From the IMG/VR virus record IMGVR_UViG_3300030294_000026, positions 1 to 64,000 of that record: a stretch of 64,000 nucleotides of DNA; one strand, given 5' to 3'. The notes under the pieces are model-generated. The model was not told the origin of the DNA, did not search any database, and saw only the letters and a list, made by a program, of their open reading frames with translations. This DNA is from an uncultured virus (IMG/VR IMGVR_UViG_3300030294_000026). Taxonomy: Duplodnaviria; Heunggongvirae; Uroviricota; Caudoviricetes. Made by a program: the position numbers and the translations under genes. Shown in pieces: positions 1 through 64,000 of the stretch; within the stretch, counting starts at the first letter, position 1; the number at the start of each line of letters is the position of its first letter.

Positions 1-754
1 ACTTGACCACGATTATTCAAGCCAACATTAATATAATAGTTCGTGTTTTAAAAATTCATCATTCAAAACTGCATCACCTAATCAGCAACAGCCAACAAGT
101 CAAGAGTAGATAAAAGATTGATTTTAATAGTAGTTATTGATTACTTGGATCAAATTTACTGCTATATTTATTATACTAATCAGTATAGTTTTATTGCACT
201 AAATTGTTATTTAGTTTAATTAATTTGAAAGCGTTGGTATCACTAGGTTTGCAGGTTTTGAAGTGCTAAAAAGTAGATTATTTATGATATTTGATTGGAT
301 ATAATTCATTGCCTAGTAAGTACATAGGTATAGTGGGGGCATGTTTTACATTATTAGTTCAATATCTGAACACAATAGTTGCTCTATCACATCTACAAAC
401 GCATTTTTCAGAAACCCTATCGATTAACCAAAACACGAACATTATCTCCAAACCTCATTCGTCCCATGTTTCGATGTAACTCCCTATCTACCCCATTTCA
501 CTCTAAAATTTACCATCAAAAATACCCTAAAATACCCTCAATTCACACTACTAAAACCTTCAAACCCAGTAACCTCAACACCTAAGACGATTAACACATC
601 ATAACTTCAAATAACTAGTTATCAACTCAATATATAAAACCACTTCAAACCCTTACTATGACTAACCTACAACCAATTATTAATATACATAAAAAGTAGG
701 CACACGACATCAACGCATCGTATACCTATCTTAACTAAATTTATAATCTAATTT

Positions 755-1111
755 TTATAATAACCATTCTTCTAACATTCCTTTTAAAATTATTTCTTTA
801 GTTAATCCTATTTCTTCACACTTCTTATCAAAATCTTCTATAAGTTCTCTATCCAGTCTTACACTTAAAACTTTAGTAGTTATTTTTTGTTTCTTTGTAA
901 ACTCCATACCCTTTTTAGTTTGCTCTTTAACTTTAGCAACATTAACAGTACCCAAATATTCCATAGCTTCATCTTTGGTTTTAAAACTTTTATATACAGA
1001 TGGGTATCCTAAAACTAACTTCTGACATTCAGTCCATGTATTTACTATCTTATCCTTAACACCTTTACCTTCTTTTATTGCATAATATTTCTGTTTAACT
1101 TTTTTAGCCAT
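755..1111 (-). CDS. RNase H1 N-terminal (hybrid-binding/viroplasmin) domain fused to ribbon-helix-helix domain
   Basis: KYYAIKEGK..IVNTWTECQKLVLGYPSVYKSFKTKDEAMEYL, then LSVRLDRELIEDFDKKCEEIGLTKEIILKGMLEEWL; AGGAG RBS. Confidence 0.8.
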   Translation of the reverse strand: MAKKVKQKYYAIKEGKGVKDKIVNTWTECQKLVLGYPSVYKSFKTKDEAMEYLGTVNVAKVKEQTKKGMEFTKKQKITTKVLSVRLDRELIEDFDKKCEEIGLTKEIILKGMLEEWLL

Positions 1112-1703
1112 AATTTCTCCTTTTAATCTATAGAATATATTTTAAGTTTACACTTTATCTAAAAAAATAACAACATCACTCAAAACCACTCTCACATCAA
1201 TTCTCCCACTCTAAAATCCTCCCTAACTAACTATTACCTAAAATCCTTAACACATATCTTACAATCCATCTCTAAGCTTGTCTAAATTCAATAATCATAA
1301 AAACCAATACATAAATAATAATTATCCAAAACAAAAAAGAAACCATTCTAAACTAATAAAAGTTCAAAACAGTTTCTTAATAGTGGTTGATAGGTATTAA
1401 ATTATAAAATATTTGAAAAACAAAAAAAGTAAATGAAACAATATAATCTACACAAGAATATTATAACCCAAACCAACCATATATTTCTACTAAAAAATAA
1501 TACCAGTTTGTAATTATACTAAAAATATCATATCTAAGTCAATCTACCATAGGGAGGGGCTATATTTTAAAATCCAGAATCTAAGTACCTATATATACTA
1601 CCTACCCTATATAAAATCCTATAAATAATCAAACTAAATCAAAACATAAAAAAATAAGACCATACAAAATATGATCTTAATAATATCCCAATAACAAAAC
1701 AAT

Positions 1704-2003
1704 CTATATTCTAGCAATTTCTAAATATTCTTTCATTAATTCCTTAGTATCAACCTCATTATATTGTTGTAAAAGGTCTACAGTAACATCTCCTAATTGA
1801 TTCGCTTCATTCCCAATCAACATTAAAGCTACAACTTGAACTACAAATATCAATTCTAAAGTCACAATACCTAACAAATTTCTATTAGTTATTATATTAA
1901 ATACAGTATTATCTATTCTGCTATGTTCTCTTCTAATTTCTCTTAATGTAATTTCACCTGTTTTATATTTATTGTATTGGTCAATTGTCATTATTGTTTT
2001 CAT
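1704..2003 (-). CDS. Hypothetical membrane protein
   Basis: 99 aa, one hydrophobic segment; N-terminus resembles that of the upstream ORF. Confidence 0.7.
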   Translation of the reverse strand: MKTIMTIDQYNKYKTGEITLREIRREHSRIDNTVFNIITNRNLLGIVTLELIFVVQVVALMLIGNEANQLGDVTVDLLQQYNEVDTKELMKEYLEIARI

Positions 2004-2388
2004 TATCTATTTGCTCCTTATTATTTAATTTCTTATATTCTGATATTTTTGCACATTTGTATCCTATTATATACCAACAAATAATAACCATTAATACAAA
2101 TATACTTTGTCTTGTAATTGTTGGAATTGGTTCTATTAAACTATTAAATCCTGTTGCAATAACTTGTTTTTCTTTTACAGTTTCTCCTACTGGTATTGTA
2201 AGCAAGTTAGTTGTAAAGAATAAAGTTATGGCAAATCTTCTTAACTTTTTATCATTAATAATTTTAGTGGTAAAGGATTCTAAATTATTATCTTTTATTA
2301 TTTGCTCTAGAGATATCTTACCATGTTCCATTTCAAAAAATTGATTTATACTCATGGTTATTTCTTTCATACATTCTCCTTTATACAT
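1981..2388 (-). CDS. Hypothetical membrane protein
   Basis: Two hydrophobic segments; AAGGAG RBS suggests start at the second Met (MKEITMSI). Confidence 0.7.
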   Translation of the reverse strand: MYKGECMKEITMSINQFFEMEHGKISLEQIIKDNNLESFTTKIINDKKLRRFAITLFFTTNLLTIPVGETVKEKQVIATGFNSLIEPIPTITRQSIFVLMVIICWYIIGYKCAKISEYKKLNNKEQIDNENNNDN

Positions 2389-2436
2389 AAAATTGTTTAT
2401 TTAGTTAATACTATATTTAAAGTGAGGTGGTTATAA

Positions 2437-2505
2437 ATGTTTGCATTTACTATAGGTGTAATAACCTGTTATACAGTAGTTGTAGGGATAATAACATTTT
2501 TATAG
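2437..2505 (+). CDS. 22-aa hydrophobic peptide MFAFTIGVITCYTVVVGIITFL
   Basis: GAGGTGG RBS, ATG 2437, TAG 2505; below ORF-track cutoff. Confidence 0.5.
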   Translation: MFAFTIGVITCYTVVVGIITFL

Positions 2506-2600
2506 ATTAATTAATTAATTTGCATATATTATTGGTGTATAGTCAAATGTTATATTTATCTTAAGTCTATTCTTAATTGGATAGGCTTCTTTTTTATATT

Positions 2601-2759
2601 CTAATCCTTTTTATTTAATTCATTTTCCATAGCTAGTTTAAGAACATCCTTAATATATCCTGACTTTGAAGACTTATTATTGAGCCAATTATATAATTCC
2701 ATATCTAAATCATTATTTCTCTTAAATGATACATGAATTACAATAGGTTTATTATCCAA
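2601..2759 (-). CDS. 52-aa ribbon-helix-helix-like DNA-binding protein
   Basis: AAGGAG RBS, TTG start; MDNKPIVIHVSFKRNNDLDMELYNWLNNKSSKSGYIKDVLKLAMENELNKKD. Confidence 0.7.
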   Translation of the reverse strand: MDNKPIVIHVSFKRNNDLDMELYNWLNNKSSKSGYIKDVLKLAMENELNKKD

Positions 2760-2981
2760 TCTCAATCTCCTTTTCTCATTCTTTATATTAGTAATATATG
2801 ACTAAAATTAGCTAAGTGTTACTATTTTTAAATATATTTTAGAAAAAATTGGTAATAAATACAAAATAAAAAAGGACTACCATATAATTAGTAATCCTTA
2901 AATAAATATACTTATAAGTTATTAAATACCATTTAACTTCTCTATATAAAGAGTTATTAAATACCACATATAATTTTATGT

Positions 2982-3245
2982 TTAATTTTCCTTTTTAATA
3001 TTAAACCTAACTAGCTCTATTTTCTTTTTGGTCTTGCTAGTTATAACATACTCTTCATCGTTTATAATACATTTATCATAAATTCCAAACATGTACCATT
3101 TTGTTTCCATCATTAGTTTTAAAATCTCATTTGTATTAAGTTTATTTAATGTATTTATATTTATATTTTTAACTGTAATCTCAACTTCATTATCTAATAT
3201 AAAACTTGTATTAACTACTAATTTATAATCTTCCTCGCCTGCCAT
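2982..3245 (-). CDS. Hypothetical protein
   Basis: 87 aa ORF with GAGGGA RBS. Confidence 0.6.
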   Translation of the reverse strand: MAGEEDYKLVVNTSFILDNEVEITVKNININTLNKLNTNEILKLMMETKWYMFGIYDKCIINDEEYVITSKTKKKIELVRFNIKKEN

Positions 3246-3768
3246 TCCTATCCCTCAAATCAATTACTTTATATATTATATGCTAGTCCTTAAAAATAAT
3301 TTACACTTTTTATTATATTCATGTATAATATCTTATCCATAAGGTAATACTATTACTGTATACAATCCTAAACATAAAACTGAACACAAGTCGCAATTCA
3401 ATTCCTTAAACAACTGTCTTCGCTTTTCGGTCTAATTACTCTTATTTCTCCTCCCCTATTACTTTTATTATCTTATTGAATAAATTCAAGCCCTCTATGA
3501 CTCACTTTAGAGCCTCCAATGGTCAATGAGTCAATGATATAGAATACTACAAATAAAAATACAATTGAAACATACTACTAAAACTGATTATAAATAAGCA
3601 CAAAATAAAAGGACTAGTCTAACTACTAATTAAACGTAATCCTCAAATAGAATATATGTAAGATAAAAGTAAGGAGAAAATAGAAATATAAGCTAGTGCA
3701 AAAATGCAGAAATCAAATATATTATCTATTTCTCACTTACCAAAGTAATAAAGCTAGACCTAAGAAAA

Positions 3769-4356
3769 CTATGCTTCTTTTGGTAAAATCAAATTATTAC
3801 TTATGAATTCAGTTAGGTACTGATAGTCAGCTTTTGTTAATACAGAGCTTTTACTTAGAGTATAGATTTCATGCATATCATTCTTAAATTCAAAACCTTT
3901 ATAAACTTCTATATGAGTACCAAGTCTATAGATCAATTCTGATTTTAGTTGTAATATACATTGTCTATTCATTAGTTTGTTCTTTACACTTGCCTTAAGT
4001 ACATTACTAAACTCCATATAACCATCAGTAGTAACAACCTTTAATTTATGCTTGTCTTCCACTGTATTAGGCTTTTGGATTGACTTTGGCATATTTGTAT
4101 TAGTATCATTACATTTACCTTCAGAATCTAATCCTATAAATTTAAGACCACCTAGAATAAGATTAAATAAGAATACAACTATAATAGGTATCATTGGTAC
4201 TAATAATCCTACTGATAATATTGCAACAGCAATTCTCTCAAAGACTGTATCCATTGCATTGTATAACATTAGAACATTCATTGCTAAGAATCCTAAGATA
4301 CCACTAAATATTAATGATTGTCTAATACTTTTTTTAAACATGCTTTGTTTTTTCAT
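3769..4356 (-). CDS. Hypothetical membrane protein
   Basis: Two N-terminal TM segments, soluble C-terminus; GGAGG RBS, abuts upstream ORF. Confidence 0.75.
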   Translation of the reverse strand: MKKQSMFKKSIRQSLIFSGILGFLAMNVLMLYNAMDTVFERIAVAILSVGLLVPMIPIIVVFLFNLILGGLKFIGLDSEGKCNDTNTNMPKSIQKPNTVEDKHKLKVVTTDGYMEFSNVLKASVKNKLMNRQCILQLKSELIYRLGTHIEVYKGFEFKNDMHEIYTLSKSSVLTKADYQYLTEFISNNLILPKEA

Positions 4357-4901
4357 TTAATTTTCCTCCTTTTGTATTTAAAAATTGCTTTGATTCTTGA
4401 TATTATTGATTTTTCAACTATACAATATTCATCATTTTTAATTACACACTTAATATGATAATCTTCATTTAAAAAATGTTGTAATTTATCATATTGAAGA
4501 TATTCTAATGTTTCTAAATTAATCATATCAAATGAACACCAATCGTCTGTATCTGTAATTATGAATCTAGTGTCATCATCCATTATTAGAATATTACCAG
4601 TACATAAATCTTTGTTTGAATATTCTCTTTGTAAAATCTCATTGGAGTTAAATTTTATAAGATAACCATCATTCTTAATAATTCTTTTTATTTGAAATTT
4701 ACCATTATCTAAGAACTCGTCAACATGTTCATAATATAGAGTAATTAAATTTTCTAAATCCATAGCATAAAAAGAACTTCTAGTTACAGTAATGAAGAAT
4801 TTGCTATCATCATTTAATATAACTATATCTCCTACTTGAATATTTTCTTTATCTTCATTTGTAATTTCTTGATTTTTATTAATATTTAATTTTAAGTTCA
4901 T
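4353..4901 (-). CDS. Hypothetical protein with internal two-fold repeat
   Basis: GDIVILNDDSKFFIT..MDLENL..IKRIIKND vs GNILIMDDDTRFIIT..INLETL..IKCVIKND. Confidence 0.75.
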   Translation of the reverse strand: MNLKLNINKNQEITNEDKENIQVGDIVILNDDSKFFITVTRSSFYAMDLENLITLYYEHVDEFLDNGKFQIKRIIKNDGYLIKFNSNEILQREYSNKDLCTGNILIMDDDTRFIITDTDDWCSFDMINLETLEYLQYDKLQHFLNEDYHIKCVIKNDEYCIVEKSIISRIKAIFKYKRRKIK

Positions 4902-4932
4902 TTACTATCTACTCCTTCGTATTTTTAAATTT

Positions 4933-5061
4933 TTATCTACTATACTTTACACACATCTTATCTAATCTTTCTAATTTTCTCCAGTTAATGGTGTCCTCAC
5001 CTTTGCTATTTTCTTTCATAAAACTTCTGTAATAATAGTTATAAATTAAATCTTTAATCAT
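4933..5061 (-). CDS. 42-aa hypothetical protein
   Basis: AAGGAG RBS; MIKDLIYNYYYRSFMKENSKGEDTINWRKLERLDKMCVKYSR. Confidence 0.55.
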   Translation of the reverse strand: MIKDLIYNYYYRSFMKENSKGEDTINWRKLERLDKMCVKYSR

Positions 5062-5082
5062 ATTTACATTCTCCTTTGTAAT

Positions 5083-5250
5083 TTAAAATAGTTCTATTTC
5101 TTCAGTATCTTCATTGATTTCAAATCCATTATTATCATATAAACCATCTATAAGTGATTCTAAATCAAATGTATTGGAACAAAGACAATTTACATTAGTG
5201 TTATTTATTTCGTTATATCTTTGGATTATTTCATCAAATGTTACTATCAT
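5083..5250 (-). CDS. 55-aa acidic hypothetical protein
   Basis: AAGGAG RBS; MIVTFDEIIQRYNEINN...EEIELF. Confidence 0.55.
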   Translation of the reverse strand: MIVTFDEIIQRYNEINNTNVNCLCSNTFDLESLIDGLYDNNGFEINEDTEEIELF

Positions 5251-5332
5251 TTGTATAATCTCCTTTCTTAATTAATTCATATATTTAATATATGTACTGG
5301 GGCTATAATTAACATTCACCCCACTATATTGC

Positions 5333-5959
5333 TCATGACATTACTATTTTTTGTAATAAATCAGTAAAATTATAATCTAAACCTATAATATCAAAATCTT
5401 CTCTGTCACTTGATTCACATTTTCCGTTGTAGTTTATTATCATAACGTCTGGAAACCAATCATCTATATCGTAATGTTCTTTATACCATGCTTGAACTTC
5501 TTCGCTATCATATATTGAGTTATACTTTTCTCTTGGATTGGTTTTATGATGTTTGTCAAATTCTATTAGATAAGAATTAAATTTAGGTTTTCCATTAATA
5601 TTATTGTGAAATATGATATGTGCATCGCTTCTTCTTTTTGATAGTGACCAAGTTTCTTCTAGCTTAAAATAATTCACTTCAGTTACTATACTGTTTATTT
5701 CTGCATAGAGATTTAATAAATAATAACTATGGTCTGATATTGTATTTTTACTAAATTGATATATTAATTCTTTCCCATATTTGTTTTTATTAGCTACTAT
5801 ATCTTTGTTGTTTGTTAACCTTGTTAATACTCTTCTTGCCATGTCTATTTTACATTTGTCATCTTTATAGAATAAATTAGCACATATTCTAGTGGTTATA
5901 AATCCATATTTTTCTATGAAGTTAAGTATATTTCTTACCTTTTGTGTATATCTAATCAT
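5333..5959 (-). CDS. Replic_Relax-like (replication-relaxation) protein
   Basis: wHTH-like N-terminus, DHSYYL and SDAHI..YLIEFD motifs; directly downstream of FtsK-like ATPase. Confidence 0.65.
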   Translation of the reverse strand: MIRYTQKVRNILNFIEKYGFITTRICANLFYKDDKCKIDMARRVLTRLTNNKDIVANKNKYGKELIYQFSKNTISDHSYYLLNLYAEINSIVTEVNYFKLEETWSLSKRRSDAHIIFHNNINGKPKFNSYLIEFDKHHKTNPREKYNSIYDSEEVQAWYKEHYDIDDWFPDVMIINYNGKCESSDREDFDIIGLDYNFTDLLQKIVMS

Positions 5960-5961
5960 TC

Positions 5962-7647
5962 TTATTTTCTCCTTTCTTGATATTTACTCCATTTTGATTG
6001 TTTTGATTCTCTTGATTTTTTAGTAAAATCTATAGTTTTTTTAACATTTTCTTCTGATTTTTGTTCTTTTTCAGTATTTTCTTGTTGTTTTTCTTGATTT
6101 TCATTAATTAATAGTTCATTTTCTTTTTGAACAATATTCCCTTGATTGTCCAATTCCATAAACTCTTTATCTTTTTCTATTAATGGCTTTAAATAATCAA
6201 TAACCATTTTAGAATCTAAATATAATGTTTTCCCATGATATATTTCATCTGCAACTGCAATAAATTCTCTTTGTTTCTTTTGTCTAATTGCTAATGATGC
6301 CAATTCTCCTTCTCCTAATATAGTTAATGCACTAGCAGTATTGGGAAAATAAAAACAAATTTGATTCCCTAAATTTCCCTTTACATCTCCAGACATATGA
6401 GTAAGTGAACCTCTTTGAGTACAGAGAATACAATAAACTCCACTTGATCTACCTTCTCTAGCAAGCTTCCACATTAAAGCATTACATTTTTCTTTATCTT
6501 TTTTCTCATTATCATTTTCTTCAGCACCATTTACTGCAAAACTTGCGACCTCATCAATACAAAAGTATATAAGTGGTAACTTTATATCATGACAATCATT
6601 ATATTCATAAACATTGGTGATGCTTCCACTATCATCAACTTCATCAAACATTTTATTACGTCTTGAAACTTCTCTGCTTAGATACCTTAATTCTTTTAAA
6701 GCTGATTTAGTATCCTTAGCGTAATATTTGCAGTGTTTTATATTTTTAAACATTCTAAGATCTTGCTTATCACTCAGCATACAAATTGCTAATTGAACTA
6801 AACTTTCGTCATTACTTAATACTAAATTTAATAATCCCATTATCATAGATATAGTTTTTCCAGAACCTGCTGAACCTCCGATAAGAACATTTGGGCTGGT
6901 TTTAAAATTTAATATAATAGCCTTATAAGCATGTGTCATTCCATTATATAACTCCCAAGGTTTAACTTTAATTGGTTCATATTTTTCTTTATCAGGAACT
7001 TTAGTATTCATTATTTCTATACTTGTTTGATTTTTAGTATCATCAAAATGTAGGGAGCAAATTCCAAATATTTTATTTAAATCAACTATATTTTCTTCCA
7101 ATACATCATAACTAAGTCCATTTGGAATAGAAATTTTAAAGTTATAACCTATTAGCACTTTGTTTCCCTTTTTATCTAGTTTAGTGGGATGATATATTTT
7201 TTCAGATTCATCTAACTTGAATGTTTCACCATTACCATTCCTTTTTTTAGAGTCAGCAAATGCACTATACCAATTGAATTTGATTGAGTCTATTTCATTA
7301 ATATCTAATCCTTGCAAATGACATCTCATGTATATACTTGATTTAGTAGAACTATATTCTGCTATTACTTCACCTCTATAAACTACCCCGATTGCAGGTA
7401 ACAACTTTCTAAAATCATTTAAACTTTTTCCGTAAGGCATTACTACTATTACATCAAATCCATAATGTTTTATAAATATATCTTCTAGTACATAGTAGTT
7501 TGCTTTTTTATTAAAATCACTATAAGTTTTATTTGTTGGTACATCTTTACTTAAATCAATACTATTAACTCTTTCCATTAATATTTTCCATTTATTTTTT
7601 ATGTTGTTTTTAACTTGATGCTCTGCAAAATAACTACTTAACTCCAT
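5962..7647 (-). CDS. FtsK/SpoIIIE-family ATPase
   Basis: PNVLIGGSAGSGKT Walker A, FCIDEVA Walker B, LAREGRSSGVYCILCTQR. Confidence 0.9.
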   Translation of the reverse strand: MELSSYFAEHQVKNNIKNKWKILMERVNSIDLSKDVPTNKTYSDFNKKANYYVLEDIFIKHYGFDVIVVMPYGKSLNDFRKLLPAIGVVYRGEVIAEYSSTKSSIYMRCHLQGLDINEIDSIKFNWYSAFADSKKRNGNGETFKLDESEKIYHPTKLDKKGNKVLIGYNFKISIPNGLSYDVLEENIVDLNKIFGICSLHFDDTKNQTSIEIMNTKVPDKEKYEPIKVKPWELYNGMTHAYKAIILNFKTSPNVLIGGSAGSGKTISMIMGLLNLVLSNDESLVQLAICMLSDKQDLRMFKNIKHCKYYAKDTKSALKELRYLSREVSRRNKMFDEVDDSGSITNVYEYNDCHDIKLPLIYFCIDEVASFAVNGAEENDNEKKDKEKCNALMWKLAREGRSSGVYCILCTQRGSLTHMSGDVKGNLGNQICFYFPNTASALTILGEGELASLAIRQKKQREFIAVADEIYHGKTLYLDSKMVIDYLKPLIEKDKEFMELDNQGNIVQKENELLINENQEKQQENTEKEQKSEENVKKTIDFTKKSRESKQSKWSKYQERRK

Positions 7648-7649
7648 TA

Positions 7650-7931
7650 TTATCTGTCCTTTCTTTTATTAATTTTTTCAATTAATTTTGTCAATTCACT
7701 ATCATCGGATAAACCATCATTTTTTAGTGCCTTTAGAAAATGTTTTGTAAGTATAGGTGCAAATCCAACCATTGTGCCCTCTATCAACAACCACCATGGA
7801 GCGACTCCAGTTCCTCCAGCGAATGTAATCATAGTTCCAGCTTTATATAATCCATAAAATTTTGTAGAAAACATAAATGTTTCTGCTCCCAAAATACCCC
7901 AAGCACTGCCATATATAATTTTCTTAATCAT
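7650..7931 (-). CDS. Small membrane protein, first gene of FtsK operon
   Basis: Gly-rich hydrophobic segments; GAGGAG RBS. Confidence 0.7.
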   Translation of the reverse strand: MIKKIIYGSAWGILGAETFMFSTKFYGLYKAGTMITFAGGTGVAPWWLLIEGTMVGFAPILTKHFLKALKNDGLSDDSELTKLIEKINKRKDR

Positions 7932-8010
7932 GTATAACTCTCCTCTTTTTTGTTTATACTATATGTATATTCAGTTATTCTAAAAATGTGCTTAAAGGAG
8001 GTAGTTTTTT

Positions 8011-8577
8011 ATGTATTTAATTTTAGGCATTATATGTGTATTTATAATTGCATGTTGGATTGCTTCTGAGTGGATAATTCGCAGTAATTATAAAGATAGT
8101 CATGATGGTAAAAAATACAGTATAAACAGACAGTTAAAATTGATATCAGATTCTATAAATCAGCTTGACGGATTTGAATTTGAAGAATTTTGTATGTACA
8201 TGTTCAAATTAGGAGGATTAAATGCAAAAGTCACTAAGAAAACTAATGATGGTGGCAAGGATATAATAATTAAAGATAAAGATGGTATCATATATGTTGA
8301 ATGTAAGCATTACGCTGAAGAAAATAAAATTACAGTAAATTTAATTCATAAGTTAATAAGTGCATGTACTGTTGACAATGTAAAGCGTGGAATATTTATT
8401 ACCACTTCGGTTTATACAAGTTCGGCTATTGAGTTAATTAAGAAATGCAAAGCAGTTGATATAGATATATGGTATAAAGACGATGTTCTCGATTACTGTA
8501 GGAATATTGATAGAATAGTGTTATTAGAATGGCTAGGATATGATAGATATGAGGTGATGAAGTATTGTACAATATAA
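8011..8577 (+). CDS. Membrane-anchored Mrr-family restriction endonuclease-like protein
   Basis: N-terminal TM; LDGFEFEEFC, DGGKDII, YVECKHY, GIFITTS. Confidence 0.85.
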   Translation: MYLILGIICVFIIACWIASEWIIRSNYKDSHDGKKYSINRQLKLISDSINQLDGFEFEEFCMYMFKLGGLNAKVTKKTNDGGKDIIIKDKDGIIYVECKHYAEENKITVNLIHKLISACTVDNVKRGIFITTSVYTSSAIELIKKCKAVDIDIWYKDDVLDYCRNIDRIVLLEWLGYDRYEVMKYCTI

Positions 8578-8624
8578 AAATAAAGCCTATTCTATTTAAT
8601 TAATATTTAGAATAGGCTTTATTT
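8578..8624. terminator. Bidirectional intrinsic terminator
   Basis: AAATAAAGCCTATTCTA...TAGAATAGGCTTTATTT between convergent genes. Confidence 0.8.
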
Positions 8625-8634
8625 TTATATAAAA

Positions 8635-9750
8635 CTATTTTCCAAGATTCATATATTTATCTCTTATAGAAGATGATTTCCTTTTTGTACGGTCTATAGT
8701 TGTAGATGTCTTAGATTGAATACTTTTAGTATTATTAACCTTATTCATAATACTAAAATCAATCTCTATATCGTCCTTAATGCTATCCATACTTTGTTTT
8801 TCAACTTCTTTTTTCTTGTCCATTATACTTTTGTATGATGTTTTTAACTCTGTAATAATATTATTATTAAAGCTTGTACCTGCGGAAACGATAATATTTG
8901 TTTCATCATCCCAAACTGAGTCATGTGTAAAAGTAGCATAACCAAATAGATCCCTAATTAATTCTAAATTAATATCCTGCTTATGTTTTTTATTCAAAAT
9001 CATTCCATCTACTTTTGGATTCTTTAATGGTTCTACATATATACTTCTATTAACTGCATCAGATAATCCATTACCAAAATCATCATTGGCAAATTCCAAT
9101 ATTGTTGTAAATCCACTAGTTGTCAGTAAAACTTCTAATTCATTTTCATCTAAATTACCTTCTGCTGTAATATGATCGTAGTTTAATAATCTGGACATAG
9201 TGATTGAAAAATCTCTATTAATATCCATTTTATTCTCTCTTGAATTATTATCAAGTAATTGAATATTAGTAATAAAACCCTTACCATCATTATAAGCATC
9301 TCTTAATTGTTCTAAACTTTGAATTGCATTACCTTGCATTCCTAAGTCTTCATTAGCTCTTGGTAATACGGCTACTACATTAGATATCTTACCTTCTTCT
9401 CCATATATTTCACCAAAAGCTTCTGCAATTATACCACCCATTGTGCCTCCAGTTCCACCTGATAATGTATATACAAAGTAATATATCAATGAATTTGCAT
9501 ATCTTTCATAAATTCTTCTACAAATCTTATCGGCTATATCATCTTGGGTAATTACATTAATGGCATATTGTCTATTTTTAGCCATGCCTTTTAGTCCATC
9601 AATATGATATTTATTTTTATTATCTGTATCAATTGTTAGCAAATCCTCAAGACTTGTATTTACATAGAAAGCGTTACACCCTTCTTTTTCAAGTTCTCTA
9701 ACTATATTTCCTCCACCTTGACCGATTGCAATAAAAACTACGTTTTCCAC
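8635..9750 (-). CDS. tubZ: Tubulin/FtsZ-like partition GTPase TubZ
   Basis: FIAIGQGGGNI and tubulin signature SGGTGG, T7-like NLDENE, basic C-terminal tail. Confidence 0.9.
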   Translation of the reverse strand: MENVVFIAIGQGGGNIVRELEKEGCNAFYVNTSLEDLLTIDTDNKNKYHIDGLKGMAKNRQYAINVITQDDIADKICRRIYERYANSLIYYFVYTLSGGTGGTMGGIIAEAFGEIYGEEGKISNVVAVLPRANEDLGMQGNAIQSLEQLRDAYNDGKGFITNIQLLDNNSRENKMDINRDFSITMSRLLNYDHITAEGNLDENELEVLLTTSGFTTILEFANDDFGNGLSDAVNRSIYVEPLKNPKVDGMILNKKHKQDINLELIRDLFGYATFTHDSVWDDETNIIVSAGTSFNNNIITELKTSYKSIMDKKKEVEKQSMDSIKDDIEIDFSIMNKVNNTKSIQSKTSTTIDRTKRKSSSIRDKYMNLGK

Positions 9751-9752
9751 AA

Positions 9753-10052
9753 TTACTCATTCCTTTCATTCATCATATTTTGAATATCTTGATCTTTTAA
9801 ATTATGTGCTATTTTAAAATTTTCAATTCCATTTTGACTAACATAGTAGGTTTTAAATTGCCCATCTTTAGTACCTTCTAAAATTAAACCAGTCATCAAA
9901 AAATATTTAATAACATTTCGTATCTTAGATGATGATAATTCTGTTAAATTCATCAACTGTATTCTATTTAATGATGCTACTGAGGAAACACAATTATTAG
10001 CAATTAATTCTTCCAATACTCTATAATCTCGTTTATTAAATAATTCAGACAT
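9753..10052 (-). CDS. tubR: Centromere-binding adaptor TubR (winged helix)
   Basis: 99-aa wHTH-like protein (GTKDGQFKTYYVSQNG wing) immediately upstream of tubZ. Confidence 0.75.
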   Translation of the reverse strand: MSELFNKRDYRVLEELIANNCVSSVASLNRIQLMNLTELSSSKIRNVIKYFLMTGLILEGTKDGQFKTYYVSQNGIENFKIAHNLKDQDIQNMMNERNE

Positions 10053-10059
10053 AATATAT

Positions 10060-10510
10060 CACCACCTTATAACATTTAACTAGACAAATAATACCATTAT
10101 ACATATCACTTGTCAATATACTACTATCATCATTTGATACTTTATATAAATAATATACTAACTATGTATTAAAAGTGTTACTACTATCACAAAATTATTT
10201 AATCATACTGTTAATACAATGTACTCATAATGATTAAACAATGCATATATACTGCTTATAAAGTATCAATATAATGCTATTATAGTGATTATACAATGTT
10301 AATATAGTTAGTATATTATATATTAATTATAAGTACGTAATAGCCACATCAACTCAAGTGTACTATAGTTGTAATTGAACTTTTCTAAAGTAAACTATAG
10401 TTATAGTATAAATAACTTAAACTAAAGTCAATTTGAACCATAGAAAATTTAAACTGAATTCTATTGTATACTTGAGTATAGATTTGTTATACTATAACTA
10501 TAGTTTAATT
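10060..10510. promoter_or_regulatory. Putative tubC centromere and divergent tubR/tubY control region
   Basis: Perfect 21-bp inverted repeat 10391-10411/10487-10507, ACTATAGTT x3, TACTACTATCA x2. Confidence 0.55.
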
Positions 10511-10525
10511 TAATGGAGGTTTAAC

Positions 10526-11326
10526 ATGCATAATAATATTATTGACGTTGATTATATAGACATAGAAAAGGTAGTATTTTTAACAGCACCAGATGTAGCT
10601 AGAGAAATACCAGCAGATGAAAAAAGGGTTAGATATTGGGGCGATGTATTTGGCGATATTAAAGAATGTGGAGTACGCAAGATAGACGGACGTAAAAAAT
10701 ATACTAAACAGACTATTAAGGCTTTTAAGATTATTCAAAAATTAATTGATGATAAGCAGTTTTCTCATATACAAGTAAGAGATTATATAAGTAAAAATGG
10801 ATTTGAATACATTACTGATCCTGATTCAAAAGATTTATCTAAGGATTTAATTGGATATAATGGCTTATCAAGTGAGTTATCAGTAGAAATAGAACAGAGA
10901 TTAAATTCTTTTCTTAATAGTTTAAAAACTCAGATATTAGAAAACAATGAAATATTAAAAAATGATATAAAAGAACAAGTTGCAATGACAGTTGACGAAG
11001 TAATAACTGATATACTAGAAGAATCTATGAGTGGTATAGATAAAGAACTACAATTACAAAAAGAAAGTAATATGCAACTGTCACAACAATTATCTGATGT
11101 TCAACAAGAACTAGCACTTACCAAAGAATCAAATCAAAAGCAATTAGAATCTCAATCTAAACAATTACAAACTAATCTTGAAAATATGACTAATAAAATC
11201 ATTAAAGATATCATAGAAGATAATGACAAGGCAATAAATGAATTTAAATGTATAACATTGGAACAAATAAAAAATAATCAAGAACCAAAAGGAATAATTG
11301 CTAAAATATTTAACTTAATGAAATAA
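10526..11326 (+). CDS. tubY: TubY-like MerR-HTH/coiled-coil partition regulator
   Basis: MerR-type HTH (APDVAREI..RVRYW..GRKKYT), long coiled coil, amphipathic end KGIIAKIFNLMK; next to tubRZ. Confidence 0.75.
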   Translation: MHNNIIDVDYIDIEKVVFLTAPDVAREIPADEKRVRYWGDVFGDIKECGVRKIDGRKKYTKQTIKAFKIIQKLIDDKQFSHIQVRDYISKNGFEYITDPDSKDLSKDLIGYNGLSSELSVEIEQRLNSFLNSLKTQILENNEILKNDIKEQVAMTVDEVITDILEESMSGIDKELQLQKESNMQLSQQLSDVQQELALTKESNQKQLESQSKQLQTNLENMTNKIIKDIIEDNDKAINEFKCITLEQIKNNQEPKGIIAKIFNLMK

Positions 11327-11495
11327 CAACTCAACATAGGAATATATTTGTCACAATAGAGATTAATTTCTGATACTATAACAGGCTCTAGGAATAGAGA
11401 TAGAAGTTTAAAGGTAATAGTTGTTGTCTTTAGAATTGGACTGTGTATGAGAGCGAGAAGTGGGTTTAAATTAATATGAATGGGAGCATGAATTT

Positions 11496-12260
11496 ATGTA
11501 CGGAATATATAATATTTATAGTAATGGTAAGCTAATTTATATTGGAAAAACAATTAATTTTTATACAAGATTAAAAACTCATATTTCACAACAACCTTGG
11601 AGTAATGAGATAACACACATTTCTGTTGCTAAATGCAAAACTAAAGTAGATATGGATTTATATGAAAAGTATTATATCAATAAACTAAATCCTAAATATA
11701 ATAAAGCAATTGTATACAATGAAACACCAACTTTTGCAGTAGAAGAATTAAACTTTCAAAGTTTTACTCTTGAAAAATTCTTAAAAATTAACGAACCAAA
11801 AAATCTGAGAAACAGCAATGTTAATAAAAGCTATGAGAAACGTAAATTAGAAATATCAGAATTTCTAAAAACTTCAGTTGAAATAAAAGATGGTATAAAA
11901 ATAGACTTTTCAAACTCCAATAATACATTGTATCATTGGTGGAATACACTTAAAACAGATATTAATTTTTTACACATAGACGGAGATATTCAATTCTTTA
12001 AGCAAATTTTAAAAGGTGTCAAAGAAAATAAGTATGAATTTATTTTTGAAAATAGTGAAGAAATTTTTAGAAACCTTGATTTATATAGCTTAGGATTGAG
12101 AATTGATAGTTATTCAATTAGTAATAAGAGAATCAGTAAAGGATTTACTGGAGTTAATTTCATTTTAGGAATGAATATGAATCCAAGAACAAAAGATGTT
12201 ACTGTAAGAGTAAATAGATATATGCTAGAAGAATATTTTGATAAGTATTTTATCTATTAA
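11496..12260 (+). CDS. GIY-YIG nuclease domain protein
   Basis: GIYNIY..LIYIGKT..RLKTH..YEKYYINKLNPKYN. Confidence 0.85.
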   Translation: MYGIYNIYSNGKLIYIGKTINFYTRLKTHISQQPWSNEITHISVAKCKTKVDMDLYEKYYINKLNPKYNKAIVYNETPTFAVEELNFQSFTLEKFLKINEPKNLRNSNVNKSYEKRKLEISEFLKTSVEIKDGIKIDFSNSNNTLYHWWNTLKTDINFLHIDGDIQFFKQILKGVKENKYEFIFENSEEIFRNLDLYSLGLRIDSYSISNKRISKGFTGVNFILGMNMNPRTKDVTVRVNRYMLEEYFDKYFIY

Positions 12261-12265
12261 TAATC

Positions 12266-12328
12266 TAGTCGGTTATTTATCTATAACTAAATTTTTATTA
12301 TAAAAATAATTAGATAAATAACCGACTA
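12266..12328. repeat. Perfect 18-bp inverted pair of iteron-like sites
   Basis: TAGTCGGTTATTTATCTA 12266-12283 / TAGATAAATAACCGACTA 12311-12328. Confidence 0.85.
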
Positions 12329-12471
12329 CTATTTGGAATAGAAAAGAGAGAAGTTGTGTTGCTTTTATTCCTTTTTAGTGAATAGTCTAAAGACTATTTT
12401 AAGAAGAGAATAGTTTAAATAGAATATAGGAGGCTGAAACTAACTGGTATCACTACGATTAGAGTATGTCA

Positions 12472-12688
12472 GGTCGGTATTTTATCCAATTGTGGTCGGT
12501 ATTCTATCTGTTGATAACGTGTTTACAGTCGGTATTTAATCTATGAGTAGTCGGTATTTAATCTATACAAAGTCGCTATTTTATCATATAATATTACTTA
12601 TAAACAACTAAATTCAACATAAACTGTGGAAAACATACTCAACATATTGATATTATCGTAATTTTATTGTGGATAAACTTGTGGAAAA
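12472..12688 (+). other. Iteron-type replication origin with DnaA boxes
   Basis: Five RGTCGGTATTTWATC-like iterons at 12472, 12494, 12527, 12549, 12571 (spacing 22/33/22/22), AT-rich tract, perfect DnaA box TGTGGATAA 12668-12676 and 1-mismatch boxes at 12509, 12625, 12680. Confidence 0.85.
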
Positions 12689-12698
12689 GGAGATTCTT

Positions 12699-14015
12699 AT
12701 GGGTAAATCTAGTAGCAAAAATAAAGAAGCATTTAAATCAATAATTGGAAAAACTAAAGTTATAAAATTAAGGAATGGTGAATCTATAATGGACGGTAAT
12801 TCTGTTCAAACTCCATTTTTAGCACCATACCGAATTGCAAAAGATGACAAAGGAAAACCTATGCCAATAACATTTGTTGAATATGAATGGACTGCTATTG
12901 AAGATGGTGTAGAAATAAAAAGGGGAATTGAAGTTAGTGGTCATGGTGCATTGGGTGTACCTACTTTAAAAGATAAAGAAACTTTAAGAGCATTACAAGA
13001 CATTTATGTGTGGAGTAAGATAGATAAAGGTATATTGGAACTAGAAATAGATGAAAGTAAGGTTACTGAGTCTGATTTGATGATAGATTTTATTTCTATA
13101 GATAATATAGCGACCTCATTAGGATATAATAGTACTAGTGGACAACAAAGAAGTGCTATTAAGGAATCTATTGAAAGATTAGTAGGTACAAAAATATCTA
13201 GTAAACATCATGGAGGACTGTATGATCCAGTAAAAAAGAGATATATTACCGACTCAAAAAAAACTTTTAGTTATCTAGATAGTATGGAAAATTATATTGA
13301 ATATGATTGCGATAATTGCTTATACTTCAATGGTTGTCACAGAAATACCGACAATTGTTTGAATGAAGAACATCAAAGAAAAGATGTTACCAAAATCAAA
13401 ATGAGCATGTTTCTATATCTTAGTATAGCTAATAATTATCGACTTTATTACAATAGAGATAAGGCTAATGAAATCAAAAATCTAATTTCTAAAAACATAT
13501 ATCTAATTTCTCGTAAATGGCTAGGAGATGGTTATATATCTAGAGCTAATATACAAAAATATATGGATAGAATACCTATGAACGCTAAACAGGAAAAACA
13601 TAGAAAGCAGGCTATTAAAGAGGGGATAGATATTTTAAATGAATATGATTTTGTTGAAGCTTCTATTGAAAAGGACGTAATTAAGGTTATTCATTTAGAT
13701 AAAAAACCGACTAAATTTAAAGAAGTTGCTTTAGATAAATTGCCGACTAAAGATGGTAGCTATCTAAAAGATAAATATTGTTTATTTAGTGAATTAAGAG
13801 AAGGTTTATTAGATATAGGTATCACTGAATTAGAGTTTAGCAGTATAGTAGACGGTAATATAGAAAAAATAGAGTATATCAAAGCCCTATTAAGATACGT
13901 AATGTTAAAACAAATATATGATAAGAATATAGATGCGAGGGAATATTTCTTAAACTGCTGGTATAAAGAAGGTGGGACACCAATAGATAAGAAGTATTAC
14001 AATGAAATAATATAG
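12699..14015 (+). CDS. Plasmid-type replication initiator protein
   Basis: AAGGAG RBS before ATG 12699; GVPTLKDKETLRAL and IKESIERL motifs of RepA-type initiators; directly downstream of iterons. Confidence 0.75.
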   Translation: MGKSSSKNKEAFKSIIGKTKVIKLRNGESIMDGNSVQTPFLAPYRIAKDDKGKPMPITFVEYEWTAIEDGVEIKRGIEVSGHGALGVPTLKDKETLRALQDIYVWSKIDKGILELEIDESKVTESDLMIDFISIDNIATSLGYNSTSGQQRSAIKESIERLVGTKISSKHHGGLYDPVKKRYITDSKKTFSYLDSMENYIEYDCDNCLYFNGCHRNTDNCLNEEHQRKDVTKIKMSMFLYLSIANNYRLYYNRDKANEIKNLISKNIYLISRKWLGDGYISRANIQKYMDRIPMNAKQEKHRKQAIKEGIDILNEYDFVEASIEKDVIKVIHLDKKPTKFKEVALDKLPTKDGSYLKDKYCLFSELREGLLDIGITELEFSSIVDGNIEKIEYIKALLRYVMLKQIYDKNIDAREYFLNCWYKEGGTPIDKKYYNEII

Positions 14016-14166
14016 TCGGTATTTTATCTGTAAAGTTTTTCAAAAAAATAAGGTAATATTATATAAATTCAATATAGTGTAATAGGATTTATTGCACTAT
14101 ATTTTCTCAGAAACAAAATAAAAACAATATAGTTGACAAGTAATATTATAATTGATAAACTATCAA

Positions 14167-14280
14167 TAGGGATAAATTTTGAGGTCGCTCCTCATTATTG
14201 ATAAGGCTATTTTATCAATCGGTAGCTTTCCCTACTTGCAATAGATTGGTAAATAAATTAAAATATAAGGAGATTGATAA
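14167..14280 (+). ncRNA. Putative cis-acting 3-way-junction/pseudoknot leader, copy A
   Basis: P1 TAGGGA/TCCCTA, P2 TGAGG/CCTCA, P3 GCTATT/GGTAGC; loop TTATCAATC complementary to 14244-14252 and 14272-14280. Confidence 0.6.
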
Positions 14281-14281
14281 A

Positions 14282-15193
14282 ATGATAGGAATTTACAAAA
14301 TTACAAATAAGATTAACGGGAGAGCGTACATAGGACAAAGTAAGAATATAGGAACACGATGGAGCAATCATATAAACAGACTTGAATGTAAAAAACACGA
14401 AAACAAAGAACTGCAAAAGGGTTTTAATAATTTTGGATACTTTAATTTCTCCTTTGAAATTATCGAAGAGTGTCAAGAAAAAGAATTATTATCTGTGGAA
14501 CTAAAATATATTAACCTTTATCAAGGCAATAGTTATAATATAACAAGTAATTCTAATAGTACTCTTTATGTTGATAATTTTAAATTTAATAAACATATAA
14601 ATATTAATTTAAATTATAATATTTTATCTCAAAGAGTAATTTTAACAGCATTAAAGAAATATTATGAAAGAAATACTAAAGAAATAAATATAGCATGTAG
14701 TGATATAATGAAAGAATATGATTTTGATCACTCGATATATTATAAAGGTATTCAAAGAATATATGATGAAATATCGCATTGTGAATTATTTGAACAAGTA
14801 TTAATTGAAAATTCATCTATTTTTAATTTGAAATTTAATGAGCAATATTACTTTTTAGCTAAATTGTTTTATGATAATAATATAATAGACAGTACAAAGA
14901 ATTTTATAAGACGTGGTTCGTTGAATTTATATGTAAAGATATTATGTAATAAGTTAAAGTTATATTATCATTTGGAAGATTTTAAAAGAGAATACAATAT
15001 AAATGAATTACCTTCATATAAACATTTTTCAAACATTAAAAGAATATTATTAATACCAATGATTGAAGAAATAGAACTAGTATTAAATAAAAATATAATT
15101 ATCGATGAACAAAAAGAAAGAGGAAAGATTGTAGGATTTAATATTATTACATCAAATACTCTACAAGAAACGCATTCTATACCCTCAAATTAA
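14282..15193 (+). CDS. GIY-YIG nuclease fused to Rep_3-like winged-helix region
   Basis: AAGGAG RBS before ATG 14282; GIYKITN..YIGQS; C-terminal YKHFSNIKRILLIPMIEEI..KERGKIVGFNI resembles Rep_3 WH2. Confidence 0.7.
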   Translation: MIGIYKITNKINGRAYIGQSKNIGTRWSNHINRLECKKHENKELQKGFNNFGYFNFSFEIIEECQEKELLSVELKYINLYQGNSYNITSNSNSTLYVDNFKFNKHININLNYNILSQRVILTALKKYYERNTKEINIACSDIMKEYDFDHSIYYKGIQRIYDEISHCELFEQVLIENSSIFNLKFNEQYYFLAKLFYDNNIIDSTKNFIRRGSLNLYVKILCNKLKLYYHLEDFKREYNINELPSYKHFSNIKRILLIPMIEEIELVLNKNIIIDEQKERGKIVGFNIITSNTLQETHSIPSN

Positions 15194-15411
15194 AGCCTTA
15201 CTTAGTCACAGGTATTAGTTGTTGTCTAAAAATGGAACGCCTTAGAGAGTTAAATGAACGCAAATAAAGCCTATATATAAATATATGACAAGAGTAGTAG
15301 AAAATATTACTCTTATTTTTATGTTTTTGATTATTATTATAACTACAGTATTTATATAGGAATTGTATTAGAAATGTTTTTTACAAAGTTGGTAATTGTA
15401 CCTTAAATAAT

Positions 15412-15458
15412 AAATTAATGTATAAACGATTGACAAATATTAAGTATTGGATTAATAT
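15412..15458 (+). promoter_or_regulatory. AAATTAATGTATAAA box plus sigma-A-like promoter
   Basis: Box 15412-15426, TTGACA 15430, 17 nt, TAATAT. Confidence 0.55.
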
Positions 15459-15495
15459 GGTATTAGAAAGAAAAGAAAGGAGGGAGAGTATTTGG

Positions 15496-16431
15496 ATGAA
15501 AGAAGTAAAAGGTATATTCAACAATAAACCATTTTCAATGATACCAAATATATTTGTAAAAAATATTGATGGTGAAGATTGCATAATGAATGAAAAGCAA
15601 TTAGCTATAGCATCTATTATTTATATGACTAGGAGTAGTAAAGATGTGTGCATTTTCAGTATAAATTCCATATGTGATAACTTAGGACTAGCATATAACT
15701 CAAGGATAAAGAAAACTATAATAGATACATTGCAACTATTAACTGATGAGGATCAAGTTCATTTCAAAAGTAAAATATATTTAAATGATGATTATACTAT
15801 TAAACATTTAAATATATTAAAAGCCAATGATATTATATATGGACAACTAATTAATCATATGGATGGAGATTTTTGTATGTTTTGTGATTTAGATATAGAT
15901 AAATTAGTAAAATATTCAATTGATAACGAAGTTGACTTATATTATTTAGTAAAACAATACATATACATATGCAGTTGTCTAAATAAAGATGAGAAATGCG
16001 AAGATTATTTATGTGCATATCCAAAATTAGATAGTATAGCTAATGCTTGCAATATAAAATCCAAAAATACAATTGTAAAATATAATAGTATCTTTAAAGA
16101 GTTAAAAATATTTAGTTTTGATTATGCAGGATATAAAATTGACAAAAATGGAAATGAAACAATAAGGAATGGAGTAATGTTTTATACTCCTTATGGCAAT
16201 GAAGAAATATTATTACAACGTCTAAAAATAGATAGAGATAAACATGGGTATTATAAAGTGAGTAATAAGTATAAAGAACTTATGAATTTGCAAATATCCA
16301 TAAGTAAGAAAATAACTAATATTAACCAATTAAAGGATAAGTCTATAATAGATTTAGAAAAATTAAAATTATTAGAACAAGAAAAAGAAAAAATAATTGA
16401 AATGATAAAAGAAGAAAAATTACCATTGTGA
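15496..16431 (+). CDS. Winged-helix protein, possible second replication initiator
   Basis: AGGGAG RBS before ATG 15496; FSMIPN start and CAYPKLDSIANACNIKSKNTIVKY HTH typical of phage/plasmid replication proteins. Confidence 0.55.
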   Translation: MKEVKGIFNNKPFSMIPNIFVKNIDGEDCIMNEKQLAIASIIYMTRSSKDVCIFSINSICDNLGLAYNSRIKKTIIDTLQLLTDEDQVHFKSKIYLNDDYTIKHLNILKANDIIYGQLINHMDGDFCMFCDLDIDKLVKYSIDNEVDLYYLVKQYIYICSCLNKDEKCEDYLCAYPKLDSIANACNIKSKNTIVKYNSIFKELKIFSFDYAGYKIDKNGNETIRNGVMFYTPYGNEEILLQRLKIDRDKHGYYKVSNKYKELMNLQISISKKITNINQLKDKSIIDLEKLKLLEQEKEKIIEMIKEEKLPL

Positions 16432-16524
16432 ACGAAAAGTTTTTCGTGAATCAATAATTCTCTATTGTATTAATATTTATTATATGGATATGTATTATAT
16501 TTAATATATATTGTTACGGTACAG

Positions 16525-16635
16525 TACAGGACTACTTTTCGTACAAATTAATTTCAAAATGTACAAAAAGTCGGTCAGTAATTTTTAATAAAGTACAAAA
16601 ACCAGTCCTGTAAAATTTAGATATGTACAAAAAGT
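16525..16635. repeat. Phased GTACAAAAA repeats and an inverted repeat after an AT-rich tract
   Basis: GTACAAAAA at 16561, 16593, 16625 (32-nt period); TACAGGACT 16525 / AGTCCTGTA 16604. Confidence 0.6.
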
Positions 16636-16688
16636 AGGAATTTGACAGTTTTAGTTAAAATAAAATATGAAAAGGAGATTTTATAAAA

Positions 16689-17573
16689 ATGAATAAAACA
16701 GAATACAAATTACATTATAATAATTTTGAAGAATTAAAAGTAAAAGGTGTTTATTTGATAAAGAATAAAGATAATGATAAATTAAAAATAGGTATAACCA
16801 ATAATTTAATGAGAAGGTTAAGTGAAATAAAAAAGAGTTTTCAATTTTGTGGAGTAATTCCAGAGTTAGATATAGAATGTTATATTGAATATAAACATAA
16901 TCTAGAATTAGAACAATATTTACATAAAGAATTAAAGGAATATAATTATCAGAATGAATGGTTTAGTATTGATAATATAGATATAGTATTAGAAAAATTA
17001 AATGATTTTAAATATGAAAAAGAACTCAAAGAAATTAAACCATTAATTAAAGAAAATTTTAATATACCTGAAGAAAATAATATAGATAAATTTATGGTAA
17101 AATCAATGAAATACTATTTATATAACCATTATGAGTGGCATGACTGTAAGAATTATACAAGATATAGTATTTATATAAAATGTAATGGAGACGAGTGGAC
17201 GGCATGTAGTATGATAGATGATATACAAGGAGATATATTTCATGATTGGAATTATTTCACGCATTGTTATGAAAAAGAACGTTATAATAAATTTGATGCT
17301 AGTGATGAATTAATAGATAAATTCAAAGAGTTAAATACTAACGCAATAATAAAAACAGAAAATGGAAATATAAATAGTTTAGAAGATCACTTTATACAAA
17401 AGTATAATAATTATTTATCAAATACATTAACCGATATTAAAGATTATATAAATAATACAGACGTTGAAATAGAGAATACATATGATATATCATTGAAAAG
17501 AGTTAAATTAGAAGAAAAAATTGAATATCTAATTAATAGAATGAAAACCATTAAAGAAAACTTAAGCATGTAA
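16689..17573 (+). CDS. GIY-YIG/T5orf172-like domain protein
   Basis: GVYLI..LKIGITNNLMRRL..LEQYLHKEL..NEWF. Confidence 0.8.
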   Translation: MNKTEYKLHYNNFEELKVKGVYLIKNKDNDKLKIGITNNLMRRLSEIKKSFQFCGVIPELDIECYIEYKHNLELEQYLHKELKEYNYQNEWFSIDNIDIVLEKLNDFKYEKELKEIKPLIKENFNIPEENNIDKFMVKSMKYYLYNHYEWHDCKNYTRYSIYIKCNGDEWTACSMIDDIQGDIFHDWNYFTHCYEKERYNKFDASDELIDKFKELNTNAIIKTENGNINSLEDHFIQKYNNYLSNTLTDIKDYINNTDVEIENTYDISLKRVKLEEKIEYLINRMKTIKENLSM

Positions 17574-17574
17574 C

Positions 17575-17621
17575 AAATTAATGTATAAAATGTTGACACA
17601 AAACCCAAAATATGTTAGAAT
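17575..17621 (+). promoter_or_regulatory. AAATTAATGTATAAA box plus sigma-A promoter
   Basis: Box 17575-17589, TTGACA 17593, 17 nt, TAGAAT. Confidence 0.7.
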
Positions 17622-17697
17622 AATATTATGGACAAGATAGTAGATATTTACTTGATTTCCAAAATGATAATAAATTAATATAAAGATAATAAAGGAG

Positions 17698-17913
17698 GTG
17701 AGAGTTATGAATAATGTAATAAAGTTTGCATCATTTAAGTCAAGAAAGGTTGAAGTAGATTTATATGAAACTAAATTAGCTAGATTTTGTGAGTTAAAGC
17801 CAAAGAACTTTAGTGATACTTTTGAAGGAAATGAAGAAATTGAGTTTGAAAATCTATATAACTGGTTGCAAATACATAAAAAGAACGAAAAACAAAGCAG
17901 AATGGCAAATTAA
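17698..17913 (+). CDS. Hypothetical protein
   Basis: AAGGAGGTG RBS (start probably at ATG 17707). Confidence 0.65.
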   Translation: MRVMNNVIKFASFKSRKVEVDLYETKLARFCELKPKNFSDTFEGNEEIEFENLYNWLQIHKKNEKQSRMAN

Positions 17914-17964
17914 TAATAAAATAATGTATAAATAAAAAATAATAAAGAAGGATGGTAAAAGAAA

Positions 17965-18186
17965 ATGACTGAAAACGGACAACCAAGCAAAAGAGAACAA
18001 CATATGGATTTCGGAGGGAACATTGTTTATAGGAAATATAGGATATGGGAAGAAAATACAGAAAGAAAAGATACTTCTTACATATATGAGGACGATTTTG
18101 ACATAAAAGAAAGGATGGAGGCTATTGAATGGGAAGAACAGTATAAGAAGAAGTGTCAAAAGATGCTAGATGAAAATAATAAATAA
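17965..18186 (+). CDS. Hypothetical protein
   Basis: 73 aa ORF in + strand run. Confidence 0.6.
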   Translation: MTENGQPSKREQHMDFGGNIVYRKYRIWEENTERKDTSYIYEDDFDIKERMEAIEWEEQYKKKCQKMLDENNK

Positions 18187-18321
18187 TACATATTGAATAT
18201 AAATAAATAGTACATAAGTTATTCTAAAATTAAGAAGTGATGAACGAGTAATAAAATTGCACCTTGAAATAAGTAAGGGTTATTATTACTAATAAGTTCA
18301 TTAATAAAAAGTAAGTCAAAA

Positions 18322-18792
18322 TTGATATGGAGGGATAAAATGAATAGATATATAGGTCAGTATAGAACAGTTTGCGAATTTGACCAATCTACACTAAAAC
18401 CCAATAAGGAGAATACATATATTTACTGTAATGGTGAAGGATCAATATGGAGAAGAAGTGAAGATATATTAGTTTACACCAGAGAAAAGAAGGGTATATC
18501 AAACATACTAATAGAAAATTTAAATAAACTAGGAGTAGAAATAATATCTGATGAAAGTACAAGAGAAGATATTCAATTAGTTTTTAATGAAGGAGATTTA
18601 GGTGTAGTTGCAACATATTTTAAGGCTAGAGAAAGTGGTACAAACATTAATCCTTGGTCAAGGAAGAATCTAAATCTATTTAAATGGTTCAAAAATAACA
18701 AACAAAAGTACATAGACAATGGATATTATAAAGTTAGCGAGGAATTAACTGATGAAGAAAAAGAGATATTTAGACAAAGGTTTAATAAGTAG
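18322..18792 (+). CDS. Hypothetical phage protein
   Basis: GGAGG RBS (start likely ATG 18340). Confidence 0.7.
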   Translation: MIWRDKMNRYIGQYRTVCEFDQSTLKPNKENTYIYCNGEGSIWRRSEDILVYTREKKGISNILIENLNKLGVEIISDESTREDIQLVFNEGDLGVVATYFKARESGTNINPWSRKNLNLFKWFKNNKQKYIDNGYYKVSEELTDEEKEIFRQRFNK

Positions 18793-19189
18793 TCATGTAT
18801 ATAATTTTAAAGGAGAAAATGAGATAGTTTTGGGTTTAATTTAAGTTTTAGAGTGGACAAGGTAGAATAAGTCTAGTTGATAATTTAAATTAAAATAAAG
18901 CCTAAAGTATTGATTTAAGTAAATATTTTATTAATTGTATTAGTTTGAGTTATATTTAAGAATTAAAAAGAGAGTAATGCAATTTATCGTTAATCTGACT
19001 GGAATGGAAATTAGAGTCAAAAGTATGTCAAAAAGTCCTTTAAAATTATATAGGGAGTGAGTATGTAAAGAGTGTTATAATAAATTAATTTATAAATAAC
19101 AGAATAAATTGCGTGTTTTATTGGAAATTTAAAAGAGAAATAAAGGAGAAAAATGACAATATATTAATATAAATAAGTGAGGTGACGGA

Positions 19190-20836
19190 ATGTCTAAACA
19201 ATTATCTAATCAGAAGAATATACTTAAAATACATACAAAAAGACTAAGAAAAAATAATTGGAGTTTAGACTTAGCATTGGAAGAAGCTAAAAAAAATAAA
19301 GAAGTTATTCAACTAGGAGATAGCCAAACTCTAAGATTTATTAATGAAATATTGGAAATAGAAAATCAAGATGAACAAATTAACAAAATAAAAGAAGAAA
19401 TAAAGGAACTTGAAAAATTAGATAACTCCATAGAAAATAGAAAAAAAATAAAAGAATTAAATAAAAAGAAAAATGGATTGAAATTTAATCAAGATTATTT
19501 ATGTTTGGTTATAGATAAAATTGGAGATTTTGATAAATGTAATAGAAGATGTAGTTTCTTTGTAAATGGGAAACAATTTGTAAGATTATTAGGAACTACA
19601 GGTGGAATAAAAAACGAAACTATAGTATACGTTAGTAGAGATGTATTTGACCAATTACATAAAAAATTGGATAATGGTAGAGATTTAGATAAACCTTTAG
19701 TTCCAGCTAAATTAGAAGCATATAAAGCATTATCTTGTAGTATGAGTGTTCCAGTTAGAGATCCAAAAAGCATATTGGTAGTAGATGATTGCATAACTCA
19801 TTTCAAAGAAGATATAATACAAATAGATGATTCTAAAGGAGAAAGACCAGTTTTAGAAATAATAAAAGATTTTGATGTTGAATTAATTGATAGTGATGGT
19901 TATGGTCTTATATCTCCACAATTAAGTAAGTTATGGGGAGTAGATATTAAAGAATGTGAATTAAAAGACAAATTTGTACCAACAGGTTTTTGTATTAGAA
20001 ATGCTTTTACTAAGGGAATGGTTTTTACATTTGATTTTAAGAGATTTGCAAAACAAATAGCACATAAAAAAATAGTTAAAGATGTGTGGGGGCAAGAGAG
20101 AAATATAAATAAAGTTGATTTAATATTAACTACTTCCATGCTTAAATTATGGGACAGTTATGAATCATTAGAACACTATTTAGCTTGTTGCAAAGAAAAT
20201 GAATGGACTTTTAGTATTACAAAAATGTGTCCAAAAGAATTAGAAAATGAAAGAACATTAAATTATCAATTTTTACAGTCTTTTAAACTTAATGATGAAG
20301 ATATTAAAGAATTAATTAAACCAACTGTAGATAGTATCAAAGACAGTTTAACAATGGACTATGCAAAAACATTACTATTCCTAAAGGGAACTAAATTGAA
20401 TGATAAAAACTCATTTGTTGGAGAAGATGATTATGTTAAAGCGTTAATGGTTGATGAAGAATTATTAAATGATCCTTATATACAAGATAGAGTATATAAT
20501 ATGCGAAAGAAACGTATTCAAGATGCAAAAGTTGGTGTTTTAAATATGCAAGGATGCTATGCTATAATATCTGGCGACCCCTATTCACTATGTCAAAGTA
20601 TATTTGGTTTAGATGTAACAGGATTACTAAAAGCCGATGAATTATATAGTAAATATTGGTCAGATAAGAACAGTAAAGAAATAATAGCTTTTAGAGCACC
20701 TATGACATGTCATAATAATATAAGAAAATTACAAGTAACATCTACAGAAGAAATGCAACAATGGTATAAGTATATGAAAACATGCTTGATACTAAATTCA
20801 TGGGACACCACAACTCATGCTGAGAACGGTGCCTGA
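19190..20836 (+). CDS. yonO: YonO-like single-subunit (double-psi-barrel) phage RNA polymerase, N-terminal part
   Basis: PAKLEAYKAL, DSDGYGLISP, GFCIRNAFTKG, LNYQFLQ, FRAPMT; ends ENGA immediately before the catalytic aspartates. Confidence 0.85.
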   Translation: MSKQLSNQKNILKIHTKRLRKNNWSLDLALEEAKKNKEVIQLGDSQTLRFINEILEIENQDEQINKIKEEIKELEKLDNSIENRKKIKELNKKKNGLKFNQDYLCLVIDKIGDFDKCNRRCSFFVNGKQFVRLLGTTGGIKNETIVYVSRDVFDQLHKKLDNGRDLDKPLVPAKLEAYKALSCSMSVPVRDPKSILVVDDCITHFKEDIIQIDDSKGERPVLEIIKDFDVELIDSDGYGLISPQLSKLWGVDIKECELKDKFVPTGFCIRNAFTKGMVFTFDFKRFAKQIAHKKIVKDVWGQERNINKVDLILTTSMLKLWDSYESLEHYLACCKENEWTFSITKMCPKELENERTLNYQFLQSFKLNDEDIKELIKPTVDSIKDSLTMDYAKTLLFLKGTKLNDKNSFVGEDDYVKALMVDEELLNDPYIQDRVYNMRKKRIQDAKVGVLNMQGCYAIISGDPYSLCQSIFGLDVTGLLKADELYSKYWSDKNSKEIIAFRAPMTCHNNIRKLQVTSTEEMQQWYKYMKTCLILNSWDTTTHAENGA

Positions 20837-21980
20837 CAAAGATTCAGATGCATTTATTACCACAGATAATCCAGTTCTATTGAGAACGTATGAAAAATTG
20901 TTGGCTATATTTTGTGTTCAAAAATCAGCACAAAAAATTAAAGTCACTGAAAAAAGTCTTATTAAAGCAAACAAAGATGGTTTCGGAGATGATATAGGTA
21001 CAACTACAAATAGAATAACTGAAATGTTTGATATATTAGCTAAGTTTAAAGAAGACTCATTAGAATATAAGGAATTAATGTATCGTATAATGTGTGGACA
21101 ACATTATCAACAATGTGCGATAGATAAAATCAAGGGCATAAAATCTAATCCTATGCCTAAAGAATGGTATGATTCAAGAGTAAATAGGATTAAAGTAGAT
21201 ACTAATACAGGAGAAATATTGGATAATGAAGAAATTATAAAATTAAAAGAGTTTAATACAAAAATTGTAGCTGATAAAAAACCATATTTCTTTATATACA
21301 TATATCCTCAATTAAAAAATTCATATGATAAATTTATAAAAGAAACTGAAAATAAATGTATTACTCAGTTTGGAATTTCATTAAATGAATTATTCAAAAA
21401 GAAGAATAAAAATGAGATAGAAGAAAGTTTCATAAAATATTACAACTTAAAAAATCCAGTTAGTAATAATAATTGTGTAATGAATAAAATATGCAGAGAA
21501 ATAGAAAGAGAGTTTAAAGGAATTAAAAACAAATTAAACAAAACAAAGTTTGATTATACTGTTTTAAAAACAGATGAAAAATACACAAAGAATACTTATA
21601 ATAAAATAAAAATCATATATGAAGAATACATGATTGAGTTGTCACAATTTAAAATGTTGTCTAAAAAGAATAGAGTAGGTAAAGAAGATAAAAACGATGG
21701 AATGATAATATTAAAACAAAACTTCAAAGAAAAATGTCAAGAAGAATGTATTAATAAAGATGAACTTTGCAATATATTAGTTGATATGTGTTATAATACT
21801 GAAAAATCTAAACAATTCGTTTGGGATATGTGTGGTAATCAAATAATAAATAATTTATTACATAAAAATAATTTCATTATTAACTATCCTGAATTAGATA
21901 ATATTAATGGAGATGTAGAATTTGGTGGAGAAAACTTTATTCTAAATACTATTGAAATAAAGAAAGGAGAAGATAAATAA
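20817..21980 (+). CDS. yonO: YonO-like RNA polymerase, C-terminal part (+1 frame)
   Basis: DKDSD catalytic motif, DIGTTTNRIT, QQCAIDKIKG, KKPYFFIYIY; no RBS before its own ATG. Confidence 0.85.
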   Translation: MLRTVPDKDSDAFITTDNPVLLRTYEKLLAIFCVQKSAQKIKVTEKSLIKANKDGFGDDIGTTTNRITEMFDILAKFKEDSLEYKELMYRIMCGQHYQQCAIDKIKGIKSNPMPKEWYDSRVNRIKVDTNTGEILDNEEIIKLKEFNTKIVADKKPYFFIYIYPQLKNSYDKFIKETENKCITQFGISLNELFKKKNKNEIEESFIKYYNLKNPVSNNNCVMNKICREIEREFKGIKNKLNKTKFDYTVLKTDEKYTKNTYNKIKIIYEEYMIELSQFKMLSKKNRVGKEDKNDGMIILKQNFKEKCQEECINKDELCNILVDMCYNTEKSKQFVWDMCGNQIINNLLHKNNFIINYPELDNINGDVEFGGENFILNTIEIKKGEDK

Positions 21981-22768
21981 TGAAATTAGAATTAAATGAA
22001 AATAGTAAAATAAAAACAATATTAGAAGAAGGTATAGTATCAGATAAACCAAGTGAAACTATTAACTTATTGGCTAGACATTATAATAAGCAGAGTATGA
22101 ATCAAGAGCAAATAGTACAAGCAATAAATAAATTTATGATAAAAAATGATTCTAGTAAGTATAATAGTGTTACTTGGGAAGATTTAGTCGAAGGAATAGT
22201 AAAGACAGTTATAAAAAATAATAATGATTTAATAGAGGTAAAAGAAGTTAAGATGACTAAATCAGAAATAGAATATATTAAATCATTAGAAAACGAGAAA
22301 ATGCAAAAATTAATCTTTACATATTTAGTGTATGCTAAAATATTCAATCAAATAAATTCTAAAAATAAGAATTGGGTTAAAGGAGAATGTAGGAATGAAG
22401 TATTTAAAGACGCAGATATAAAAGAGACTGGGAAGGAACAATTAAAAACAATACATAAGTTAGTTAGTCTTGAAGTATTAAAGATAGCTAAAAATATAAC
22501 AAATAATAGTGTTAATTTAGATAATGTAATTAATGATAATAGTGAAGCAGAGTTAATAATAAACGATTTTAGAGAATTAGGATTACAATGGCTTAGATAT
22601 ATAGGTATAAAAGGTGTGTGTAGTTGTAGTGAATGTGGAACGCTATTTAAAAAGAAGTCTCCTAATAGTAAACAAAAAGTTTGCAACATATGTGCAAAAA
22701 ATATAAAGAATGAACAGAATAAAGGTTATTATCATAATTTAGGAAAATGTAAAACAACGTCTAAGTAA
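21980..22768 (+). CDS. RNAP-linked hypothetical protein with C-terminal Zn ribbon
   Basis: TAATG coupling to RNAP; CSECG..CNIC. Confidence 0.75.
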   Translation: MKLELNENSKIKTILEEGIVSDKPSETINLLARHYNKQSMNQEQIVQAINKFMIKNDSSKYNSVTWEDLVEGIVKTVIKNNNDLIEVKEVKMTKSEIEYIKSLENEKMQKLIFTYLVYAKIFNQINSKNKNWVKGECRNEVFKDADIKETGKEQLKTIHKLVSLEVLKIAKNITNNSVNLDNVINDNSEAELIINDFRELGLQWLRYIGIKGVCSCSECGTLFKKKSPNSKQKVCNICAKNIKNEQNKGYYHNLGKCKTTSK

Positions 22769-23078
22769 GTAATATCAACGCTTAACAGAGCTACCTCCAG
22801 TTTCCTATAGTGATAGGATATAAGCGATATTATTCCTGTCAAATACTTTTAATTTTTTCATTTTTCCACATCTACCTTTATAATTATTTTAACTCTCTCC
22901 TGACATTGGCAAGGTACAAACAGGTATTCTTGCCTTGTTAGAGAAAGAAAATATGATTGTGGTATGAATTGAATGGTAAAACAAAAATAAATTAATGTAT
23001 AAAACAATGCTTAATTCAACTGAAAAGTTGTTTTAAAATAAGCGTGACTGCTGAAAACGTCACTAGGAGGAATTAACA

Positions 23079-23636
23079 ATGTATTGCAAAATATGTAAGA
23101 AAGAAAAATTAGAACAAAAATTTTACAAAGGATTTAAAGAATGTAAAGATTGTTTAGAAGAGCATCTAAATAAATTACCTAATACCGTAGCTTATGAAAA
23201 AGTAAAAGATTTATTACAAAATAATAACTATGTTGTTAATGAAGAATTGTTACATAGTATTTTCTTTAGCGATGAAGATACTATAAGAGGAAAAAATAAT
23301 ATTGGTAGATTAGGTCATTATTTAAAGGATATAAATAGTCTTCCACAATATAATAAATATAGAATTAAAGTTGTTGAAAAATCAGATATAGACTTTATAA
23401 ATGATGATATTAAACAATTAAAGAAGAATATAGAAAATGCAATTCAAAAAGAAGATTTCAATGCACATAATAAATGGATGAACTGTTTAAGAGATGCTAT
23501 TGAGTTGAGAGAAACATTACTAGGAGGTAGTAAATATACTATTAATCTAGGTACAATTAATGTTAATAGTAGTAGTGCTGAAGATCTTATGAATGAAATA
23601 ATAAAATTAGCAGAAAAGAAAGTAAAATGTAATTAG
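23079..23636 (+). CDS. Chimeric protein: TerS(YonG)-like Zn domain, helical hairpin, tape-measure-like C-terminus
   Basis: Manual alignment to 36105 ORF N-terminus and 57696 ORF C-terminus; GGAGG RBS. Confidence 0.65.
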   Translation: MYCKICKKEKLEQKFYKGFKECKDCLEEHLNKLPNTVAYEKVKDLLQNNNYVVNEELLHSIFFSDEDTIRGKNNIGRLGHYLKDINSLPQYNKYRIKVVEKSDIDFINDDIKQLKKNIENAIQKEDFNAHNKWMNCLRDAIELRETLLGGSKYTINLGTINVNSSSAEDLMNEIIKLAEKKVKCN

Positions 23637-23675
23637 TAATTAAAACACGTTAAAATGTTTTAAAATATATTTTAG

Positions 23676-24230
23676 GTGGCGACTGACGCTAAGGAGATAA
23701 TAAATATGACAAATCAATTTTTAGAAAACGAGAAAATATCTTTAGAAGATAAAATTACAAAAGCTAGAGAAGGTAATAATGAAAATACATACAAGAATTT
23801 AATTCAAGCTTATGAAAGAGTTTTAGAATTGATTAGAAAAGAAAATGTATGGACAGATATGTATTCACATTATAAATTGAAAATTGAAGATGAGTTTCAA
23901 GACGTAGTATCTACGTGGAAGCAAAAGGGTGAAGACATCAAAGACCATAAGATTTATAAAATTGAAAAAGAAATAACAAATGATAATGAAAAAATAGGTA
24001 TAGCATTAAAAAGTATGTTTGAAAAATATCAAAGTAATGAAACTAAAAAAGCAATTGAATCTATAATAAAACGTAAAATAGATGAAGATGAAAGTTTTTA
24101 TGATGTATTAAAATCTTTATCAAATGAATGGGATGATTTTACTGAAAACAATAAGAAAAATATTAGTAGAACAATTGCAGGAATAAGAAATGAAGATTGC
24201 TTTAAAGCATTATTAGATAATTTAAAATAA
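23676..24230 (+). CDS. Protein with helical hairpin and tape-measure-like C-terminal segment
   Basis: FYDVLKSLSNEWDDFTENNKKNISRTIAGIRNEDCFKALLDNLK resembles TMP core; start probably ATG 23706. Confidence 0.65.
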   Translation: MATDAKEIINMTNQFLENEKISLEDKITKAREGNNENTYKNLIQAYERVLELIRKENVWTDMYSHYKLKIEDEFQDVVSTWKQKGEDIKDHKIYKIEKEITNDNEKIGIALKSMFEKYQSNETKKAIESIIKRKIDEDESFYDVLKSLSNEWDDFTENNKKNISRTIAGIRNEDCFKALLDNLK

Positions 24231-24336
24231 AATATAACTTTTAAGATAATAAATTAATGTATAAACAAATAGTAAATATCCCTATTAAGGGTTATAAAAT
24301 AAATTAAATTAGAGAGAAGAAAGAGGAGATTAAAAA

Positions 24337-24666
24337 ATGAGTAAAGTAAAAACAATTAAAAAGGACGAAATTTTAACAATTATTAAAGATGTATATGGAT
24401 TCTCTACAAAGAAAGAAGCTGAAACTAGATTTTGTGATTTGGATTCTTTAATAGAAGTTATTTCAAGTAATTTAAATGCTGGAGAAAAGGTTAATATAGG
24501 AAAGTATTTAGTTTTAGAAAAGAAGCATGTGGAAGCTAAACCATCTAAGAACGGAGAAATGACTAGAGTAATTGATGGAGTTAATACAAAAGTACCTTAT
24601 ACTACAGAAGCTAAACCAGAACACGATGAAGTTAGACTAAAATCAACCAAACAGTTAAATAAATAA
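24337..24666 (+). CDS. HU-family DNA-binding protein
   Basis: IKKDEIL..STKKEAE..GEKVNIGKYLVLEKKH..VRLKSTKQL; position matches SPbeta yonN. Confidence 0.75.
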   Translation: MSKVKTIKKDEILTIIKDVYGFSTKKEAETRFCDLDSLIEVISSNLNAGEKVNIGKYLVLEKKHVEAKPSKNGEMTRVIDGVNTKVPYTTEAKPEHDEVRLKSTKQLNK

Positions 24667-24683
24667 TAAATAGACCTTTGAGA

Positions 24684-24718
24684 AGGACTAGATTAGAAAT
24701 AATTAGTCCTTCTTTTTA
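24684..24718 (+). terminator. Intrinsic terminator
   Basis: AGGACTA...TAGTCCT followed by T-tract. Confidence 0.7.
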
Positions 24719-24814
24719 TATTAATCATAGAACTTATATTATTGTATAGGTTGTTAGTTAATATAAAACAAAAATATATACCGTATATATCGGTGGAGGG
24801 TTTGAGGGAGAATT

Positions 24815-26296
24815 ATGGGAGGAAAAAAGAATAAAGAAAATGAAATTGTAATAAGTTTAAATGGAAATCAATCACAAGAAGTAGTAGGCAGTAATATGAG
24901 CATTTCATATTTATCAGATACAGGTAGAAAATGTGTTTTAGTTGAATTAGGAATGATACAAAATAATGATATGGCTGACGAATATATACTAAATAAGGAA
25001 ATGTTAAATAATATTCCTATTAAAGAGTCAGATTATTGTTTTATGTTTCATTTACATTGTGACCATATTGGGCTGTTCCCGTCGCTATCTTCAATGGGAT
25101 TTAAAGGCAGGATAATAACAACAAAAACCAATGCAATATTATCTAAACCAATGTTAAAAGATTGCATTAAGATTCATGTAAAAAATTGTGAGTATTTAAG
25201 GGAGAATAAAGATAAATTTAAAAAGAAAATAAAAGGAAAAGTTAAAGAATTATTTGAAGAAAAAGACTTAGATAATGTAATGAGTATGATGGACGTTTAT
25301 GAATTAGATAACATACATCATTTAGATGATTATTTATCTTTTAGATTTACAAATAACTCACATATTATTGGTGCTACACAATTAGAGATTTTCATAAAGA
25401 AATTTGGAACAAATGTTGTAAAAAAGATTTGTATTACAAGTGACTTAGGAAATACAGATAATTATTCATATACATATTTTACAGAACCAACAATTCCAGT
25501 GTCTAGTTCAAATATTCTTTTCGTAGAAAGTACATATGGATTAGGAGATAGAAATTTCAACAAGAGAATTTGTATAGAAGAAAGAAAACAATTGGAAAAA
25601 GATATATTAGGATTTGTTAATTACAATCATTCATGTATGATACCATGTTTTGCTTTATCTAGGCTTAGCAATATGATGTGTTGGCTCTATGATACATTTA
25701 AAGATAGATGGGACATGTCTAAGCCAATTGTAATAGCAACTAATCTAGGTAAAAAAATAAATGATAAAATGTATGAAGTTTTGGATAATGAAGACTTGGC
25801 TTATTGGGATGAAGTTATGACTTGGAAAGCTTTTAAATTCATAAATGACAACAAGAGTTGTGAAGCGTTTGTTAATTCTAAACCAAAAAGCTATTTAGTT
25901 TTAAGTTCTAGTGGGATGATTTCGGGTGGGTTTAGTAATCTATTTGTTAATCAAATGTTACAAGATTCTCATAATGGAATATTATTTTGTGGATACTGCT
26001 CGCCAAATACAATAGGTGGTCAATTATTAGATGATAGTACAGATACAGTTATTGTTGATGGCAAGACATTAAAAAAGAGATGTATTGTGAAAAGATATTA
26101 TTCATTTAGTAGCCATGCATCACAAAAAGATATTATAAATTATATCAAACAATGTGATTGTCAAAAAGTAATATTACAACATGGTTCAAATGATGCAAAA
26201 GAAGAATTAAAGAAATTATCTGAAATAGAATTAAGCAAAATGAACAGAACAACAAAAGTTATTTCATCGTATAAGGATATGCAAATGACTTTATAA
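24815..26296 (+). CDS. Metallo-beta-lactamase / beta-CASP nuclease
   Basis: HLHCDH, SHIIGA, TSDLG, ESTYG, IPCFALSR, SSGM, FSSHA, LQHG. Confidence 0.9.
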   Translation: MGGKKNKENEIVISLNGNQSQEVVGSNMSISYLSDTGRKCVLVELGMIQNNDMADEYILNKEMLNNIPIKESDYCFMFHLHCDHIGLFPSLSSMGFKGRIITTKTNAILSKPMLKDCIKIHVKNCEYLRENKDKFKKKIKGKVKELFEEKDLDNVMSMMDVYELDNIHHLDDYLSFRFTNNSHIIGATQLEIFIKKFGTNVVKKICITSDLGNTDNYSYTYFTEPTIPVSSSNILFVESTYGLGDRNFNKRICIEERKQLEKDILGFVNYNHSCMIPCFALSRLSNMMCWLYDTFKDRWDMSKPIVIATNLGKKINDKMYEVLDNEDLAYWDEVMTWKAFKFINDNKSCEAFVNSKPKSYLVLSSSGMISGGFSNLFVNQMLQDSHNGILFCGYCSPNTIGGQLLDDSTDTVIVDGKTLKKRCIVKRYYSFSSHASQKDIINYIKQCDCQKVILQHGSNDAKEELKKLSEIELSKMNRTTKVISSYKDMQMTL

Positions 26297-26332
26297 AATA
26301 AATTAAAACATAATTAAAGGAGATAGAGAAAA

Positions 26333-26671
26333 ATGGGAAAAGCAATTAAAGTAGATTATAAAGGTATTAAAGCAGAATATAAAGATGGTGAATTTAAGGG
26401 AACTCTTGAAACATTAAATGAAGAAGGTACTGAAACTGTAGTTACTGAGGTAAACATAACAGATGAGGTAAAAGAATTATTAGCTTCACTTGAAGAAGAA
26501 GATACAATTGCAATTAATATTAAGAAATTTAAAGAAACAGTACCAAAAGAAAAACAACCTATCTTTAAATATCATTGTAGTTGTGAAGAAAAGGAAATAA
26601 AAAGTAAAAATGAAGGTTTACATATTCATTGTAATGATTGCGATGAAGACTTTACTCAAATTGATAAATAG
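26333..26671 (+). CDS. Hypothetical protein with C-terminal Zn ribbon
   Basis: YHCSC..HCNDC; AAGGAG RBS. Confidence 0.7.
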   Translation: MGKAIKVDYKGIKAEYKDGEFKGTLETLNEEGTETVVTEVNITDEVKELLASLEEEDTIAINIKKFKETVPKEKQPIFKYHCSCEEKEIKSKNEGLHIHCNDCDEDFTQIDK

Positions 26672-26727
26672 TGTAAAATGTTATTATATATAGTTCTAAG
26701 GGATTTACCTAAAAGTCCCTTTCCAAT

Positions 26728-26837
26728 AGTAGAGACAAATTAAGGAGTCATGACCTTAATTAAAATAGCTTATCTCAATCGGCTATGTCTCTATTTTATT
26801 AATGATTGAGAAATAAATTATAGAAAGAAGATTGAGA
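26728..26837 (+). ncRNA. Putative cis-acting 3-way-junction/pseudoknot leader, copy B
   Basis: P1 AGTAGAGAC/GTCTCTATT, P2 AATTAAGG/CCTTAATT, P3 ATAGCT/GGCTAT; loop TATCTCAATC complementary to GATTGAGA at 26804 and 26830. Confidence 0.65.
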
Positions 26838-26840
26838 AAA

Positions 26841-28271
26841 ATGAAAAAGATAAGTAGAAAAATAATTTTAGATAATTTACCTAGAATTAAAGAAAATAGA
26901 AATAAAGAACGTATAGATTGGAGAAATTCGATTGGATATACAATAAATTTTATATATGCTGAGGTAGAAGGTTCAGTTTATATAAAACAATATAATAATG
27001 ACAAAAGAGATTTGGTTATTGTATATAAAGGAGAAGATTTTCATATTACATGTGATAACCTTGCAAAATGTGCTTTTGGAAAAATTTTAGGATTAATGAC
27101 AAAAAACTTTAAAGTTGAAATAGGTACAAGATTTAAAGATAATAAAAGAGATATAACCATAACAGACAGAGAATATAGAAAAGATAAAAGGGGACAAAAT
27201 TGGAAATGGTATAAATACACTTGCAACACATGTAACTGGACAGAAGGTTGGGTTGAAGAAGGAAATTTGCAAAGAGGTGATAATTGTTCTTGTTGTCGTG
27301 GTCTTGTTGTTATAGAAGGAATAAACGATATACCTACAACTGCTCCTTGGTTAATTCCTTATTTTCAAGGTGGTTATAATGAGGCTAAATTGTACACTAA
27401 ATGGGGAACTGGAAACTCCAATAATTTTGGAGGTTATATAAATCCTGTTTGTCCAGATTGTATAAGAATCAAAGATAAAAAAATTAAAATTAGAGATATA
27501 TATACAAATAAATCAATAGGATGTATCTGTAGTGATGGTCAGAGTTTTCCTAATAAGACAATGTTTAATATTTTAGAACAATTAGGAATAGATTTTATAC
27601 CAGAATACAATCCAGAATGGATTAAACCTAAACGTTATGATTTTTATATACCTTCAATAAATAAAATAATAGAAATGGATGGACAATTTCATAAAAATAA
27701 CAATCAAATGAATGGACAAACTTCCAAAGAAAGTAATGAGTTAGATGAGTATAAAGATAATTTAGCAAGAGAACGTGATATAGAGGTTATTAGAATTGAT
27801 TGTGATTATCCTAACATGGAAACTAGATTTGAATATATAAAAAATAATGTAATTCATAATAGTAGATTAAATAATCTATTTGATTTGAGTAAAATAGACT
27901 GGTTTAAATGTAACGAATTTGCTTTAAGTAATCTAGTTAAAGTAGCTTGTGACTTATGGAATAAAGGAATATATAGTATAAAAGGAATATCTAGTATTAT
28001 GCATATAAATGTTACAACAACTAGAACTTATTTAAAGAATGGAACAGAAAATAGTTGGTGCAATTACAATGGTGAAAAAGAACAAAATAAAAATATTAAA
28101 CAAATGGCAAGTAAAATATCTAAACCCATAAAATGTTTAACTGATAATAAATCATTTAAAAGTATAGTTGAAGCATCAAAATATTATAATATGGGAGAAT
28201 CAACTATAAGCATGGTTTGTGGTGGGAAAAGAAAAACTGCGAAAGGTATGGTCTTTGAATATGAAATGTGA
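26841..28271 (+). CDS. Free-standing homing-endonuclease-like protein (Zn ribbons, PD-(D/E)xK/Vsr-like core, NUMOD1)
   Basis: CNTC, CSCC, CPDC; RYDFYI..IIEMDGQFH; FKSIVEASKY..ISMVCGGKRKTAKG. Confidence 0.8.
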   Translation: MKKISRKIILDNLPRIKENRNKERIDWRNSIGYTINFIYAEVEGSVYIKQYNNDKRDLVIVYKGEDFHITCDNLAKCAFGKILGLMTKNFKVEIGTRFKDNKRDITITDREYRKDKRGQNWKWYKYTCNTCNWTEGWVEEGNLQRGDNCSCCRGLVVIEGINDIPTTAPWLIPYFQGGYNEAKLYTKWGTGNSNNFGGYINPVCPDCIRIKDKKIKIRDIYTNKSIGCICSDGQSFPNKTMFNILEQLGIDFIPEYNPEWIKPKRYDFYIPSINKIIEMDGQFHKNNNQMNGQTSKESNELDEYKDNLARERDIEVIRIDCDYPNMETRFEYIKNNVIHNSRLNNLFDLSKIDWFKCNEFALSNLVKVACDLWNKGIYSIKGISSIMHINVTTTRTYLKNGTENSWCNYNGEKEQNKNIKQMASKISKPIKCLTDNKSFKSIVEASKYYNMGESTISMVCGGKRKTAKGMVFEYEM

Positions 28272-28386
28272 TTTATGTCAACATCAAAGAGTATGTTGGA
28301 TGTATAAAGACCATATTAGTAAAATAGTAGACGGTGGAATTCAAATAACTATAGATAAATGTAGAGAATTTGATGAAGTTAGATAA
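28261..28386 (+). CDS. 41-aa Cys-rich peptide
   Basis: MKCDLCQHQRVCWMYKDHISKIVDGGIQITIDKCREFDEVR overlapping end of upstream gene. Confidence 0.55.
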   Translation: MKCDLCQHQRVCWMYKDHISKIVDGGIQITIDKCREFDEVR

Positions 28387-28790
28387 GGCATATACTCGTT
28401 GAGATATGACCTTTTATATGGGTGGATAGTGGAGTGATTAAAACAACTAATTTATTAGGAAATTAAGAATCGTGTATTGGTAATACAAATCGAATAAGAA
28501 TAGCTTCGATTTCCGAGCTATCGGACATTAATATATAGCATTTGACCTAGTTAGGGTATGGATACTAATCTGCTATTCAAGGCGTTATTCGGATTATCGT
28601 CTTTAGTTATGTTTTTACATATGCTAAAAATCCGATACCAAAAGACCTCACAAGGCTATGACTTTTCACTTGATGTTTGTCGGGCTAAAGTTATCCTCAA
28701 ATAGTGCCAATTATTTATGATGATGAAGTACAAGTCATTATAATATCACGTAGGCTAGTGGTTATCCATATGGGCGTGAAAATAATAAAT
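28387..28790 (+). ncRNA. Candidate large structured noncoding RNA
   Basis: ORF-free, GC above surroundings, at least six hairpins and a possible long-range closing helix. Confidence 0.5.
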
Positions 28791-28861
28791 ATTTATAATA
28801 AAGATAATCCTTGAACGTTGATGATAATGTGCAAGGTATTTTTTAATGAATATTTAAAAAG

Positions 28862-29077
28862 ATGGAGAGATATGAGATGGGAGAAAAAGAATACAATCAA
28901 CAAAGAGAATCTAAGAAACATAAAAGAAGAGTACAAAAAGTTATATGTCCTAATGCAGAATGCAAGGCTAAAATTATAGTTGAAGATGAAATAGAAAATG
29001 GCAATTTTAGTGAAATATCAGGAGTTAAATTTATTGAGTGTCCGTCATGTGGACAAGACATTATAATTAAGAAATAA
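28862..29077 (+). CDS. Small Zn-ribbon protein
   Basis: CPNAEC..CPSC. Confidence 0.7.
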   Translation: MERYEMGEKEYNQQRESKKHKRRVQKVICPNAECKAKIIVEDEIENGNFSEISGVKFIECPSCGQDIIIKK

Positions 29078-29102
29078 AATAGTAATATGGGAGAGAATTA
29101 TT

Positions 29103-30335
29103 ATGGAAGAAAGGTATTTAAAATTAGAAGATGAGAGTAGAGAAAAATATATACATAGAATGTATTCTAATAAGGTTCAAAATAATTTAACAAATAGTCA
29201 AGTAAGAGAAATTGTAAATGAAGTATTAGATGTATCATGGCAAGAGAGCTATATGCGTGGTATTTTTAAAAACTATGAAATTGGATATTCTGAAGCATTG
29301 GAATCTTTAAAGAGTGAAAAAGAATGTAAAAACAAAATAGATGAAGTTGCAGAATTAATTGGTGAATTAGATTTAAAAAAGATGTTAGTTAGAAACGATA
29401 CAACTAAGCTTAATAAAATTAAAAGAGATTTTGTTAAAAATATTGAAATAGCAAATTACATAAATGAGTACATAGATAGAGAATGCGAAAACTTTTTGCC
29501 TTTATCTTATAAAAGAATAGAGAATGAATCAGAAAAAACATTAATAGTTGGAATTTCAGACTGGCATGTAGGATATGTAATTAAGGATTATAAAGGCAAT
29601 AGTTATAATTATGAAATTGCTAAAAAGAGATTAGCTAAATTCTTATCTGAAATTAAAAAGGAAATACATAAGAATGATATAACTAAGGTAATTGTAGTGC
29701 AAGCTGGAGATTTAACAGAAGGAATTTATATGCGTGGGCAAGATCAATCATACAGTTGTGAATTTAATAGTAATGAACAAATAGTTATGGCTGAAGAATT
29801 ATTATATGGCTTTGTTACAAGTATATCTGAAATGAAGGTAAATGTAGATTTATATTCAGTCGGTGGCAATCATCAAAGAGGAAACCAAGCTAACAAAGAT
29901 TCCAATATTGAAGGAGATAACAATAACTTAGTGATAGTTAAGAATCTAAAGAAGTGGTTTACTTTAGCTAAAAATGATAGAGTAAATGTTTGTGATATTG
30001 ATTTTAAAGAAGATTGTGGAGAATTTGATTTAGGATTTGGAATTATTAAAGTCAAACATGGCGACAAGAGTCCTAAAAAAGATAAAGATTTTTATAATAG
30101 TGAAGTTAGTATGAATAATACAAGATACTCAATGTTAATTAGGGGACACTATCATAATTTCAATATGAGTTCTCAAAATATGGGTGCATATGTGGTGACA
30201 ATAGGTTCATTATTCGGATTTAATCCTTATAGCGTAGATAAAGTTCAATGTACAACACATGCGAGTCAATCTCTAATTGTAGTTAACTATGATGGAGTTG
30301 AATATATCAGAGATATAAATTTACAAATAAATTAA
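29103..30335 (+). CDS. Calcineurin-like metallophosphoesterase (YonJ-like)
   Basis: SDWH, GD, GNH, HG, GHYH motifs. Confidence 0.9.
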   Translation: MEERYLKLEDESREKYIHRMYSNKVQNNLTNSQVREIVNEVLDVSWQESYMRGIFKNYEIGYSEALESLKSEKECKNKIDEVAELIGELDLKKMLVRNDTTKLNKIKRDFVKNIEIANYINEYIDRECENFLPLSYKRIENESEKTLIVGISDWHVGYVIKDYKGNSYNYEIAKKRLAKFLSEIKKEIHKNDITKVIVVQAGDLTEGIYMRGQDQSYSCEFNSNEQIVMAEELLYGFVTSISEMKVNVDLYSVGGNHQRGNQANKDSNIEGDNNNLVIVKNLKKWFTLAKNDRVNVCDIDFKEDCGEFDLGFGIIKVKHGDKSPKKDKDFYNSEVSMNNTRYSMLIRGHYHNFNMSSQNMGAYVVTIGSLFGFNPYSVDKVQCTTHASQSLIVVNYDGVEYIRDINLQIN

Positions 30336-30355
30336 AAATAAAATAAAGGATTAAA

Positions 30356-30967
30356 ATGGTGAAAGTTATGGGAGAAATATATCAACCAATAAACCGTCTT
30401 TTAGAAGAAATGAAATTAAGTGATTACTTACATAAAAATATAATATACCTCGATACAGAAGTAGATAGAGATAGTCAAGTAATGTTTTGTAGACAATTAA
30501 CAAAATTAGCAGAACAAGAATTAAGTAAACCTGAAAAAGAAAGACAACCTATAAAAATAAGAATTTCAAGTTTTGGTGGTTGGGTTGTAAGTTTTATGGC
30601 TTTGGCAAGTATAATGTTGCATTATCAAGAAAAGGGAATAATCATAGAAACTTACTGTGATGGGTTTTGTATGTCAGCAGGAGCTTATCTTTTAATGTTA
30701 GGGACAAAAGGACATAGATATGCTACTAGATTTTCAGATATATTAATTCACCAAACTCAGTTTTCATGTGGTGGACATCAAACTTATAGAGAAAAAGAAA
30801 AGAGTTTTGAATACGATAAAAGAGATTGGAAAATGTTATGTGATTTAATGAGAGACTATACCGAATTATCAGAAGAAGATATTGAAGGATTAACAAAATA
30901 TAACTTAGATATATCATTTAGTAGTATAGAAGCATTAGAACATGGAATAATTGATAAAATAATATAA
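30356..30967 (+). CDS. clpP: ClpP-family protease subunit
   Basis: ISSFGG, CMSAG (Ser), LIHQ (His), EALEHGIIDKI. Confidence 0.85.
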   Translation: MVKVMGEIYQPINRLLEEMKLSDYLHKNIIYLDTEVDRDSQVMFCRQLTKLAEQELSKPEKERQPIKIRISSFGGWVVSFMALASIMLHYQEKGIIIETYCDGFCMSAGAYLLMLGTKGHRYATRFSDILIHQTQFSCGGHQTYREKEKSFEYDKRDWKMLCDLMRDYTELSEEDIEGLTKYNLDISFSSIEALEHGIIDKII

Positions 30968-30985
30968 GGATTATGGTGAGAGAAT

Positions 30986-31369
30986 ATGTGTAAAGAAGAA
31001 TTAAATCAAATTGAAGATATTGAAGATGAAATTAACGAAGAAATGACATTAGATGATATGTCTAAAGACCAGTTAATTAATGTTATTGAACAATTAATGA
31101 GTTCAAAAGAAGTTGATATTAATACTGAAAATGTACAAGAGTTAGAATTAAATCCACAAGAATTCCAAGCTGGAATAGACTCAATATCATTTTTAGTAGG
31201 TCAATATTCAGCTTTAAAGAGTGTTGGTATTGATTCTACAAGTGCAATTGATGTTATTCTTAATGAAAGAAATATTGAGTATAATCTTGAACTTAATAGA
31301 ATGACTTGTGATAATAATAAAGAAATTGCTAAAACTCAACAAACAATTACCGAGCAAAACCAACCATAA
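30986..31369 (+). CDS. Acidic hypothetical protein
   Basis: 127 aa ORF in operon. Confidence 0.7.
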   Translation: MCKEELNQIEDIEDEINEEMTLDDMSKDQLINVIEQLMSSKEVDINTENVQELELNPQEFQAGIDSISFLVGQYSALKSVGIDSTSAIDVILNERNIEYNLELNRMTCDNNKEIAKTQQTITEQNQP

Positions 31370-31383
31370 GTGAGGTAACATAT

Positions 31384-31572
31384 ATGGCTAAATATGATGA
31401 TGTTCATGAAAACATTGGTGAAATATTTGTATCAGAATTATTTTCTAGTATCGATAATGAAAATATAATAAGTGATGAATTATTTAAAAGAAAATTGGTA
31501 AACAAATTTATTGAAGCAATTAATGAATTACAAGAAGCAATGGATTCTATAAATTCATTAAAAACCAAATGA
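31384..31572 (+). CDS. Hypothetical protein
   Basis: GAGGT RBS, 62 aa. Confidence 0.65.
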   Translation: MAKYDDVHENIGEIFVSELFSSIDNENIISDELFKRKLVNKFIEAINELQEAMDSINSLKTK

Positions 31573-31663
31573 TAAATTAATGTACAAATCAATATAAAAG
31601 TAATGTTTTATTGACTGTTAAAGATTAGAAATAAATTACAAAACACAAGGAGGAAAATAAAAA

Positions 31664-32022
31664 ATGAAATTAGCAAATGGAATTCAATTTAATGATGGTA
31701 CGAATTTAGAAGAATTTAAAGCACAAGTAGATTTACTTTCGGGTGCATCTGTTGAAGGTTCTAGCAATACAGATACGTCTTATGTAGATAATAAAGTAAG
31801 GAGGTTAAAGCTGAAATTACTGATGCTTTAGGAAAAGAAATAGCTGATTTATCTGCAAAGGTAAGTGGTATAGTAGTTCCTGATGTTAGTGGACTTGCTA
31901 AAGCAGAAGATGTAGATAGTAAGATTGCTACAGTTGTGGCTAGTTTGAATCAATTGATTACTGATTTACAAGCTGGAAAATATAATAGCATTGCTACAGA
32001 TGTTAGTGCTACAACAGTATAA
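31664..32022 (+). pseudogene. Frameshifted ~119-aa protein (1-nt deficit near 31798)
   Basis: AAGGAGG RBS, MKLANGIQF..VDNKV then EVKAEITDALGK..SATTV* in -1 frame; 359 nt; terminator follows. Confidence 0.7.
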
Positions 32023-32137
32023 TAATAAGATTATATGGATTAGATGACTAGGTGAATTTTGCCTAGTCTTTTAATTAAATTTTATTGTTTAGTAATGTTT
32101 ATCTATATTGGTAAGCAATTAAAATAATAAAAGGAGT

Positions 32138-32758
32138 TTGATAAAAATGAGTGAGATGAGAGTTTATCAAGAAAAAATGTTAAATAGTAAAAAGGAAATT
32201 GTAGTATGTAATTGGGAACGTGGAGAAGGTAAAACTTATTCTATATTTAGAAAAATTATGGAGAATAAAAATGGTAAGTATTTATATATTTCACCTTTTG
32301 AACCGAGAGCATTGCAAGATTATTTTAGAGAGTATGTTTATGAAGAAAATATTTTGATTAAATTGCACAAATGTTCTAGAGATAAAATTAGTATAGAATT
32401 TAACAATGGAGATATATTGGAAGTATTTTGTTATAAACCTAATAATGAACCAAGAGCATTGAGAAATATTAGCATTACATTTTTTGATGAGTATTATCCT
32501 AGTAAAGAATATATAGATAGTATAGTTAAACCTAAAGATGTTATACAAATATTTATAATGATGAGTAATAATACTATTGAATACATAGATAGTAGAACAA
32601 ATAAAATTACTCGTAGTAATTTCTGTGATATTCAAATAGAAGAATTAATGATTGAATATGCTGAAACACCTAAGAATAAAAATACAACTTTATCAAGAGA
32701 AAATATATTAAAACAAATTAATGTATTACAAAATATGAGGTGTGGCAACAAGGAGTAG
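32138..32758 (+). CDS. Truncated terminase-like P-loop ATPase
   Basis: YQEKM, WERGEGKT Walker A, RALR..FFDE Walker B; no nuclease domain. Confidence 0.65.
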   Translation: MIKMSEMRVYQEKMLNSKKEIVVCNWERGEGKTYSIFRKIMENKNGKYLYISPFEPRALQDYFREYVYEENILIKLHKCSRDKISIEFNNGDILEVFCYKPNNEPRALRNISITFFDEYYPSKEYIDSIVKPKDVIQIFIMMSNNTIEYIDSRTNKITRSNFCDIQIEELMIEYAETPKNKNTTLSRENILKQINVLQNMRCGNKE

Positions 32759-33027
32759 ATTTATACTCTACGAGGTTGTCATGCTAACGCATGATTTATT
32801 GTTGCGTAATCAGAGATTACTTACAATATAAATTGATTTTAAATGTGAATGAATTTGACTAGATGATTTAGTTTATCTAGTCTCTTTTATTATTTTTGTA
32901 GTGCTTATTTTTTATAGGAATGGGTAGTTATAAATAATAAATAAATTAAAAATAATATTGTTGTAAATTAGTATTCTATATGGTAATATTATCTTAAGAA
33001 TACTTAAATAAATTATATAGGAGGAAT

Positions 33028-33324
33028 TTGAATATGGAAAAGGTAAATTATAAATATAGTCAATCAGAAATGGTGGCTTACCTACTGCTCAATGGTTATA
33101 CATATAATAATGTTGAGGTAAAAGAAAATAAAAGATATAAAGGTGATTATAAAGTATTCTTTTATATTGAAGGCTATAAGAATGAATTAATTAAATTAGA
33201 ACAAGATTTCAAAAATAAAACCAATATATGTCTACAGGATTATATTAACAAACTATTGCAAGTGAAGAAAGTAATAGCTGATGCTATTAGAACTCAAAAT
33301 AATGCGAAGAACAAAGAAGAGTAA
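33028..33324 (+). CDS. Hypothetical protein
   Basis: AGGAGG RBS; MVAYLLLNG..KVFFY motif often seen before rep-like genes. Confidence 0.7.
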   Translation: MNMEKVNYKYSQSEMVAYLLLNGYTYNNVEVKENKRYKGDYKVFFYIEGYKNELIKLEQDFKNKTNICLQDYINKLLQVKKVIADAIRTQNNAKNKEE

Positions 33325-33463
33325 GTTTGTAAAGTGTTGATATAACTAATGTTGAACAAATTAAATATGATTGTTAAATATGAAAGACTGAACTACATGC
33401 AGTATTAACTGTTGTGACGTTCAGTCTTTTGTTATGTGTAAAAATAAATTTTAAGGAGGCATT

Positions 33464-34132
33464 ATGAAGATGCAAAATAATAATATAGGTGAATTGATAA
33501 GAGATTTTATAATTGAAGAAGATAGTAAGTTTTTAGAAATACAAGGTGGAAGTTTTATTCAGTCTGAAAATGGTGAATTTATAACAAAATCAGAACATGA
33601 TAAGATAATACAAACTAAATTAGAAAAGTATAAAACAGAAATGTTTGCTACTGCTAATTACGTGTCTAATACTGAATTTGGTATAGGGAACGAGCAAAGT
33701 TTAACTAAGAAAAAAGTTAAAAAGAAAAAGAGTGGTAAAGCAAGAGAAAATTTTGATAATGGTGAATTCAATATAGTTTATAGAAATAAAATTGAGGGAG
33801 TGATGAACATGAAATTAAATACAAATGAAAAGTTGGTATTTTACATAATGAGAGATTTCATTCAGCATCCTACTAATTGTATTGTAATTAATGATCACAT
33901 ACCTACTATCAAAGAATTAGAACCAATTATAGGATTAACTGAAAGAAGTATAATTACTGCTTTGAAATCTTTAGAAGATAAAAATATGTTAAAAAGAGTT
34001 CAATATGGTCATAAGAAATCTATTTATATAAATCCAGAATATTATACATCAGGCAAGGAACTTGATTTAGATAGTTTAAAGTTATTCGGATTAGTGAAAA
34101 TTGATAATGAAAAAGTTGAAAGTTATTTATAA
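33464..34132 (+). CDS. RepL-like winged-helix protein
   Basis: TIKELEPIIGLTERSIITALKSLEDKNML..IYINPEY. Confidence 0.7.
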   Translation: MKMQNNNIGELIRDFIIEEDSKFLEIQGGSFIQSENGEFITKSEHDKIIQTKLEKYKTEMFATANYVSNTEFGIGNEQSLTKKKVKKKKSGKARENFDNGEFNIVYRNKIEGVMNMKLNTNEKLVFYIMRDFIQHPTNCIVINDHIPTIKELEPIIGLTERSIITALKSLEDKNMLKRVQYGHKKSIYINPEYYTSGKELDLDSLKLFGLVKIDNEKVESYL

Positions 34133-34183
34133 AATAAATTAAAAATAAATAAGCTATGTGATATTAGCAATTCAAGGAGGAAT

Positions 34184-35395
34184 TTGATTATGTTATTAAG
34201 TAAAAAAGTAGAAGTAAATTGGACGAACTATAATAGAAAATGGTATGAGAGTAAGGGATATATATTTACTAGAAAAGAAGATGTATTTGAGGTAAAAGTT
34301 GAAGATTTAACATTAAGTTCGCAAGCATTAGTACGTGCGAAATGTGATTATTGTGATGAAATATATGAAACAACATATCAAAAATATAACAACAATAGAG
34401 ATAGATGTATAGTTAAAAAAGACGCTTGTAAGAAGCATAAATATGAGAAGCTTAAAGAAGCTAATATGATTAAGTATGGAGTAGAGAATGTAAAACAATT
34501 AGAATCTTCTAAAGAAAAGGCTAGACAAACTCAATTAGATAGATATGGTGCTACAAATGTTATGAAATTAGATAAATACAAAGATAAATTAAAAGATACT
34601 ATGATATCAAAATATGGTGTAGAGAATCCAATGTATGTAAATGAATTTAAGGATAAAATCAAAGAAACTAATTTAGAACGTTATGGAACTGAATGCAGTA
34701 TGAATAATGAAGAGATACGGAGTAAAATAATACAAAATAATGTTGAAAAATACGGAGTAGAATACTATAGTCAAACAGATGAATGTAAAGATAAGGTTAA
34801 ACAAACTAGTTTAGATAAGTTTGGAAAAGAATATTATATGCAGACAGACGAATGGAAAGATAAAATAATAGAAACTTGCAATGATAAATATGGAGTAGAT
34901 AATATATCTCAGACTCAAGATGTTAAAAATAAAAAATCAGAATCATTTTATAAAAATGGAACAGTTAAAACATCTAATCAACAAAGATATTTGTGGAAAT
35001 TACTAGGTGGAGAATTAAACTATAGCAATGAAACTCCTAGTTTAGATATTGCTTTTCCTAATGAAAAAATTTATTTAGAGTTTAATGGATCAGGGCATGA
35101 TTTATGTGTAAAAATGGGAAATATGACTCAATCACAACATGATAATAGAGAACGTGCAAGATATTATTATATGAAAAAGCGAGGTTGGAAAGGTATATTT
35201 ATAAATTCATCTAGAGATTATTTGCCTACTGATGAAATAATATTAGACGAAATTAATAAAGCTAAAGAATGGTTTAGCATAGAAGGTAAAAATCATAGTC
35301 ACTATAATATTGATATTGGGATATTAATAAATGATGAAATGTATGGAAAGTTAAGAAAAATAAAAGAAAAAGACTTAGAAGTTGCTAATTTTTAG
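34184..35395 (+). CDS. Homing-endonuclease-like protein with KYGVEN repeats
   Basis: CDYC Zn motif, about 7 (K/R)YG repeats, LDIAF..IYLEFNGSGH nuclease core. Confidence 0.75.
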   Translation: MIMLLSKKVEVNWTNYNRKWYESKGYIFTRKEDVFEVKVEDLTLSSQALVRAKCDYCDEIYETTYQKYNNNRDRCIVKKDACKKHKYEKLKEANMIKYGVENVKQLESSKEKARQTQLDRYGATNVMKLDKYKDKLKDTMISKYGVENPMYVNEFKDKIKETNLERYGTECSMNNEEIRSKIIQNNVEKYGVEYYSQTDECKDKVKQTSLDKFGKEYYMQTDEWKDKIIETCNDKYGVDNISQTQDVKNKKSESFYKNGTVKTSNQQRYLWKLLGGELNYSNETPSLDIAFPNEKIYLEFNGSGHDLCVKMGNMTQSQHDNRERARYYYMKKRGWKGIFINSSRDYLPTDEIILDEINKAKEWFSIEGKNHSHYNIDIGILINDEMYGKLRKIKEKDLEVANF

Positions 35396-35439
35396 TAGCT
35401 TCTTTTTGTATGTAGAAATATAAAGGAAGTGAAAATAAA

Positions 35440-35781
35440 ATGAGTTTTAAACCAGTAATAGGTATATTTATATCCAATGAAAAAGAATTAGAGAATTTAT
35501 TAGATAGTTATCCATATAAAGACGAGGTTGCAAAAACTAATAGAATTTCTTTTAATGTTAGAATTATGGAATTTGAACATTATGATTTAAAAATATTTTA
35601 TAGTGTGAATCAAAGTGCAAGAGGTTATAGATTTAGCAATGTTATAGTATCACAATCTATAATGAAAAGTATTGAAAATAGTAGTAATAATAATGATGAT
35701 TATATAGGAATGTTATATAACTTTATAAATCCGTATAATTATTTTGGTGCAAATATTAATGTTGTTGATTTGAGTTGGTAA
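35440..35781 (+). CDS. Hypothetical protein, possible degenerate terminase-ATPase fragment
   Basis: QSARGYRFSNVIV segment. Confidence 0.6.
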   Translation: MSFKPVIGIFISNEKELENLLDSYPYKDEVAKTNRISFNVRIMEFEHYDLKIFYSVNQSARGYRFSNVIVSQSIMKSIENSSNNNDDYIGMLYNFINPYNYFGANINVVDLSW

Positions 35782-36074
35782 AGGAGACTTTAATGAAATA
35801 TAATCCTAAAATAATAGCCCTATATAAAGAAGATAATGAATTAAATAATGTTCTCATATCAAGATTATTACAATATGAAAATATCGAAGTTAAAACTATA
35901 AAGATAAATAAAAAATCAGATTATTATAATTTACATGGTACTAGAATAGATGGACTTTATATATCTAGTAAATTATATGGAGTAATTTTAGAAGATGATA
36001 TTTTAGATGTATTAGAGCCAATGCTAAACGTAAGTATATTTAATTCAAGGATTATATGGTTTAGTGAAGAGTAA
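35775..36074 (+). CDS. Hypothetical protein, possible degenerate terminase-ATPase fragment
   Basis: NLHGTRIDGLYI..ILDVLEPML; start likely ATG 35793. Confidence 0.6.
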   Translation: MVKETLMKYNPKIIALYKEDNELNNVLISRLLQYENIEVKTIKINKKSDYYNLHGTRIDGLYISSKLYGVILEDDILDVLEPMLNVSIFNSRIIWFSEE

Positions 36075-36104
36075 TAAAAACAAAATAAAGGAGGTGTATT
36101 AATC

Positions 36105-37145
36105 GTGGCAAAAAAAGCACAAGGTAATACAGAGATGACAGATAGAGAACTAATATATTGTACAGGTTGTGACCACGATAAGAAACCTAGTGAATTCTAT
36201 AAAAGTTATGGCACAACTAAATCTGGCACACTACCATACTGTAAACAATGTTGTATAAATATGAGTTTAAATAATATTGGAAGTTTAGATGTTGATAATT
36301 TTAAAAATATGTTATCTAAGGTAGATAGACCATTTCTATATCAAACATTAGCCGATAATTTAAAAAAATATCCTAACAAAATAGAATCTGCTATAGGTTT
36401 TTATTTTAAGGATTTAGGCATGGTTCAAAATAGAGGATCTAAGTATAAAGATAGTATTTTTGAACCTAGTAATATTAATGAAAATTCAGCAAGTAGTATT
36501 ATTACTTCAAAAAAAGCAAAATATGAAATAGAAGATATGACATATGAACAATTAGAAGATAAATATGGTGTGGGATATACAGATGAAGAATACTATTGTT
36601 TTGAGAAAAAATGGAGAAAACTTGCAGATAGTTATGGTCAAAAAACATCAATACATACAGAATCGTTGACTACATATATAAGATTCAGAGTCAAAGAAGA
36701 GTTAGCAACAGCAAAAGGTGATGTAGCAGAAGCTACTAAATGGGGAGGATTAGCTGAAAAAGCTCAACAGTCTGGAAAGCTAAATGTATCTCAATTAAGT
36801 AAATCGGACATAAGTGGCGGAGTTGATCTACTGCCTCAATTATTTGAAGCAGTAGAAGATAAAGTTGGCATAATTCCAATTCTTCCTAAATTAAAAGAAC
36901 AACCATATGACGATGCTGATTTGATAATATGGTCAATTATAGAATATATGCAAAGATTAGAGGATAAACCAAGAACACAATATAAAGATATATGGAATTT
37001 TTATGATGAAATGCTTGTAGATTTTTACAAGCAAAAAGGTTTTTCTGATGAAAAAATACAAGAAGAAAGAAATAAAAGAAATGCTGTATTTAGAGATTTA
37101 ACAGACGTATATAAAGAACCATTATATGAAGATGGTGATATATAA
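36105..37145 (+). CDS. Putative terminase small subunit (YonG-like) with N-terminal Zn finger
   Basis: CTGC..FYKS..CKQC; KYGVGYTDEEY; coupled to terL. Confidence 0.7.
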   Translation: MAKKAQGNTEMTDRELIYCTGCDHDKKPSEFYKSYGTTKSGTLPYCKQCCINMSLNNIGSLDVDNFKNMLSKVDRPFLYQTLADNLKKYPNKIESAIGFYFKDLGMVQNRGSKYKDSIFEPSNINENSASSIITSKKAKYEIEDMTYEQLEDKYGVGYTDEEYYCFEKKWRKLADSYGQKTSIHTESLTTYIRFRVKEELATAKGDVAEATKWGGLAEKAQQSGKLNVSQLSKSDISGGVDLLPQLFEAVEDKVGIIPILPKLKEQPYDDADLIIWSIIEYMQRLEDKPRTQYKDIWNFYDEMLVDFYKQKGFSDEKIQEERNKRNAVFRDLTDVYKEPLYEDGDI

Positions 37146-38917
37146 TGGGTACTTATGAAAACTTCAAAGATAATGATAAATATTCAGAGAGCAGAACGGA
37201 TATATATAATCCATCTTTTGAATCACCAGTTAAGCCTTCTGATGAAAATGGAAATATTGTAGATAGGCATATTGAAGAATTTACTGAATTATGTTCATTT
37301 TTAAGATTTTATCCTGATATATTTTGGGATATGTATAAGCCCGAAAGGGGAGGATTGACATTTGACCTACATCAAAGAGTAATGCTAAGAGCTTTATCTA
37401 GATTTGGAGAAAATTATTTCTGTGCTCCTAGAGGAATATCTAAAACTTTAGTACATGTTATGGCACAATATCATACTTGTTGTTGTTTTCCTAATATAAC
37501 TACTTCACTAACTGCCTCAACTAAAGAGTCGGCAGTAAAAATATGGAGAGATAAGCATGATGAAATATTAAGATTCTATCCTGCTTTTGCTGATAATATA
37601 AGAAAAGCAAATTTTAGTAAAGATTATGGAATGGTTGAATTTGTTAATGGTTCAATAATTGATAGTTTGGCTAACTCCCAACAATCTAAAGGATTGAGGC
37701 GAAGAAGGGGTGGATTGGAAGAATCGGCATTAATAGACAAAGAAACCTACGATGATGCAATTGAGCCTATTTTCAATATAAGTAGACCTACTATGACAGG
37801 AGCAATTGATCCAGAAGAATTAAATGGGCAAATAAACAGATATACAACGTCTGGATATAAGAACAGCGATGAGTATGACCAAATATTAAAAGTTTTACAT
37901 GGTATGATTAATTTAGATGGTTCTTTTGTTTTTGGTTCAGATTGGAGAATTCCTATTCATTTTGGAAGACAAAAAATGTCTACAATTATTAAAGCAAGGG
38001 ATAGAAACGTAATTAGATTCAGACAAAATTATCTGTGTGATTGGATAGGTGTAAGTGATGGTGGATTAATTAATATATCAAAACTTATAAAGGCAAGAAC
38101 ACTAGATAAAAATGATATGGAATTTGAATGTACTAAAGATAAAAAAGGAAATTTTGAATTAAATGAATATGTTATCTCTATGGACGTAGCTAGAAGTGAA
38201 AGTGAGAATAATAATAAAACTGCTATAATTATTTTAAAAGTAATTAGAAATAAGAACGGTAAGATAAGACAAGTTAGAGTAGTAAATATAATAACTCCTC
38301 CTAATGGATTTAATTTTAGTGAACAAACTGCAATAGTTAAGAGATTATTTTATAAATATGGTGGAAGTTTAGATGAAACTAAAAGTCGAGTAAAAGCAAT
38401 AATTGTCGATGCAAACGGAGTTGGAAGTGCATGTGTAGATTGTTTTTTAGAAGAGCAAACTGATAATGAAACCAATGAAGAATTAGGGTGTTTTGCAACA
38501 ATAAATACAGACCAAAAGCCACAAACTGCTGATGCTCCAAAAATGATATATGCTTTAAAGGCTCAATCTTGCAATAAAGAAATGATAGTAAATTTTATAA
38601 ATTATGTTGAATCCTCAAGGCTTAAATTAATTAAAAAAATAGACAATGATGATTTAGCAGACATAGATACAAGTATTTCGAATGATGGAAAAGTTATAAT
38701 AGAACAACAATCTAAACAAGTACAAAAACTAATAGATGAGGTTTCAAATTTAAAATTAAAAACAACAGAAAAAACAACTACGGTAATACAAGTGGTTAAA
38801 AAAATAGATAAAGATAGATATAGTTCTTTAATAATGGGATTATATTATATAAATACCTTTATGGATGTAATTGAAGATGATGATGACGATGAAGACCGTC
38901 AATACGTATTCTATTAG
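37145..38917 (+). CDS. terL: Terminase large subunit
   Basis: APRGISKT Walker A, GLRRRRGGLEES, YTTSG, SMDVARS, IVDANGVG, KDRYSS. Confidence 0.92.
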   Translation: MGTYENFKDNDKYSESRTDIYNPSFESPVKPSDENGNIVDRHIEEFTELCSFLRFYPDIFWDMYKPERGGLTFDLHQRVMLRALSRFGENYFCAPRGISKTLVHVMAQYHTCCCFPNITTSLTASTKESAVKIWRDKHDEILRFYPAFADNIRKANFSKDYGMVEFVNGSIIDSLANSQQSKGLRRRRGGLEESALIDKETYDDAIEPIFNISRPTMTGAIDPEELNGQINRYTTSGYKNSDEYDQILKVLHGMINLDGSFVFGSDWRIPIHFGRQKMSTIIKARDRNVIRFRQNYLCDWIGVSDGGLINISKLIKARTLDKNDMEFECTKDKKGNFELNEYVISMDVARSESENNNKTAIIILKVIRNKNGKIRQVRVVNIITPPNGFNFSEQTAIVKRLFYKYGGSLDETKSRVKAIIVDANGVGSACVDCFLEEQTDNETNEELGCFATINTDQKPQTADAPKMIYALKAQSCNKEMIVNFINYVESSRLKLIKKIDNDDLADIDTSISNDGKVIIEQQSKQVQKLIDEVSNLKLKTTEKTTTVIQVVKKIDKDRYSSLIMGLYYINTFMDVIEDDDDDEDRQYVFY

Positions 38918-38945
38918 GATAAATAAAATAAAAGGAGGTGTAAAC

Positions 38946-40571
38946 TTGGCGAACACAAACTCTACAGAAACTAAAAAATCAACCAATGCAGGTAGACCAA
39001 TAGGTAGTAAAAACACTTTTACAAAAAAGCAAGTATCCGATATGCAACTAAGGATAGATGAATTAGAAAAACAACATAATTCTTATAATGATGTTGTAGA
39101 TAGTTTCGTAGATGGATTTGTGTTAGAAATGACACAAAATATAAAAACAATAGATATGGAAACTTTGCAAAGATGGTTTAGTAATCCAGATGATTATATG
39201 AAACAAATAAATAATTTACTTACATACTATTATATTATTGATGGAAATATATCTCAACTTTATGATTTAATATTTTCACTACCAGAACTAAATTTTAAGA
39301 TAAAAACTTATAAAAGATTAGGTAGTTATGAAAATGACATATTAGCTATAAAAATTGCCTTAGAAAGAAATGTTAAACATAAAATATTAACTAGAGAATT
39401 ACTTGTTCAATTAGCTAACAATGGTTCTGTTGTTGGCACATGGCTAGGTAATAAAAAAGAACCTTATTTTAATGTATTTGATGATTTAGAGTATATTTAT
39501 CCGTATGGAAACTATAAAGGGAAAATGGTAGGAGTGTTTGATTTATCATATATTGATACATTAACAAATGAACAGAAGAAAGCCTTATATAATAATTTAA
39601 CCCCCTTAGTAACAGAAAATATGTATAAAAAATGGAAGAATGAAAACAATGCTGATAAGAAAAAAGAATTACAGTTAATTGTATTACCTCCAGATAGGTC
39701 ATTAGTTGCTAGAACTAGAGTATTATCACATAATCAAAGATTAGGATTGCCAATGGGAACTCAAGCAATTTTTGATTTACAACATAAACAAAAGATGAAA
39801 GATTTAGAACGTTCTATGGCTGACAAGATTATAAGAGCTATAGCCGTAGTAAAAATGAGAGATAAAGATGACAATGATGTTAAAGTAAAAGAATCGGTGC
39901 AAAGAAAAGTATTTGATAAAATAAAGAAAGCATTAGAGAAAAATACAAGTGGGAAGAATGGATTAACTTGTATATCAATGCCATCTTTTGCTGACTTTTC
40001 ATATCCTGAGTTTAAAGGTGCTGATGATATATTAGATTCTGGTAAGTATGACAGTGTAAATAATGATATTACTACTGGTACAAGCATATCCTCAACATTA
40101 GCAAATGGAACAGGGGGCAATTACGCTAGTGCAAATCTAAATCTTGATATGATTTATCAAAAAATAGGTACAATGTTAGAACAAATTGAAGAAATATATA
40201 ATCAATTAATTGTTATCATACTAGGACAAAATAAAGGTTCTAATTATTATTTTGAATATGATAAACAAAAGGCACTTACAAAAAAAGAAAAATTAGATAT
40301 TTATAAAGGTCTATCCGATAAAGGGTTCAGTATTAGACCGATGATTGAATTGATTGGTGGAGATTTTGAAGCATTTATAAATGAAAGTATATATGAAATA
40401 GATGATTTAAAATTAAGAGAAAAAATTATCCCACAATTAACATCATTTACGGCTTCAGATACAGATTCAGATCAAATAGGAAGACCTACTAATGAAGCTG
40501 ATACAAATACTAGCACAATCCAAACAAAAGAAACTGATGGAAATTCAAATCCGAAACCTAGCACAACATAA
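38946..40571 (+). CDS. Portal protein (YonE-like)
   Basis: AAGGAGGTG RBS before TTG 38946; follows terL; GNYASANLN; GRP tail. Confidence 0.8.
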   Translation: MANTNSTETKKSTNAGRPIGSKNTFTKKQVSDMQLRIDELEKQHNSYNDVVDSFVDGFVLEMTQNIKTIDMETLQRWFSNPDDYMKQINNLLTYYYIIDGNISQLYDLIFSLPELNFKIKTYKRLGSYENDILAIKIALERNVKHKILTRELLVQLANNGSVVGTWLGNKKEPYFNVFDDLEYIYPYGNYKGKMVGVFDLSYIDTLTNEQKKALYNNLTPLVTENMYKKWKNENNADKKKELQLIVLPPDRSLVARTRVLSHNQRLGLPMGTQAIFDLQHKQKMKDLERSMADKIIRAIAVVKMRDKDDNDVKVKESVQRKVFDKIKKALEKNTSGKNGLTCISMPSFADFSYPEFKGADDILDSGKYDSVNNDITTGTSISSTLANGTGGNYASANLNLDMIYQKIGTMLEQIEEIYNQLIVIILGQNKGSNYYFEYDKQKALTKKEKLDIYKGLSDKGFSIRPMIELIGGDFEAFINESIYEIDDLKLREKIIPQLTSFTASDTDSDQIGRPTNEADTNTSTIQTKETDGNSNPKPSTT

Positions 40572-40576
40572 AGTAG

Positions 40577-40762
40577 GTGATAAATATGAAGATACTAGTA
40601 GTTAAAAAAGAAGGATTGATTACTATTAGTTCTAATGGTAAGAAATTGTTTATTGATGAAAATAGTAAATTATACGATAAATTAAAAGAATTATCAAAAG
40701 ATGATATTAAGATTTGGTATGAAACTAATAGATTTAATAATTTATTAGACTTAAATAATTAA
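40577..40762 (+). CDS. Hypothetical protein
   Basis: AGGTG RBS, ~58-61 aa. Confidence 0.6.
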   Translation: MINMKILVVKKEGLITISSNGKKLFIDENSKLYDKLKELSKDDIKIWYETNRFNNLLDLNN

Positions 40763-40837
40763 ATATTGAATTAATTTAATTATTTATTGTATGTATTTCA
40801 ATATTTAATAGATTATACATTGAAAGGTGGTGATAAA

Positions 40838-42418
40838 TTGGAAAATAAGTTTGATAAAATTGGACAAGTCAATATGTCTTTTAATACTTTAAATACTGTA
40901 CCAAATGATCCTACAATAATGAAGGGAAAAGTAATAATATTTGATTTTGAAGAAAGTGGAAATCACCAAATAATAACTGAAGAAATAGCTATAGAAAATA
41001 TTCAAACTTTAGTTGGTAAAAGAATTTGTTGCAAATACATAACCAAAAGTGAAAATGATGGTATTGATGCGTTAGGTTCACATGAAGAACATGAAACTAC
41101 TGATAGACAAGGTAATGATGTAATTTATTGCGATACTGATGCTATTGGATATATAGAAAATGTATATATAGATGATTATACAGATAAAAATGAAATTACT
41201 AAAAGGGTTGTTTACGGTGACATTATATTATGGTGTGATGACCATTACGCAGACATAATTGGATTACTTCAAGAATGGCTTAATAACGGAATTGGTATTA
41301 ATATGTCAGTTGAATATTTATATTTTAATTATTTAGTTAAGGATAAAATTGAATATATTCAATCCCCAATTCTATTTACTGCTCATACTTTATTGAATAG
41401 TGAGGATAGGGGTTATGCAATTGAAGTATTGCCATCATATGATTGTGCAACATTAACAAGCTTTAATGAATTAAAAGACCAATGGAACAAAGCTGTAAAT
41501 AGTTTAAAGTCTAACAATGAGTTAGATTCTAATAAATTAAACCAAAAGGAGGATATAAAAACAATGGAAAATAAATTTTTAAAAGCCCTAAATGAGATTT
41601 CATTAGGCGATTTAAGAAGTAAAATTTTAGGACAACTAGGAGATGTAATGACTGCTAATGAATATGAATATATGTGGTTAAGCAATTATTCAATATTCCC
41701 AGAAAGTAAATATTTTATATATGAAACTTATGATAAGGAATCTGAAAAATGGGTGAATTATAAAGTTACATATGTATTAGGTGAAGATGATTCACTAACA
41801 GTAAACTATGACACTAAGGAAAAGATGGAATATCAATACACATTAGTTTCAGTAAATGAATTACAAGAACTTGAAACCTCTAAAAATGCAGTATTAGATT
41901 TAGAAACAGCTAATGCTAAGATTGAAGAATTGAATGGTGAAATCGTATCTTTAAATGAAAAAGTTGTTGAGAAATCAAATAACTCAAAAGTAGATACTGA
42001 TAAATTTAATGAATTAACAAATAAATTAGTTGCCATGAATTCTATGATAACAGAAATGCAACCAATTGTAGATCAATATAATAAAGAAGTATTTGAAAAA
42101 TCATTAAATGAAGCAACAGAATTGTATAAAATTAAATTTACTAGCGTAAATGCTCTAGATATATTTGATGAAGATTCTACACAAGAATTAATTAAAGAAT
42201 CTATTAATTCAGTAAAAGAAAAAGCTGATAAAGCCAAGTATAGTTTAAATGCTTTAATTGTTGAGAGTATTAAACCAATTGAAAAAGAGATTGATACAGA
42301 TGATATTATGTTAAATGTACCTAAAATAAGTATTAATCAAATTGTTAAATTAGAAGATAATGAAGATTTAATACCTGCAGATGACAATATCTTATCAAAA
42401 TATGGACTAAACTACTAA
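40838..42418 (+). CDS. Prohead protease/scaffold (YonD-like)
   Basis: RBS before TTG 40838; LGSHE and MSVEY protease-like motifs, acidic coiled-coil C-terminus. Confidence 0.75.
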   Translation: MENKFDKIGQVNMSFNTLNTVPNDPTIMKGKVIIFDFEESGNHQIITEEIAIENIQTLVGKRICCKYITKSENDGIDALGSHEEHETTDRQGNDVIYCDTDAIGYIENVYIDDYTDKNEITKRVVYGDIILWCDDHYADIIGLLQEWLNNGIGINMSVEYLYFNYLVKDKIEYIQSPILFTAHTLLNSEDRGYAIEVLPSYDCATLTSFNELKDQWNKAVNSLKSNNELDSNKLNQKEDIKTMENKFLKALNEISLGDLRSKILGQLGDVMTANEYEYMWLSNYSIFPESKYFIYETYDKESEKWVNYKVTYVLGEDDSLTVNYDTKEKMEYQYTLVSVNELQELETSKNAVLDLETANAKIEELNGEIVSLNEKVVEKSNNSKVDTDKFNELTNKLVAMNSMITEMQPIVDQYNKEVFEKSLNEATELYKIKFTSVNALDIFDEDSTQELIKESINSVKEKADKAKYSLNALIVESIKPIEKEIDTDDIMLNVPKISINQIVKLEDNEDLIPADDNILSKYGLNY

Positions 42419-42523
42419 AAATAAAAATTAAATATTTGTTAATTGAAATGATATATATTAATAAATATTAAATAAATTAAAAAGCAAAGAACAATAATTT
42501 TATAAATAAAGGAGACGATTTTT

Positions 42524-43045
42524 ATGGCTACAATTTTAAGAGACGCATTGTTCCTTCCTGGGAATCATTCTATAAGTGAGATAAATACAATTTGGGCTAA
42601 ACCAGTAGCAAATGGTGCTATTTTAACAGGTTCGAATATGGATAATGGAGGATTAGTAGAATTTGCAGGAAGAGATGCTAATGGAAATAGACAATGCAAA
42701 CCATTTGATGGAACAGGAGAATATTTTATATTACAAACTCATGTTGAAGACCAATTACTAATTGATATGGGTGAAACAGATTATAAAAATTTCTACAATA
42801 AAATCGGAGAACCTGTAAGATTAGTTAGAGCAGAAAAAGGAGTAAATCAAGAAGTATCAGGATATACCGTTAAAGGTGGAGTTACTCTAGCTTTAGATTT
42901 ACCTGTAATTTGGGATGCTACTAATAAAGTATTCCAAGTAATAGATGTTATAACAACTGAAACACAAATAGCAACTGTAGTTGGATTGGACACTGACTTT
43001 GGTTACAATGCTGGTGTAACAACAATTAGAATCGAATACAAATAA
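42524..43045 (+). CDS. Capsid-associated/decoration protein (YonC-like)
   Basis: Between scaffold and capsid; MDNGGLV, FYNKIGEPVR. Confidence 0.65.
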   Translation: MATILRDALFLPGNHSISEINTIWAKPVANGAILTGSNMDNGGLVEFAGRDANGNRQCKPFDGTGEYFILQTHVEDQLLIDMGETDYKNFYNKIGEPVRLVRAEKGVNQEVSGYTVKGGVTLALDLPVIWDATNKVFQVIDVITTETQIATVVGLDTDFGYNAGVTTIRIEYK

Positions 43046-43079
43046 TAAATAAATTATAAAAAGAAAGGATGATAATAAA

Positions 43080-44141
43080 ATGGAATTAAATAAAGAATTC
43101 TTACAATTAGGTAAAAGAGTATATAACAATAAAACATCAGTAAACGAAGAAGGAGTAAATGAGGATGAAAATGTAATAATTGAATTAGTTAATAAAGCTT
43201 ATAATTCAAATGCTACTATAAACAACATTCAAGCTTATAGAGATCTAAATCAATTAATCGTGACTACTGCTGAACAATTACAAGTAGTGGATAGACAAAG
43301 ATATATCGACCTAGTTTCTGATTATAAAAAAGTAGGGACTAATGATATAATGCAATATAATGTAGCAGATAAAGTAGCCAAGGTTACTACTGCTGTAACA
43401 GCAACTGGTACAGGAGTTAATTTTACTAAAGTACCTTCTTTTACAAGCAAAGTTTATGCTACTCCATTTAAACACCAATTCGGTATTAAGTATTCTGTTT
43501 CAGATATGCTTTCAAATCCAATTAACCAATTTAGAAATGCTGTAAATTTAGTTAATGAAGAAAAGACTAGATATATATTATCACAAATATTCGTTGCAGT
43601 AAGAGAAGCTTCTGCAAATGCTAAAATTCCTACAAAACAAAAAAGTACAGTGGCAAATATTACTTTTGCTGGATTCAAAGGAATTGAAAGTTCTCTATTA
43701 AGATATGGTAGAAATGTTAAACCTGTTATGATAGCTGATACTGCTTTTATAAGTGCTTTAGCAGATAAACAAGCTAGTGTATCTGTAACTGGAATGACTA
43801 ATGTACCTTTATATTTAACAGACGCTATGAAGGAATCATTATTAAGAGATGCTACAATAGAACAAATTTCTAAAACACTTGCTATTTCTATAGATAATCC
43901 TTACACAGATAACATGAATTCAAAAGTAGATTTACCAGTTGATGAAGCAATTTTGATTGCTGGAGGTTCTGCTAGTCCATTAAAAGTTACAGAATTTGGA
44001 GATATGGCTTTACTTTCAGATACTATGCAAGAACATATCGAAAATGAAGAAGTATTTATGAAAATATCTTATAAAGTAGATATAACTTTATTATTAAATA
44101 GAGCTATTGGTTACATAAAAGATACTTCTGTAGTTCTTTAA
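43080..44141 (+). CDS. Major capsid protein (YonB-like)
   Basis: 353 aa, highly expressed codon style, position, followed by terminator. Confidence 0.75.
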   Translation: MELNKEFLQLGKRVYNNKTSVNEEGVNEDENVIIELVNKAYNSNATINNIQAYRDLNQLIVTTAEQLQVVDRQRYIDLVSDYKKVGTNDIMQYNVADKVAKVTTAVTATGTGVNFTKVPSFTSKVYATPFKHQFGIKYSVSDMLSNPINQFRNAVNLVNEEKTRYILSQIFVAVREASANAKIPTKQKSTVANITFAGFKGIESSLLRYGRNVKPVMIADTAFISALADKQASVSVTGMTNVPLYLTDAMKESLLRDATIEQISKTLAISIDNPYTDNMNSKVDLPVDEAILIAGGSASPLKVTEFGDMALLSDTMQEHIENEEVFMKISYKVDITLLLNRAIGYIKDTSVVL

Positions 44142-44150
44142 TCAATATAA

Positions 44151-44182
44151 TTAGGACTTCTTTAATTAGAAGTCCTTTATTT
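44151..44182 (+). terminator. Intrinsic terminator after capsid gene
   Basis: AGGACTTCT..AGAAGTCCT plus T-tract. Confidence 0.75.
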
Positions 44183-44213
44183 TAATAATTTATAAATTAA
44201 GGAGAGAAAAATA

Positions 44214-44756
44214 ATGAGTAAAAATACAGTAACATTAGTAAGAAAACAATCTGATACATTTGAGGTAAATTACCCTTTTGCATTACCCGATGGGAAATTA
44301 ACACATTTTGATTGGACGGGAACTAAAGGTAGTATTATAAGTAGAAGAGATGTTCCAGTAGAAGTATTTCAATGGTTAAAAGATAGTACAACTACTTTTA
44401 CATCAGGACAATTAATGGTTGAAGAACAAGGTAATGAAGATTTAGAAGAAGATGTTAAATATTTAGTAGAAGATGTTGAAGAAAAACAATTAGAAATAAA
44501 AGATGCTATAAAAACTAGAGATGAAATACAAGCAATGTTAACAACAGGAAATCAACTTGTATTAAAAAAAGCTTTAAATGATTTAGTCAAAGATATTACA
44601 GATGAAATACAAGTAAAAGAAGTAAAAGCTTATATATATAGAACTGCAATTGATATCGGTATAGATTCCAATGCAAAAAGAAAAGTAGTTTGTGAATGGT
44701 ATGGATTATCAGATTATGAAAATTGTGGTTATATTTTTGATGAAGAAACTAAATAA
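44214..44756 (+). CDS. Head morphogenesis protein (YonA-like)
   Basis: Position; WTGTKG..VPVEVFQWL. Confidence 0.6.
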   Translation: MSKNTVTLVRKQSDTFEVNYPFALPDGKLTHFDWTGTKGSIISRRDVPVEVFQWLKDSTTTFTSGQLMVEEQGNEDLEEDVKYLVEDVEEKQLEIKDAIKTRDEIQAMLTTGNQLVLKKALNDLVKDITDEIQVKEVKAYIYRTAIDIGIDSNAKRKVVCEWYGLSDYENCGYIFDEETK

Positions 44757-44887
44757 AATATAGAAAGGTGTGATATTATAATGACTGTTACAGATTATCA
44801 GATTATGAAAATTGTGGTTATATTTTTGATGAAGAAACTAAATAAAATATAGAAAGGTGTGATATTATAATGACTGTTACAGATTAT
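44704..44887 (+). repeat. Perfect 89-bp tandem duplication across a gene junction
   Basis: 44704-44792 repeated at 44793-44881, GATTAT microhomology at ends. Confidence 0.95.
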
Positions 44888-45283
44888 GATACTATATGGG
44901 AAACCTTTCGAGATATCTCAGGATTAGATGACGAATTACTACCTTCTGATAGCCAAGGAATATATATAGAAATTCATAATGCAGTAAGAAAATATAATAT
45001 CAAAACCGATGATCGTGAAGAAAAGTTAACCTATATAGATTCAGCAGAAACTATAAGTAGGTTGTTAGATGATAATAGATTAGAATTACTTGCATTATTT
45101 ATTAAACAAAATATATTAGAAAGTAAATTGGAATACTTCGAGCAAATATATCAATATGATTTGAAAGAAGTTAAAAGTAAATTCTTCAAAGATCAAGTTT
45201 CTACTAGACAATCCACTATTGAAAAAGTAGAAAAAGATATACTAGAAAGACTGAGTTACATGGATACTCATGATTTAAATTAA
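44870..45283 (+). CDS. Putative head-tail adaptor
   Basis: Position, size, helical; TDYDTIWETF. Confidence 0.6.
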   Translation: MTVTDYDTIWETFRDISGLDDELLPSDSQGIYIEIHNAVRKYNIKTDDREEKLTYIDSAETISRLLDDNRLELLALFIKQNILESKLEYFEQIYQYDLKEVKSKFFKDQVSTRQSTIEKVEKDILERLSYMDTHDLN

Positions 45284-46551
45284 TGAAAGATTACAGTAAC
45301 TATAAAAAACATGTTCAAATTGATATGAAGGATTATAGTGGTAAATTCCATTTCAATGAACAATTAAAACAAGAAGGCACTGATATAAAAATAAATGGGA
45401 AAAGTACACAATTAATTAATGGAGAAGAAAAGGTAATCAGAGCAATAGTTAGAAACTCAGGCGTAGAAAACAAAGAGGCTAATGAGGAACGTTCAATAAT
45501 GATTGGAAAAGAATATGCTTATAAATATGGTGACTATGTAGAATATTTAGAGGATATTTATTTAACAAATGTTTCAGTAGATAAAGATAATCCATTTTTT
45601 AATACTGCAAAAATGAAAAGAACTAACCATCTATTCAAATGGATATATAAAGGTGTTGTATACTCTGCTTATGGCATAGGTACTAATCAAACTAAATATA
45701 CGTTAGGAACTAGTAATTTAGTTGTTGGAATCACTGAGAGTGACTCACGTTATTCAATTGACTTCCCAAATAATGTTAATTGTAAAACAATAAAAGTAGG
45801 GCAAAGATTTATATTTAATGATGGAGCATGGAAGGTAACTCAAATAGAATATGTAAGTAGCCAAGACGCTATTCGTTCTATTCTACTAGGACAAGATAGT
45901 ATTAATTATGAAATTGATGATACAGAACATGAAATTGCAGGAGCATATGAAAATAAACATACTTATACATATGATATTCCTACAAGTTTTGAAGTTGCTA
46001 ACGGAAGTGAATATACTATAAATTATAGCGTTAAAGATGAATCAGGTAAAGACTTTGATTATAGTTTAGTAAATGTTACAACTACTAACAACACATTGGT
46101 TCAAGTAACTAATACTAACGGTGTAATATCTATAAAAGGTTTATCTGTTGGAGCAGGTAGTATTAAACTTTCAGTACCTATTGGTTCAAGTAGCCAAGAT
46201 TTTGACATCTCATTTGAAGTAAAAGATATTGTAGTAGATAAGATCGAATATAAATATGATTTCAAACAAGGAACTACAATAAAACAATACGTTACAAATT
46301 TAGTCACAATAACTAAATTAAACAAAGGTATTAAAGATGATACATTAAAAATAAATTATAGTTTTGACAATAATACACAGATTTTAATTAATGCTAAAAA
46401 GATTATTATTACCGATATCAACAATTCAAGTTTCAATATCAAAAATGCTTTAGTTAGTACTAAAACTATTATTTATCTTACTGTTAATGATATAGGCACA
46501 GGAACTAAGATATTAGATAACTTCCCATTGACTTTAATTACTGGTATATAA
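45283..46551 (+). CDS. Putative head-closure protein with C-terminal Ig-like domains
   Basis: YGDYVEY, IKVGQRFIF..WKVTQI; beta-rich VISIKGLSVGAGSIKLS. Confidence 0.6.
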   Translation: MKDYSNYKKHVQIDMKDYSGKFHFNEQLKQEGTDIKINGKSTQLINGEEKVIRAIVRNSGVENKEANEERSIMIGKEYAYKYGDYVEYLEDIYLTNVSVDKDNPFFNTAKMKRTNHLFKWIYKGVVYSAYGIGTNQTKYTLGTSNLVVGITESDSRYSIDFPNNVNCKTIKVGQRFIFNDGAWKVTQIEYVSSQDAIRSILLGQDSINYEIDDTEHEIAGAYENKHTYTYDIPTSFEVANGSEYTINYSVKDESGKDFDYSLVNVTTTNNTLVQVTNTNGVISIKGLSVGAGSIKLSVPIGSSSQDFDISFEVKDIVVDKIEYKYDFKQGTTIKQYVTNLVTITKLNKGIKDDTLKINYSFDNNTQILINAKKIIITDINNSSFNIKNALVSTKTIIYLTVNDIGTGTKILDNFPLTLITGI

Positions 46552-46588
46552 ACAAAATATAAAACTTATAAATGGAGGTGATGGATAA

Positions 46589-47158
46589 ATGAGTTCGTTG
46601 GATAGTTTTAAAGTGTTTAAAGATTATATTAAAAGGTTTGTACTTGAAGACCAAGAATTACAAAAACTCATCTACTATCCTTATAGTACTTGCTTAGATG
46701 AAAATAACTTAGCAAATCCATTTGATATATTTTCAGAAGAAACTGCAACAGATAATGAAAATGGGGTACATGGGGTGCTATTGTTTAAAAGACAATCTGA
46801 TATTGTTATGAATGCAGAAATGCCATTGGTTCTAGTGTCGTTTGAGAATGCAAAGAAGAGTAAAGAGTTTTCAAACATTTATATAATTTTCAAAATTATT
46901 TGTAAAGGTAATAATATACAGGAATTAGAAAATGGAGATTCTAGAATTTATAGTATTCAAAGAAAAATAAACGATAATTTTGCTATGGCAAATGTAAATG
47001 GATTAGGACAAGTTGAAGAAAACTCATTCAAAGAACTTTCTATAAACTCTAATAATGATGCCATGCTCTTAATGTATAAGGCATATTCATTCAATTCAAA
47101 CATATCAACTAATAAAAACTTTAAGAAAAGAATGTTTGGTGACAATTATGCAAATTGA
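46589..47158 (+). CDS. Putative tail terminator/completion protein
   Basis: Position; LQKLIYY. Confidence 0.5.
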   Translation: MSSLDSFKVFKDYIKRFVLEDQELQKLIYYPYSTCLDENNLANPFDIFSEETATDNENGVHGVLLFKRQSDIVMNAEMPLVLVSFENAKKSKEFSNIYIIFKIICKGNNIQELENGDSRIYSIQRKINDNFAMANVNGLGQVEENSFKELSINSNNDAMLLMYKAYSFNSNISTNKNFKKRMFGDNYAN

Positions 47159-47969
47159 TGATTTAGAATATAGGTTGATTAGGTCGTTAAATATTCCTTA
47201 TATGAGAGTCAAAATTAGACAACCTCGTTTAAGTGATATAGATGATGAGAGTGTAGGTTTATTAAGATATTCAAGCTATAAATCTTTATTTACTCTTAGA
47301 AAAGAGCATTTAAATATGAATGAAGAATTAATTGATATAACTAAAGACAATAGTTTTTTTGAAACTTTATTTATAATAGACGATTATTATATGAAGCAGG
47401 GTTTGATTGATAGAGTTCCATTTATTGATATGTTAATAATGTCGTTAATCTTCTTTTTAGATGTGAATGTTGATACTGATAAAATAAGTAAAAACGTTAG
47501 AGAGAAATATATTGGTATATTTAATGAACAAGAACAACCGATATTTATATTGAGCAATGATAATTTTGAAGAATTTAGTGAATTAATTAGAATTATTTGT
47601 TGTTGTAATATGATTGAGGTTGAAAGTGATAAGCCTAAAAATCCCTATAAAAATGAAAGTCTAAGAAGAAAATTTGAAAAAATACAAAGACAAAATGCAG
47701 AAGTAGAAGCAAAGAAGAGAAAAGAGAATGAAATAACTATTGCTGATATGATTGGCTTAATAGGAATTAATGAAATAACAAAATATAAATTAAATCAAGA
47801 TATGGATAATTTGACTATATGGCAATTAAATTATATTTACAATGGAATGTTTGTTAGAGAAAGTAATGAGTTCACAAAAATGCAATTTTGTAGTTATAAA
47901 TTTTCTTTTGAAAAAACACCATCATTTAATTGGATAAAAGAGACAAAAGTTAAATTACCTGAAAAGTAA
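47136..47969 (+). CDS. Conserved tail-region protein
   Basis: IRQPRLSDI, LTIWQL; start likely ATG 47148. Confidence 0.6.
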   Translation: MVTIMQIDDLEYRLIRSLNIPYMRVKIRQPRLSDIDDESVGLLRYSSYKSLFTLRKEHLNMNEELIDITKDNSFFETLFIIDDYYMKQGLIDRVPFIDMLIMSLIFFLDVNVDTDKISKNVREKYIGIFNEQEQPIFILSNDNFEEFSELIRIICCCNMIEVESDKPKNPYKNESLRRKFEKIQRQNAEVEAKKRKENEITIADMIGLIGINEITKYKLNQDMDNLTIWQLNYIYNGMFVRESNEFTKMQFCSYKFSFEKTPSFNWIKETKVKLPEK

Positions 47970-48062
47970 CAAAATAAAGCAAATGATTTAGTTCTTACAA
48001 ATGTGTAAGGGCTTTTTTATTATATACAAAATTAAACAAAAATAAAAAGGAGGAATTTTATT

Positions 48063-49166
48063 ATGATAGCAAATTCAAATTTACTTGGTAGAATGGCAAT
48101 TATAGGTGGTGCAGACGCATACATATATAGTGCTAAAACAAAAGCATTAGAAACAATTTTTGAAAATTGCAATAATTTAGAATTAACAGCAAAGGGGGAT
48201 AAAGTAGACATCAAAGAAAAAGGTGCTATAGTTATGTCTGTAGCAAAACCAATGTCTTGTACATTAAAATTCACAGCAGAAACAACTTCTTTTGATAAGG
48301 TTGCTATGGCATTAGGTAGTGCTGGATTTACAAAAACTACAACACTTGATACTTATCAAAAAAATGAAATGTTTAGAGTTACAGATACTGCTTCAATGGT
48401 GTTTAATTTAAAAGGAGTTGCAGAAACTCTAGATAATGTGGTTAATGTACATTTAGTTACTGAAGATGGAGAAAAAGCAAAAGTATTAGCATTTACATTA
48501 GATACTACAAAGAGAATAGTTACAGTAACAGCAGACTCAGATATTGCAGTAGGAGACTACATACGAATCAATTACAATTCTGTTGTTGCAAGTGGTAAAA
48601 TGTATCAATTTAAAGTACCAAGTAAAAGTAACACAGACGCAAAGAGAGTTGTTATAGATGCAATTGGATTAAGAAAATTAGACAAATCTCAAATATTAAT
48701 GCAATTTGAATTCTATAAAGTTGCAGTTGAAGAAGGTATTACATTGTCATTTGATGGAGAAAAAGCTACATCATTTGATATAAGTATGACTGTTTTAGCT
48801 GATAATACAAAATTAACAGATATAGAAGGAAGTCAATTCTTTAGACAAATGGTATTAACAGATGATGCTAATGCTATTTCTAATTTAGCAGGAACTTCAT
48901 CTGTTGCAGGTAAAGTAGCATTAACATTTAATGCACCAACAGGGGCAACATCTGTTGATTTACAATATAAACTTTCAAGTGGTTCAACTTGGGCTTCAGT
49001 AGCTACTAGTGGAACAACTGGAGTTTATATAAGTGGAGCTTTAACTAGTGTATCAACAGGAACTACAGTTAATGGATTAACAACAACAAGTCCATATGAC
49101 TTTAAAGTAATTGTTACTGATGGTTCTTATGAAGGAACTTCAAATATCATAACAGTTACGCCCTAA
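48063..49166 (+). CDS. Major tail (tube) protein with C-terminal FN3/Ig-like domain
   Basis: AGGAGG RBS, beta-rich tube-like pattern, ISNLAG..YDFKVIV FN3-like end; ends CCC TAA. Confidence 0.75.
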   Translation: MIANSNLLGRMAIIGGADAYIYSAKTKALETIFENCNNLELTAKGDKVDIKEKGAIVMSVAKPMSCTLKFTAETTSFDKVAMALGSAGFTKTTTLDTYQKNEMFRVTDTASMVFNLKGVAETLDNVVNVHLVTEDGEKAKVLAFTLDTTKRIVTVTADSDIAVGDYIRINYNSVVASGKMYQFKVPSKSNTDAKRVVIDAIGLRKLDKSQILMQFEFYKVAVEEGITLSFDGEKATSFDISMTVLADNTKLTDIEGSQFFRQMVLTDDANAISNLAGTSSVAGKVALTFNAPTGATSVDLQYKLSSGSTWASVATSGTTGVYISGALTSVSTGTTVNGLTTTSPYDFKVIVTDGSYEGTSNIITVTP

Positions 49167-49224
49167 TGGAGCTAGTTCTTCACGAATTGGGACTGGCGAA
49201 ATAGGTTTTGCAATCGTAGGATAA
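49161..49224 (+). other. +1 programmed frameshift site CCC-TAA and 19-aa extension
   Basis: +1 frame reads NGASSSRIGTGEIGFAIVG*. Confidence 0.7.
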
Positions 49225-49313
49225 AATATAATATTAAGAATGGACATCTATACGGTGTCCATCTATTAGTATTATAGAGAATTAATAAATTAAACCTAAA
49301 GGAGAATAAAACA

Positions 49314-49766
49314 ATGGCAGATTTTGATAGTATAGAGTCATTTATACGAGAAGCTAAAAAACAAATAGAAAATACAATGAAAAAGGAGATGTTACCTGCA
49401 TTAAAAGAAAAGGCACAGGAGATAGTAATAACAAAAATTTACTCTGCTTATACACCTAAAATTTATGAAAGAACAAACGAATTAATTGAAGCATTTGAAA
49501 TAGAATGCAAATGGGAAGGAGATACTTGTTGGGGTATATTAAAAGTAAAAGAAGACTTACATAGTGATAACCCAACATGGAAAGGTCAAATATATCCACT
49601 AGATGAAATCATAAATTATTACTTTGCTGAAGGACATGGATGGGGTGAAGGAACTAATAGACCAGCAGTTGATACTTTAGCATTGACCAATGAAGAAATG
49701 ATTGAAACGGGAGAAGCATTAAGAATAATATATGATGAGTTAAAGAAACATTTCGATATTATATGA
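49314..49766 (+). CDS. Putative neck/tail-completion protein
   Basis: IYSAYTPKIYERTNEL, RPA motif reminiscent of HK97 gp10-like proteins. Confidence 0.55.
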   Translation: MADFDSIESFIREAKKQIENTMKKEMLPALKEKAQEIVITKIYSAYTPKIYERTNELIEAFEIECKWEGDTCWGILKVKEDLHSDNPTWKGQIYPLDEIINYYFAEGHGWGEGTNRPAVDTLALTNEEMIETGEALRIIYDELKKHFDII

Positions 49767-49865
49767 AATAACATAAATTGTTCATTTTAAAAGAAATATT
49801 AATCTATATATTGTAGTGTTAATGGAGATGATACTACAATATATAGTGTGTGAAAATAAAATAAT

Positions 49866-49945
49866 AAATTAATATATAAAGTGTTGACAAGAATTTAAAT
49901 TGGTATTATAGTATAAACATACCAATTAATAAATTAATGTATAAA
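49866..49945 (+). promoter_or_regulatory. Sigma-A promoter flanked by two AAATTAATRTATAAA boxes
   Basis: Boxes 49866 and 49931, TTGACA 49884, TATAGT 49907. Confidence 0.65.
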
Positions 49946-50141
49946 ACAACAGTAGATATATACGTATTTTTTAATGATGTTCTCCGACATCAAAATTTAT
50001 TTAATGTATGTATGAGTAATTTATGACTAAGGGTAGCTCCCTTAGTCGGATTATTCTAATTAAATAAACAATGGGGAATATGATTAAAATGTATGTGAAA
50101 ATACATACATTAAATAAATTATTAAAGGAGATGTTTCAAAA

Positions 50142-51077
50142 ATGGAACAAAACAAAATTATTAAATTATTTACAGAAGGAAAGGTACAAGTAAAAGAAAG
50201 AAAGTTCACCCGTTTATTAGGAGGGTTTTCTGAGACAAGCCCGATTGTTACAACAAAACAAATTGCAGAACTTTTAGGAAAAGAAATTAAACATGTAAAT
50301 GAAAGGATCAATGCAAATATTGAACATTTTGAAGATGTACATATTCTAGATTTAAAAGTAGTCGACCAAACCGACTACAATTTAGAAGCTCTGAAAACAC
50401 TAGGTTATACTAATATGCAGATATCAAAAGCCAATAATATTTATATTCTTTCAGAATCGGGATTTTTATTATATTTAAAATTTGCAGAAGGCGAAAAAGC
50501 AGTAGAAATATATAAAGAATTCTTAGAGGATTATTTTAAAATTAAGGCAGAAAATAAAATTTTAAAAGCAACTTTAAAAGAACAAATTTCTCAATTAAGA
50601 GATACATATTATGTTACTTTCGGAAAAGGAATTGCAACTGGTGATACAGAACTATTAATGAAGTCTCAACAAATTAACAATCAAATAATAGAATTAGAAA
50701 AACAATTAACTGAAGAATTAACTATAGAAAAGTATAAAGTATATGAAGATAAATATAATCAATTTATGGATAATGATGGTTGTTTCACTTTTGAAAATGC
50801 TAGTAAAATACTTAGTACAACCGCAAATAATAATGGATTAAAAGTAAAATTAAATAAAATATCACTACCTAAAATGCTAAGAGAAAAATGTATTATATCA
50901 AAAGATAAGAGTGGAGATAGTTATAGAAATTTACCTAATAGTGGATATGAAGAATATTTTAATGTTACTACTCGTAATTATACTACTCCTGCTGGTGAAA
51001 ATAAGTCTAAAACACAATCAACAATTACAACTAAAGGATTAGATTTTATTTATGGGATATTAAAAGAAGCTAATTAG
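50142..51077 (+). CDS. Phage antirepressor-like protein (ORF6N-like + KilAC/ANT-like)
   Basis: VTTKQIAELL..INANIEHF..YILSESGF; C-terminal QSTITTKGLDFIY. Confidence 0.8.
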   Translation: MEQNKIIKLFTEGKVQVKERKFTRLLGGFSETSPIVTTKQIAELLGKEIKHVNERINANIEHFEDVHILDLKVVDQTDYNLEALKTLGYTNMQISKANNIYILSESGFLLYLKFAEGEKAVEIYKEFLEDYFKIKAENKILKATLKEQISQLRDTYYVTFGKGIATGDTELLMKSQQINNQIIELEKQLTEELTIEKYKVYEDKYNQFMDNDGCFTFENASKILSTTANNNGLKVKLNKISLPKMLREKCIISKDKSGDSYRNLPNSGYEEYFNVTTRNYTTPAGENKSKTQSTITTKGLDFIYGILKEAN

Positions 51078-51207
51078 TAACAAATTAATAGAAATAAAAC
51101 TAAACAAATGACAATATAGAAATGGACTGAAATAACGATGAGTAAACTTAGAAGACTTTAGAAATTATTGAATTAATTCTAAAGTGTTCATTTTTAAATT
51201 AAACTAT

Positions 51208-51318
51208 TGACAGATAATAGTAAAAGAGTATAATAGTAATTGTAAAGAAGTTAAAAACAAAATTATATAAATGTTTCATGCGATAAGATGCTTAGTTCCA
51301 GTAAGTATCTTATTTTTT
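51208..51318 (+). ncRNA. Putative short sRNA unit (promoter to terminator, no ORF)
   Basis: TTGACA-18-TATAAT then ATAAGATGCTTA..TAAGTATCTTAT T6, convergent with 51437 peptide gene. Confidence 0.45.
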
Positions 51319-51436
51319 ATATGTAAAAAGAACTTTCTATATTGCTTCATTACCATCTCACATGAGTTCCAGTCACGCTTTTTAATTACACAATATTTAC
51401 TCGTTCTTATTTCCAACTATTAAATTTTTCGATTAG

Positions 51437-51559
51437 TTATTTAATTATTGGGATATGTATATTTAAAACTGATGCTATCATATTAAAAAGTCCGCCTAAG
51501 AAGATAAGTACTGATTTCAACAATTCGTTATCTATAGTAAATTTCTTGCAATGTTTCAT
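51437..51559 (-). CDS. 40-aa hydrophobic peptide, type I toxin-like
   Basis: GGAGG RBS; MKHCKKFTIDNELLKSVLIFLGGLFNMIASVLNIHIPIIK; own TTGTAA-17-TATAAT promoter. Confidence 0.6.
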   Translation of the reverse strand: MKHCKKFTIDNELLKSVLIFLGGLFNMIASVLNIHIPIIK

Positions 51560-51689
51560 GCCATCGCCTCCCTCCCAATTAGGAATATTCGAGATGGCAA
51601 TATAATTATAACATTGTATGGAAGTAATTACAATTTAATGGAAAATAAATTTATTGTAAATAAGTATAGAATTGTGATATAATGGAGAT

Positions 51690-51837
51690 AATAAAAAGAA
51701 AAAGCCTAGCGTTGAAGCACTAAGCTATTTCTATAAACAATATCACGTTTTTAAAGTTTTCAAAGGACTATTGAATTGATATGTAAATGAATACTAAATC
51801 ACTGAATTAGCACTACTTAGTGGGGGGTGCTTTTTTC
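51690..51837 (+). ncRNA. Putative antitoxin RNA
   Basis: TTGTAA-18-TATAAT promoter at ~51654-51683; terminator AGCAC..GTGCT T6 overlapping the 3' end of the 51817 peptide gene. Confidence 0.55.
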
Positions 51838-51963
51838 AGTTGTCTCAAAATAAAAATCTTTGTAATGAATTTTAACTAGGTTTTCGGAATTTAGTGCTTT
51901 ATATAAAATTAATATAATACCTAATAATTCAATTACTTTAATAATAAAATCAAACATATCCAA
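51817..51963 (-). CDS. 48-aa single-TM peptide, type I toxin-like
   Basis: AGGAGGTG RBS, TTG; MDMFDFIIKVIELLGIILILYKALNSENLVKIHYKDFYFETTEKSTPH. Confidence 0.65.
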   Translation of the reverse strand: MDMFDFIIKVIELLGIILILYKALNSENLVKIHYKDFYFETTEKSTPH

Positions 51964-52276
51964 TAGCAACACCTCCTAGAATTATATTTTCAATAATCCT
52001 TTGAGGTAGGAAACGTAATCAACCACCGATCCACCATATCGGCATTAAAACAAATTAATATAAAATAAATTAATACTAAAAGGAGAGAATTAAAAATGTT
52101 ATATATAAAACTATAACTATAGTTAATTTCTTTTAGTACAAAATTAGTATACCATATATTTGTAAAAATGGATATAGTTAAATAAATATATTTGTTTATA
52201 AAATATGTAAATATTGTAACATTCCCTTACAAATGGTATAATTAGAAAAATACTATTTAATAGGGGTTGGATAATA

Positions 52277-53032
52277 ATGAATAAAATCTTTAAAAAGTTT
52301 ATATCAATAGGAATAATAGCAAGTTCAATAAGTATATTACCTTTAACTGGGGCAAGTGCAGAATGGAAACAAGACACTAAAGGTTGGTGGAATGCTGAGG
52401 ACAGTTCGTGGTCTAAAGGTTGGAAACAAATAGATGGCAAATGGTATTATTTTGGGCAAGACGGGTATATGGCTCATGATACCATAGTTGATGGATTTAA
52501 AATTGATAATAATGGAGTATGGATTCAAAATAACACTGTAAATAATACAACTGAAACAAGTACAAATGTTTCGAATACTGCTAATAGTAATAATAGTTCT
52601 AATACTAATTTAACTAGCAATGTAGATAATAGTACAAGTAGTAATGCAAGTGTAACATTAAATAATACTGGTGTGATTAATGCAAATACAACTAATAATG
52701 TAGCCGTAGATAATGTAAGTAAAGAAGAAAAAGATTATTATAAAGCATTGAAGAAAATCCAAGAAACTAATCAACAAAATGCTCAAAATGCCCAAGATAA
52801 TTTAAAGGCATATTATCAAAAACAATTAAAACAAGCAAAAGATGATTTAGCAGAAGCACAAAAAGAATTGAATAATGTCAAAGGGCAATTAACTAATAAG
52901 ACATTAGTTAAACAAGCAGATGGAACATGGCAATACGTATATGTTGCAGATACTCAAAAAGTTGCACAGTATGAAAAGAAAGTGAAATCTTGTCAAGATA
53001 ATGTTGATTATTATGAAAAATTAGCTAAATAA
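52277..53032 (+). CDS. Secreted cell-wall (choline-binding-type repeat) protein
   Basis: Signal peptide ending ASA-EW, KGWKQIDGKWYYFGQDGYM, N/S/T-rich linker, coiled coil. Confidence 0.85.
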   Translation: MNKIFKKFISIGIIASSISILPLTGASAEWKQDTKGWWNAEDSSWSKGWKQIDGKWYYFGQDGYMAHDTIVDGFKIDNNGVWIQNNTVNNTTETSTNVSNTANSNNSSNTNLTSNVDNSTSSNASVTLNNTGVINANTTNNVAVDNVSKEEKDYYKALKKIQETNQQNAQNAQDNLKAYYQKQLKQAKDDLAEAQKELNNVKGQLTNKTLVKQADGTWQYVYVADTQKVAQYEKKVKSCQDNVDYYEKLAK

Positions 53033-53123
53033 TTCTAAATTGATTAAGACTTTAGATATGAATGTCTAAGGTCTTTTATTGTTGTGGGAAGTTGTAAAAT
53101 ATGTAAGACTAGAATTTTGAGTT

Positions 53124-53615
53124 CTAGTCTTTTTCCAATTCGTACTTTTCATCATCTAAAAATTGTATTCCTGTTTTTAATGGTTTATAATTTTTATTTA
53201 AATATTCAAATATTTCAACTAAAGATTTATTTAATTCTTCATTTTTCAATATTATTGAAAGCATCATTAAATTGTTGTCAGTATTTTTATTCAAAGGATT
53301 AGCTAATGCAAATATGTTAGAAATAAATCCTTCAAACAAATTTATATCCATATGACCACGTTTTAATTGTGTTATTATTCCAGAATCAACCTTTGTCTTA
53401 GGAATCCATGCTAATTCACAATCTAATATATCAGCTAAGGCTTTTACCTCGGTATATCTAACTGTATCTCTATTCAATTTATTAGTAAAAGCATTTGTAG
53501 TAGTAGATATTCCATAATTATTTAACTTATCAATTATTTCGAAATATTTTAAATCACTATTGAATATATATTCTTTTAATTCTGTTTTTGTAGAGTTTTT
53601 ATTCATAAAAATCAT
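53124..53615 (-). CDS. HTH-type transcriptional regulator
   Basis: TTNAFTNKLNRDTVRYTEVKALADILDCELAW; divergent promoters upstream. Confidence 0.7.
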   Translation of the reverse strand: MIFMNKNSTKTELKEYIFNSDLKYFEIIDKLNNYGISTTTNAFTNKLNRDTVRYTEVKALADILDCELAWIPKTKVDSGIITQLKRGHMDINLFEGFISNIFALANPLNKNTDNNLMMLSIILKNEELNKSLVEIFEYLNKNYKPLKTGIQFLDDEKYELEKD

Positions 53616-53841
53616 CTCCTTACATTTATATTATAGCACTAAGTGTCAATTGATACAAATATAAAAAATAATTACTAATACGTTGACAAGGTAACTAATG
53701 AGTGATATTATAAATACATAAGGTTGGTAAACAAAACCAATCTAATAAAAATAAGGCAATAACAAAAGTAGTTATCACCTAGTATATCGCAAATATTAGT
53801 ATAACACATGTTAGAGTCTAATTCAAGGGAGATGTTGTATT

Positions 53842-54540
53842 ATGGAAAATTTTATGCAAACAGGTTTGAAAAGAGAAGCAATAATTGAGAACAATGAAGT
53901 GAGCAAGTACATTAAAGAACTGCATAAAGAATACGATTGGTTTTGTCAGTTTTACGAAATAGAAGATGTAGATTTTATAGGTAATTATGAATTGTTCTTA
54001 TCTTGTGGACATGTAGAATGGAATATTGATAGGCAAAATTTTTATTCCATTAAAGAAAATCAATTATATAATTTCTTTAGAAGATTAAAAACTGGTATTT
54101 ATAGAAGTATTTTAGTTAATGATAAAGAAGTATTAATTGATGATGATAACCTTACAGATTGTTTGTATAAAACTTTAGTTGAAAAAATAGAAAACTCAAG
54201 TATTGTTATGGGTTGTGACTCCTTAAAAGTCATACATATATATGGAGAAATAAGTGAACTAAAAGGATATGATGAAATGTCATATTTTGAAATATTTACA
54301 AGACAATTTTTAAATAATGAATGTGGTGAAGATTTTGGATTGATTGTTAAAAACGATCCTTATCAAAATGAGTTTAAGGATACTCAGTTTAAAGATGTTG
54401 ATGACTATTATAAGAGATGTAGTAATATAGTATTTGCTGAATATGTAGAAGAAAACAAATCAATGAATGGCAATGCTATTAGAGTTCAGTATAAAGGACG
54501 AGATGGACAAGTATTGAGTGAGATATGGCAACCGATATAA
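53842..54540 (+). CDS. Hypothetical moron protein
   Basis: Own TTGACA-17-TATTAT promoter at 53683, AGGGAG RBS. Confidence 0.75.
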   Translation: MENFMQTGLKREAIIENNEVSKYIKELHKEYDWFCQFYEIEDVDFIGNYELFLSCGHVEWNIDRQNFYSIKENQLYNFFRRLKTGIYRSILVNDKEVLIDDDNLTDCLYKTLVEKIENSSIVMGCDSLKVIHIYGEISELKGYDEMSYFEIFTRQFLNNECGEDFGLIVKNDPYQNEFKDTQFKDVDDYYKRCSNIVFAEYVEENKSMNGNAIRVQYKGRDGQVLSEIWQPI

Positions 54541-54660
54541 AATTAAATATTGTTTAAATGAATAAATATGGTATAATTAGAGTATAATAAAAGAAAAAGG
54601 ACGATTGCTCGTCCTATGTATCTCAGCCAGATGTAGGCTCTAATTTAAGTATTCGGCTCT

Positions 54661-54840
54661 TTACTTCAGAATATTTATAATTAGAGTCTTTATTATGTCT
54701 TGGTTAACACCATTTACAATAGCTTTAGATATCGAGTCTAATGCTAAAATAAACAATATAACTTTCCAAAGGCTTAATCCATTCTTTTTAACTGAAACTG
54801 GTTTAGTTTCGTAATCCAAATGAATACGTCTCTCTTTCAT
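54661..54840 (-). CDS. 59-aa single-TM peptide, type I toxin-like
   Basis: GGAGGAGGTG RBS before ATG 54840; LSLWKVILFILALDSI; convergent promoter at ~54550. Confidence 0.55.
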   Translation of the reverse strand: MKERRIHLDYETKPVSVKKNGLSLWKVILFILALDSISKAIVNGVNQDIIKTLIINILK

Positions 54841-55302
54841 CAAAATCACCTCCTCCAAAGTATTTTACCTTAAAAATAACTTATTATATCTAAGATAAAA
54901 TACTTTGGATTATGGTCGTTAGAACCATGAAAGACTACGTGATTTACTATATTGTTATAGATATTAATCTAATGTTTTAAGGTTTAATTTTGGACATGAT
55001 TTGTTCAAATTCATTTTTCATAACATTTCATTTTTAACCCTTTATCTATTTTAATACAGTGAATACATTATACCATAAATTTGAAAATATAGATATTATT
55101 ATTTTAATGAATTGATATTATAGGAATTGAAGAAAAGAAATTTAGAGATAACTTTATGCATACATAACGGAATTTGAGGATAAAATTAATATAATTATTG
55201 AATTAAATGGTGAAAGACAAGAATATATTTTGGAAATAGCTTAATTAATTTAATGGTTATTTAGAGTTGATTATAGGCAGAAATGCTTTATAATATAGAT
55301 AT

Positions 55303-55419
55303 GGAAGAAATAGATGTGGAATAAGGTTCGAAACTTATATTACATTGAACGGGCTATCTCCAATTAGCTTTTCTTCCTTTTTATTAATATTGGAGAAATA
55401 AATTAAATTATATTGGAGG
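55303..55419 (+). ncRNA. Putative cis-acting 3-way-junction/pseudoknot leader, copy C
   Basis: P1 GGAAGAAA/TTTCTTCC, P2 ATAAG/CTTAT, P3 GGCTA/TAGCT; loop TCTCCAAT complementary to ATTGGAG at 55389 and 55412. Confidence 0.65.
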
Positions 55420-55427
55420 AATTTAGG

Positions 55428-56675
55428 ATGAACATAGGTAACTTAGAAGTATATGGAATTATATATAAAGTTGAAAATTTAGTTAATGGAAAAGTTTATA
55501 TTGGACAAACTACAGAAGATAAAGGATTTGATGGACGATATTGTAGAAAAGGAGAAGATGTAGAAAGAGTTTATAAACAGAATAAAAGATTAAAAGAGTT
55601 AGGATTAAGTTATAATAAACATTTATTAAGTTCTATAGAAAAGTATGGTTTTGATAATTTTAAAGTAGATAAAGAACTTGATTATGCCTTTAGTCGCAAT
55701 GAATTAAATATAAAAGAACAATGTTGGATAAGTATTTTTAACAGTTTTAATAATGGATATAATAATAATCATGGAGGAGCTGGGAATTCAGGATATGAAG
55801 GGCTAAAAGGAATAGATAATCCTATGAGTAGAGAAGTTGTACAATTATCTTTAGAAGGAATTTTTATAAAAACGTGGGACTGTATGGAATATGTTTCTCA
55901 AGCATTAAATATAAATAAAGCACATATATGTGGAGTATGTAATAATACTTATGGAAGAAAATCAACTGGTGGTTATATGTTTATGTATAAAGAAGATTAT
56001 CAAAAACTAACTAATAAGGATACTATACATTATAATAACGAAATTGGAGAATATAACAAAGAACCAGTTATGCAATTAGATTTGAACGGTAAATTTATTC
56101 AAGAATTTAACTCTATTTCAGAAGCTAGTAGATTAGTAAATGGAGCAACAATAGCAAAGATATCTAAGTGTTGTAAAAAAGAGAGAAAGTCGAATGGTGG
56201 TTTCATATGGATATATAAAAAAGATTATTCTGATAACAACACGTATTCATGGAATGGCATACACAACGGAAAATCAAAAGAAGTTATACAATTATCTCTG
56301 AATGGTGATTTTATAAGTGAATATTCTTCTATTACTGAAGCTTCTAAATTTGTAAAAAATACATCAGTAAGTAAAATATCAAAATGTTGTAATGGAAATT
56401 CAAAATCTCATGCAAGTTATATATGGGTATTTAAAAATGATTATAATAAAGACATCAATTATAAGTTAGATACAAAACATACTGGAAAATCTAAAAAAAT
56501 AATTAAATTATCATTGAATGGAGATTTTTTAAATGAATATGATTCAGCAAAAGAAGCCGAAGAAAGTAATAATATATCAAGAAAAGCGATAACTAAATGT
56601 TGTAGTGGAAAAAGTAAAACATCAGGAGGATATATTTGGAAATATAAAGAAGATTATAATAAAATAGCAATATAA
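55428..56675 (+). CDS. GIY-YIG homing endonuclease with four NUMOD1 repeats
   Basis: GIIYKVEN..VYIGQT, NGYNNNHGG, 4x VxQLSLNGxFI..S..EA..ISKCC..GYIW. Confidence 0.9.
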   Translation: MNIGNLEVYGIIYKVENLVNGKVYIGQTTEDKGFDGRYCRKGEDVERVYKQNKRLKELGLSYNKHLLSSIEKYGFDNFKVDKELDYAFSRNELNIKEQCWISIFNSFNNGYNNNHGGAGNSGYEGLKGIDNPMSREVVQLSLEGIFIKTWDCMEYVSQALNINKAHICGVCNNTYGRKSTGGYMFMYKEDYQKLTNKDTIHYNNEIGEYNKEPVMQLDLNGKFIQEFNSISEASRLVNGATIAKISKCCKKERKSNGGFIWIYKKDYSDNNTYSWNGIHNGKSKEVIQLSLNGDFISEYSSITEASKFVKNTSVSKISKCCNGNSKSHASYIWVFKNDYNKDINYKLDTKHTGKSKKIIKLSLNGDFLNEYDSAKEAEESNNISRKAITKCCSGKSKTSGGYIWKYKEDYNKIAI

Positions 56676-56700
56676 AATGATTGGAATAATTATCTAACAT

Positions 56701-57015
56701 ATGGTATATTATACTATAAGAGGTGATTATACTATGGGATTAAATCAAATTATTTTTTTGTTAATTATTTTAATTGTTATAAGTTGTATTATATGGCAAT
56801 TATTTAAAAGTAGACAGTTATTTTTAGCAGGATTTATATTAAATTCTAATTCATATATATTATATTTATTTTCTTTAATAGTTCCGTTAGTAGGAATTAT
56901 AGTTGGTTCTATAAAGATTAGCAAAGATGATAATTATAATAGAAATGTAGGGATTAATTGTATAATATTAAGCATAGTATCAACTATTATAGGGATAATA
57001 ATTATTACAAAATAG
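56701..57015 (+). CDS. Small multi-TM membrane protein
   Basis: Three hydrophobic segments; GAGGTG RBS suggests ATG 56734. Confidence 0.7.
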   Translation: MVYYTIRGDYTMGLNQIIFLLIILIVISCIIWQLFKSRQLFLAGFILNSNSYILYLFSLIVPLVGIIVGSIKISKDDNYNRNVGINCIILSIVSTIIGIIIITK

Positions 57016-57101
57016 GAATATGAAAATAATATAATAATTTAGATAAGACTTAGTAAATCTAGGTCTTTTTATTATGTAAAAAATAAAGGAGAAATGTATA
57101 A

Positions 57102-57635
57102 ATGGGAATTTTAGAAAAACACCAAAAGTCAAATATTAGATATTCAAATAAAGATATAACATTTTTTGAACCTACTGATGAACAATTAAAAGAAGTAAAA
57201 GAAATCATTGAAAATAACATTACAATGATAAATGAACTAACAGTAAATCAAGAATTAGATACAAAAAGTATAAGATTTATTATTCGTGAATTAACCAACA
57301 TTGGTGCAGAAATAGACGAATTTACAGATGAAGAATTATTAAATAAATTAAATGATGGTGATAGAATTTTAAAACTTTTATTAAGAGAAGTGCAAAAATT
57401 TGTTAATGAAGTAGTAGATGACATATTAGATGAACAAATTGAAAATGTAAAAGCTTTTAATACCTTAATTAATATTTTAAATAGTAAGCAAGATATTAAA
57501 ATATTAGAAACAAAAGTAAATAAATTCTTTAAAAGGAATAAAATAAACATGAAATTTGAGGAATTGAAAGATTTTAAAAATAATCCAGAAAAAGCACAAG
57601 AATTAATAAATAAATTAAATATAAAAACTAAGTAA
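57102..57635 (+). CDS. Putative tail assembly chaperone
   Basis: Immediately upstream of tape measure gene. Confidence 0.55.
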   Translation: MGILEKHQKSNIRYSNKDITFFEPTDEQLKEVKEIIENNITMINELTVNQELDTKSIRFIIRELTNIGAEIDEFTDEELLNKLNDGDRILKLLLREVQKFVNEVVDDILDEQIENVKAFNTLINILNSKQDIKILETKVNKFFKRNKINMKFEELKDFKNNPEKAQELINKLNIKTK

Positions 57636-57695
57636 AGAAGTGCCAAATAATCGGTACTTCTTTTATTTTTGAAATGAAAGGAGAAAAGATTATAA

Positions 57696-60600
57696 ATGGC
57701 AGGACAATATAAAAATTCAATTAGCTTAGGTATAAAATTACAACCTACTAGTGAGGTACAAATAGAATTAAAAACTGCAATAGAACAATTGAATAAAAAT
57801 TCCAGTATAGATTTAAAAATAGATACAACACAAATAAATCAATCTTTAAAAGATTTTTCAAGTACTTTAATGAATGTTGGAGATCAATTAAAATCACATT
57901 TTAATATGCATGGTGTAAGTGATGAGATTGATATGTTACAAAAAAAGATTACAAAAGTCAAAGGAAGTTCCTTAGATATTGGAGATGGTTCAAAGGGATT
58001 TGATGAACTTCAACAACGTGCTAAGGTAATTAGGGAAACTGTTGATGAATTAGCTAAAATCAGTTTTAATACAACAAAAAGTGGTTCAGTTAAAGACGCA
58101 AGTATTACGTATACTGATAATATGGGAAAACTTGTAACCGAAACGATGAAATGGAAAAATGTTTCTGGAGATGCTGAAAATGAAGTTAAAAGAGTATTTA
58201 CTACTACTAATATAGCAGTTAGTGAAAATATTAAAACATTAGAAAATTATAAGCAAAAACTAGAAGAAACTAAATCTAAAATGCAATCTAGTTTGAATAC
58301 ATTATCAAGTAATTCAAAAAACAGTAATAATCTTAATGGGTTCATAGATGAATCTGTAATAAAAAGTATACAGTCACGATTGAATTCTATTAATACAAAT
58401 ACTGCCGATAGTGAGATTAAGGAATTACAAAATACTATTAAAAACTTAGGTAGTAGTGAGTCACAAATAGTAAGAGTTCAAAATGCAATATTGAAGCTAG
58501 AAAATGGATTGACTAACCTACGTGGAAAATATTCTGGATTAGTGGGGGACTCAAGTTCTAAGGCTGAATTGTCAAATTATATTTCTCAAATAGAAAATCT
58601 TAAAAAGGTATTATCTAGTTTAAATAATGGAGATAGTTTGAATGGAGCTAAAATATCTCAAGAAATAGGAAAAGGAACTAATGCTAGTAGAGAATTAAGT
58701 ACGGCAGTTAAAAACTCATCCAATGCACTTAAGCTTGCAACTACAGACAGTGAATCATTTGGACAAAGCATAAGAAGAACCCTAAGCAATGCAGGCATTT
58801 ACATGGGAACTTATCAAGCTATAAACATGATTACTAGTGCTTTAAAAGATGGTATAAAAAATATAATAGACATAGATACACAAATGCGTGATTTAGCTAA
58901 GGTTAGTAGTGCAACTACAGAACAACTATCAAAGTTTTCACAAGTAGCAAATAAAATAGCAATAAATGTTGGAACTTCTACTGAATCTGTAATATCTGCT
59001 ACAACTTATTATAGCAAACTAGGATATTCTATAGAAGAAGCAAGCAAACGTGCAGAAAAAGCTAGTATATTTGCAAATGTTGCAGATATGGGAATAGATG
59101 ATGCGTCAAAGGCTTTAATAACTATTCAAAAGGGTTTTGATTTAAATAGTTTAGAAGATATGAATAGAGTAATGGACGTAGCAAATGCAGTAGGAAATAA
59201 CTATTCATCAACTTCTCAAAATGTTGCCGAAGGTTTAAGGCGTATGGGTAATGCTATGAAAGAAGCAGGAAATAGTTATGAGCAATCAGTAGGTTTATTT
59301 GTAGCTGGTAATGCTTCGGTTCAAGATGCTGAAGTTGTAGGAAATGCCATCAAAACAATAACTATGAGATTACGTGGAATGAAGACCGAAATAGATGAAA
59401 CAGGCATCCCTGCAACCAAATTAAGACAAGCAATTAAAGATGTGACAGCAACAACTGGGCAAGAAATTGATATTATGAAGGATGATAATACATTCAAATC
59501 TACTTATCAACAAATGACTGAATTATCGCAAGTTTATCCAAAATTAACAGATGCTCAAAGGTCTTATTTACAATATGTAATTGCTGGTCAAAGGCAAGGA
59601 AATATTTTTAGTGGTATGATGACTAACATGAAAGAAGGAACAGACGCTTACACGACTGCATTGAACTCAAATGGATCAGCTATGCGTGAACAACAAATTT
59701 TTATGAATAGTATTGAAGGTAAACTAAACAAATTAAAAGAAACATTTAAGCAATTTTGGGTATCAACGATATCAAGTGATTCTGTAAAAAATATGGTTGA
59801 TGGATTAACTAGTGTAGTTTCAATTTTTGGGAATTTGCCCAGTATTGTAGGACTTGCAACTACTGCTTTTTTAATATTCAAAGGACAAGCAATAATAGGT
59901 GCTATTAGTGGATTAATGCAATATGCCACAACATTAACTTCAGTTATATCAAGAGTAGGTTTAATGAAAATTGCAATTGGCGAATTAAGCATTGCTATGT
60001 CTACGAATCCTTTTGGTTTATTAGCAATAGGTATAACTACAGCAGTTATTGCATTAGATTTATTTGGAACATCTACAGAACAAGCTAAACAAAAAAATGA
60101 AGAATTATTAAAAAGTATTCAACAAAGTAAAACTGATATTAGTTCATTGGAACAATTAAAAACCCAATATGAAAATTTAAATAAAGAATTAGATAATGGA
60201 AGTCTTTCTACGGAACAAGCAAAGCAAAAGAAACAAGAATTATCAGGAGTATATCAAAAATTAATCCAACTAGCACCAGAATTAGAAGGTTTATTGAACA
60301 GTGAAAGTGAAGATTACAAAAATCAATCAAAAGCTATTCAAAATATAATTGATTTAAAAAAACAAGAAATGGCTTTGAAGTCTGAAAAATATTTTGATGA
60401 TAATAGTATCAGTGATAAAACCATACAACAAAAAATAGAACAAATGAAGAGATATAGACAAATGATGGAGTCTAATGCGAAATACGCAACGATGTCTGAT
60501 GAAGAATTAAAAAATAATAATGCACTTGGTTGGAGTAGTGGAGATACTGTCAGGGATCAAAATAAACATTCAGAATTACAGAATAAACAGAAACTTATGG

Positions 60601-63600
60601 ATATAAATCAAGAATTACAAACCATTATGACAAATTATAATACTCTCAATGGTATGGGTTTAAAAAGTCCAATAAGTAATGAAATGATTAATAGTATAAA
60701 AGAAGCATCATCAAGCATGGATGTTTATGGTAAAGAAATAAAAACTACATCATCAAATGCTAATAGTAATACTAAATTAGTTTCTGAGGCTATGAATCAA
60801 ATAAGACAGGGTTCTTCGGTAAGTTCGGAAACTATTAGTAAAATATCACAATCGTATCCTAACTTAGGTATAAATGCAAGTAATGCAAAGCAAAAAATTC
60901 AAGAATTAAATAAAGCAATTTCTGATACCCCAAGTGTAGATGACCAAACAAATAAAGAACAAGAAAATGCAAATGCTATAGCAAATGCTACTAAAGAATA
61001 TGGAAAATCTACAGAAGCAATTGCCAAAATGCAAGGATATCTTGATAAAATTAATAAAACACATTCGTTAACACCGACTCTTGTTACACAAATCTCTAAG
61101 GCTTATCCTGAATTAGCGAGTCAAGTTGGAAATGTAACACAACTTGAAGAGTCGTTAAAACAAAAGATACAAGAACAAGCAGATTCTCAGTTGGCTAACT
61201 ATGAAATCATGATGGGATCAGACCAAGAATTTTATTCACAAAAAATAAAAAACAATCAAAGCTTTGAAGATTCGCTTAATGCATTTCTAAATTCATTTGT
61301 GACTAATAGTGAAGATGCTTACAATATTGACACAAATAATTACAAAACACTAAATGAACTTAAGCAAGGCATTCAGGGAGATTTTGGCGAATCGATTAAT
61401 CAATGGCTTAGTCAGTATGTTGATACATCTGTAAAAGGATATTCTATTGATCTAAGTAATTTTAAAAGTTTAGCAGATGCGAAACAAGGTATATTAAAAA
61501 TACTTAAAGGTGAAATGGATAAACTTAATCAAGCTATGGCGACTATGACTAAAAATATAGCAGACCAAGCCAAAGCTATAGATAATGCTAAAAGTAGTGA
61601 TGTTAACTCTCTAAATTCAGAAAAGCTATATGGTAAAGATATTCAAGCGTTAGAAAGTTTAGCTGATAAACAAAAACAAGTACAAGGTGGAATTAATGAT
61701 TTTAATGCTAGTTTTGATAAGTTCGGAATAGCTGAAAAAGGTCTTAGTGGTGGAAGTATAGGTAATGGTGGGACTGGAACACCAGCTAAAGACACCTCGA
61801 AAGCAGATGCTAAAAAAGCAGAAAAAGAACTTGAAGATTCTGAAAAGAAAATGATTGATAATATCACTGATGCTTATAATAAAGCAAAAGATATCATATC
61901 GAATGATATTGAAGAAATAGATGCTAAAATAACTGGATTAGGTGATATAGATGATTCTAATTTTACTCAAAAAGTTTCACTTGTAAATGATAAAATAGGT
62001 GAACAAAAGAAAATAGTAGATGAAGCTGATAAACAGTTACAAGCTTTAAAAAACACAACAGTAACTACAGCAGATGCACAAGAAAGTCTAGAAAATGCGA
62101 CACTTAAAGCATCGAAAGAATTACGGCAAGAAAGTTTAGAAGTAGCAAAACTTCAATCAGAAATCGAAAAAACTGATATTGATGAATTAAAGAAGATGTA
62201 TGAAGACCAAAAGAGCATTGAAACTGAAACTTTAGAAGCTAATCAAAAAGCACAAACAGATAAAATAGAATCTATTAAGCAAGCACAAGAAGATGCACAT
62301 AACCAAATAATGAATGATTATGAAGATGAATTAACTGCTTTAGATAACAAATCTAAGAAATTAGATGAAGATAATGACAAAATAGAAAGAGCTAATGAAT
62401 TAGAAAAAGAGAAAAATGATTTATTAGAGAAGCAAAAAGAGTTAAGTAACTTAGAATCACAAAAGACTGTAAAAACTTTAAAACAGGATAGTTCAGGGGC
62501 ATGGTCATATGTAGGTGAAGTAGACACTACTGCTATAGCAACTAAACAAAAAGAAGTTACAGAAGCTCAAAAAACTCTCGATGATACAAATAGAAAAAAT
62601 GCTTTAGATGATGCAAAAAAAGAAATAGAAGATAAAAAAACTGTTATTGAAGCAGAAAAAACAGCAGAAGATGACTTGTATAAAAAGAAAAAAGAATATT
62701 TAGATAAGTATTCAGATGATTTGAAAGAATCACAAGATAGAGATACGAAGCGTCTCGAGAATAATTATTCCGACATTGAAAAAATGGCAAAAGATACATT
62801 AAAAAAATTAGAAGAAGAACACAATAATGATTGGAATGCTATTTCAGATTCAATTTCGCTTACATTAACTAGAACTAAGAAAGCATTAGAAGACTTAACT
62901 ACATTAAGAGCCAATTTTACAACATCAGAAGCAAATGATGCTATTAATAGTGGAGATGTATCAGGATATGTAACAAAAAATAAGGATAAAATGAATCTAA
63001 AAGCAAATGTAGATGAAAGTGACATAGATGCTCATTTAAGTGCTATTAGTGATAATGCAGATGAGGCTACTACTTCAATTACCATATTAAATAAAACCTA
63101 TGATGAGTTATTATCTAAGAAAAGTATTAGTAATATAACCGAAGCTGATATTAATGATAAAAAAGTACAAGTTCAAAAAACGGTGGATATAGACAATGAG
63201 GGCTTAACTAATACTCTAAATAATTTAAAAACTATTAATGCTACAATTGAAGCAGAAATAGATTCTCACTATGCAAAATTACTTGATAAACAAAATATAT
63301 CGCAACAAAGTGAAATGGACAGTTTAAAGGTTTTTGCAGAAGAATATACTACTTATTATAATAAATTTTTAGAATTAGTACAAACAGTTAATGACTTTAG
63401 GTTTAATAATATTGTAGTTAATGTGCAAAGTTCAGTAGATAATGTATTACAAGGATTAGAAGTTATTGCAAAAGCTTATGAAAAATATGCTAAAGCCTAT
63501 AATATTATGCATCCAAAAGACAAGATTTCATCCAGCGTAGATATATCAGATGTGCAAAGTGCAAATAATACATATAAGCAATCTGTAACAGGCTATCAAG

Positions 63601-63887
63601 CTAATGTATTAGCATCTTATTCAACAGAGTCATTTGAAAAATATGCAAGTCAAATAGGAAGTGGTATAGGAGATAGTATAGTTAGTAAATTAAATAGTTA
63701 TTCTTCTTCAACTGGTGTTTCAACAAGTACTAGTAACTCCACAACTAATAATAGCAATAAGTCAACAACAAGTAGTACAAGCATTGTAATAAACGGAGTA
63801 ACTGTGAATGCAGATAATGCAGAAGATTTCCTAAGTAGTTTATTAACAAAAGCAAAGCAAACAAGTGTATTAAAATCAATAAATTAA
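57696..63887 (+). CDS. Tail tape measure protein (TP901-family core)
   Basis: 2063 aa, IDTQMRDLAKV, VGNAIKTI, IAGQRQGN, hydrophobic NPFGLL region, long coiled coils. Confidence 0.92.
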   Translation: MAGQYKNSISLGIKLQPTSEVQIELKTAIEQLNKNSSIDLKIDTTQINQSLKDFSSTLMNVGDQLKSHFNMHGVSDEIDMLQKKITKVKGSSLDIGDGSKGFDELQQRAKVIRETVDELAKISFNTTKSGSVKDASITYTDNMGKLVTETMKWKNVSGDAENEVKRVFTTTNIAVSENIKTLENYKQKLEETKSKMQSSLNTLSSNSKNSNNLNGFIDESVIKSIQSRLNSINTNTADSEIKELQNTIKNLGSSESQIVRVQNAILKLENGLTNLRGKYSGLVGDSSSKAELSNYISQIENLKKVLSSLNNGDSLNGAKISQEIGKGTNASRELSTAVKNSSNALKLATTDSESFGQSIRRTLSNAGIYMGTYQAINMITSALKDGIKNIIDIDTQMRDLAKVSSATTEQLSKFSQVANKIAINVGTSTESVISATTYYSKLGYSIEEASKRAEKASIFANVADMGIDDASKALITIQKGFDLNSLEDMNRVMDVANAVGNNYSSTSQNVAEGLRRMGNAMKEAGNSYEQSVGLFVAGNASVQDAEVVGNAIKTITMRLRGMKTEIDETGIPATKLRQAIKDVTATTGQEIDIMKDDNTFKSTYQQMTELSQVYPKLTDAQRSYLQYVIAGQRQGNIFSGMMTNMKEGTDAYTTALNSNGSAMREQQIFMNSIEGKLNKLKETFKQFWVSTISSDSVKNMVDGLTSVVSIFGNLPSIVGLATTAFLIFKGQAIIGAISGLMQYATTLTSVISRVGLMKIAIGELSIAMSTNPFGLLAIGITTAVIALDLFGTSTEQAKQKNEELLKSIQQSKTDISSLEQLKTQYENLNKELDNGSLSTEQAKQKKQELSGVYQKLIQLAPELEGLLNSESEDYKNQSKAIQNIIDLKKQEMALKSEKYFDDNSISDKTIQQKIEQMKRYRQMMESNAKYATMSDEELKNNNALGWSSGDTVRDQNKHSELQNKQKLMDINQELQTIMTNYNTLNGMGLKSPISNEMINSIKEASSSMDVYGKEIKTTSSNANSNTKLVSEAMNQIRQGSSVSSETISKISQSYPNLGINASNAKQKIQELNKAISDTPSVDDQTNKEQENANAIANATKEYGKSTEAIAKMQGYLDKINKTHSLTPTLVTQISKAYPELASQVGNVTQLEESLKQKIQEQADSQLANYEIMMGSDQEFYSQKIKNNQSFEDSLNAFLNSFVTNSEDAYNIDTNNYKTLNELKQGIQGDFGESINQWLSQYVDTSVKGYSIDLSNFKSLADAKQGILKILKGEMDKLNQAMATMTKNIADQAKAIDNAKSSDVNSLNSEKLYGKDIQALESLADKQKQVQGGINDFNASFDKFGIAEKGLSGGSIGNGGTGTPAKDTSKADAKKAEKELEDSEKKMIDNITDAYNKAKDIISNDIEEIDAKITGLGDIDDSNFTQKVSLVNDKIGEQKKIVDEADKQLQALKNTTVTTADAQESLENATLKASKELRQESLEVAKLQSEIEKTDIDELKKMYEDQKSIETETLEANQKAQTDKIESIKQAQEDAHNQIMNDYEDELTALDNKSKKLDEDNDKIERANELEKEKNDLLEKQKELSNLESQKTVKTLKQDSSGAWSYVGEVDTTAIATKQKEVTEAQKTLDDTNRKNALDDAKKEIEDKKTVIEAEKTAEDDLYKKKKEYLDKYSDDLKESQDRDTKRLENNYSDIEKMAKDTLKKLEEEHNNDWNAISDSISLTLTRTKKALEDLTTLRANFTTSEANDAINSGDVSGYVTKNKDKMNLKANVDESDIDAHLSAISDNADEATTSITILNKTYDELLSKKSISNITEADINDKKVQVQKTVDIDNEGLTNTLNNLKTINATIEAEIDSHYAKLLDKQNISQQSEMDSLKVFAEEYTTYYNKFLELVQTVNDFRFNNIVVNVQSSVDNVLQGLEVIAKAYEKYAKAYNIMHPKDKISSSVDISDVQSANNTYKQSVTGYQANVLASYSTESFEKYASQIGSGIGDSIVSKLNSYSSSTGVSTSTSNSTTNNSNKSTTSSTSIVINGVTVNADNAEDFLSSLLTKAKQTSVLKSIN

Positions 63888-63944
63888 ATAATAGAGATAC
63901 TAGATAATATTTTAGTATCTCTTACTCTATAAGGAGGAATTATA

Positions 63945-64000
63945 ATGTCCCTACATAAAGATTTAATAGAAACAATAGATATTAGAATTCAAAAATATTT
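63945..64000 (+). CDS. Start of next tail gene (truncated by window)
   Basis: AAGGAGG RBS, MSLHKDLIETIDIRIQKY... Confidence 0.6.
   Translation, partial: MSLHKDLIETIDIRIQKY

What the first reader, a model, noticed from the sequence alone, without database searches (positions are those of the whole stretch)
14167..55419. Same three-way-junction/pseudoknot RNA leader precedes three different nuclease genes
Seen: upstream of the GIY-YIG/Rep3 gene (14167-14280), the PD-(D/E)xK-NUMOD gene (26728-26837) and the GIY-YIG-NUMOD1 gene (55303-55419) is one architecture with different primary sequence. A P1 helix encloses a P2 hairpin and a GCT-containing P3 hairpin. The P3 loop (TTATCAATC / TATCTCAATC / TCTCCAAT) is complementary to TWO downstream copies of a target (GATTGRTAA / GATTGAGA / ATTGGAG). 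The first copy is always followed by AAATAAATTA; the second lies on or next to the Shine-Dalgarno/start codon. Loop and both targets co-vary between copies. Inference: a mobile cis-regulatory RNA that toggles between two pseudoknots to gate translation of toxic endonucleases, or an RNA partner of the nucleases. I do not recognise it as a named family.
Basis: partly seen in the sequence, partly recalled or inferred. Interest (0 to 1): 0.85.

Follow-up and report, generated by a model that had tools for sequence, protein, structure and literature searches.

The report
Folded leader RNA of homing-endonuclease cassettes
Three selfish DNA-cutting-enzyme genes of this uncultured phage each start with the same small three-armed folded RNA, one loop of which matches two sites at the gene's ribosome landing zone, so it most likely throttles production of the nuclease; the same RNA turns up before such genes in many other phages.

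Summary
All three leaders fold into a P1/P2/P3 three-way junction. In each, the P3 loop is complementary to two downstream sites: t1, about 10 nt after P1, and t2, on the Shine-Dalgarno/start region.

Covariance models found only these three copies in the window. They also found 41 distinct members in other viral contigs and in Bacillus phage KoopaTroopa. Helices covary strongly, and loop and targets co-vary family-wide.

Downstream genes are almost always homing endonucleases: GIY-YIG, HNH, EndoVII-like, a PD-(D/E)xK-like family, and DUF7487. A sigma-70-like promoter ends 5-11 nt before P1 in 19 of 41 members, so the fold is probably the 5' end of its own transcript.

AAATAAATTA is not part of the RNA family. 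It is this phage lineage's gene-start motif: 23 copies, all on one strand, many before virion genes. Here it sits between t1 and t2. The RNA is also not wholly unnamed. Four relatives hit Rfam int-alpA (RF02996) below threshold, and that motif has the same architecture.

Most likely function: translational control of the nuclease by pairing of the loop with the initiation region. The mechanism is untested, and a toggle, a double lock and action in trans all remain open. The logic resembles T4 endonuclease leaders.

The parts
14133..14161 (+). c1: sigma-70-like promoter, TTGACA-17-TAAACT; the -10 ends 6 nt before P1
   Evidence: 10 of 12 matches; consensus match only
14167..14234 (+). c1 three-way junction: P1 14167-14172/14229-14234; P2 14175-14199 (core stem 14180-14194); P3 14204-14211/14221-14228 with loop 14212-14220 (TTATCAATC)
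   Evidence: MFE -19.1, z -2.48; model hits
14244..14253 (+). c1 target t1, GATTGGTAAA, 10 nt after P1; pairs with the P3 loop (10 bp, 1 G-U, -9.5 kcal/mol)
14251..14260 (+). c1 copy of the phage gene-start motif AAATAAATTA
14267..14284 (+). c1 SD AAGGAG (14267-14272) and target t2 GATTGATAAAATG (14272-14284), which runs through the ATG at 14282; 13 bp with the P3 5' strand plus loop, -12.9 kcal/mol
14282..15193 (+). GIY-YIG homing endonuclease, 303 aa (weak Rep3_C-like C-terminus)
26728..26795 (+). c2 three-way junction: P1 26728-26736/26787-26795; P2 26738-26745/26754-26761 with loop AGTCATGA (palindrome GTCATGAC); P3 26765-26770/26781-26786 with loop 26771-26780 (TATCTCAATC)
   Evidence: MFE -20.4, z -3.77
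26804..26811 (+). c2 target t1, GATTGAGA (-11.1 kcal/mol with the loop)
26811..26820 (+). c2 copy of AAATAAATTA
26830..26843 (+). c2 target t2 GATTGAGA (26830-26837; -11.0 kcal/mol) and ATG 26841
26841..28271 (+). 476-aa homing endonuclease of the phrog_4538/phrog_9084/phrog_559 family, with a NUMOD-like C-terminus
55267..55294 (+). c3: sigma-70-like promoter, TTGATT-16-TATAAT
55303..55377 (+). c3 three-way junction: P1 55303-55310/55370-55377; long P2 55313-55346 with loop GTTCGAAA (palindrome TTCGAA); P3 55352-55356/55365-55369 with loop 55357-55364 (TCTCCAAT)
   Evidence: MFE -21.3, z -3.49
55389..55396 (+). c3 target t1, ATTGGAGA (-10.5 kcal/mol)
55396..55405 (+). c3 copy of AAATAAATTA
55412..55430 (+). 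c3 target t2 ATTGGAGG (55412-55419, contains the SD GGAGG; -9.5 kcal/mol) and ATG 55428
55428..56675 (+). GIY-YIG-type homing endonuclease with NUMOD1 and I-HmuI NUMOD-like domains, 415 aa

Best explanation
Each of the three stretches is the 5' leader of a self-contained homing-endonuclease cassette: promoter, leader, nuclease ORF. A host-type promoter starts transcription at the foot of P1, so the mRNA begins with a compact three-way junction in which P3 stacks on P1 and P2 branches off.

The P3 loop is an address-specific anti-initiation sequence. It can pair with t1, about 10 nt after P1, to form a pseudoknot. It can also pair with t2, which lies on the Shine-Dalgarno sequence, the spacer or the start codon. 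Pairing at or beside the ribosome landing zone holds nuclease translation down.

In this phage lineage the phage's own gene-start motif AAATAAATTA lies between t1 and t2. It is probably a late promoter. Transcripts that begin there would lack the junction and t1 and would be freely translated. T4 uses the same logic for I-TevI, segB and mobE.

Shown: the fold, its covariation, the matching of loop with t1 and t2, the link to nuclease genes, and the position of the promoter-like sites.

Inferred: that pairing lowers translation, that AAATAAATTA is a promoter, and how t1 and t2 share the work (toggle, double lock, or a dimer that clamps both).
For: Fold and uniqueness.

Helix covariation:
- Three window copies: 11 of 23 pairs change on both sides, 88.1% paired.
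- 24 distinct rows: 22 of 23 pairs, 88.4% paired against 42-50% slid, 0 of 500 shuffles as high.

Loop and targets:
- Within the clade, cognate duplex score is 8.5 (t1) and 8.3 (t2), against 4.8 and 5.1 for 102 non-cognate pairs.
- Family-wide, t1 is present in 36 of 41 distinct members and t1+t2 in 35 of 41. In 2000 permutations of loops over tails the mean was 7.6 and the maximum 16.
- t2 covers the SD or start region in the window copies. In c1 the full-leader MFE pairs 13 nt through the ATG.

Promoter: a sigma-70-like promoter has its -10 ending 5-11 nt before P1 in 19 of 41 members. Any other 12-nt offset bin holds 0-5.

Gene association:
- Window and clade genes.
- 12 of 12 and 10 of 12 downstream ORFs match homing-endonuclease, HNH, GIY-YIG or EndoVII families.
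- In KoopaTroopa the element lies between a PhoH2-like gene and a GIY-YIG nuclease gene.

Cassette: after a 96%-identical upstream gene, G000 carries c1 plus GIY-YIG, while G002 carries another leader plus a c2-family nuclease. Similarity stops at the stop codon.

Phage-specific: models hit 40 of 80 viral loci that hold the P2 16-mer, against 1 of 80 loci from cellular genomes.

AAATAAATTA:
- 20 in the window, all on +, against 5.6 expected.
- By my reading, 13 of 20 lie 18-48 nt before an SD plus ATG.
- It precedes the head protease, virion structural proteins, an HU-like protein and another endonuclease.

T4 precedent: passages of PMC2988022.
Against: No functional data of any kind, and no RNA run was listed.

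t1 is transcribed first, lies closer, and pairs on average more strongly than t2: -10.9 against -9.0 kcal/mol, stronger in 24 of 33 and weaker in 4 (my thresholds favour t1). The resting state may therefore leave t2 and the SD free.

Folded in full, the leaders are no more stable than shuffles for c1 and c3 (z -0.14 and -0.69).

c2 has no good promoter next to P1, and 22 of 41 members fail the full promoter test.

In SPbeta, a relative with the same YonO-type polymerase, late genes are read from a single promoter (PMC5467207, passages). The motif is not enriched in c-st, D-1873 or the SPbeta stretch examined. Its identity as a promoter is therefore open.

Some homologous nuclease genes in G002 and G004 have no detected leader.

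Two leaders precede genes that are not recognisably nucleases: L141 (unknown) and L215 (DnaD-like).
Confidence: 0.55

Rival explanations
1. The junction is released as a small antisense RNA, ended at the U-rich stretch after P1 or cut off there. It acts in trans on t1/t2 of read-through or late transcripts of the same cassette, in the manner of the P1/P7 C4 RNA or the P4 CI RNA. Each cassette has its own loop/target code, so that copies do not cross-talk.
For: It has its own promoter at P1.

A U-rich linker follows P1 in most members and in the int-alpA consensus, which Rfam files as an sRNA.

Loops are specific rather than generic anti-SD, and they differ among the 3-4 copies of one genome.

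Precedent: the P4 CI RNA pairs with two complementary sites of its own transcript (PMC4825925, passage), and c4 lies in one operon with its targets icd and ant (PMC8198154, passages).
Against: t1 sits at a fixed 7-22 nt (median 9) after P1 and pairs strongly in cis. That would mask the loop of a released RNA that keeps t1.

The terminator scan flags no terminator at P1.

No Rfam C4 hit.
Confidence: 0.15
2. The fold is mainly a 5'-terminal stabiliser and insulator. A base-paired 5' end shields the cassette's mRNA from 5'-end-dependent RNases and makes expression independent of the insertion site. Loop:t1 only tightens the fold.
For: The promoter places the transcript start at the foot of P1. 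t1 pairing is the stronger and nearer of the two. The element is portable between loci and gene families.
Against: It does not explain why t2, on the SD/start region, co-varies with the loop in 35 of 41 members. It also does not explain why the junction and P2 sequences are conserved.
Confidence: 0.1
3. The junction senses a ligand or a protein, and that sets which of the two pseudoknots forms: t1 bound = on, t2 bound = off.
For: In the window and clade copies the two alternatives are nearly equal in energy, for example -11.1/-11.0, -10.5/-9.5, -11.9/-11.9 and -9.1/-9.2. Junction strands and the P2 loop are conserved across phages of 25-51% G+C.
Against: There is no gene context pointing to a metabolite. 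The conserved P2 was the search bait, so its conservation is partly circular. Family-wide, t1 is usually the stronger site.
Confidence: 0.1
4. The three short matching sequences are DNA operators bound by the endonuclease itself, as in I-TevI autorepression at its late promoter. They would not be RNA pairing partners.
For: I-TevI binds an operator that overlaps its late promoter (PMC2988022, passages). Here t1 abuts AAATAAATTA.
Against: The same arrangement precedes nucleases with unrelated DNA-binding and catalytic domains. The inverted copy always sits in the loop of a hairpin whose stems show compensatory changes. t2 coincides with SD sequences. The t1-t2 spacing varies from 1 to 42 nt.
Confidence: 0.04
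5. The RNA is a partner or guide of the nuclease, as omega RNAs are for IscB and TnpB.
For: The RNA is encoded next to nuclease genes, and one of its loops is variable.
Against: The variable loop matches the cassette's own leader, not an outside target. The nucleases belong to at least four unrelated families with their own DNA-binding domains.
Confidence: 0.03

Closest known systems
Rfam RF02996, int-alpA RNA motif (candidate RNA; function untested as far as I could see)
   Same: As read from the Rfam consensus printed, the plan is the same:
- P1 encloses two hairpins.
- UAG-like and GAAAA-like junction strands.
- A P3 loop (CCUU) complementary to a conserved AAGG about 10 nt after P1, across a U-rich linker.

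Four family members give their best Rfam match to it at exactly this element.
   Different: No copy reaches the gathering score: 31.0, 28.1, 28.1 and 23.9 bits against 35.8. The three window copies give no match even at E 10.

P2 is much longer here and carries a conserved or palindromic loop. A second target sits on the RBS. The context is homing endonucleases, not int/alpA.

The main text of the source paper (PMC5737381) does not discuss the motif, and its supplement could not be read.
RBS-sequestering hairpins with an embedded late promoter before T-even homing endonucleases (I-TevI, I-TevII, I-TevIII, segB, mobE)
   Same: An upstream sequence pairs with the RBS of a homing-endonuclease gene. 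A phage promoter placed between the two would give transcripts free of the inhibitor (PMC2988022, passages). Here the candidate for that promoter is AAATAAATTA, between t1 and t2.
   Different: Those are simple, unrelated hairpins in read-through transcripts. This is a conserved, portable three-way junction with its own promoter, a pseudoknot and two targets, found across many phage lineages. Most of those lineages lack the internal motif.
Same-strand antisense RNAs of phage immunity: P1/P7 C4 RNA and P4 CI RNA
   Same: A small folded RNA is co-transcribed with two copies of its own target. Loop and target sequences differ between related elements (the P1/P7 detail is from recall). For P4, CI pairs with seqA and seqC (PMC4825925, passage). 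c4, icd and ant share one operon (PMC8198154, passages).
   Different: No Rfam C4 match. Both targets lie downstream here. The genes controlled are nucleases, not antirepressor or replication genes. Processing by RNase P is not needed if transcription starts at P1.

Membership tests
Rfam int-alpA (RF02996) | Covariance-model score at or above the gathering score (35.8 bits) | tested here: not met
   Window: 0 matches at gathering and none at E up to 10 around each copy. Relatives: 31.0, 28.1, 28.1 and 23.9 bits in 4 of 31 loci scanned.
Rfam int-alpA (RF02996) | P1 enclosing two hairpins, with the P3 loop complementary to a site about 10 nt 3' of P1 | tested here: met
   (linker median 9 nt).
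Rfam int-alpA (RF02996) | Location near integrase or alpA genes (from the family's name and recall) | tested here: not met
   The downstream genes are homing endonucleases.
T-even endonuclease RBS-sequestering leaders | Upstream RNA segment complementary to the SD/start region of the endonuclease gene | tested here: met
   8-13 bp, -9.3 to -13.7 kcal/mol in the window copies.
T-even endonuclease RBS-sequestering leaders | A phage promoter between inhibitor and RBS, so that late transcripts escape | tested here: inconclusive
   AAATAAATTA lies there and is a strand-specific gene-start motif. Promoter activity cannot be tested here, and the motif is absent from other lineages' leaders.
T-even endonuclease RBS-sequestering leaders | Translation repressed in early transcripts | not testable with these tools
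   No expression data; no RNA run was listed.
P1/P7 C4 and P4 CI antisense RNAs | Match to the Rfam C4 model | tested here: not met
P1/P7 C4 and P4 CI antisense RNAs | Antisense element and two complementary targets on one transcript | tested here: met
   Both targets are downstream, unlike seqA/seqC.
P1/P7 C4 and P4 CI antisense RNAs | Release of a stable small RNA that acts in trans | not testable with these tools
   No RNA data.

The most novel reading that the evidence does not exclude
The leader is a programmable, self-addressed antisense lock that every cassette brings with it. Two junction RNAs pair through the self-complementary P2 loop. The dimer's two P3 loops clamp t1 and t2 on either side of the ribosome-binding site. 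Distinct P2 palindromes and P3 codes keep the 3-4 cassettes of one phage from cross-talking. The nuclease would then be silenced until late transcripts outnumber the lock, and the pair could even behave like a type I toxin-antitoxin module that makes the cassette hard to lose.
Probability: 0.12. Interest if true: 0.8.

Novelty: new variant of a known kind. Interest (0 to 1): 0.6.

Why it matters
Homing endonucleases are the commonest selfish genes of large phages, and how they are kept harmless is known only for a few T4 cases. Here one conserved RNA module serves at least four unrelated nuclease families across phages of 25-51% G+C, and its loop/target code is rewritten for each gene. That makes it a general, portable expression controller for mobile nuclease cassettes.

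It would also give the orphan int-alpA motif a likely function. It offers a natural, re-addressable translation lock for engineering, and a sequence marker for finding free-standing endonuclease cassettes in metagenomes.

Earlier notes of this same scan describe the family in at least eight other genomes. The family is therefore recurrent rather than special to this window.

Tried and rejected
Rfam:
- Nothing at gathering.
- Only chance-level hits around each copy.
- One chance hit in the whole window at E up to 1.

Other quick checks:
- No tRNA or tmRNA.
- Megablast of 10 kb against named phages: no match.
- Group I intron idea for the flanks: no Rfam support.

Relatives by portal protein (c-st, D-1873, SPbeta):
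- No convincing leader in c-st or D-1873; best 19.5 bits.
- AAATAAATTA not enriched there: 23/11 against controls 14/8, and 3/7 against 8/4.
- Not enriched in 9 kb of SPbeta either: 7 against 4.8 expected.

Empty-site comparison for c2 in G004: the DNA is too diverged to place cassette ends.

Cellular genomes: the 16-mer scan gave 80 loci, of which 1 matched the model.

RNA evidence: none was listed for a 9.9-kb stretch. This is no evidence either way.

Earlier-findings look-ups by place and by sequence: nothing.

Supplement of PMC5737381: unreadable. The supplements of the 10,000-RNA phage survey (PMC10690425) were not opened, and its main text does not describe this motif. Both supplements may list it.

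My automated start-codon picks are unreliable, because TTG inside the targets was taken as a start. I therefore give hand-read distances only for the window copies.

Full report
**What is there.** The window is the first 64 kb of a 73.7-kb uncultured viral contig with 26% G+C. Its portal protein is 54% identical to that of Clostridium phages c-st and D-1873, and 38% identical to SPbeta YonE. It encodes a YonO-like polymerase (PF05183 hit), virion proteins and at least six endonuclease-like genes.

**Check of the observation.** Each core folds as a three-way junction as its minimum-free-energy structure, with z-scores of -2.5, -3.8 and -3.5. In each copy the P3 loop is complementary to two downstream sites of 8-13 nt. 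Predicted duplex energies are close within each copy: -9.5/-12.9, -11.1/-11.0 and -10.5/-9.5 kcal/mol.

A covariance model built from c2 alone retrieved c1 and c3 as the only significant further hits in the window: E 1.3e-3 and 0.018, with the next hit at 0.44. The three copies alone already show 11 of 23 pairs changed on both sides. That alignment was fitted to the model.

**The AAATAAATTA motif.** The 10-mer that follows t1 occurs 20 times in the window, always on the + strand, against 5.6 expected. The contig has 23 on + and none on -.

By my reading, 13 of the 20 lie 18-48 nt before a Shine-Dalgarno sequence plus ATG. The genes behind them include the head maturation protease, two virion structural proteins, an HU-like protein and a further endonuclease. 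So it is this lineage's gene-start signal.

A late promoter is the simplest reading, but an RNA processing site is not excluded. In SPbeta the YonO polymerase uses one mapped start and no promoter sequence is known (PMC5467207, passages). The motif is not enriched in c-st, D-1873 or the SPbeta stretch examined.

**Relatives.** A pattern scan of viral contigs followed by the model found three related contigs:
- G001, nearly identical to this contig but longer, with a fourth copy.
- G002, 218 kb, four copies.
- G004, 130 kb, four copies.

Across these 12 copies the loop and both targets change together in about nine variants, such as CTCAATC/GATTGAG, GTTAACC/GGTTAAC, ACTAACC/GGTTAGT and TATCCTAG/CTAGGATA. 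Cognate duplex scores of 8.5 and 8.3 compare with 4.8 and 5.1 for 102 non-cognate pairs.

**The wider family.** I used the 16-nt P2 segment shared by three copies as bait in viral contigs. Model R2 matched 17 of the 80. The rebuilt model R3 matched 23 of the remaining 63, and also Bacillus phage KoopaTroopa.

The same bait in cellular genomes gave 80 loci, of which 1 matched. The RNA is therefore a phage element and the bait alone is not enough.

On 24 distinct rows, 22 of 23 pairs change on both sides. 88.4% of cells pair, against 42-50% when partners are slid, and 0 of 500 shuffles reach the observed values. The alignment is fitted to the model.

Over 41 distinct members, a t1 site lies 3-22 nt after P1 in 36, and t1 plus t2 occur in 35. 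Permuting loops over tails gives a mean of 7.6 and a maximum of 16 in 2000 trials.

Members from other lineages lack AAATAAATTA but keep both targets. KoopaTroopa reads GAGTTGG-GGAAA-GAGTTGG-CAAA-ATG with loop CCAACTC.

**What it heads.** Downstream ORFs match homing-endonuclease, HNH, GIY-YIG, EndoVII or DUF7487 families:
- Window and clade genes.
- 12 of 12 ORFs.
- 10 of 12 ORFs.

Exceptions are L141/L197 (unknown protein), L215 (DnaD-like) and L175 (an unnamed PHROG). L140 looks like GIY-YIG only by eye.

In KoopaTroopa the element fills the gap between a PhoH2-like gene and an annotated GIY-YIG nuclease.

Not every endonuclease gene has the leader. Three of the six in the window lack it, as do several homologues in G002 and G004.

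**Cassette.** After an upstream gene that is 96% identical, G000 carries promoter plus c1 plus a GIY-YIG gene. G002 carries another promoter, a different leader (L136) and a c2-family nuclease. Similarity stops at the upstream stop codon. Promoter, leader and ORF thus behave as one insert.

**Transcript start.** A sigma-70-like promoter has its -10 ending 5-11 nt before the conserved part of P1 in 19 of 41 members. Any other 12-nt offset bin holds 0-5. In the window this applies to c1 and c3. c2 has only a weak site 49 nt upstream. Single matches mean little in A+T-rich DNA; the fixed spacing is the evidence.

**Relation to known families.** No Rfam family is reached at threshold. However, four relatives have their best Rfam match at this element to int-alpA (RF02996), at 31.0, 28.1, 28.1 and 23.9 bits against a gathering score of 35.8.

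The printed consensus of that family has the same plan: P1, a UAG strand, P2, a GAAAA strand, P3 with a CCUU loop, a U-rich linker of about 10 nt, then AAGG. I read the leaders as a long-P2, phage-borne relative or variant of int-alpA, not as a member by Rfam's rule.

What int-alpA does is not stated in the main text of its source paper, and the supplement could not be read.

**Mechanism.** The best-supported reading is control of translation initiation by pairing of the P3 loop at the ribosome landing zone. In this lineage, transcripts that start at the internal motif would bypass it, as described for T4 endonuclease genes (PMC2988022, passages).

The weak point is t1. It is nearer, made first, and on average the stronger partner: -10.9 against -9.0 kcal/mol, stronger in 24 of 33 (my thresholds favour t1). 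The resting fold may therefore leave t2 free.

Three ways out remain open:
- A toggle set by some factor.
- A bulky pseudoknot that blocks the 30S subunit from either site. The t1-t2 gap has a median of 14 nt.
- A dimer that holds both sites.

**P2 loop.** In 11 of the 12 clade copies the P2 apical loop holds a perfect 6-nt palindrome. There are seven different ones: TCATGA, TCGCGA, TTCGAA, GTCGAC, TGATCA, TTGCAA and TAATTA.

The central four bases cannot pair within a hairpin, so self-complementarity seems to be selected. That fits loop-loop dimerisation. A DNA-level cause is not excluded, and TAATTA would give a weak contact. In the wider family the loop is constant only because it was the bait.

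**Earlier notes of this scan** describe the same kind of leader in at least eight other genomes. They include the int-alpA link and a self-complementary loop. They agree with this report but are not independent evidence.

**Verdict.** This is a real, conserved RNA family tied to homing-endonuclease cassettes. It is a variant of a catalogued but unexplained motif, its function is inferred and not shown, and the AAATAAATTA element is a separate, lineage-specific signal.

Noticed in passing
window 22985-57617 (20 sites): AAATAAATTA is a strictly + strand gene-start motif: 23 in the contig and 0 on the other strand. It is usually preceded by TATA or AATA and lies 18-48 nt before start codons of virion and other genes. 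It may be the promoter of the phage's YonO-like polymerase or a processing site. A beta-CASP/RMMBL RNase-like gene lies at 24815-26296.
   Followed up: partly
window 12449-12600 and 14005-14025: Five or more direct repeats of about 16 nt (AGTCGGTATTT(T/A)ATC-like) lie upstream of gene 12669-14015, with one more at its 3' end. They look like iterons of a replication origin. One repeat shares 12 nt with the P3 strand of leader c1.
   Followed up: no
window 28272-28860: A 590-nt stretch without an ORF lies directly after the c2 endonuclease gene. It is slightly richer in G+C (31% against 26%). It has no Rfam hit and no similarity in G002 or G004. SPbeta has an unannotated non-coding RNA in the comparable region after yonN.
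   Followed up: partly
window 32960-33040; G004 near 121678: Before gene 33034 a simple hairpin (AGTATTCT...AGAATACT) abuts AAATAAATTA. Its 5' arm is also complementary to the start-codon region (TTCTATAT against ATATGGAA), and this is conserved in G004. It may be the same logic as the endonuclease leaders in a simpler form.
   Followed up: no
window 16520-16640: Three repeats of GTACAAAAA(G/C)... lie upstream of the T5orf172/GIY-YIG-like gene at 16689.
   Followed up: no
window 19190-22768: The YonO-like RNA polymerase seems to be split into two or three consecutive ORFs of 548, 387 and 262 aa. Only the first hits PF05183.
   Followed up: no
L172 219-514 (another viral contig): A permuted tmRNA gene (103.7 bits) lies next to a leader plus HNH cassette in an unrelated viral contig.
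   Followed up: no

Follow-up and report, generated by a model that had tools for sequence, protein, structure and literature searches.

Known phage frameshifts mostly append extensions to structural proteins. Among those described in the available portions of PMC5009743, the +1 shifts of the Listeria phages A118, A500 and PSA occur in low-GC Firmicute phages at CCC_UGA, where a rare C-ending codon (∼5%) precedes the stop, extend a structural protein C-terminally, and allow re-pairing from CCC to CCU. The same portions describe the shift at prfB (CUU-UGA-C), which is needed for activity and whose rate should be set by the level of RF2; the yeast antizyme (GCG_UGA_C) and Ty3 (GCG_AGU_U) sites, where an Ala P-site codon with poor +1 re-pairing is followed by a slow A-site codon (UGA-C in antizyme) in a host without the matched tRNA; and T4 gene 60, a conserved phage enzyme gene whose insert is corrected in translation and lies near the homing target of MobA. 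In yeast without the matched tRNA-Ala, intrinsic shifting at GCG_UGA_C is given as 37%, and that account documents this no-slippage +1 class in yeast, not in bacteria (PMC5009743, portions available). In T4, the insert of gene 60 confers protection from MobA (bioRxiv 2022.08.31.505936, portions available). Among phage RNA polymerases, YonO of SPbeta is, in the available part of PMC5467207, a single two-barrel chain with no recoding whose aspartate triad is essential for activity, which is required for late genes and plaques, and whose gene lies upstream of the virion block of a large Firmicute phage. Group I introns are present in a gene of the same type, PhiPA3 gp210, and nucleases encoded by introns of polymerase genes are deployed against co-infecting phages (PMC11620839, portions available).

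Here we analysed a window of 64,000 nucleotides of an uncultured virus (IMG/VR IMGVR_UViG_3300030294_000026, positions 1-64000), whose source record is a 73.7-kb virus contig of ∼26% G+C; the 22 runs best matching the phage are peat metagenomes. As in SPbeta, a gene predicted to encode a two-barrel polymerase with an aspartate triad lies upstream of the virion block, but unlike yonO it is not one continuous frame: a stop at 20834-20836 halts it at GCC-TGA-C (20831-20837), one codon before the triad, which reads DKDSD and resumes in the +1 frame (Table 1). A reading of the window made from its sequence only had reported this break at the motif, and 20822-20849 indeed reads GAG AAC GGT GCC TGA C AAA GAT TCA GAT. 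In the +1 frame, 381 codons free of stops extend from 20835, where the Asp codon begins, to 21980, and when GCCT is taken as one step a single 929-aa frame results that contains ENGADKDSD, just as had been predicted for the removal of one base. This joined frame is collinear with an intact relative of 923 aa (P0013), to which the two halves are 81% and 70% identical.

Table 1. Features at and around the polymerase frame break (window coordinates).
Feature	Position	Strand	Description and basis
Shine-Dalgarno (SD) GAGGTGA of polymerase gene	19179..19185	+	Strong, −9.9 kcal/mol vs anti-SD
ORF1	19190..20836	+	Putative N-terminal 548 aa of YonO-type two-barrel RNA polymerase, ending ENGA-stop (HAENGA); Pfam RdRP match E 9.6e-10; SPbeta yonO 26.5%, E 1e-18; purifying selection
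Junction CAT GCT GAG AAC GG(T/A) GCC TGA Y	20816..20837	+	Conserved; read in window, deduced elsewhere
Candidate reinitiation starts ATG 20817, GTG 20829	20817..20831	+	+1 frame; SD −3.9 and −1.5 kcal/mol
GCC, proposed P-site codon	20831..20833	+	Rare Ala codon, 60/1038 Ala codons (5.8%)
Extra base	20832-20834	+	One of C-C-T; nested intact relative has GGA GCT GAT
UGA-C, proposed slow A-site stop	20834..20837	+	TGA closes 8/72 ORFs, TGAC 2/72
ORF2 frame	20835..21980	+	Putative C-terminal 381 aa of polymerase; purifying selection
Catalytic aspartate triad DKDSD	20835..20849	+	Opening codons of +1 frame
Intron-insertion equivalents	20837..20844	+	DxD^xD (20843/20844), probably D^xD (20837/20838); empty here
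Downstream neighbour	21980..22768	+	262 aa; phrog_30716; TAATG overlap; own strong SD, −8.6 kcal/mol; conserved

We assign the gene to the YonO-type two-barrel RNA polymerases on the homology of ORF1 to Pfam RdRP and, by tblastn, to SPbeta yonO; full-length chains gave no Pfam match, unlike ORF1 alone. A model of the intact relative P0013 (pLDDT 90.6), used in place of the window's chain, has the two-barrel fold and matches RDR2 (E 8e-17), QDE-1 and the phi14:2 virion RNA polymerase (vRNAP), and a search by sequence for a solved structure found none. The three aspartates of the DxDxD motif (D545, D547 and D549) do not vary across 62 aligned homologues, whose consensus is GADKDSD, so the Ser, which had been taken for an oddity in place of the usual Gly, is normal. 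The break falls between A544 and D545, and in the P0013 model the triad is the loop between helix 537-540 and strand 550-554. By analogy with YonO, the enzyme may transcribe late genes; the portal, capsid-like and tape-measure genes of the phage are full length, and G002, a longer record of this phage, includes a lysin and an integrase. The SD of the polymerase gene equals or exceeds in strength those of 56 of 71 other ORFs, and the one-base overlap with the downstream neighbour recurs in the intact relative. A promoter scan was at chance level (30 vs 32.8). Other ORFs that end in TGA and have long overlapping frames were set aside as resembling ordinary ATGA/TGATG coupling.

An error of sequencing or assembly has practically no chance of having produced the extra base. 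The sequence-only reading had entertained a C/CC sequencing error, and the site does hold a two-base run, but the IMG/VR records L001-L003 are identical to the window over 7161 nt (0 differences), L194 carries the identical junction, and contigs of three runs not flagged as the source (X6, X9 and X11; all peat, 2019, and possibly of one campaign) span the site without a single differing letter or gap, so that the presence of the identical base in other assemblies, other runs and diverged lineages refutes such an error. A second 1-nt frame change, near 31798, had been cited in its support; this change is present in G001-G003 and X9 and is real in the population, and therefore gives no support to an error reading of the polymerase break. 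With one generic motif pattern, IMG/VR yielded at least 117 in-frame matches as against 3 with an extra base, all three of them from this phage; the extra base is thus a trait of the clade and not of the family, and the break is not a matter of chance. Phase variation was dismissed, CC being no slippery run.

The break is also found well beyond this phage. A wastewater contig of 1845 nt (X23, record 9) aligns end to end with 19217-21061 at 129 differing letters and no gap, and because it is ∼7% diverged yet gap-free, the same frame offset has been kept in that lineage; the contig was compared through its counts of differences and gaps and, being only guessed to be RNA, was used for its DNA sequence alone. 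No RNA run was among those listed as containing the gene. Protein matches were taken as the best 120 of 4446, which reach down to 52% identity and therefore cover the near clade within the length limits searched. Among these, ENGA-stop ends 9 of the 11 clade proteins (78-99.8% identical), so the comparison of homologues that had been called for returned a conserved break. HAENGA ends all five proteins of the ORF1 cluster, both of the P0014 cluster and two of the four in the P0013 cluster, the other two being full length, and the same stop is found in clade proteins sourced from JGI, Logan, ENA and NCBI.

Eight distinct C-halves begin within the +1 overlap (P0006, P0007, P0009, P0010, P0132, P0133, P0252 and P0253), with the N-termini MLRTVPDKDSD, MLRTEPDKDSD or VPDKDSD; P0008 and P0134 are shorter and uninformative and were left out of the eight. 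Halves were provisionally paired by equal longest-contig size (six pairs), and one pair has consecutive accessions (WP_346938155.1/156.1). The sole codon strings that fit both frames are those of the junction in Table 1 or, for P0253, GGT GCC TGA Y, the codons of split relatives being deduced from two peptides and not read from DNA, apart from the gap count of X23. GCC TGA is retained in all 8 informative C-halves; 55-66% of four-fold sites differ between the window and L004, and the background retention of C-ending codons is 3/8 at four-fold and 11/39 at two-fold sites (28-38%), in few lineages. We regard the retention of GCC and AAC at the junction as suggestive only. The GGT/GGA change is silent in frame 0 and converts V to E in the +1 peptide.

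Independent +1 sites elsewhere in IMG/VR were not found outside this phage: of eight matches in one +1-site search, three were this phage and the other five had no polymerase match, and another search gave 0. A metagenome scan gave two matches, one split and one intact. Close relatives of the N-half were found in 0 of 363 candidates among GTDB genomes, the C-half matched 33 loci there, all distant, and Clostridiaceae genomes had matches in 3 of 381 scored (20 genomes unscored), again all distant. In the tree, a single clade (support 100/99) unites the two intact proteins with the nine split ones, and the intact pair is nested within it as sister to the second split subclade; a grouping of all split rows is rejected by the AU test on the N-half (p 0.031), whereas the C-half does not reject it (p 0.096). 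To account for this, the extra base was either gained once and later reverted or gained twice at an identical position, and reversion is favoured since the intact gene, GGA GCT GAT, is exactly GGA GCC TGA T minus one C. The nested intact allele shows that the break is dispensable. Judged from these comparisons, the break is old and shared by a group of Clostridium-type phages.

A break of this kind might simply inactivate the polymerase, leaving a phage that is defective or complemented by relatives, and the intact allele inside the clade, the second real 1-nt break at about 31798 and the under-sampling of decayed copies by a search favouring full-length halves would all fit such a history. 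We therefore scored columns on 81 outside homologues and counted variable sites at conserved columns. In the window's subclade, 3/54 (16.0 expected, p 5.8e-6) and 1/34 (7.6 expected, p 0.0014) varied, and in the second split subclade 4/67 (19.8 expected, p 5e-7) and 1/79 (17.7 expected, p 4e-9), as compared with 6/119, 7/130, 16/121 and 5/112 in intact controls; all 53 near-invariant C-half columns are retained in every split member. By this measure both halves are constrained as strongly as intact relatives and the gene is not decaying: the frame break is conserved with purifying selection in both frames, and neither relaxed selection nor further lesions, as expected of a pseudogene, were found. 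A neutral simulation (P of no stop ≤0.0065) was not relied on, because the database search is blind to decayed copies and returns only unbroken halves. In addition, the break is identical across ∼20% amino-acid divergence, and the full-length virion genes, together with the lysin and integrase, speak against a defective phage. A dead gene is thus very unlikely and largely refuted; of the alternatives put forward in the sequence-only reading, the inactivating mutation loses ground to recoding, which gains from the age of the break and the selection on both halves.

We propose that a full-length working polymerase is probably made by +1 ribosomal frameshifting at GCC-UGA-C. Ribosomes would load at the strong SD and arrive with GCC in the P site and UGA in the A site. 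As tRNA-Ala(GGC) is probably missing from the host, GCC would be read by tRNA-Ala(UGC), whose third pair there is weak. With release slow at UGA-C, tRNA-Asp could decode GAC one base on, yielding the 929-aa chain (...ENGA-DKDSD...), and the remaining ribosomes would release a 548-aa piece without the catalytic aspartates; the outcome would be a reduced level of polymerase. Among 151 Clostridiaceae genomes, 3 matched the tRNA-Ala(GGC) motif and 135 the tRNA-Ala(UGC) motif; of 5 controls from other families, 4 matched the GGC motif. These counts use the looser GGC pattern, a stricter one (0/151) having been discarded for recovering just 1 of the 5 controls. The choice of a Clostridium host follows one relative labelled uncultured Clostridium, and the actual host may differ.

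In prfB, an internal SD lies 3 nt 5′ of the P-site codon, the slippery CUU. Here the codon is GCC and no SD-like sequence occurs at that spacing, the only ones being GGUG, which overlaps the site, and GGGA, which is weak and lies 26 nt upstream; folds near the site are not unusual (z −0.9 to +0.2). The comparison with prfB that had been drawn is thus apt for UGA-C, a rate that should depend on RF2 and a shift needed for activity, but is otherwise loose, there being no internal SD, no slippery codon and no feedback logic. Re-pairing from GCC to CCU has a first-position mismatch and is poor, as the sequence-only reading said in doubting a shift, but this need not count against one, as it fits the near-cognate class of yeast GCG-UGA-C. 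The site shares with yeast antizyme and Ty3 an Ala P-site codon, poor re-pairing and a slow A-site codon, and perhaps a host without the matched tRNA, although in this last respect the host is a presumed one (PMC5009743, portions available); it differs from them in its bacterial host, in GCC instead of GCG, and in having no polyamine or other signal known. With the Listeria phages it has in common a low-GC Firmicute phage and a rare C-ending codon before UGA, but unlike theirs its unshifted product would be without the active site.

The same downstream frame would be reached by a −2 shift, in which tRNA-Ala re-pairs at GUG to give ENGAPDKDSD, or by four-base reading by a dedicated suppressor tRNA. 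We consider these routes highly improbable. Although re-pairing of the former kind is discussed for the yeast site (PMC5009743, portions available), the −2 codon of the second subclade is GAG, and an extra Pro would enter a loop that is of fixed length among the homologues listed; as to the latter, no tRNA was found in the window or in 4 further phage pieces, which together leave the genome incomplete. Removal of the base from RNA, by transcriptional slippage or by trans-excision through a group I ribozyme, is extremely unlikely. Group I introns do target the motif in relatives, but the longest run at the site is CC, and the window has no Rfam group I match at either threshold (with a model that missed several clear introns elsewhere). 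Moreover, excision of a G after U should give GPDKDSD or cost the first Asp, and the GGA variant is without the U.

The halves could instead function as genes in pieces, with termination at UGA, reinitiation at ATG 20817 (or GTG 20829) and assembly of two chains, the aspartate loop being the N-terminus of the second. This would explain the selection on both halves equally well, 7 of the 8 C-halves keep the ATG, which precedes the stop by 17 nt, a weak ribosome-binding site (RBS) can suffice for coupling (PMC3711429, portions available), and split phage nrdA and topoisomerase genes remain functional (bioRxiv 2022.08.31.505936, portions available). The sequence-only reading had argued that the downstream ORF has no RBS and that activity must therefore need the joined frame. 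Its premise holds in relative terms, the SD of the ATG being weaker than those of all but 4 of 71 ORFs (median −8.6 kcal/mol), but reinitiation needs little RBS and may still occur. We nevertheless think two chains unlikely. There is no conserved start within ∼10 nt of the stop, as would be expected for translational coupling: the GTG at −5, with the weaker SD, is variable (GAG in P0133/P0252), and the conserved ATG at −17 lies beyond that distance with its weak SD and is a by-product of His CAT plus the G of Ala, occurring in intact genes too. Such a cut would open the catalytic loop, parting the first catalytic Asp from the residue just ahead of it; by comparison, the beta-prime split of jumbo phage polymerases falls after the barrel (PMC7598289, portions available), and functional split enzymes bear added tails of ∼44 aa, which are absent here (bioRxiv 2022.08.31.505936, portions available).

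In relatives, group I introns insert 3-9 nt downstream of the position of the extra base. The 103 loci comprise 63 whose motif is intact, 4 from this phage, 29 with an insert of 0.26-1.1 kb at the motif (many being near copies), 5 truncated ones whose 3′ end looks like an intron, and 2 uninformative ones. One insert (L015) passes Rfam group I, and that of L017 encodes an HNH domain above cut-off. Proteins ending NGAD point to a probable second insertion site, D^xD. Those ending NGAD or NGADKD were considered as frameshifted and rejected as intron-split, because their partners start at later codons. The window itself has no group I intron, with no insert, no Rfam match and an empty motif scan, and 0 of the 9 split proteins, which are few and closely related, has an intron at the motif. 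The locus resembles PhiPA3 gp210 in gene type (PMC11620839, portions available) and its relatives in that the same catalytic motif is affected, but it has a single extra base in place of an intron.

As to why the break is kept, the simplest account is a tolerated indel with a compensating frameshift; with one reversion in 11 sequences, a neutral compensated indel fits as well as a benefit does. It is plausible that the break acts as a brake on leaky late transcription, a strong polymerase that leaks being harmful to a lysogen and UGA tying output to RF2. It is also plausible, by analogy with T4 gene 60, that the extra base blocks homing nucleases, although here one base takes the place of 50, there is no RNA structure, and nuclease protection is a guess. 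That the break is a selected device, either a shield that hides the most conserved, intron-targeted stretch of the gene from the HNH homing nucleases of related phages or a link of late transcription to the RF2 and tRNA state of the host, paid for by a yeast-type +1 shift without re-pairing, is a possibility we hold with considerable doubt; if true, it would amount to T4 gene 60 in minimal form and, as far as our search reaches, to the first RNA polymerase gated by recoding.

Our literature search, mostly of titles and abstracts with few subscription papers, found no description of a frameshift in the RNA polymerase gene of any phage, YonO-type or not, and no GCC-UGA site; the GeneTack cluster tables (PMC3711429) could bear on this. 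A +1 shift at a stop belongs to a known class, and the gene, position and motif appear to be new. If the proposed shift is correct, GCC-UGA-Y would be a new bacterial shift motif and a short site for testing the near-cognate P-site tRNA as a driver of +1 shifting in bacteria, as in yeast. Annotation pipelines presently list such genes as two hypothetical proteins. Because split and intact alleles coexist in the clade and sister clades have introns at this very motif, any benefit of the break is directly testable. Should the shift be real, an essential phage polymerase would hinge, all or none, on a frameshift one codon before its catalytic aspartates.

Introns recur in the related polymerase genes. 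For the homologue in phage c-st (AP008983.1:164469-167548), the annotation gives two ORFs separated by about 330 nt; the gap lies at the same catalytic motif and is probably an unannotated intron. Polymerase loci L059 and L061 and proteins P0016, P0019, P0032, P0071, and P0072 hint at another intron site that follows the first Asp; because an intact sibling of P0019, P0259, has an identical N-half, the insert in P0019 is polymorphic. Several introns were seen in the polymerase genes at L066:939-5737 and L063:3284-3614, and five tRNA genes come after the former.

Three of the free-standing endonuclease genes in the window lie at most 8 kb upstream of the polymerase, and different genes occupy their place in G004, the relative with an intact polymerase. 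The pair P0002/P0253 is 94% identical to the window in the N-half but only 79% in the C-half; this is a mosaic polymerase gene with its crossover downstream of the break. A further polymerase (L210:4000-4020, a single MAG) changes frame directly past the motif, after a T run, which may be an error.

The window's other frame change, which the sequence-only reading had listed as a one-nucleotide indel, is identical in records G001-G003 and in run X9, and is therefore real. The small gene it splits, for which no counterpart was found in G004, may be a pseudogene or a case of recoding. The offset between G002, a longer record of this phage, and G000 shifts by about 90 bases between window positions 32100 and 62939, so an indel lies somewhere in that interval.

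Features of the window outside the polymerase gene
Feature	Position	Details
Free-standing endonuclease genes	11496-12260, 14198-15193, 16689-17573, 26832-28271, 55413-56675	GIY-YIG, T5orf172 and NUMOD-type
Conserved 262-aa neighbour	21980-22768	one-base overlap with polymerase stop; two CxxC pairs
Split small gene	31664-32027	reading passes from frame 0 to frame 2 near 31798
FtsK, Mrr nuclease, tubulin-like GTPase, HU-like protein, beta-CASP nuclease, ClpP-like protease genes	5962-9750, 24337-26296, 30356-30967	

The conserved downstream neighbour of the polymerase is a candidate promoter-specificity or accessory factor. The FtsK, Mrr, tubulin-like, HU-like, beta-CASP, and ClpP-like gene set suggests that this virus is a large plasmid-like temperate phage.

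Follow-up and report, generated by a model that had tools for sequence, protein, structure and literature searches.

A phage gene slot whose small proteins join a constant helical hairpin to swappable pieces resembling packaging and tail proteins: possible counter-defence decoys

The DNA analysed here (the window) covers the first 64 kb of a virus record of 73.7 kb; among named relatives, Clostridium phages and phage-plasmids come closest. Of the 24 sequencing runs listed, all labelled peat metagenome, 18 contain half or more of the window's words, and no RNA run holding the window was found among these listed runs. RNA polymerase (RNAP) is encoded in two overlapping ORFs, 19190 and 20817 (548 and 387 aa; 19190-21980; Pfam RdRP E 1e-9), followed in order by HU, a beta-CASP nuclease, ClpP, the TerS-like gene 36105, TerL, portal, head genes and a tape measure protein (TMP) of 2063 aa. 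The RNAP is presumably YonO-like and 37145 presumably TerL, labels that we assign from the Pfam hit, motifs and synteny; 36105, for which family searches gave no named family match, is called TerS by its position only. Between RNAP and HU lie two small genes, A and B, behind a leader of 250 nt. Their parts, and the parts of 36105 and TMP with which they are compared, are as follows.

22880-22954, plus strand: long leader hairpin with pyrimidine/purine arms and a loop around ACAGGTA, present once in the genome
22989-23003, plus strand: 15-bp motif AAATTAATGTATAAA, a copy of a phage motif
23006-23042, plus strand: second, short conserved leader hairpin
23044-23070, plus strand: RBS-adjacent hairpin of the long-loop type with the Shine-Dalgarno of ORF A, from sequence and alignment with relatives
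23079-23369, plus strand: module Z of ORF A, aa 1-97, a paralog of the N-terminal CxxC...CxxC domain of 36105
23376-23522, plus strand: module H of ORF A, aa 100-148, A-type hairpin (AF2 helices 103-123 and 127-147; family search)
23523-23636, plus strand: module T2 of ORF A, a swappable tail of strand and helix weakly resembling the TMP C-terminus
23677-23696, plus strand: RBS-adjacent 5-bp hairpin, loop ACTGA, with the Shine-Dalgarno of ORF B
23706-23846, plus strand: module H of ORF B, B-type hairpin, from ATG 23706
23847-23975, plus strand: module Bb of ORF B, a three-stranded beta-meander
23982-24230, plus strand: module T1 of ORF B, helical TMP core (end of PF10145)
36105-37145, plus strand: TerS-like gene, named by its place before TerL and portal
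36153-36458, plus strand: counterpart of Z in 36105
36684-36770, plus strand: helical hairpin of 36105, a weak candidate for the origin of H
59373-59633, plus strand: counterpart of T1 in the TMP gene, about aa 560-646
63783-63866, plus strand: counterpart of T2 at the TMP C-terminus, aa 2030-2057

Other genes of the record are of interest in their own right. The stretch 5962-14015 holds FtsK-like, tubulin (Pfam E 2e-9), MerR-like and weak RepA-like genes, which suggests a plasmid-prophage partition/replication module; because of the tubulin and Rep-like genes, the phage itself may be a plasmid prophage. RNAP is a single ORF of 939 aa in two related loci (L013 and L014) and is split by a 500-nt gap in a third (L007), and the ORFs at its place in L005 and L009 have no BLASTP match at 1e-4 although their neighbours are close, so that RNAP alleles seem to be swapped too. 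In two related phages (G001:C1:132513-138035 and G003:C1:70161-75270) the TMP gene appears split in two inside the PF10145 core, owing to an intron, a frameshift or an assembly error.

The sequence-only reading had taken A and B for chimeras made of pieces of the phage's own TerS and TMP. Both ORFs are intact, A from 23079 and B as ORF 23676, and the segments quoted in that reading are present in the sequence. Comparing pairs of proteins inside the window could not prove the resemblances, because BLASTP gave E 0.51 for A against 36105 and 0.021 for B against TMP and the shuffling tests were marginal: the score was equalled in 1 of 300 shuffles for A1-97 against 36105, in 6 of 200 for the A tail against the whole TMP and in 8 of 200 for the B tail. 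Family profiles bear the first resemblance out. The N-terminus of A belongs with the 36105 family: phrog_3314 matches A at E 2e-4 and its relatives at values as low as 1e-22, and Z matches the 36105 family in hhalign with P 92.6 in one comparison and 98.9 against 27 core gene families. The match of the TerS HMM to A is confined to model positions 20-142 of 341; A is without the conserved C-terminal half of 36105 and is not a full-length TerS-like protein, and it lies after RNAP, 13 kb upstream of the TerL-portal position that 36105 occupies. For the tail of A, the claimed likeness to the TMP C-terminus is probable yet weak: TMP ranks top of the 27 core families, but at E 0.004 and P 8.5, and a TMP C-terminal HMM gives 2e-5 for the relative P0017 and 0.031 for A, compared with 0.19 for the best of the reversed controls. 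Among five TMPs compared, T2 of A is closest to the window's own type. A can thus be described as a TerS-like N-terminal Zn domain, a helical hairpin of about 48 aa and, more weakly, a TMP C-terminus-like tail. With A, tblastn found no match in GenBank phages, nor did profile scans of genome contigs with the A and B alignments; its whole model retrieved generic helical hairpins only (BFVD; PDB by VIA), in searches that barely probed the Z part.

B had been placed at 23676. Its start is most likely ATG 23706, behind AGGAG at 23692-23696 as in its relatives; the GTG at 23676 falls within the leader hairpin. From there B reads as H, the beta-meander Bb and the TMP-core domain T1. The resemblance of its tail to the TMP core holds in profile searches (phrog_4211 E 7.6e-8; hhalign P 93.9; tblastn to SPbeta YomI 4e-4), and the T1 match to PF10145 scores 16 bits, below the Pfam cut-off of 33.2. 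In Foldseek, T1 aligns with 'minor tail protein' models of the PhageMin_Tail type, with rmsd values of 2.2-3.8 A and a best E of 7.5e-3; such models make up 5 of the top 33 rows (prob 1.00), none of them at E 0.001. B has 174 aa, lies outside the tail module and carries about 80 of the more than 2000 residues of TMP. Profile and fold searches found no source protein for Bb. The whole model of B matched generic helical hairpins only in the PDB (VIA, Foldseek), with the Bb part barely probed, ESM Atlas searches with B1-92 gave only leads under 0.9, and a two-copy complex prediction of the H-Bb part scored 0.23 against a mark of 0.42.

The claim of a hairpin shared by A and B stood in part. Compared directly, the two hairpins are not significantly similar (hhalign P 1%; 89 of 300 shuffles reach the score). 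They nevertheless share a slot, a leader and a predicted fold, and they are interchangeable in relatives: an A-type hairpin precedes the beta module of B in P0027, P0032 and P0034, and a B-type hairpin follows the Zn domain of A in L021. A search with A found 35 relatives and one with B found 29, and the ends of these proteins differ wholesale. An H profile (49 positions, 14 sequences) run against 1.84 billion representatives at E<=0.001 found a family of 197 clusters at 50% identity; proteins are shorter than 430 aa in all but two of the 150 of 197 H matches listed. Modules were then defined by iterative HMMs in 206 proteins, among which a few near-duplicates between loci and database proteins remain and from which P0127 and P0176 (long repetitive matches, probably false) and P0036 (a near-copy of B) were excluded. 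These proteins display 32 architectures with modules on either side of H: Bb in 78, Z in 68, N in 39, W in 30, T2 in 23, T1 in 17, V in 12, and rarer others. A Z, T1, T2, N or S module occurs in 108 of the 206, a P-loop piece only in 28 more, and nothing traceable in the remaining 70; short H-only and H-Bb-only proteins occur as well. We therefore regard A and B, from their sequences, as members of a large undescribed family with a constant hairpin and swappable pieces, a constancy that had escaped the sequence-only reading.

The hairpin itself matches no Pfam, PADLOC or consistent PHROG family. In PADLOC-DB 2.0, B had no match and 3 of 62 members had single unrelated ones; fold searches of H found nothing beyond generic hairpins. 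The idea of a UVR (UvrB/C) hairpin gained no support: at E<=0.05, neither of the window's hairpins matches a Pfam family. H ranks the central hairpin of 36105 best of the 27 core families and at the expected place, but weakly (hhalign E 0.003, P 10), and a full-length TerS was not recognised among the 150 H library matches listed. PF27269 is precomputed on some A-type relatives and is absent from the local Pfam copy; Pfam may therefore have gained a newer model that covers the Z domain.

The position right after RNAP, to which the sequence-only reading had drawn attention, recurs: related loci also carry a slot gene between the RNAP region and HU. In six of them (L005, L007, L009, L013, L014 and L015) there is one slot gene per phage, of A-type or B-type, the RNAP call in L005 and L009 and the HU call in L007 and L014 being made by size, position or reading rather than BLAST. 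Two genes in tandem are found in the window and in the Clostridium records L099 and L114-L122, and three complete genomes scanned whole (G001, G005 and G006) have one H gene each. Distant members lie elsewhere, before TerS in D-1873, L106 and L034 and after a DNA polymerase III-like gene in L016. In two Clostridium phage-plasmids, an allele in which H is joined to an NlpC/P60 peptidase (L114 10856-11608, L099 4931-5683) forms a tandem pair with an H-R-Z allele in the RNAP-HU interval. In L101 a W-H gene at about 5372-5992 has an internal stop and is otherwise near-identical to the intact gene of L100.

The module profiles were compared with the 27 core gene families of related phages. Besides Z and T1, whose best matches are TerS (P 98.9) and the TMP core (P 93.9), S of one protein (P0114) best matches the neck-region gene 45283 (P 94.2), and N the nuclease region of TerL (P 38.9, E 3e-4). 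For N, two TerL nuclease domains head 3150 windows (E 0.003 and 0.008; best reversed 0.019), and the ESM Atlas search points to Terminase_6C as a lead (18% of members, score 0.89); P0177, with matches to phrog_24618 and phrog_5713, is a further point in favour of TerL. On the other side, the best PDB sequence match is a rhodanese (E 7e-5), not a terminase, and a TerL HMM from 15 close relatives found no slot protein at E<=0.1. W is a short P-loop piece with weak AAA_14-type matches that keeps GxGK[TS] in 15 of 30 cases; it matches TerL weakly and in the Walker A only (E 0.025), and its profile found no P-loop protein in the PDB. The NlpC/P60 piece of one allele is clear (E 3e-28, catalytic motifs intact-looking). 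NlpC/P60 domains occur in tail proteins. Among the 27 core families no match was found for Bb, V, J, U, Q, R or M, and no capsid, portal or tail-tube module was detected against these families. The T1 and T2 HMMs of the family miss the whole TMP of the window and reach E 0.39 and 0.13 on the chopped TMP (T2 reversed control 0.021).

Some neighbouring genes invite comparison with these modules. A stand-alone shortened P-loop ORF lies at 32138-32758, and its family aligns to the TerL ATPase (P 71, E 4e-5); G002 and L114 have relatives immediately ahead of TerS, and in P0115, P0129 and P0135 this domain is joined to H. ORF 32138 may be a further decoy outside the slot. A direct link between W and ORF 32138 (E 0.0015) was discarded, being equalled by a reversed control (0.0028). 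In L018 (G006), a 65-aa stand-alone TMP-core mini-gene (9213-9410; T1 HMM E 1e-5) stands directly before a W-H family gene, with a second, weak T1-like match nearby at 6121-6645 (E 0.017). Two ideas formed by eye gained no support from profile tests: module TT as tail-tube-like, and ORFs 35440 and 35775 (35440-36074, directly before TerS) as helicase/terminase ATPase fragments.

That the pieces come from the phage's own proteins did not hold. Z of A ranks its own TerS only 10th of 13 TerS N-termini, two related slot genes rank theirs 8th and 13th of 13, and for two T1 modules, that of B included, the own TMP is 3rd of 5; in all five cases with an own counterpart, the modules are nearer to other phages' proteins than to the carrier's. 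They are old paralogous modules moved between phages rather than self copies. Recent swaps are also visible: P0002 has the Z of A at 100% with another tail, P0041 the H-Bb of B at >90% with an N tail, one peat contig leaves the window sequence at 23524, right after H of A, for another tail, and in peat contigs several different sequences meet a common downstream flank at 24227.

Neutral evolution would mark such genes as recombination debris. By Nei-Gojobori estimates, dN/dS of H is 0.03-0.35 in 9 pairs (0.03-0.10 for ORF A, 0.12-0.22 for ORF B). For Bb it is 0.07-0.10 in three pairs (0.07-0.09 with L013 and L014) and 0.47 with L015; for T1 it is 0.20 and 0.32 within one subtype (0.32 against L013, CI 0.13-0.86) and about 1 between subtypes. 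For Z, four pairs give 0.61-0.71 and a fifth, very close pair gives 1.9; every CI includes 1, and the corresponding domain of true TerS has 0.09. For T2 it is about 1. H is therefore strongly constrained, and Z and T2 are either relaxed or diversifying. With H and T1 under purifying selection, these estimates argue that the A and B genes are not debris. The sequence-only reading is thus supported in part, in the chimeric anatomy of the two genes, their intactness and the selection on them.

A second invariant of the family, likewise overlooked before, is an RNA hairpin in its leaders. The slot leader has two hairpins common to A- and B-type genes; the long one is shared by both types in 7 aligned loci, was found only in slot leaders of relatives, and may act as a cis-regulatory RNA or, at the DNA level, as a hairpin promoter element. 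In addition, a stem-loop lies just before the Shine-Dalgarno of every family gene with readable upstream DNA. In 12 short-loop sequences, 60 of 60 cells are paired and both sides have changed in 3 of 5 pairs, a covariation score reached in 0 of 500 shuffles, although related sequences inflate this. A pattern made from this leader has 17 distinct matches in 1.12 Mb (925 SD-ATG sites), 16 of which precede family genes; these totals are inflated by overlapping regions, and the pattern misses the long-loop hairpin type seen at ORF A. Rfam 15 gave no match at E<=1 in 22600-24400. The 15-bp motif is probably an operator or activator site of a phage regulon: nine copies with <=1 mismatch, all on the plus strand, occur in the 73.7-kb record (15412, 17575, 17918, 19082, 22989, 24251, 31574, 49866 and 49931), three of them just before TTGACA. 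A sigma-70 scan was at chance (19 vs 15.5 +/- 3.6).

We suggest, with a probability of roughly 45%, that A and B are tandem alleles of a polymorphic counter-defence gene of SPbeta/c-st-like clostridial phages whose pieces serve as swappable decoys against sensors of core proteins. The copied modules resemble known or plausible triggers, judging by their profile and fold matches and by the published trigger list as far as the accessible text gives it. In the accessible part of PMC13581612, Avs proteins recognise by fold TerL (Avs1-3), a central helical TMP segment of ~130 aa (Avs18) and a head-tail connector, with TerS named only as a possible trigger; the accessible text of PMC12184496 describes lactococcal (Firmicutes) systems that respond to the ATPase domain of TerL, and that of PMC10973363 the SPbeta protein DSAD1 occupying the tail-tube pocket of DSR2. 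The decoy idea gains strength because further family pieces match TerL and a neck-region protein. Expression of the slot gene would go together with that of the RNAP/HU region, before the late genes or at the same time as they are expressed, and its copied fold, a fragment presumably unable to do the original job alone, would occupy a host sensor that the genuine TerS, TerL, TMP or neck protein would otherwise activate. Such a decoy would need an inhibitory part, since, in the text available from PMC13581612, the TMP core alone sufficed to activate Avs18; this need may be why H is invariant. H might block sensor oligomerisation, self-associate or bind a conserved host factor, and it would also provide the shared homology at which co-infecting phages exchange modules. 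The dose would be set by the RBS-adjacent hairpin, and hosts differing in their sensors would keep many alleles in the population by balancing selection. Several points count against decoys. A faithful copy of the TMP core could, given the Avs18 result as reported there, trigger a sensor rather than block it, and the inhibitory role of H is our assumption. Capsid, portal and tail-tube modules went undetected although they are common triggers, 70 of the 206 proteins have no traceable module, Bb, present in 78, is sourceless, and the NlpC/P60 allele looks catalytically intact. The fuller version, a combinatorial decoy library in which H is a universal inhibitor or degradation handle as well as a recombination hub and the modules copy the folds watched by host immunity, is something we put forward only tentatively and with more doubt than belief. 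Such a library would mirror the integrated-decoy receptors of plants. The phage has a ClpP gene at 30356-30967 (Pfam E 8e-23), syntenic in L005, L007, L009, L014 and L015; H proteins as protease adaptors linked to it would be pure speculation.

The same pieces could be turned on rivals instead of on the host. Fragments might attach to what the real proteins of related, competing phages normally bind (TerL, portal, tail chaperones, tail tip), so that packaging or tail assembly in those phages is poisoned, with H as a steric block. Since modules are closer to other phages' versions, as in all five cases above, such interference would spare the carrier, and it would suit a plasmid prophage, as the tubulin and Rep-like genes suggest and as the phage-plasmids among the relatives are; a precedent, according to the accessible part of PMC10884400, is Tab, a prophage defence that blocks assembly via TMP. 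However, the slot lies in a co-oriented RNAP-HU-morphogenesis run behind a shared phage promoter motif and not in a separate lysogeny locus, no obvious self-protection partner adjoins it in the synteny of related loci, and alleles that move among phages with differing TerS and TMP would risk poisoning their carriers. We consider this reading unlikely.

Two further readings seem to us clearly improbable. In one, H would be an RNA-binding hairpin of the Rop-like kind acting on the leader stem-loop, with the swappable domains as baits reading virion assembly or another phage. It would account for H and the RBS stem-loop as the two invariants of the family, the 16 genes behind pattern matches having Z, W or H at the N-terminus; but because the stem-loop stands only before H genes in the 1.12 Mb, no downstream regulon is visible, and there is neither an effector domain nor a linked effector gene, the fold matches being generic hairpins. 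In the other, only H, with or without Bb, would be functional, and the flanking pieces would be tolerated recombination scars from neighbouring late genes, as the dN/dS of Z and T2, not significantly below 1, and the short H-only and H-Bb-only proteins would allow. Against mere passengers stand the purifying selection on T1 in two independent pairs, the retention of both CxxC in 64 of 68 Z modules, modules that recur, each in 17-68 proteins and with domain-sized borders, on either side of H, the predicted fold of B's T1 as a TMP core, and a divergence from the phage's own genes too great for recent scars. Decoys against core-protein sensors remain the reading we prefer.

The source families of Z and T1 are known, namely phrog_3314 (TerS-like, in SPbeta/c-st-like phages) and the TMP core PF10145/TIGR01760. 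Reportedly, a domain-shuffling study of phage proteins found fragment exchange in receptor-binding proteins, lysins and polymerases that keep their function; ongoing exchange in arms-race genes is common to both cases, whereas here truncated core folds sit on a non-catalytic hub. DSAD1 (PMC10973363, accessible part) is like our proposal in that a small SPbeta-type phage protein sits in the trigger pocket of a sensor in place of a virion protein, but, compared by description, it is one protein for one sensor and here shuffled paralogous fragments are borne on a common carrier. The triggers of Avs/STAND proteins (Avs1-3, Avs14 and Avs18), that is TerL, the central TMP segment and the head-tail connector, overlap the copied modules; these, however, are host sensors tested in enterobacteria, the trigger fragments activated them, and phage decoys are not mentioned in the part of PMC13581612 available. 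Tab is also a small phage-encoded protein acting on virion assembly via TMP, but it is constitutive from a prophage and has an anti-Tab partner, and the accessible text of PMC10884400 describes neither paralogy to TMP nor a combinatorial family. No such family appears in the accessible parts of EVADES (10.1101/2025.06.06.658234), PMC7824862, 10.1101/2023.04.06.535777, 10.64898/2026.06.04.730250 and PMC13728456, and a search of the full-text literature, which holds few subscription journals, found neither such a family nor phage decoys derived from paralogs described.

Phages cannot easily mutate away from sensors that recognise the folds of their core proteins, and little is established about how they counter such sensors. 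The family described here offers a direct test case, as a constant domain is fused to what seem to be interchangeable copies of sensed folds. If sensor blocking is true, its modules would predict immune triggers in Firmicutes and could serve as baits for the receptors; if there is a whole decoy library, the module list would map those triggers and predict sensors for the TerS Zn domain, the TMP C-terminus and whatever Bb imitates. If poisoning of rivals is true, it would be a new modular form of phage-phage competition. Either way, a 'hypothetical protein' gains a defined anatomy, and the conserved hairpin and its RNA leader become concrete targets.
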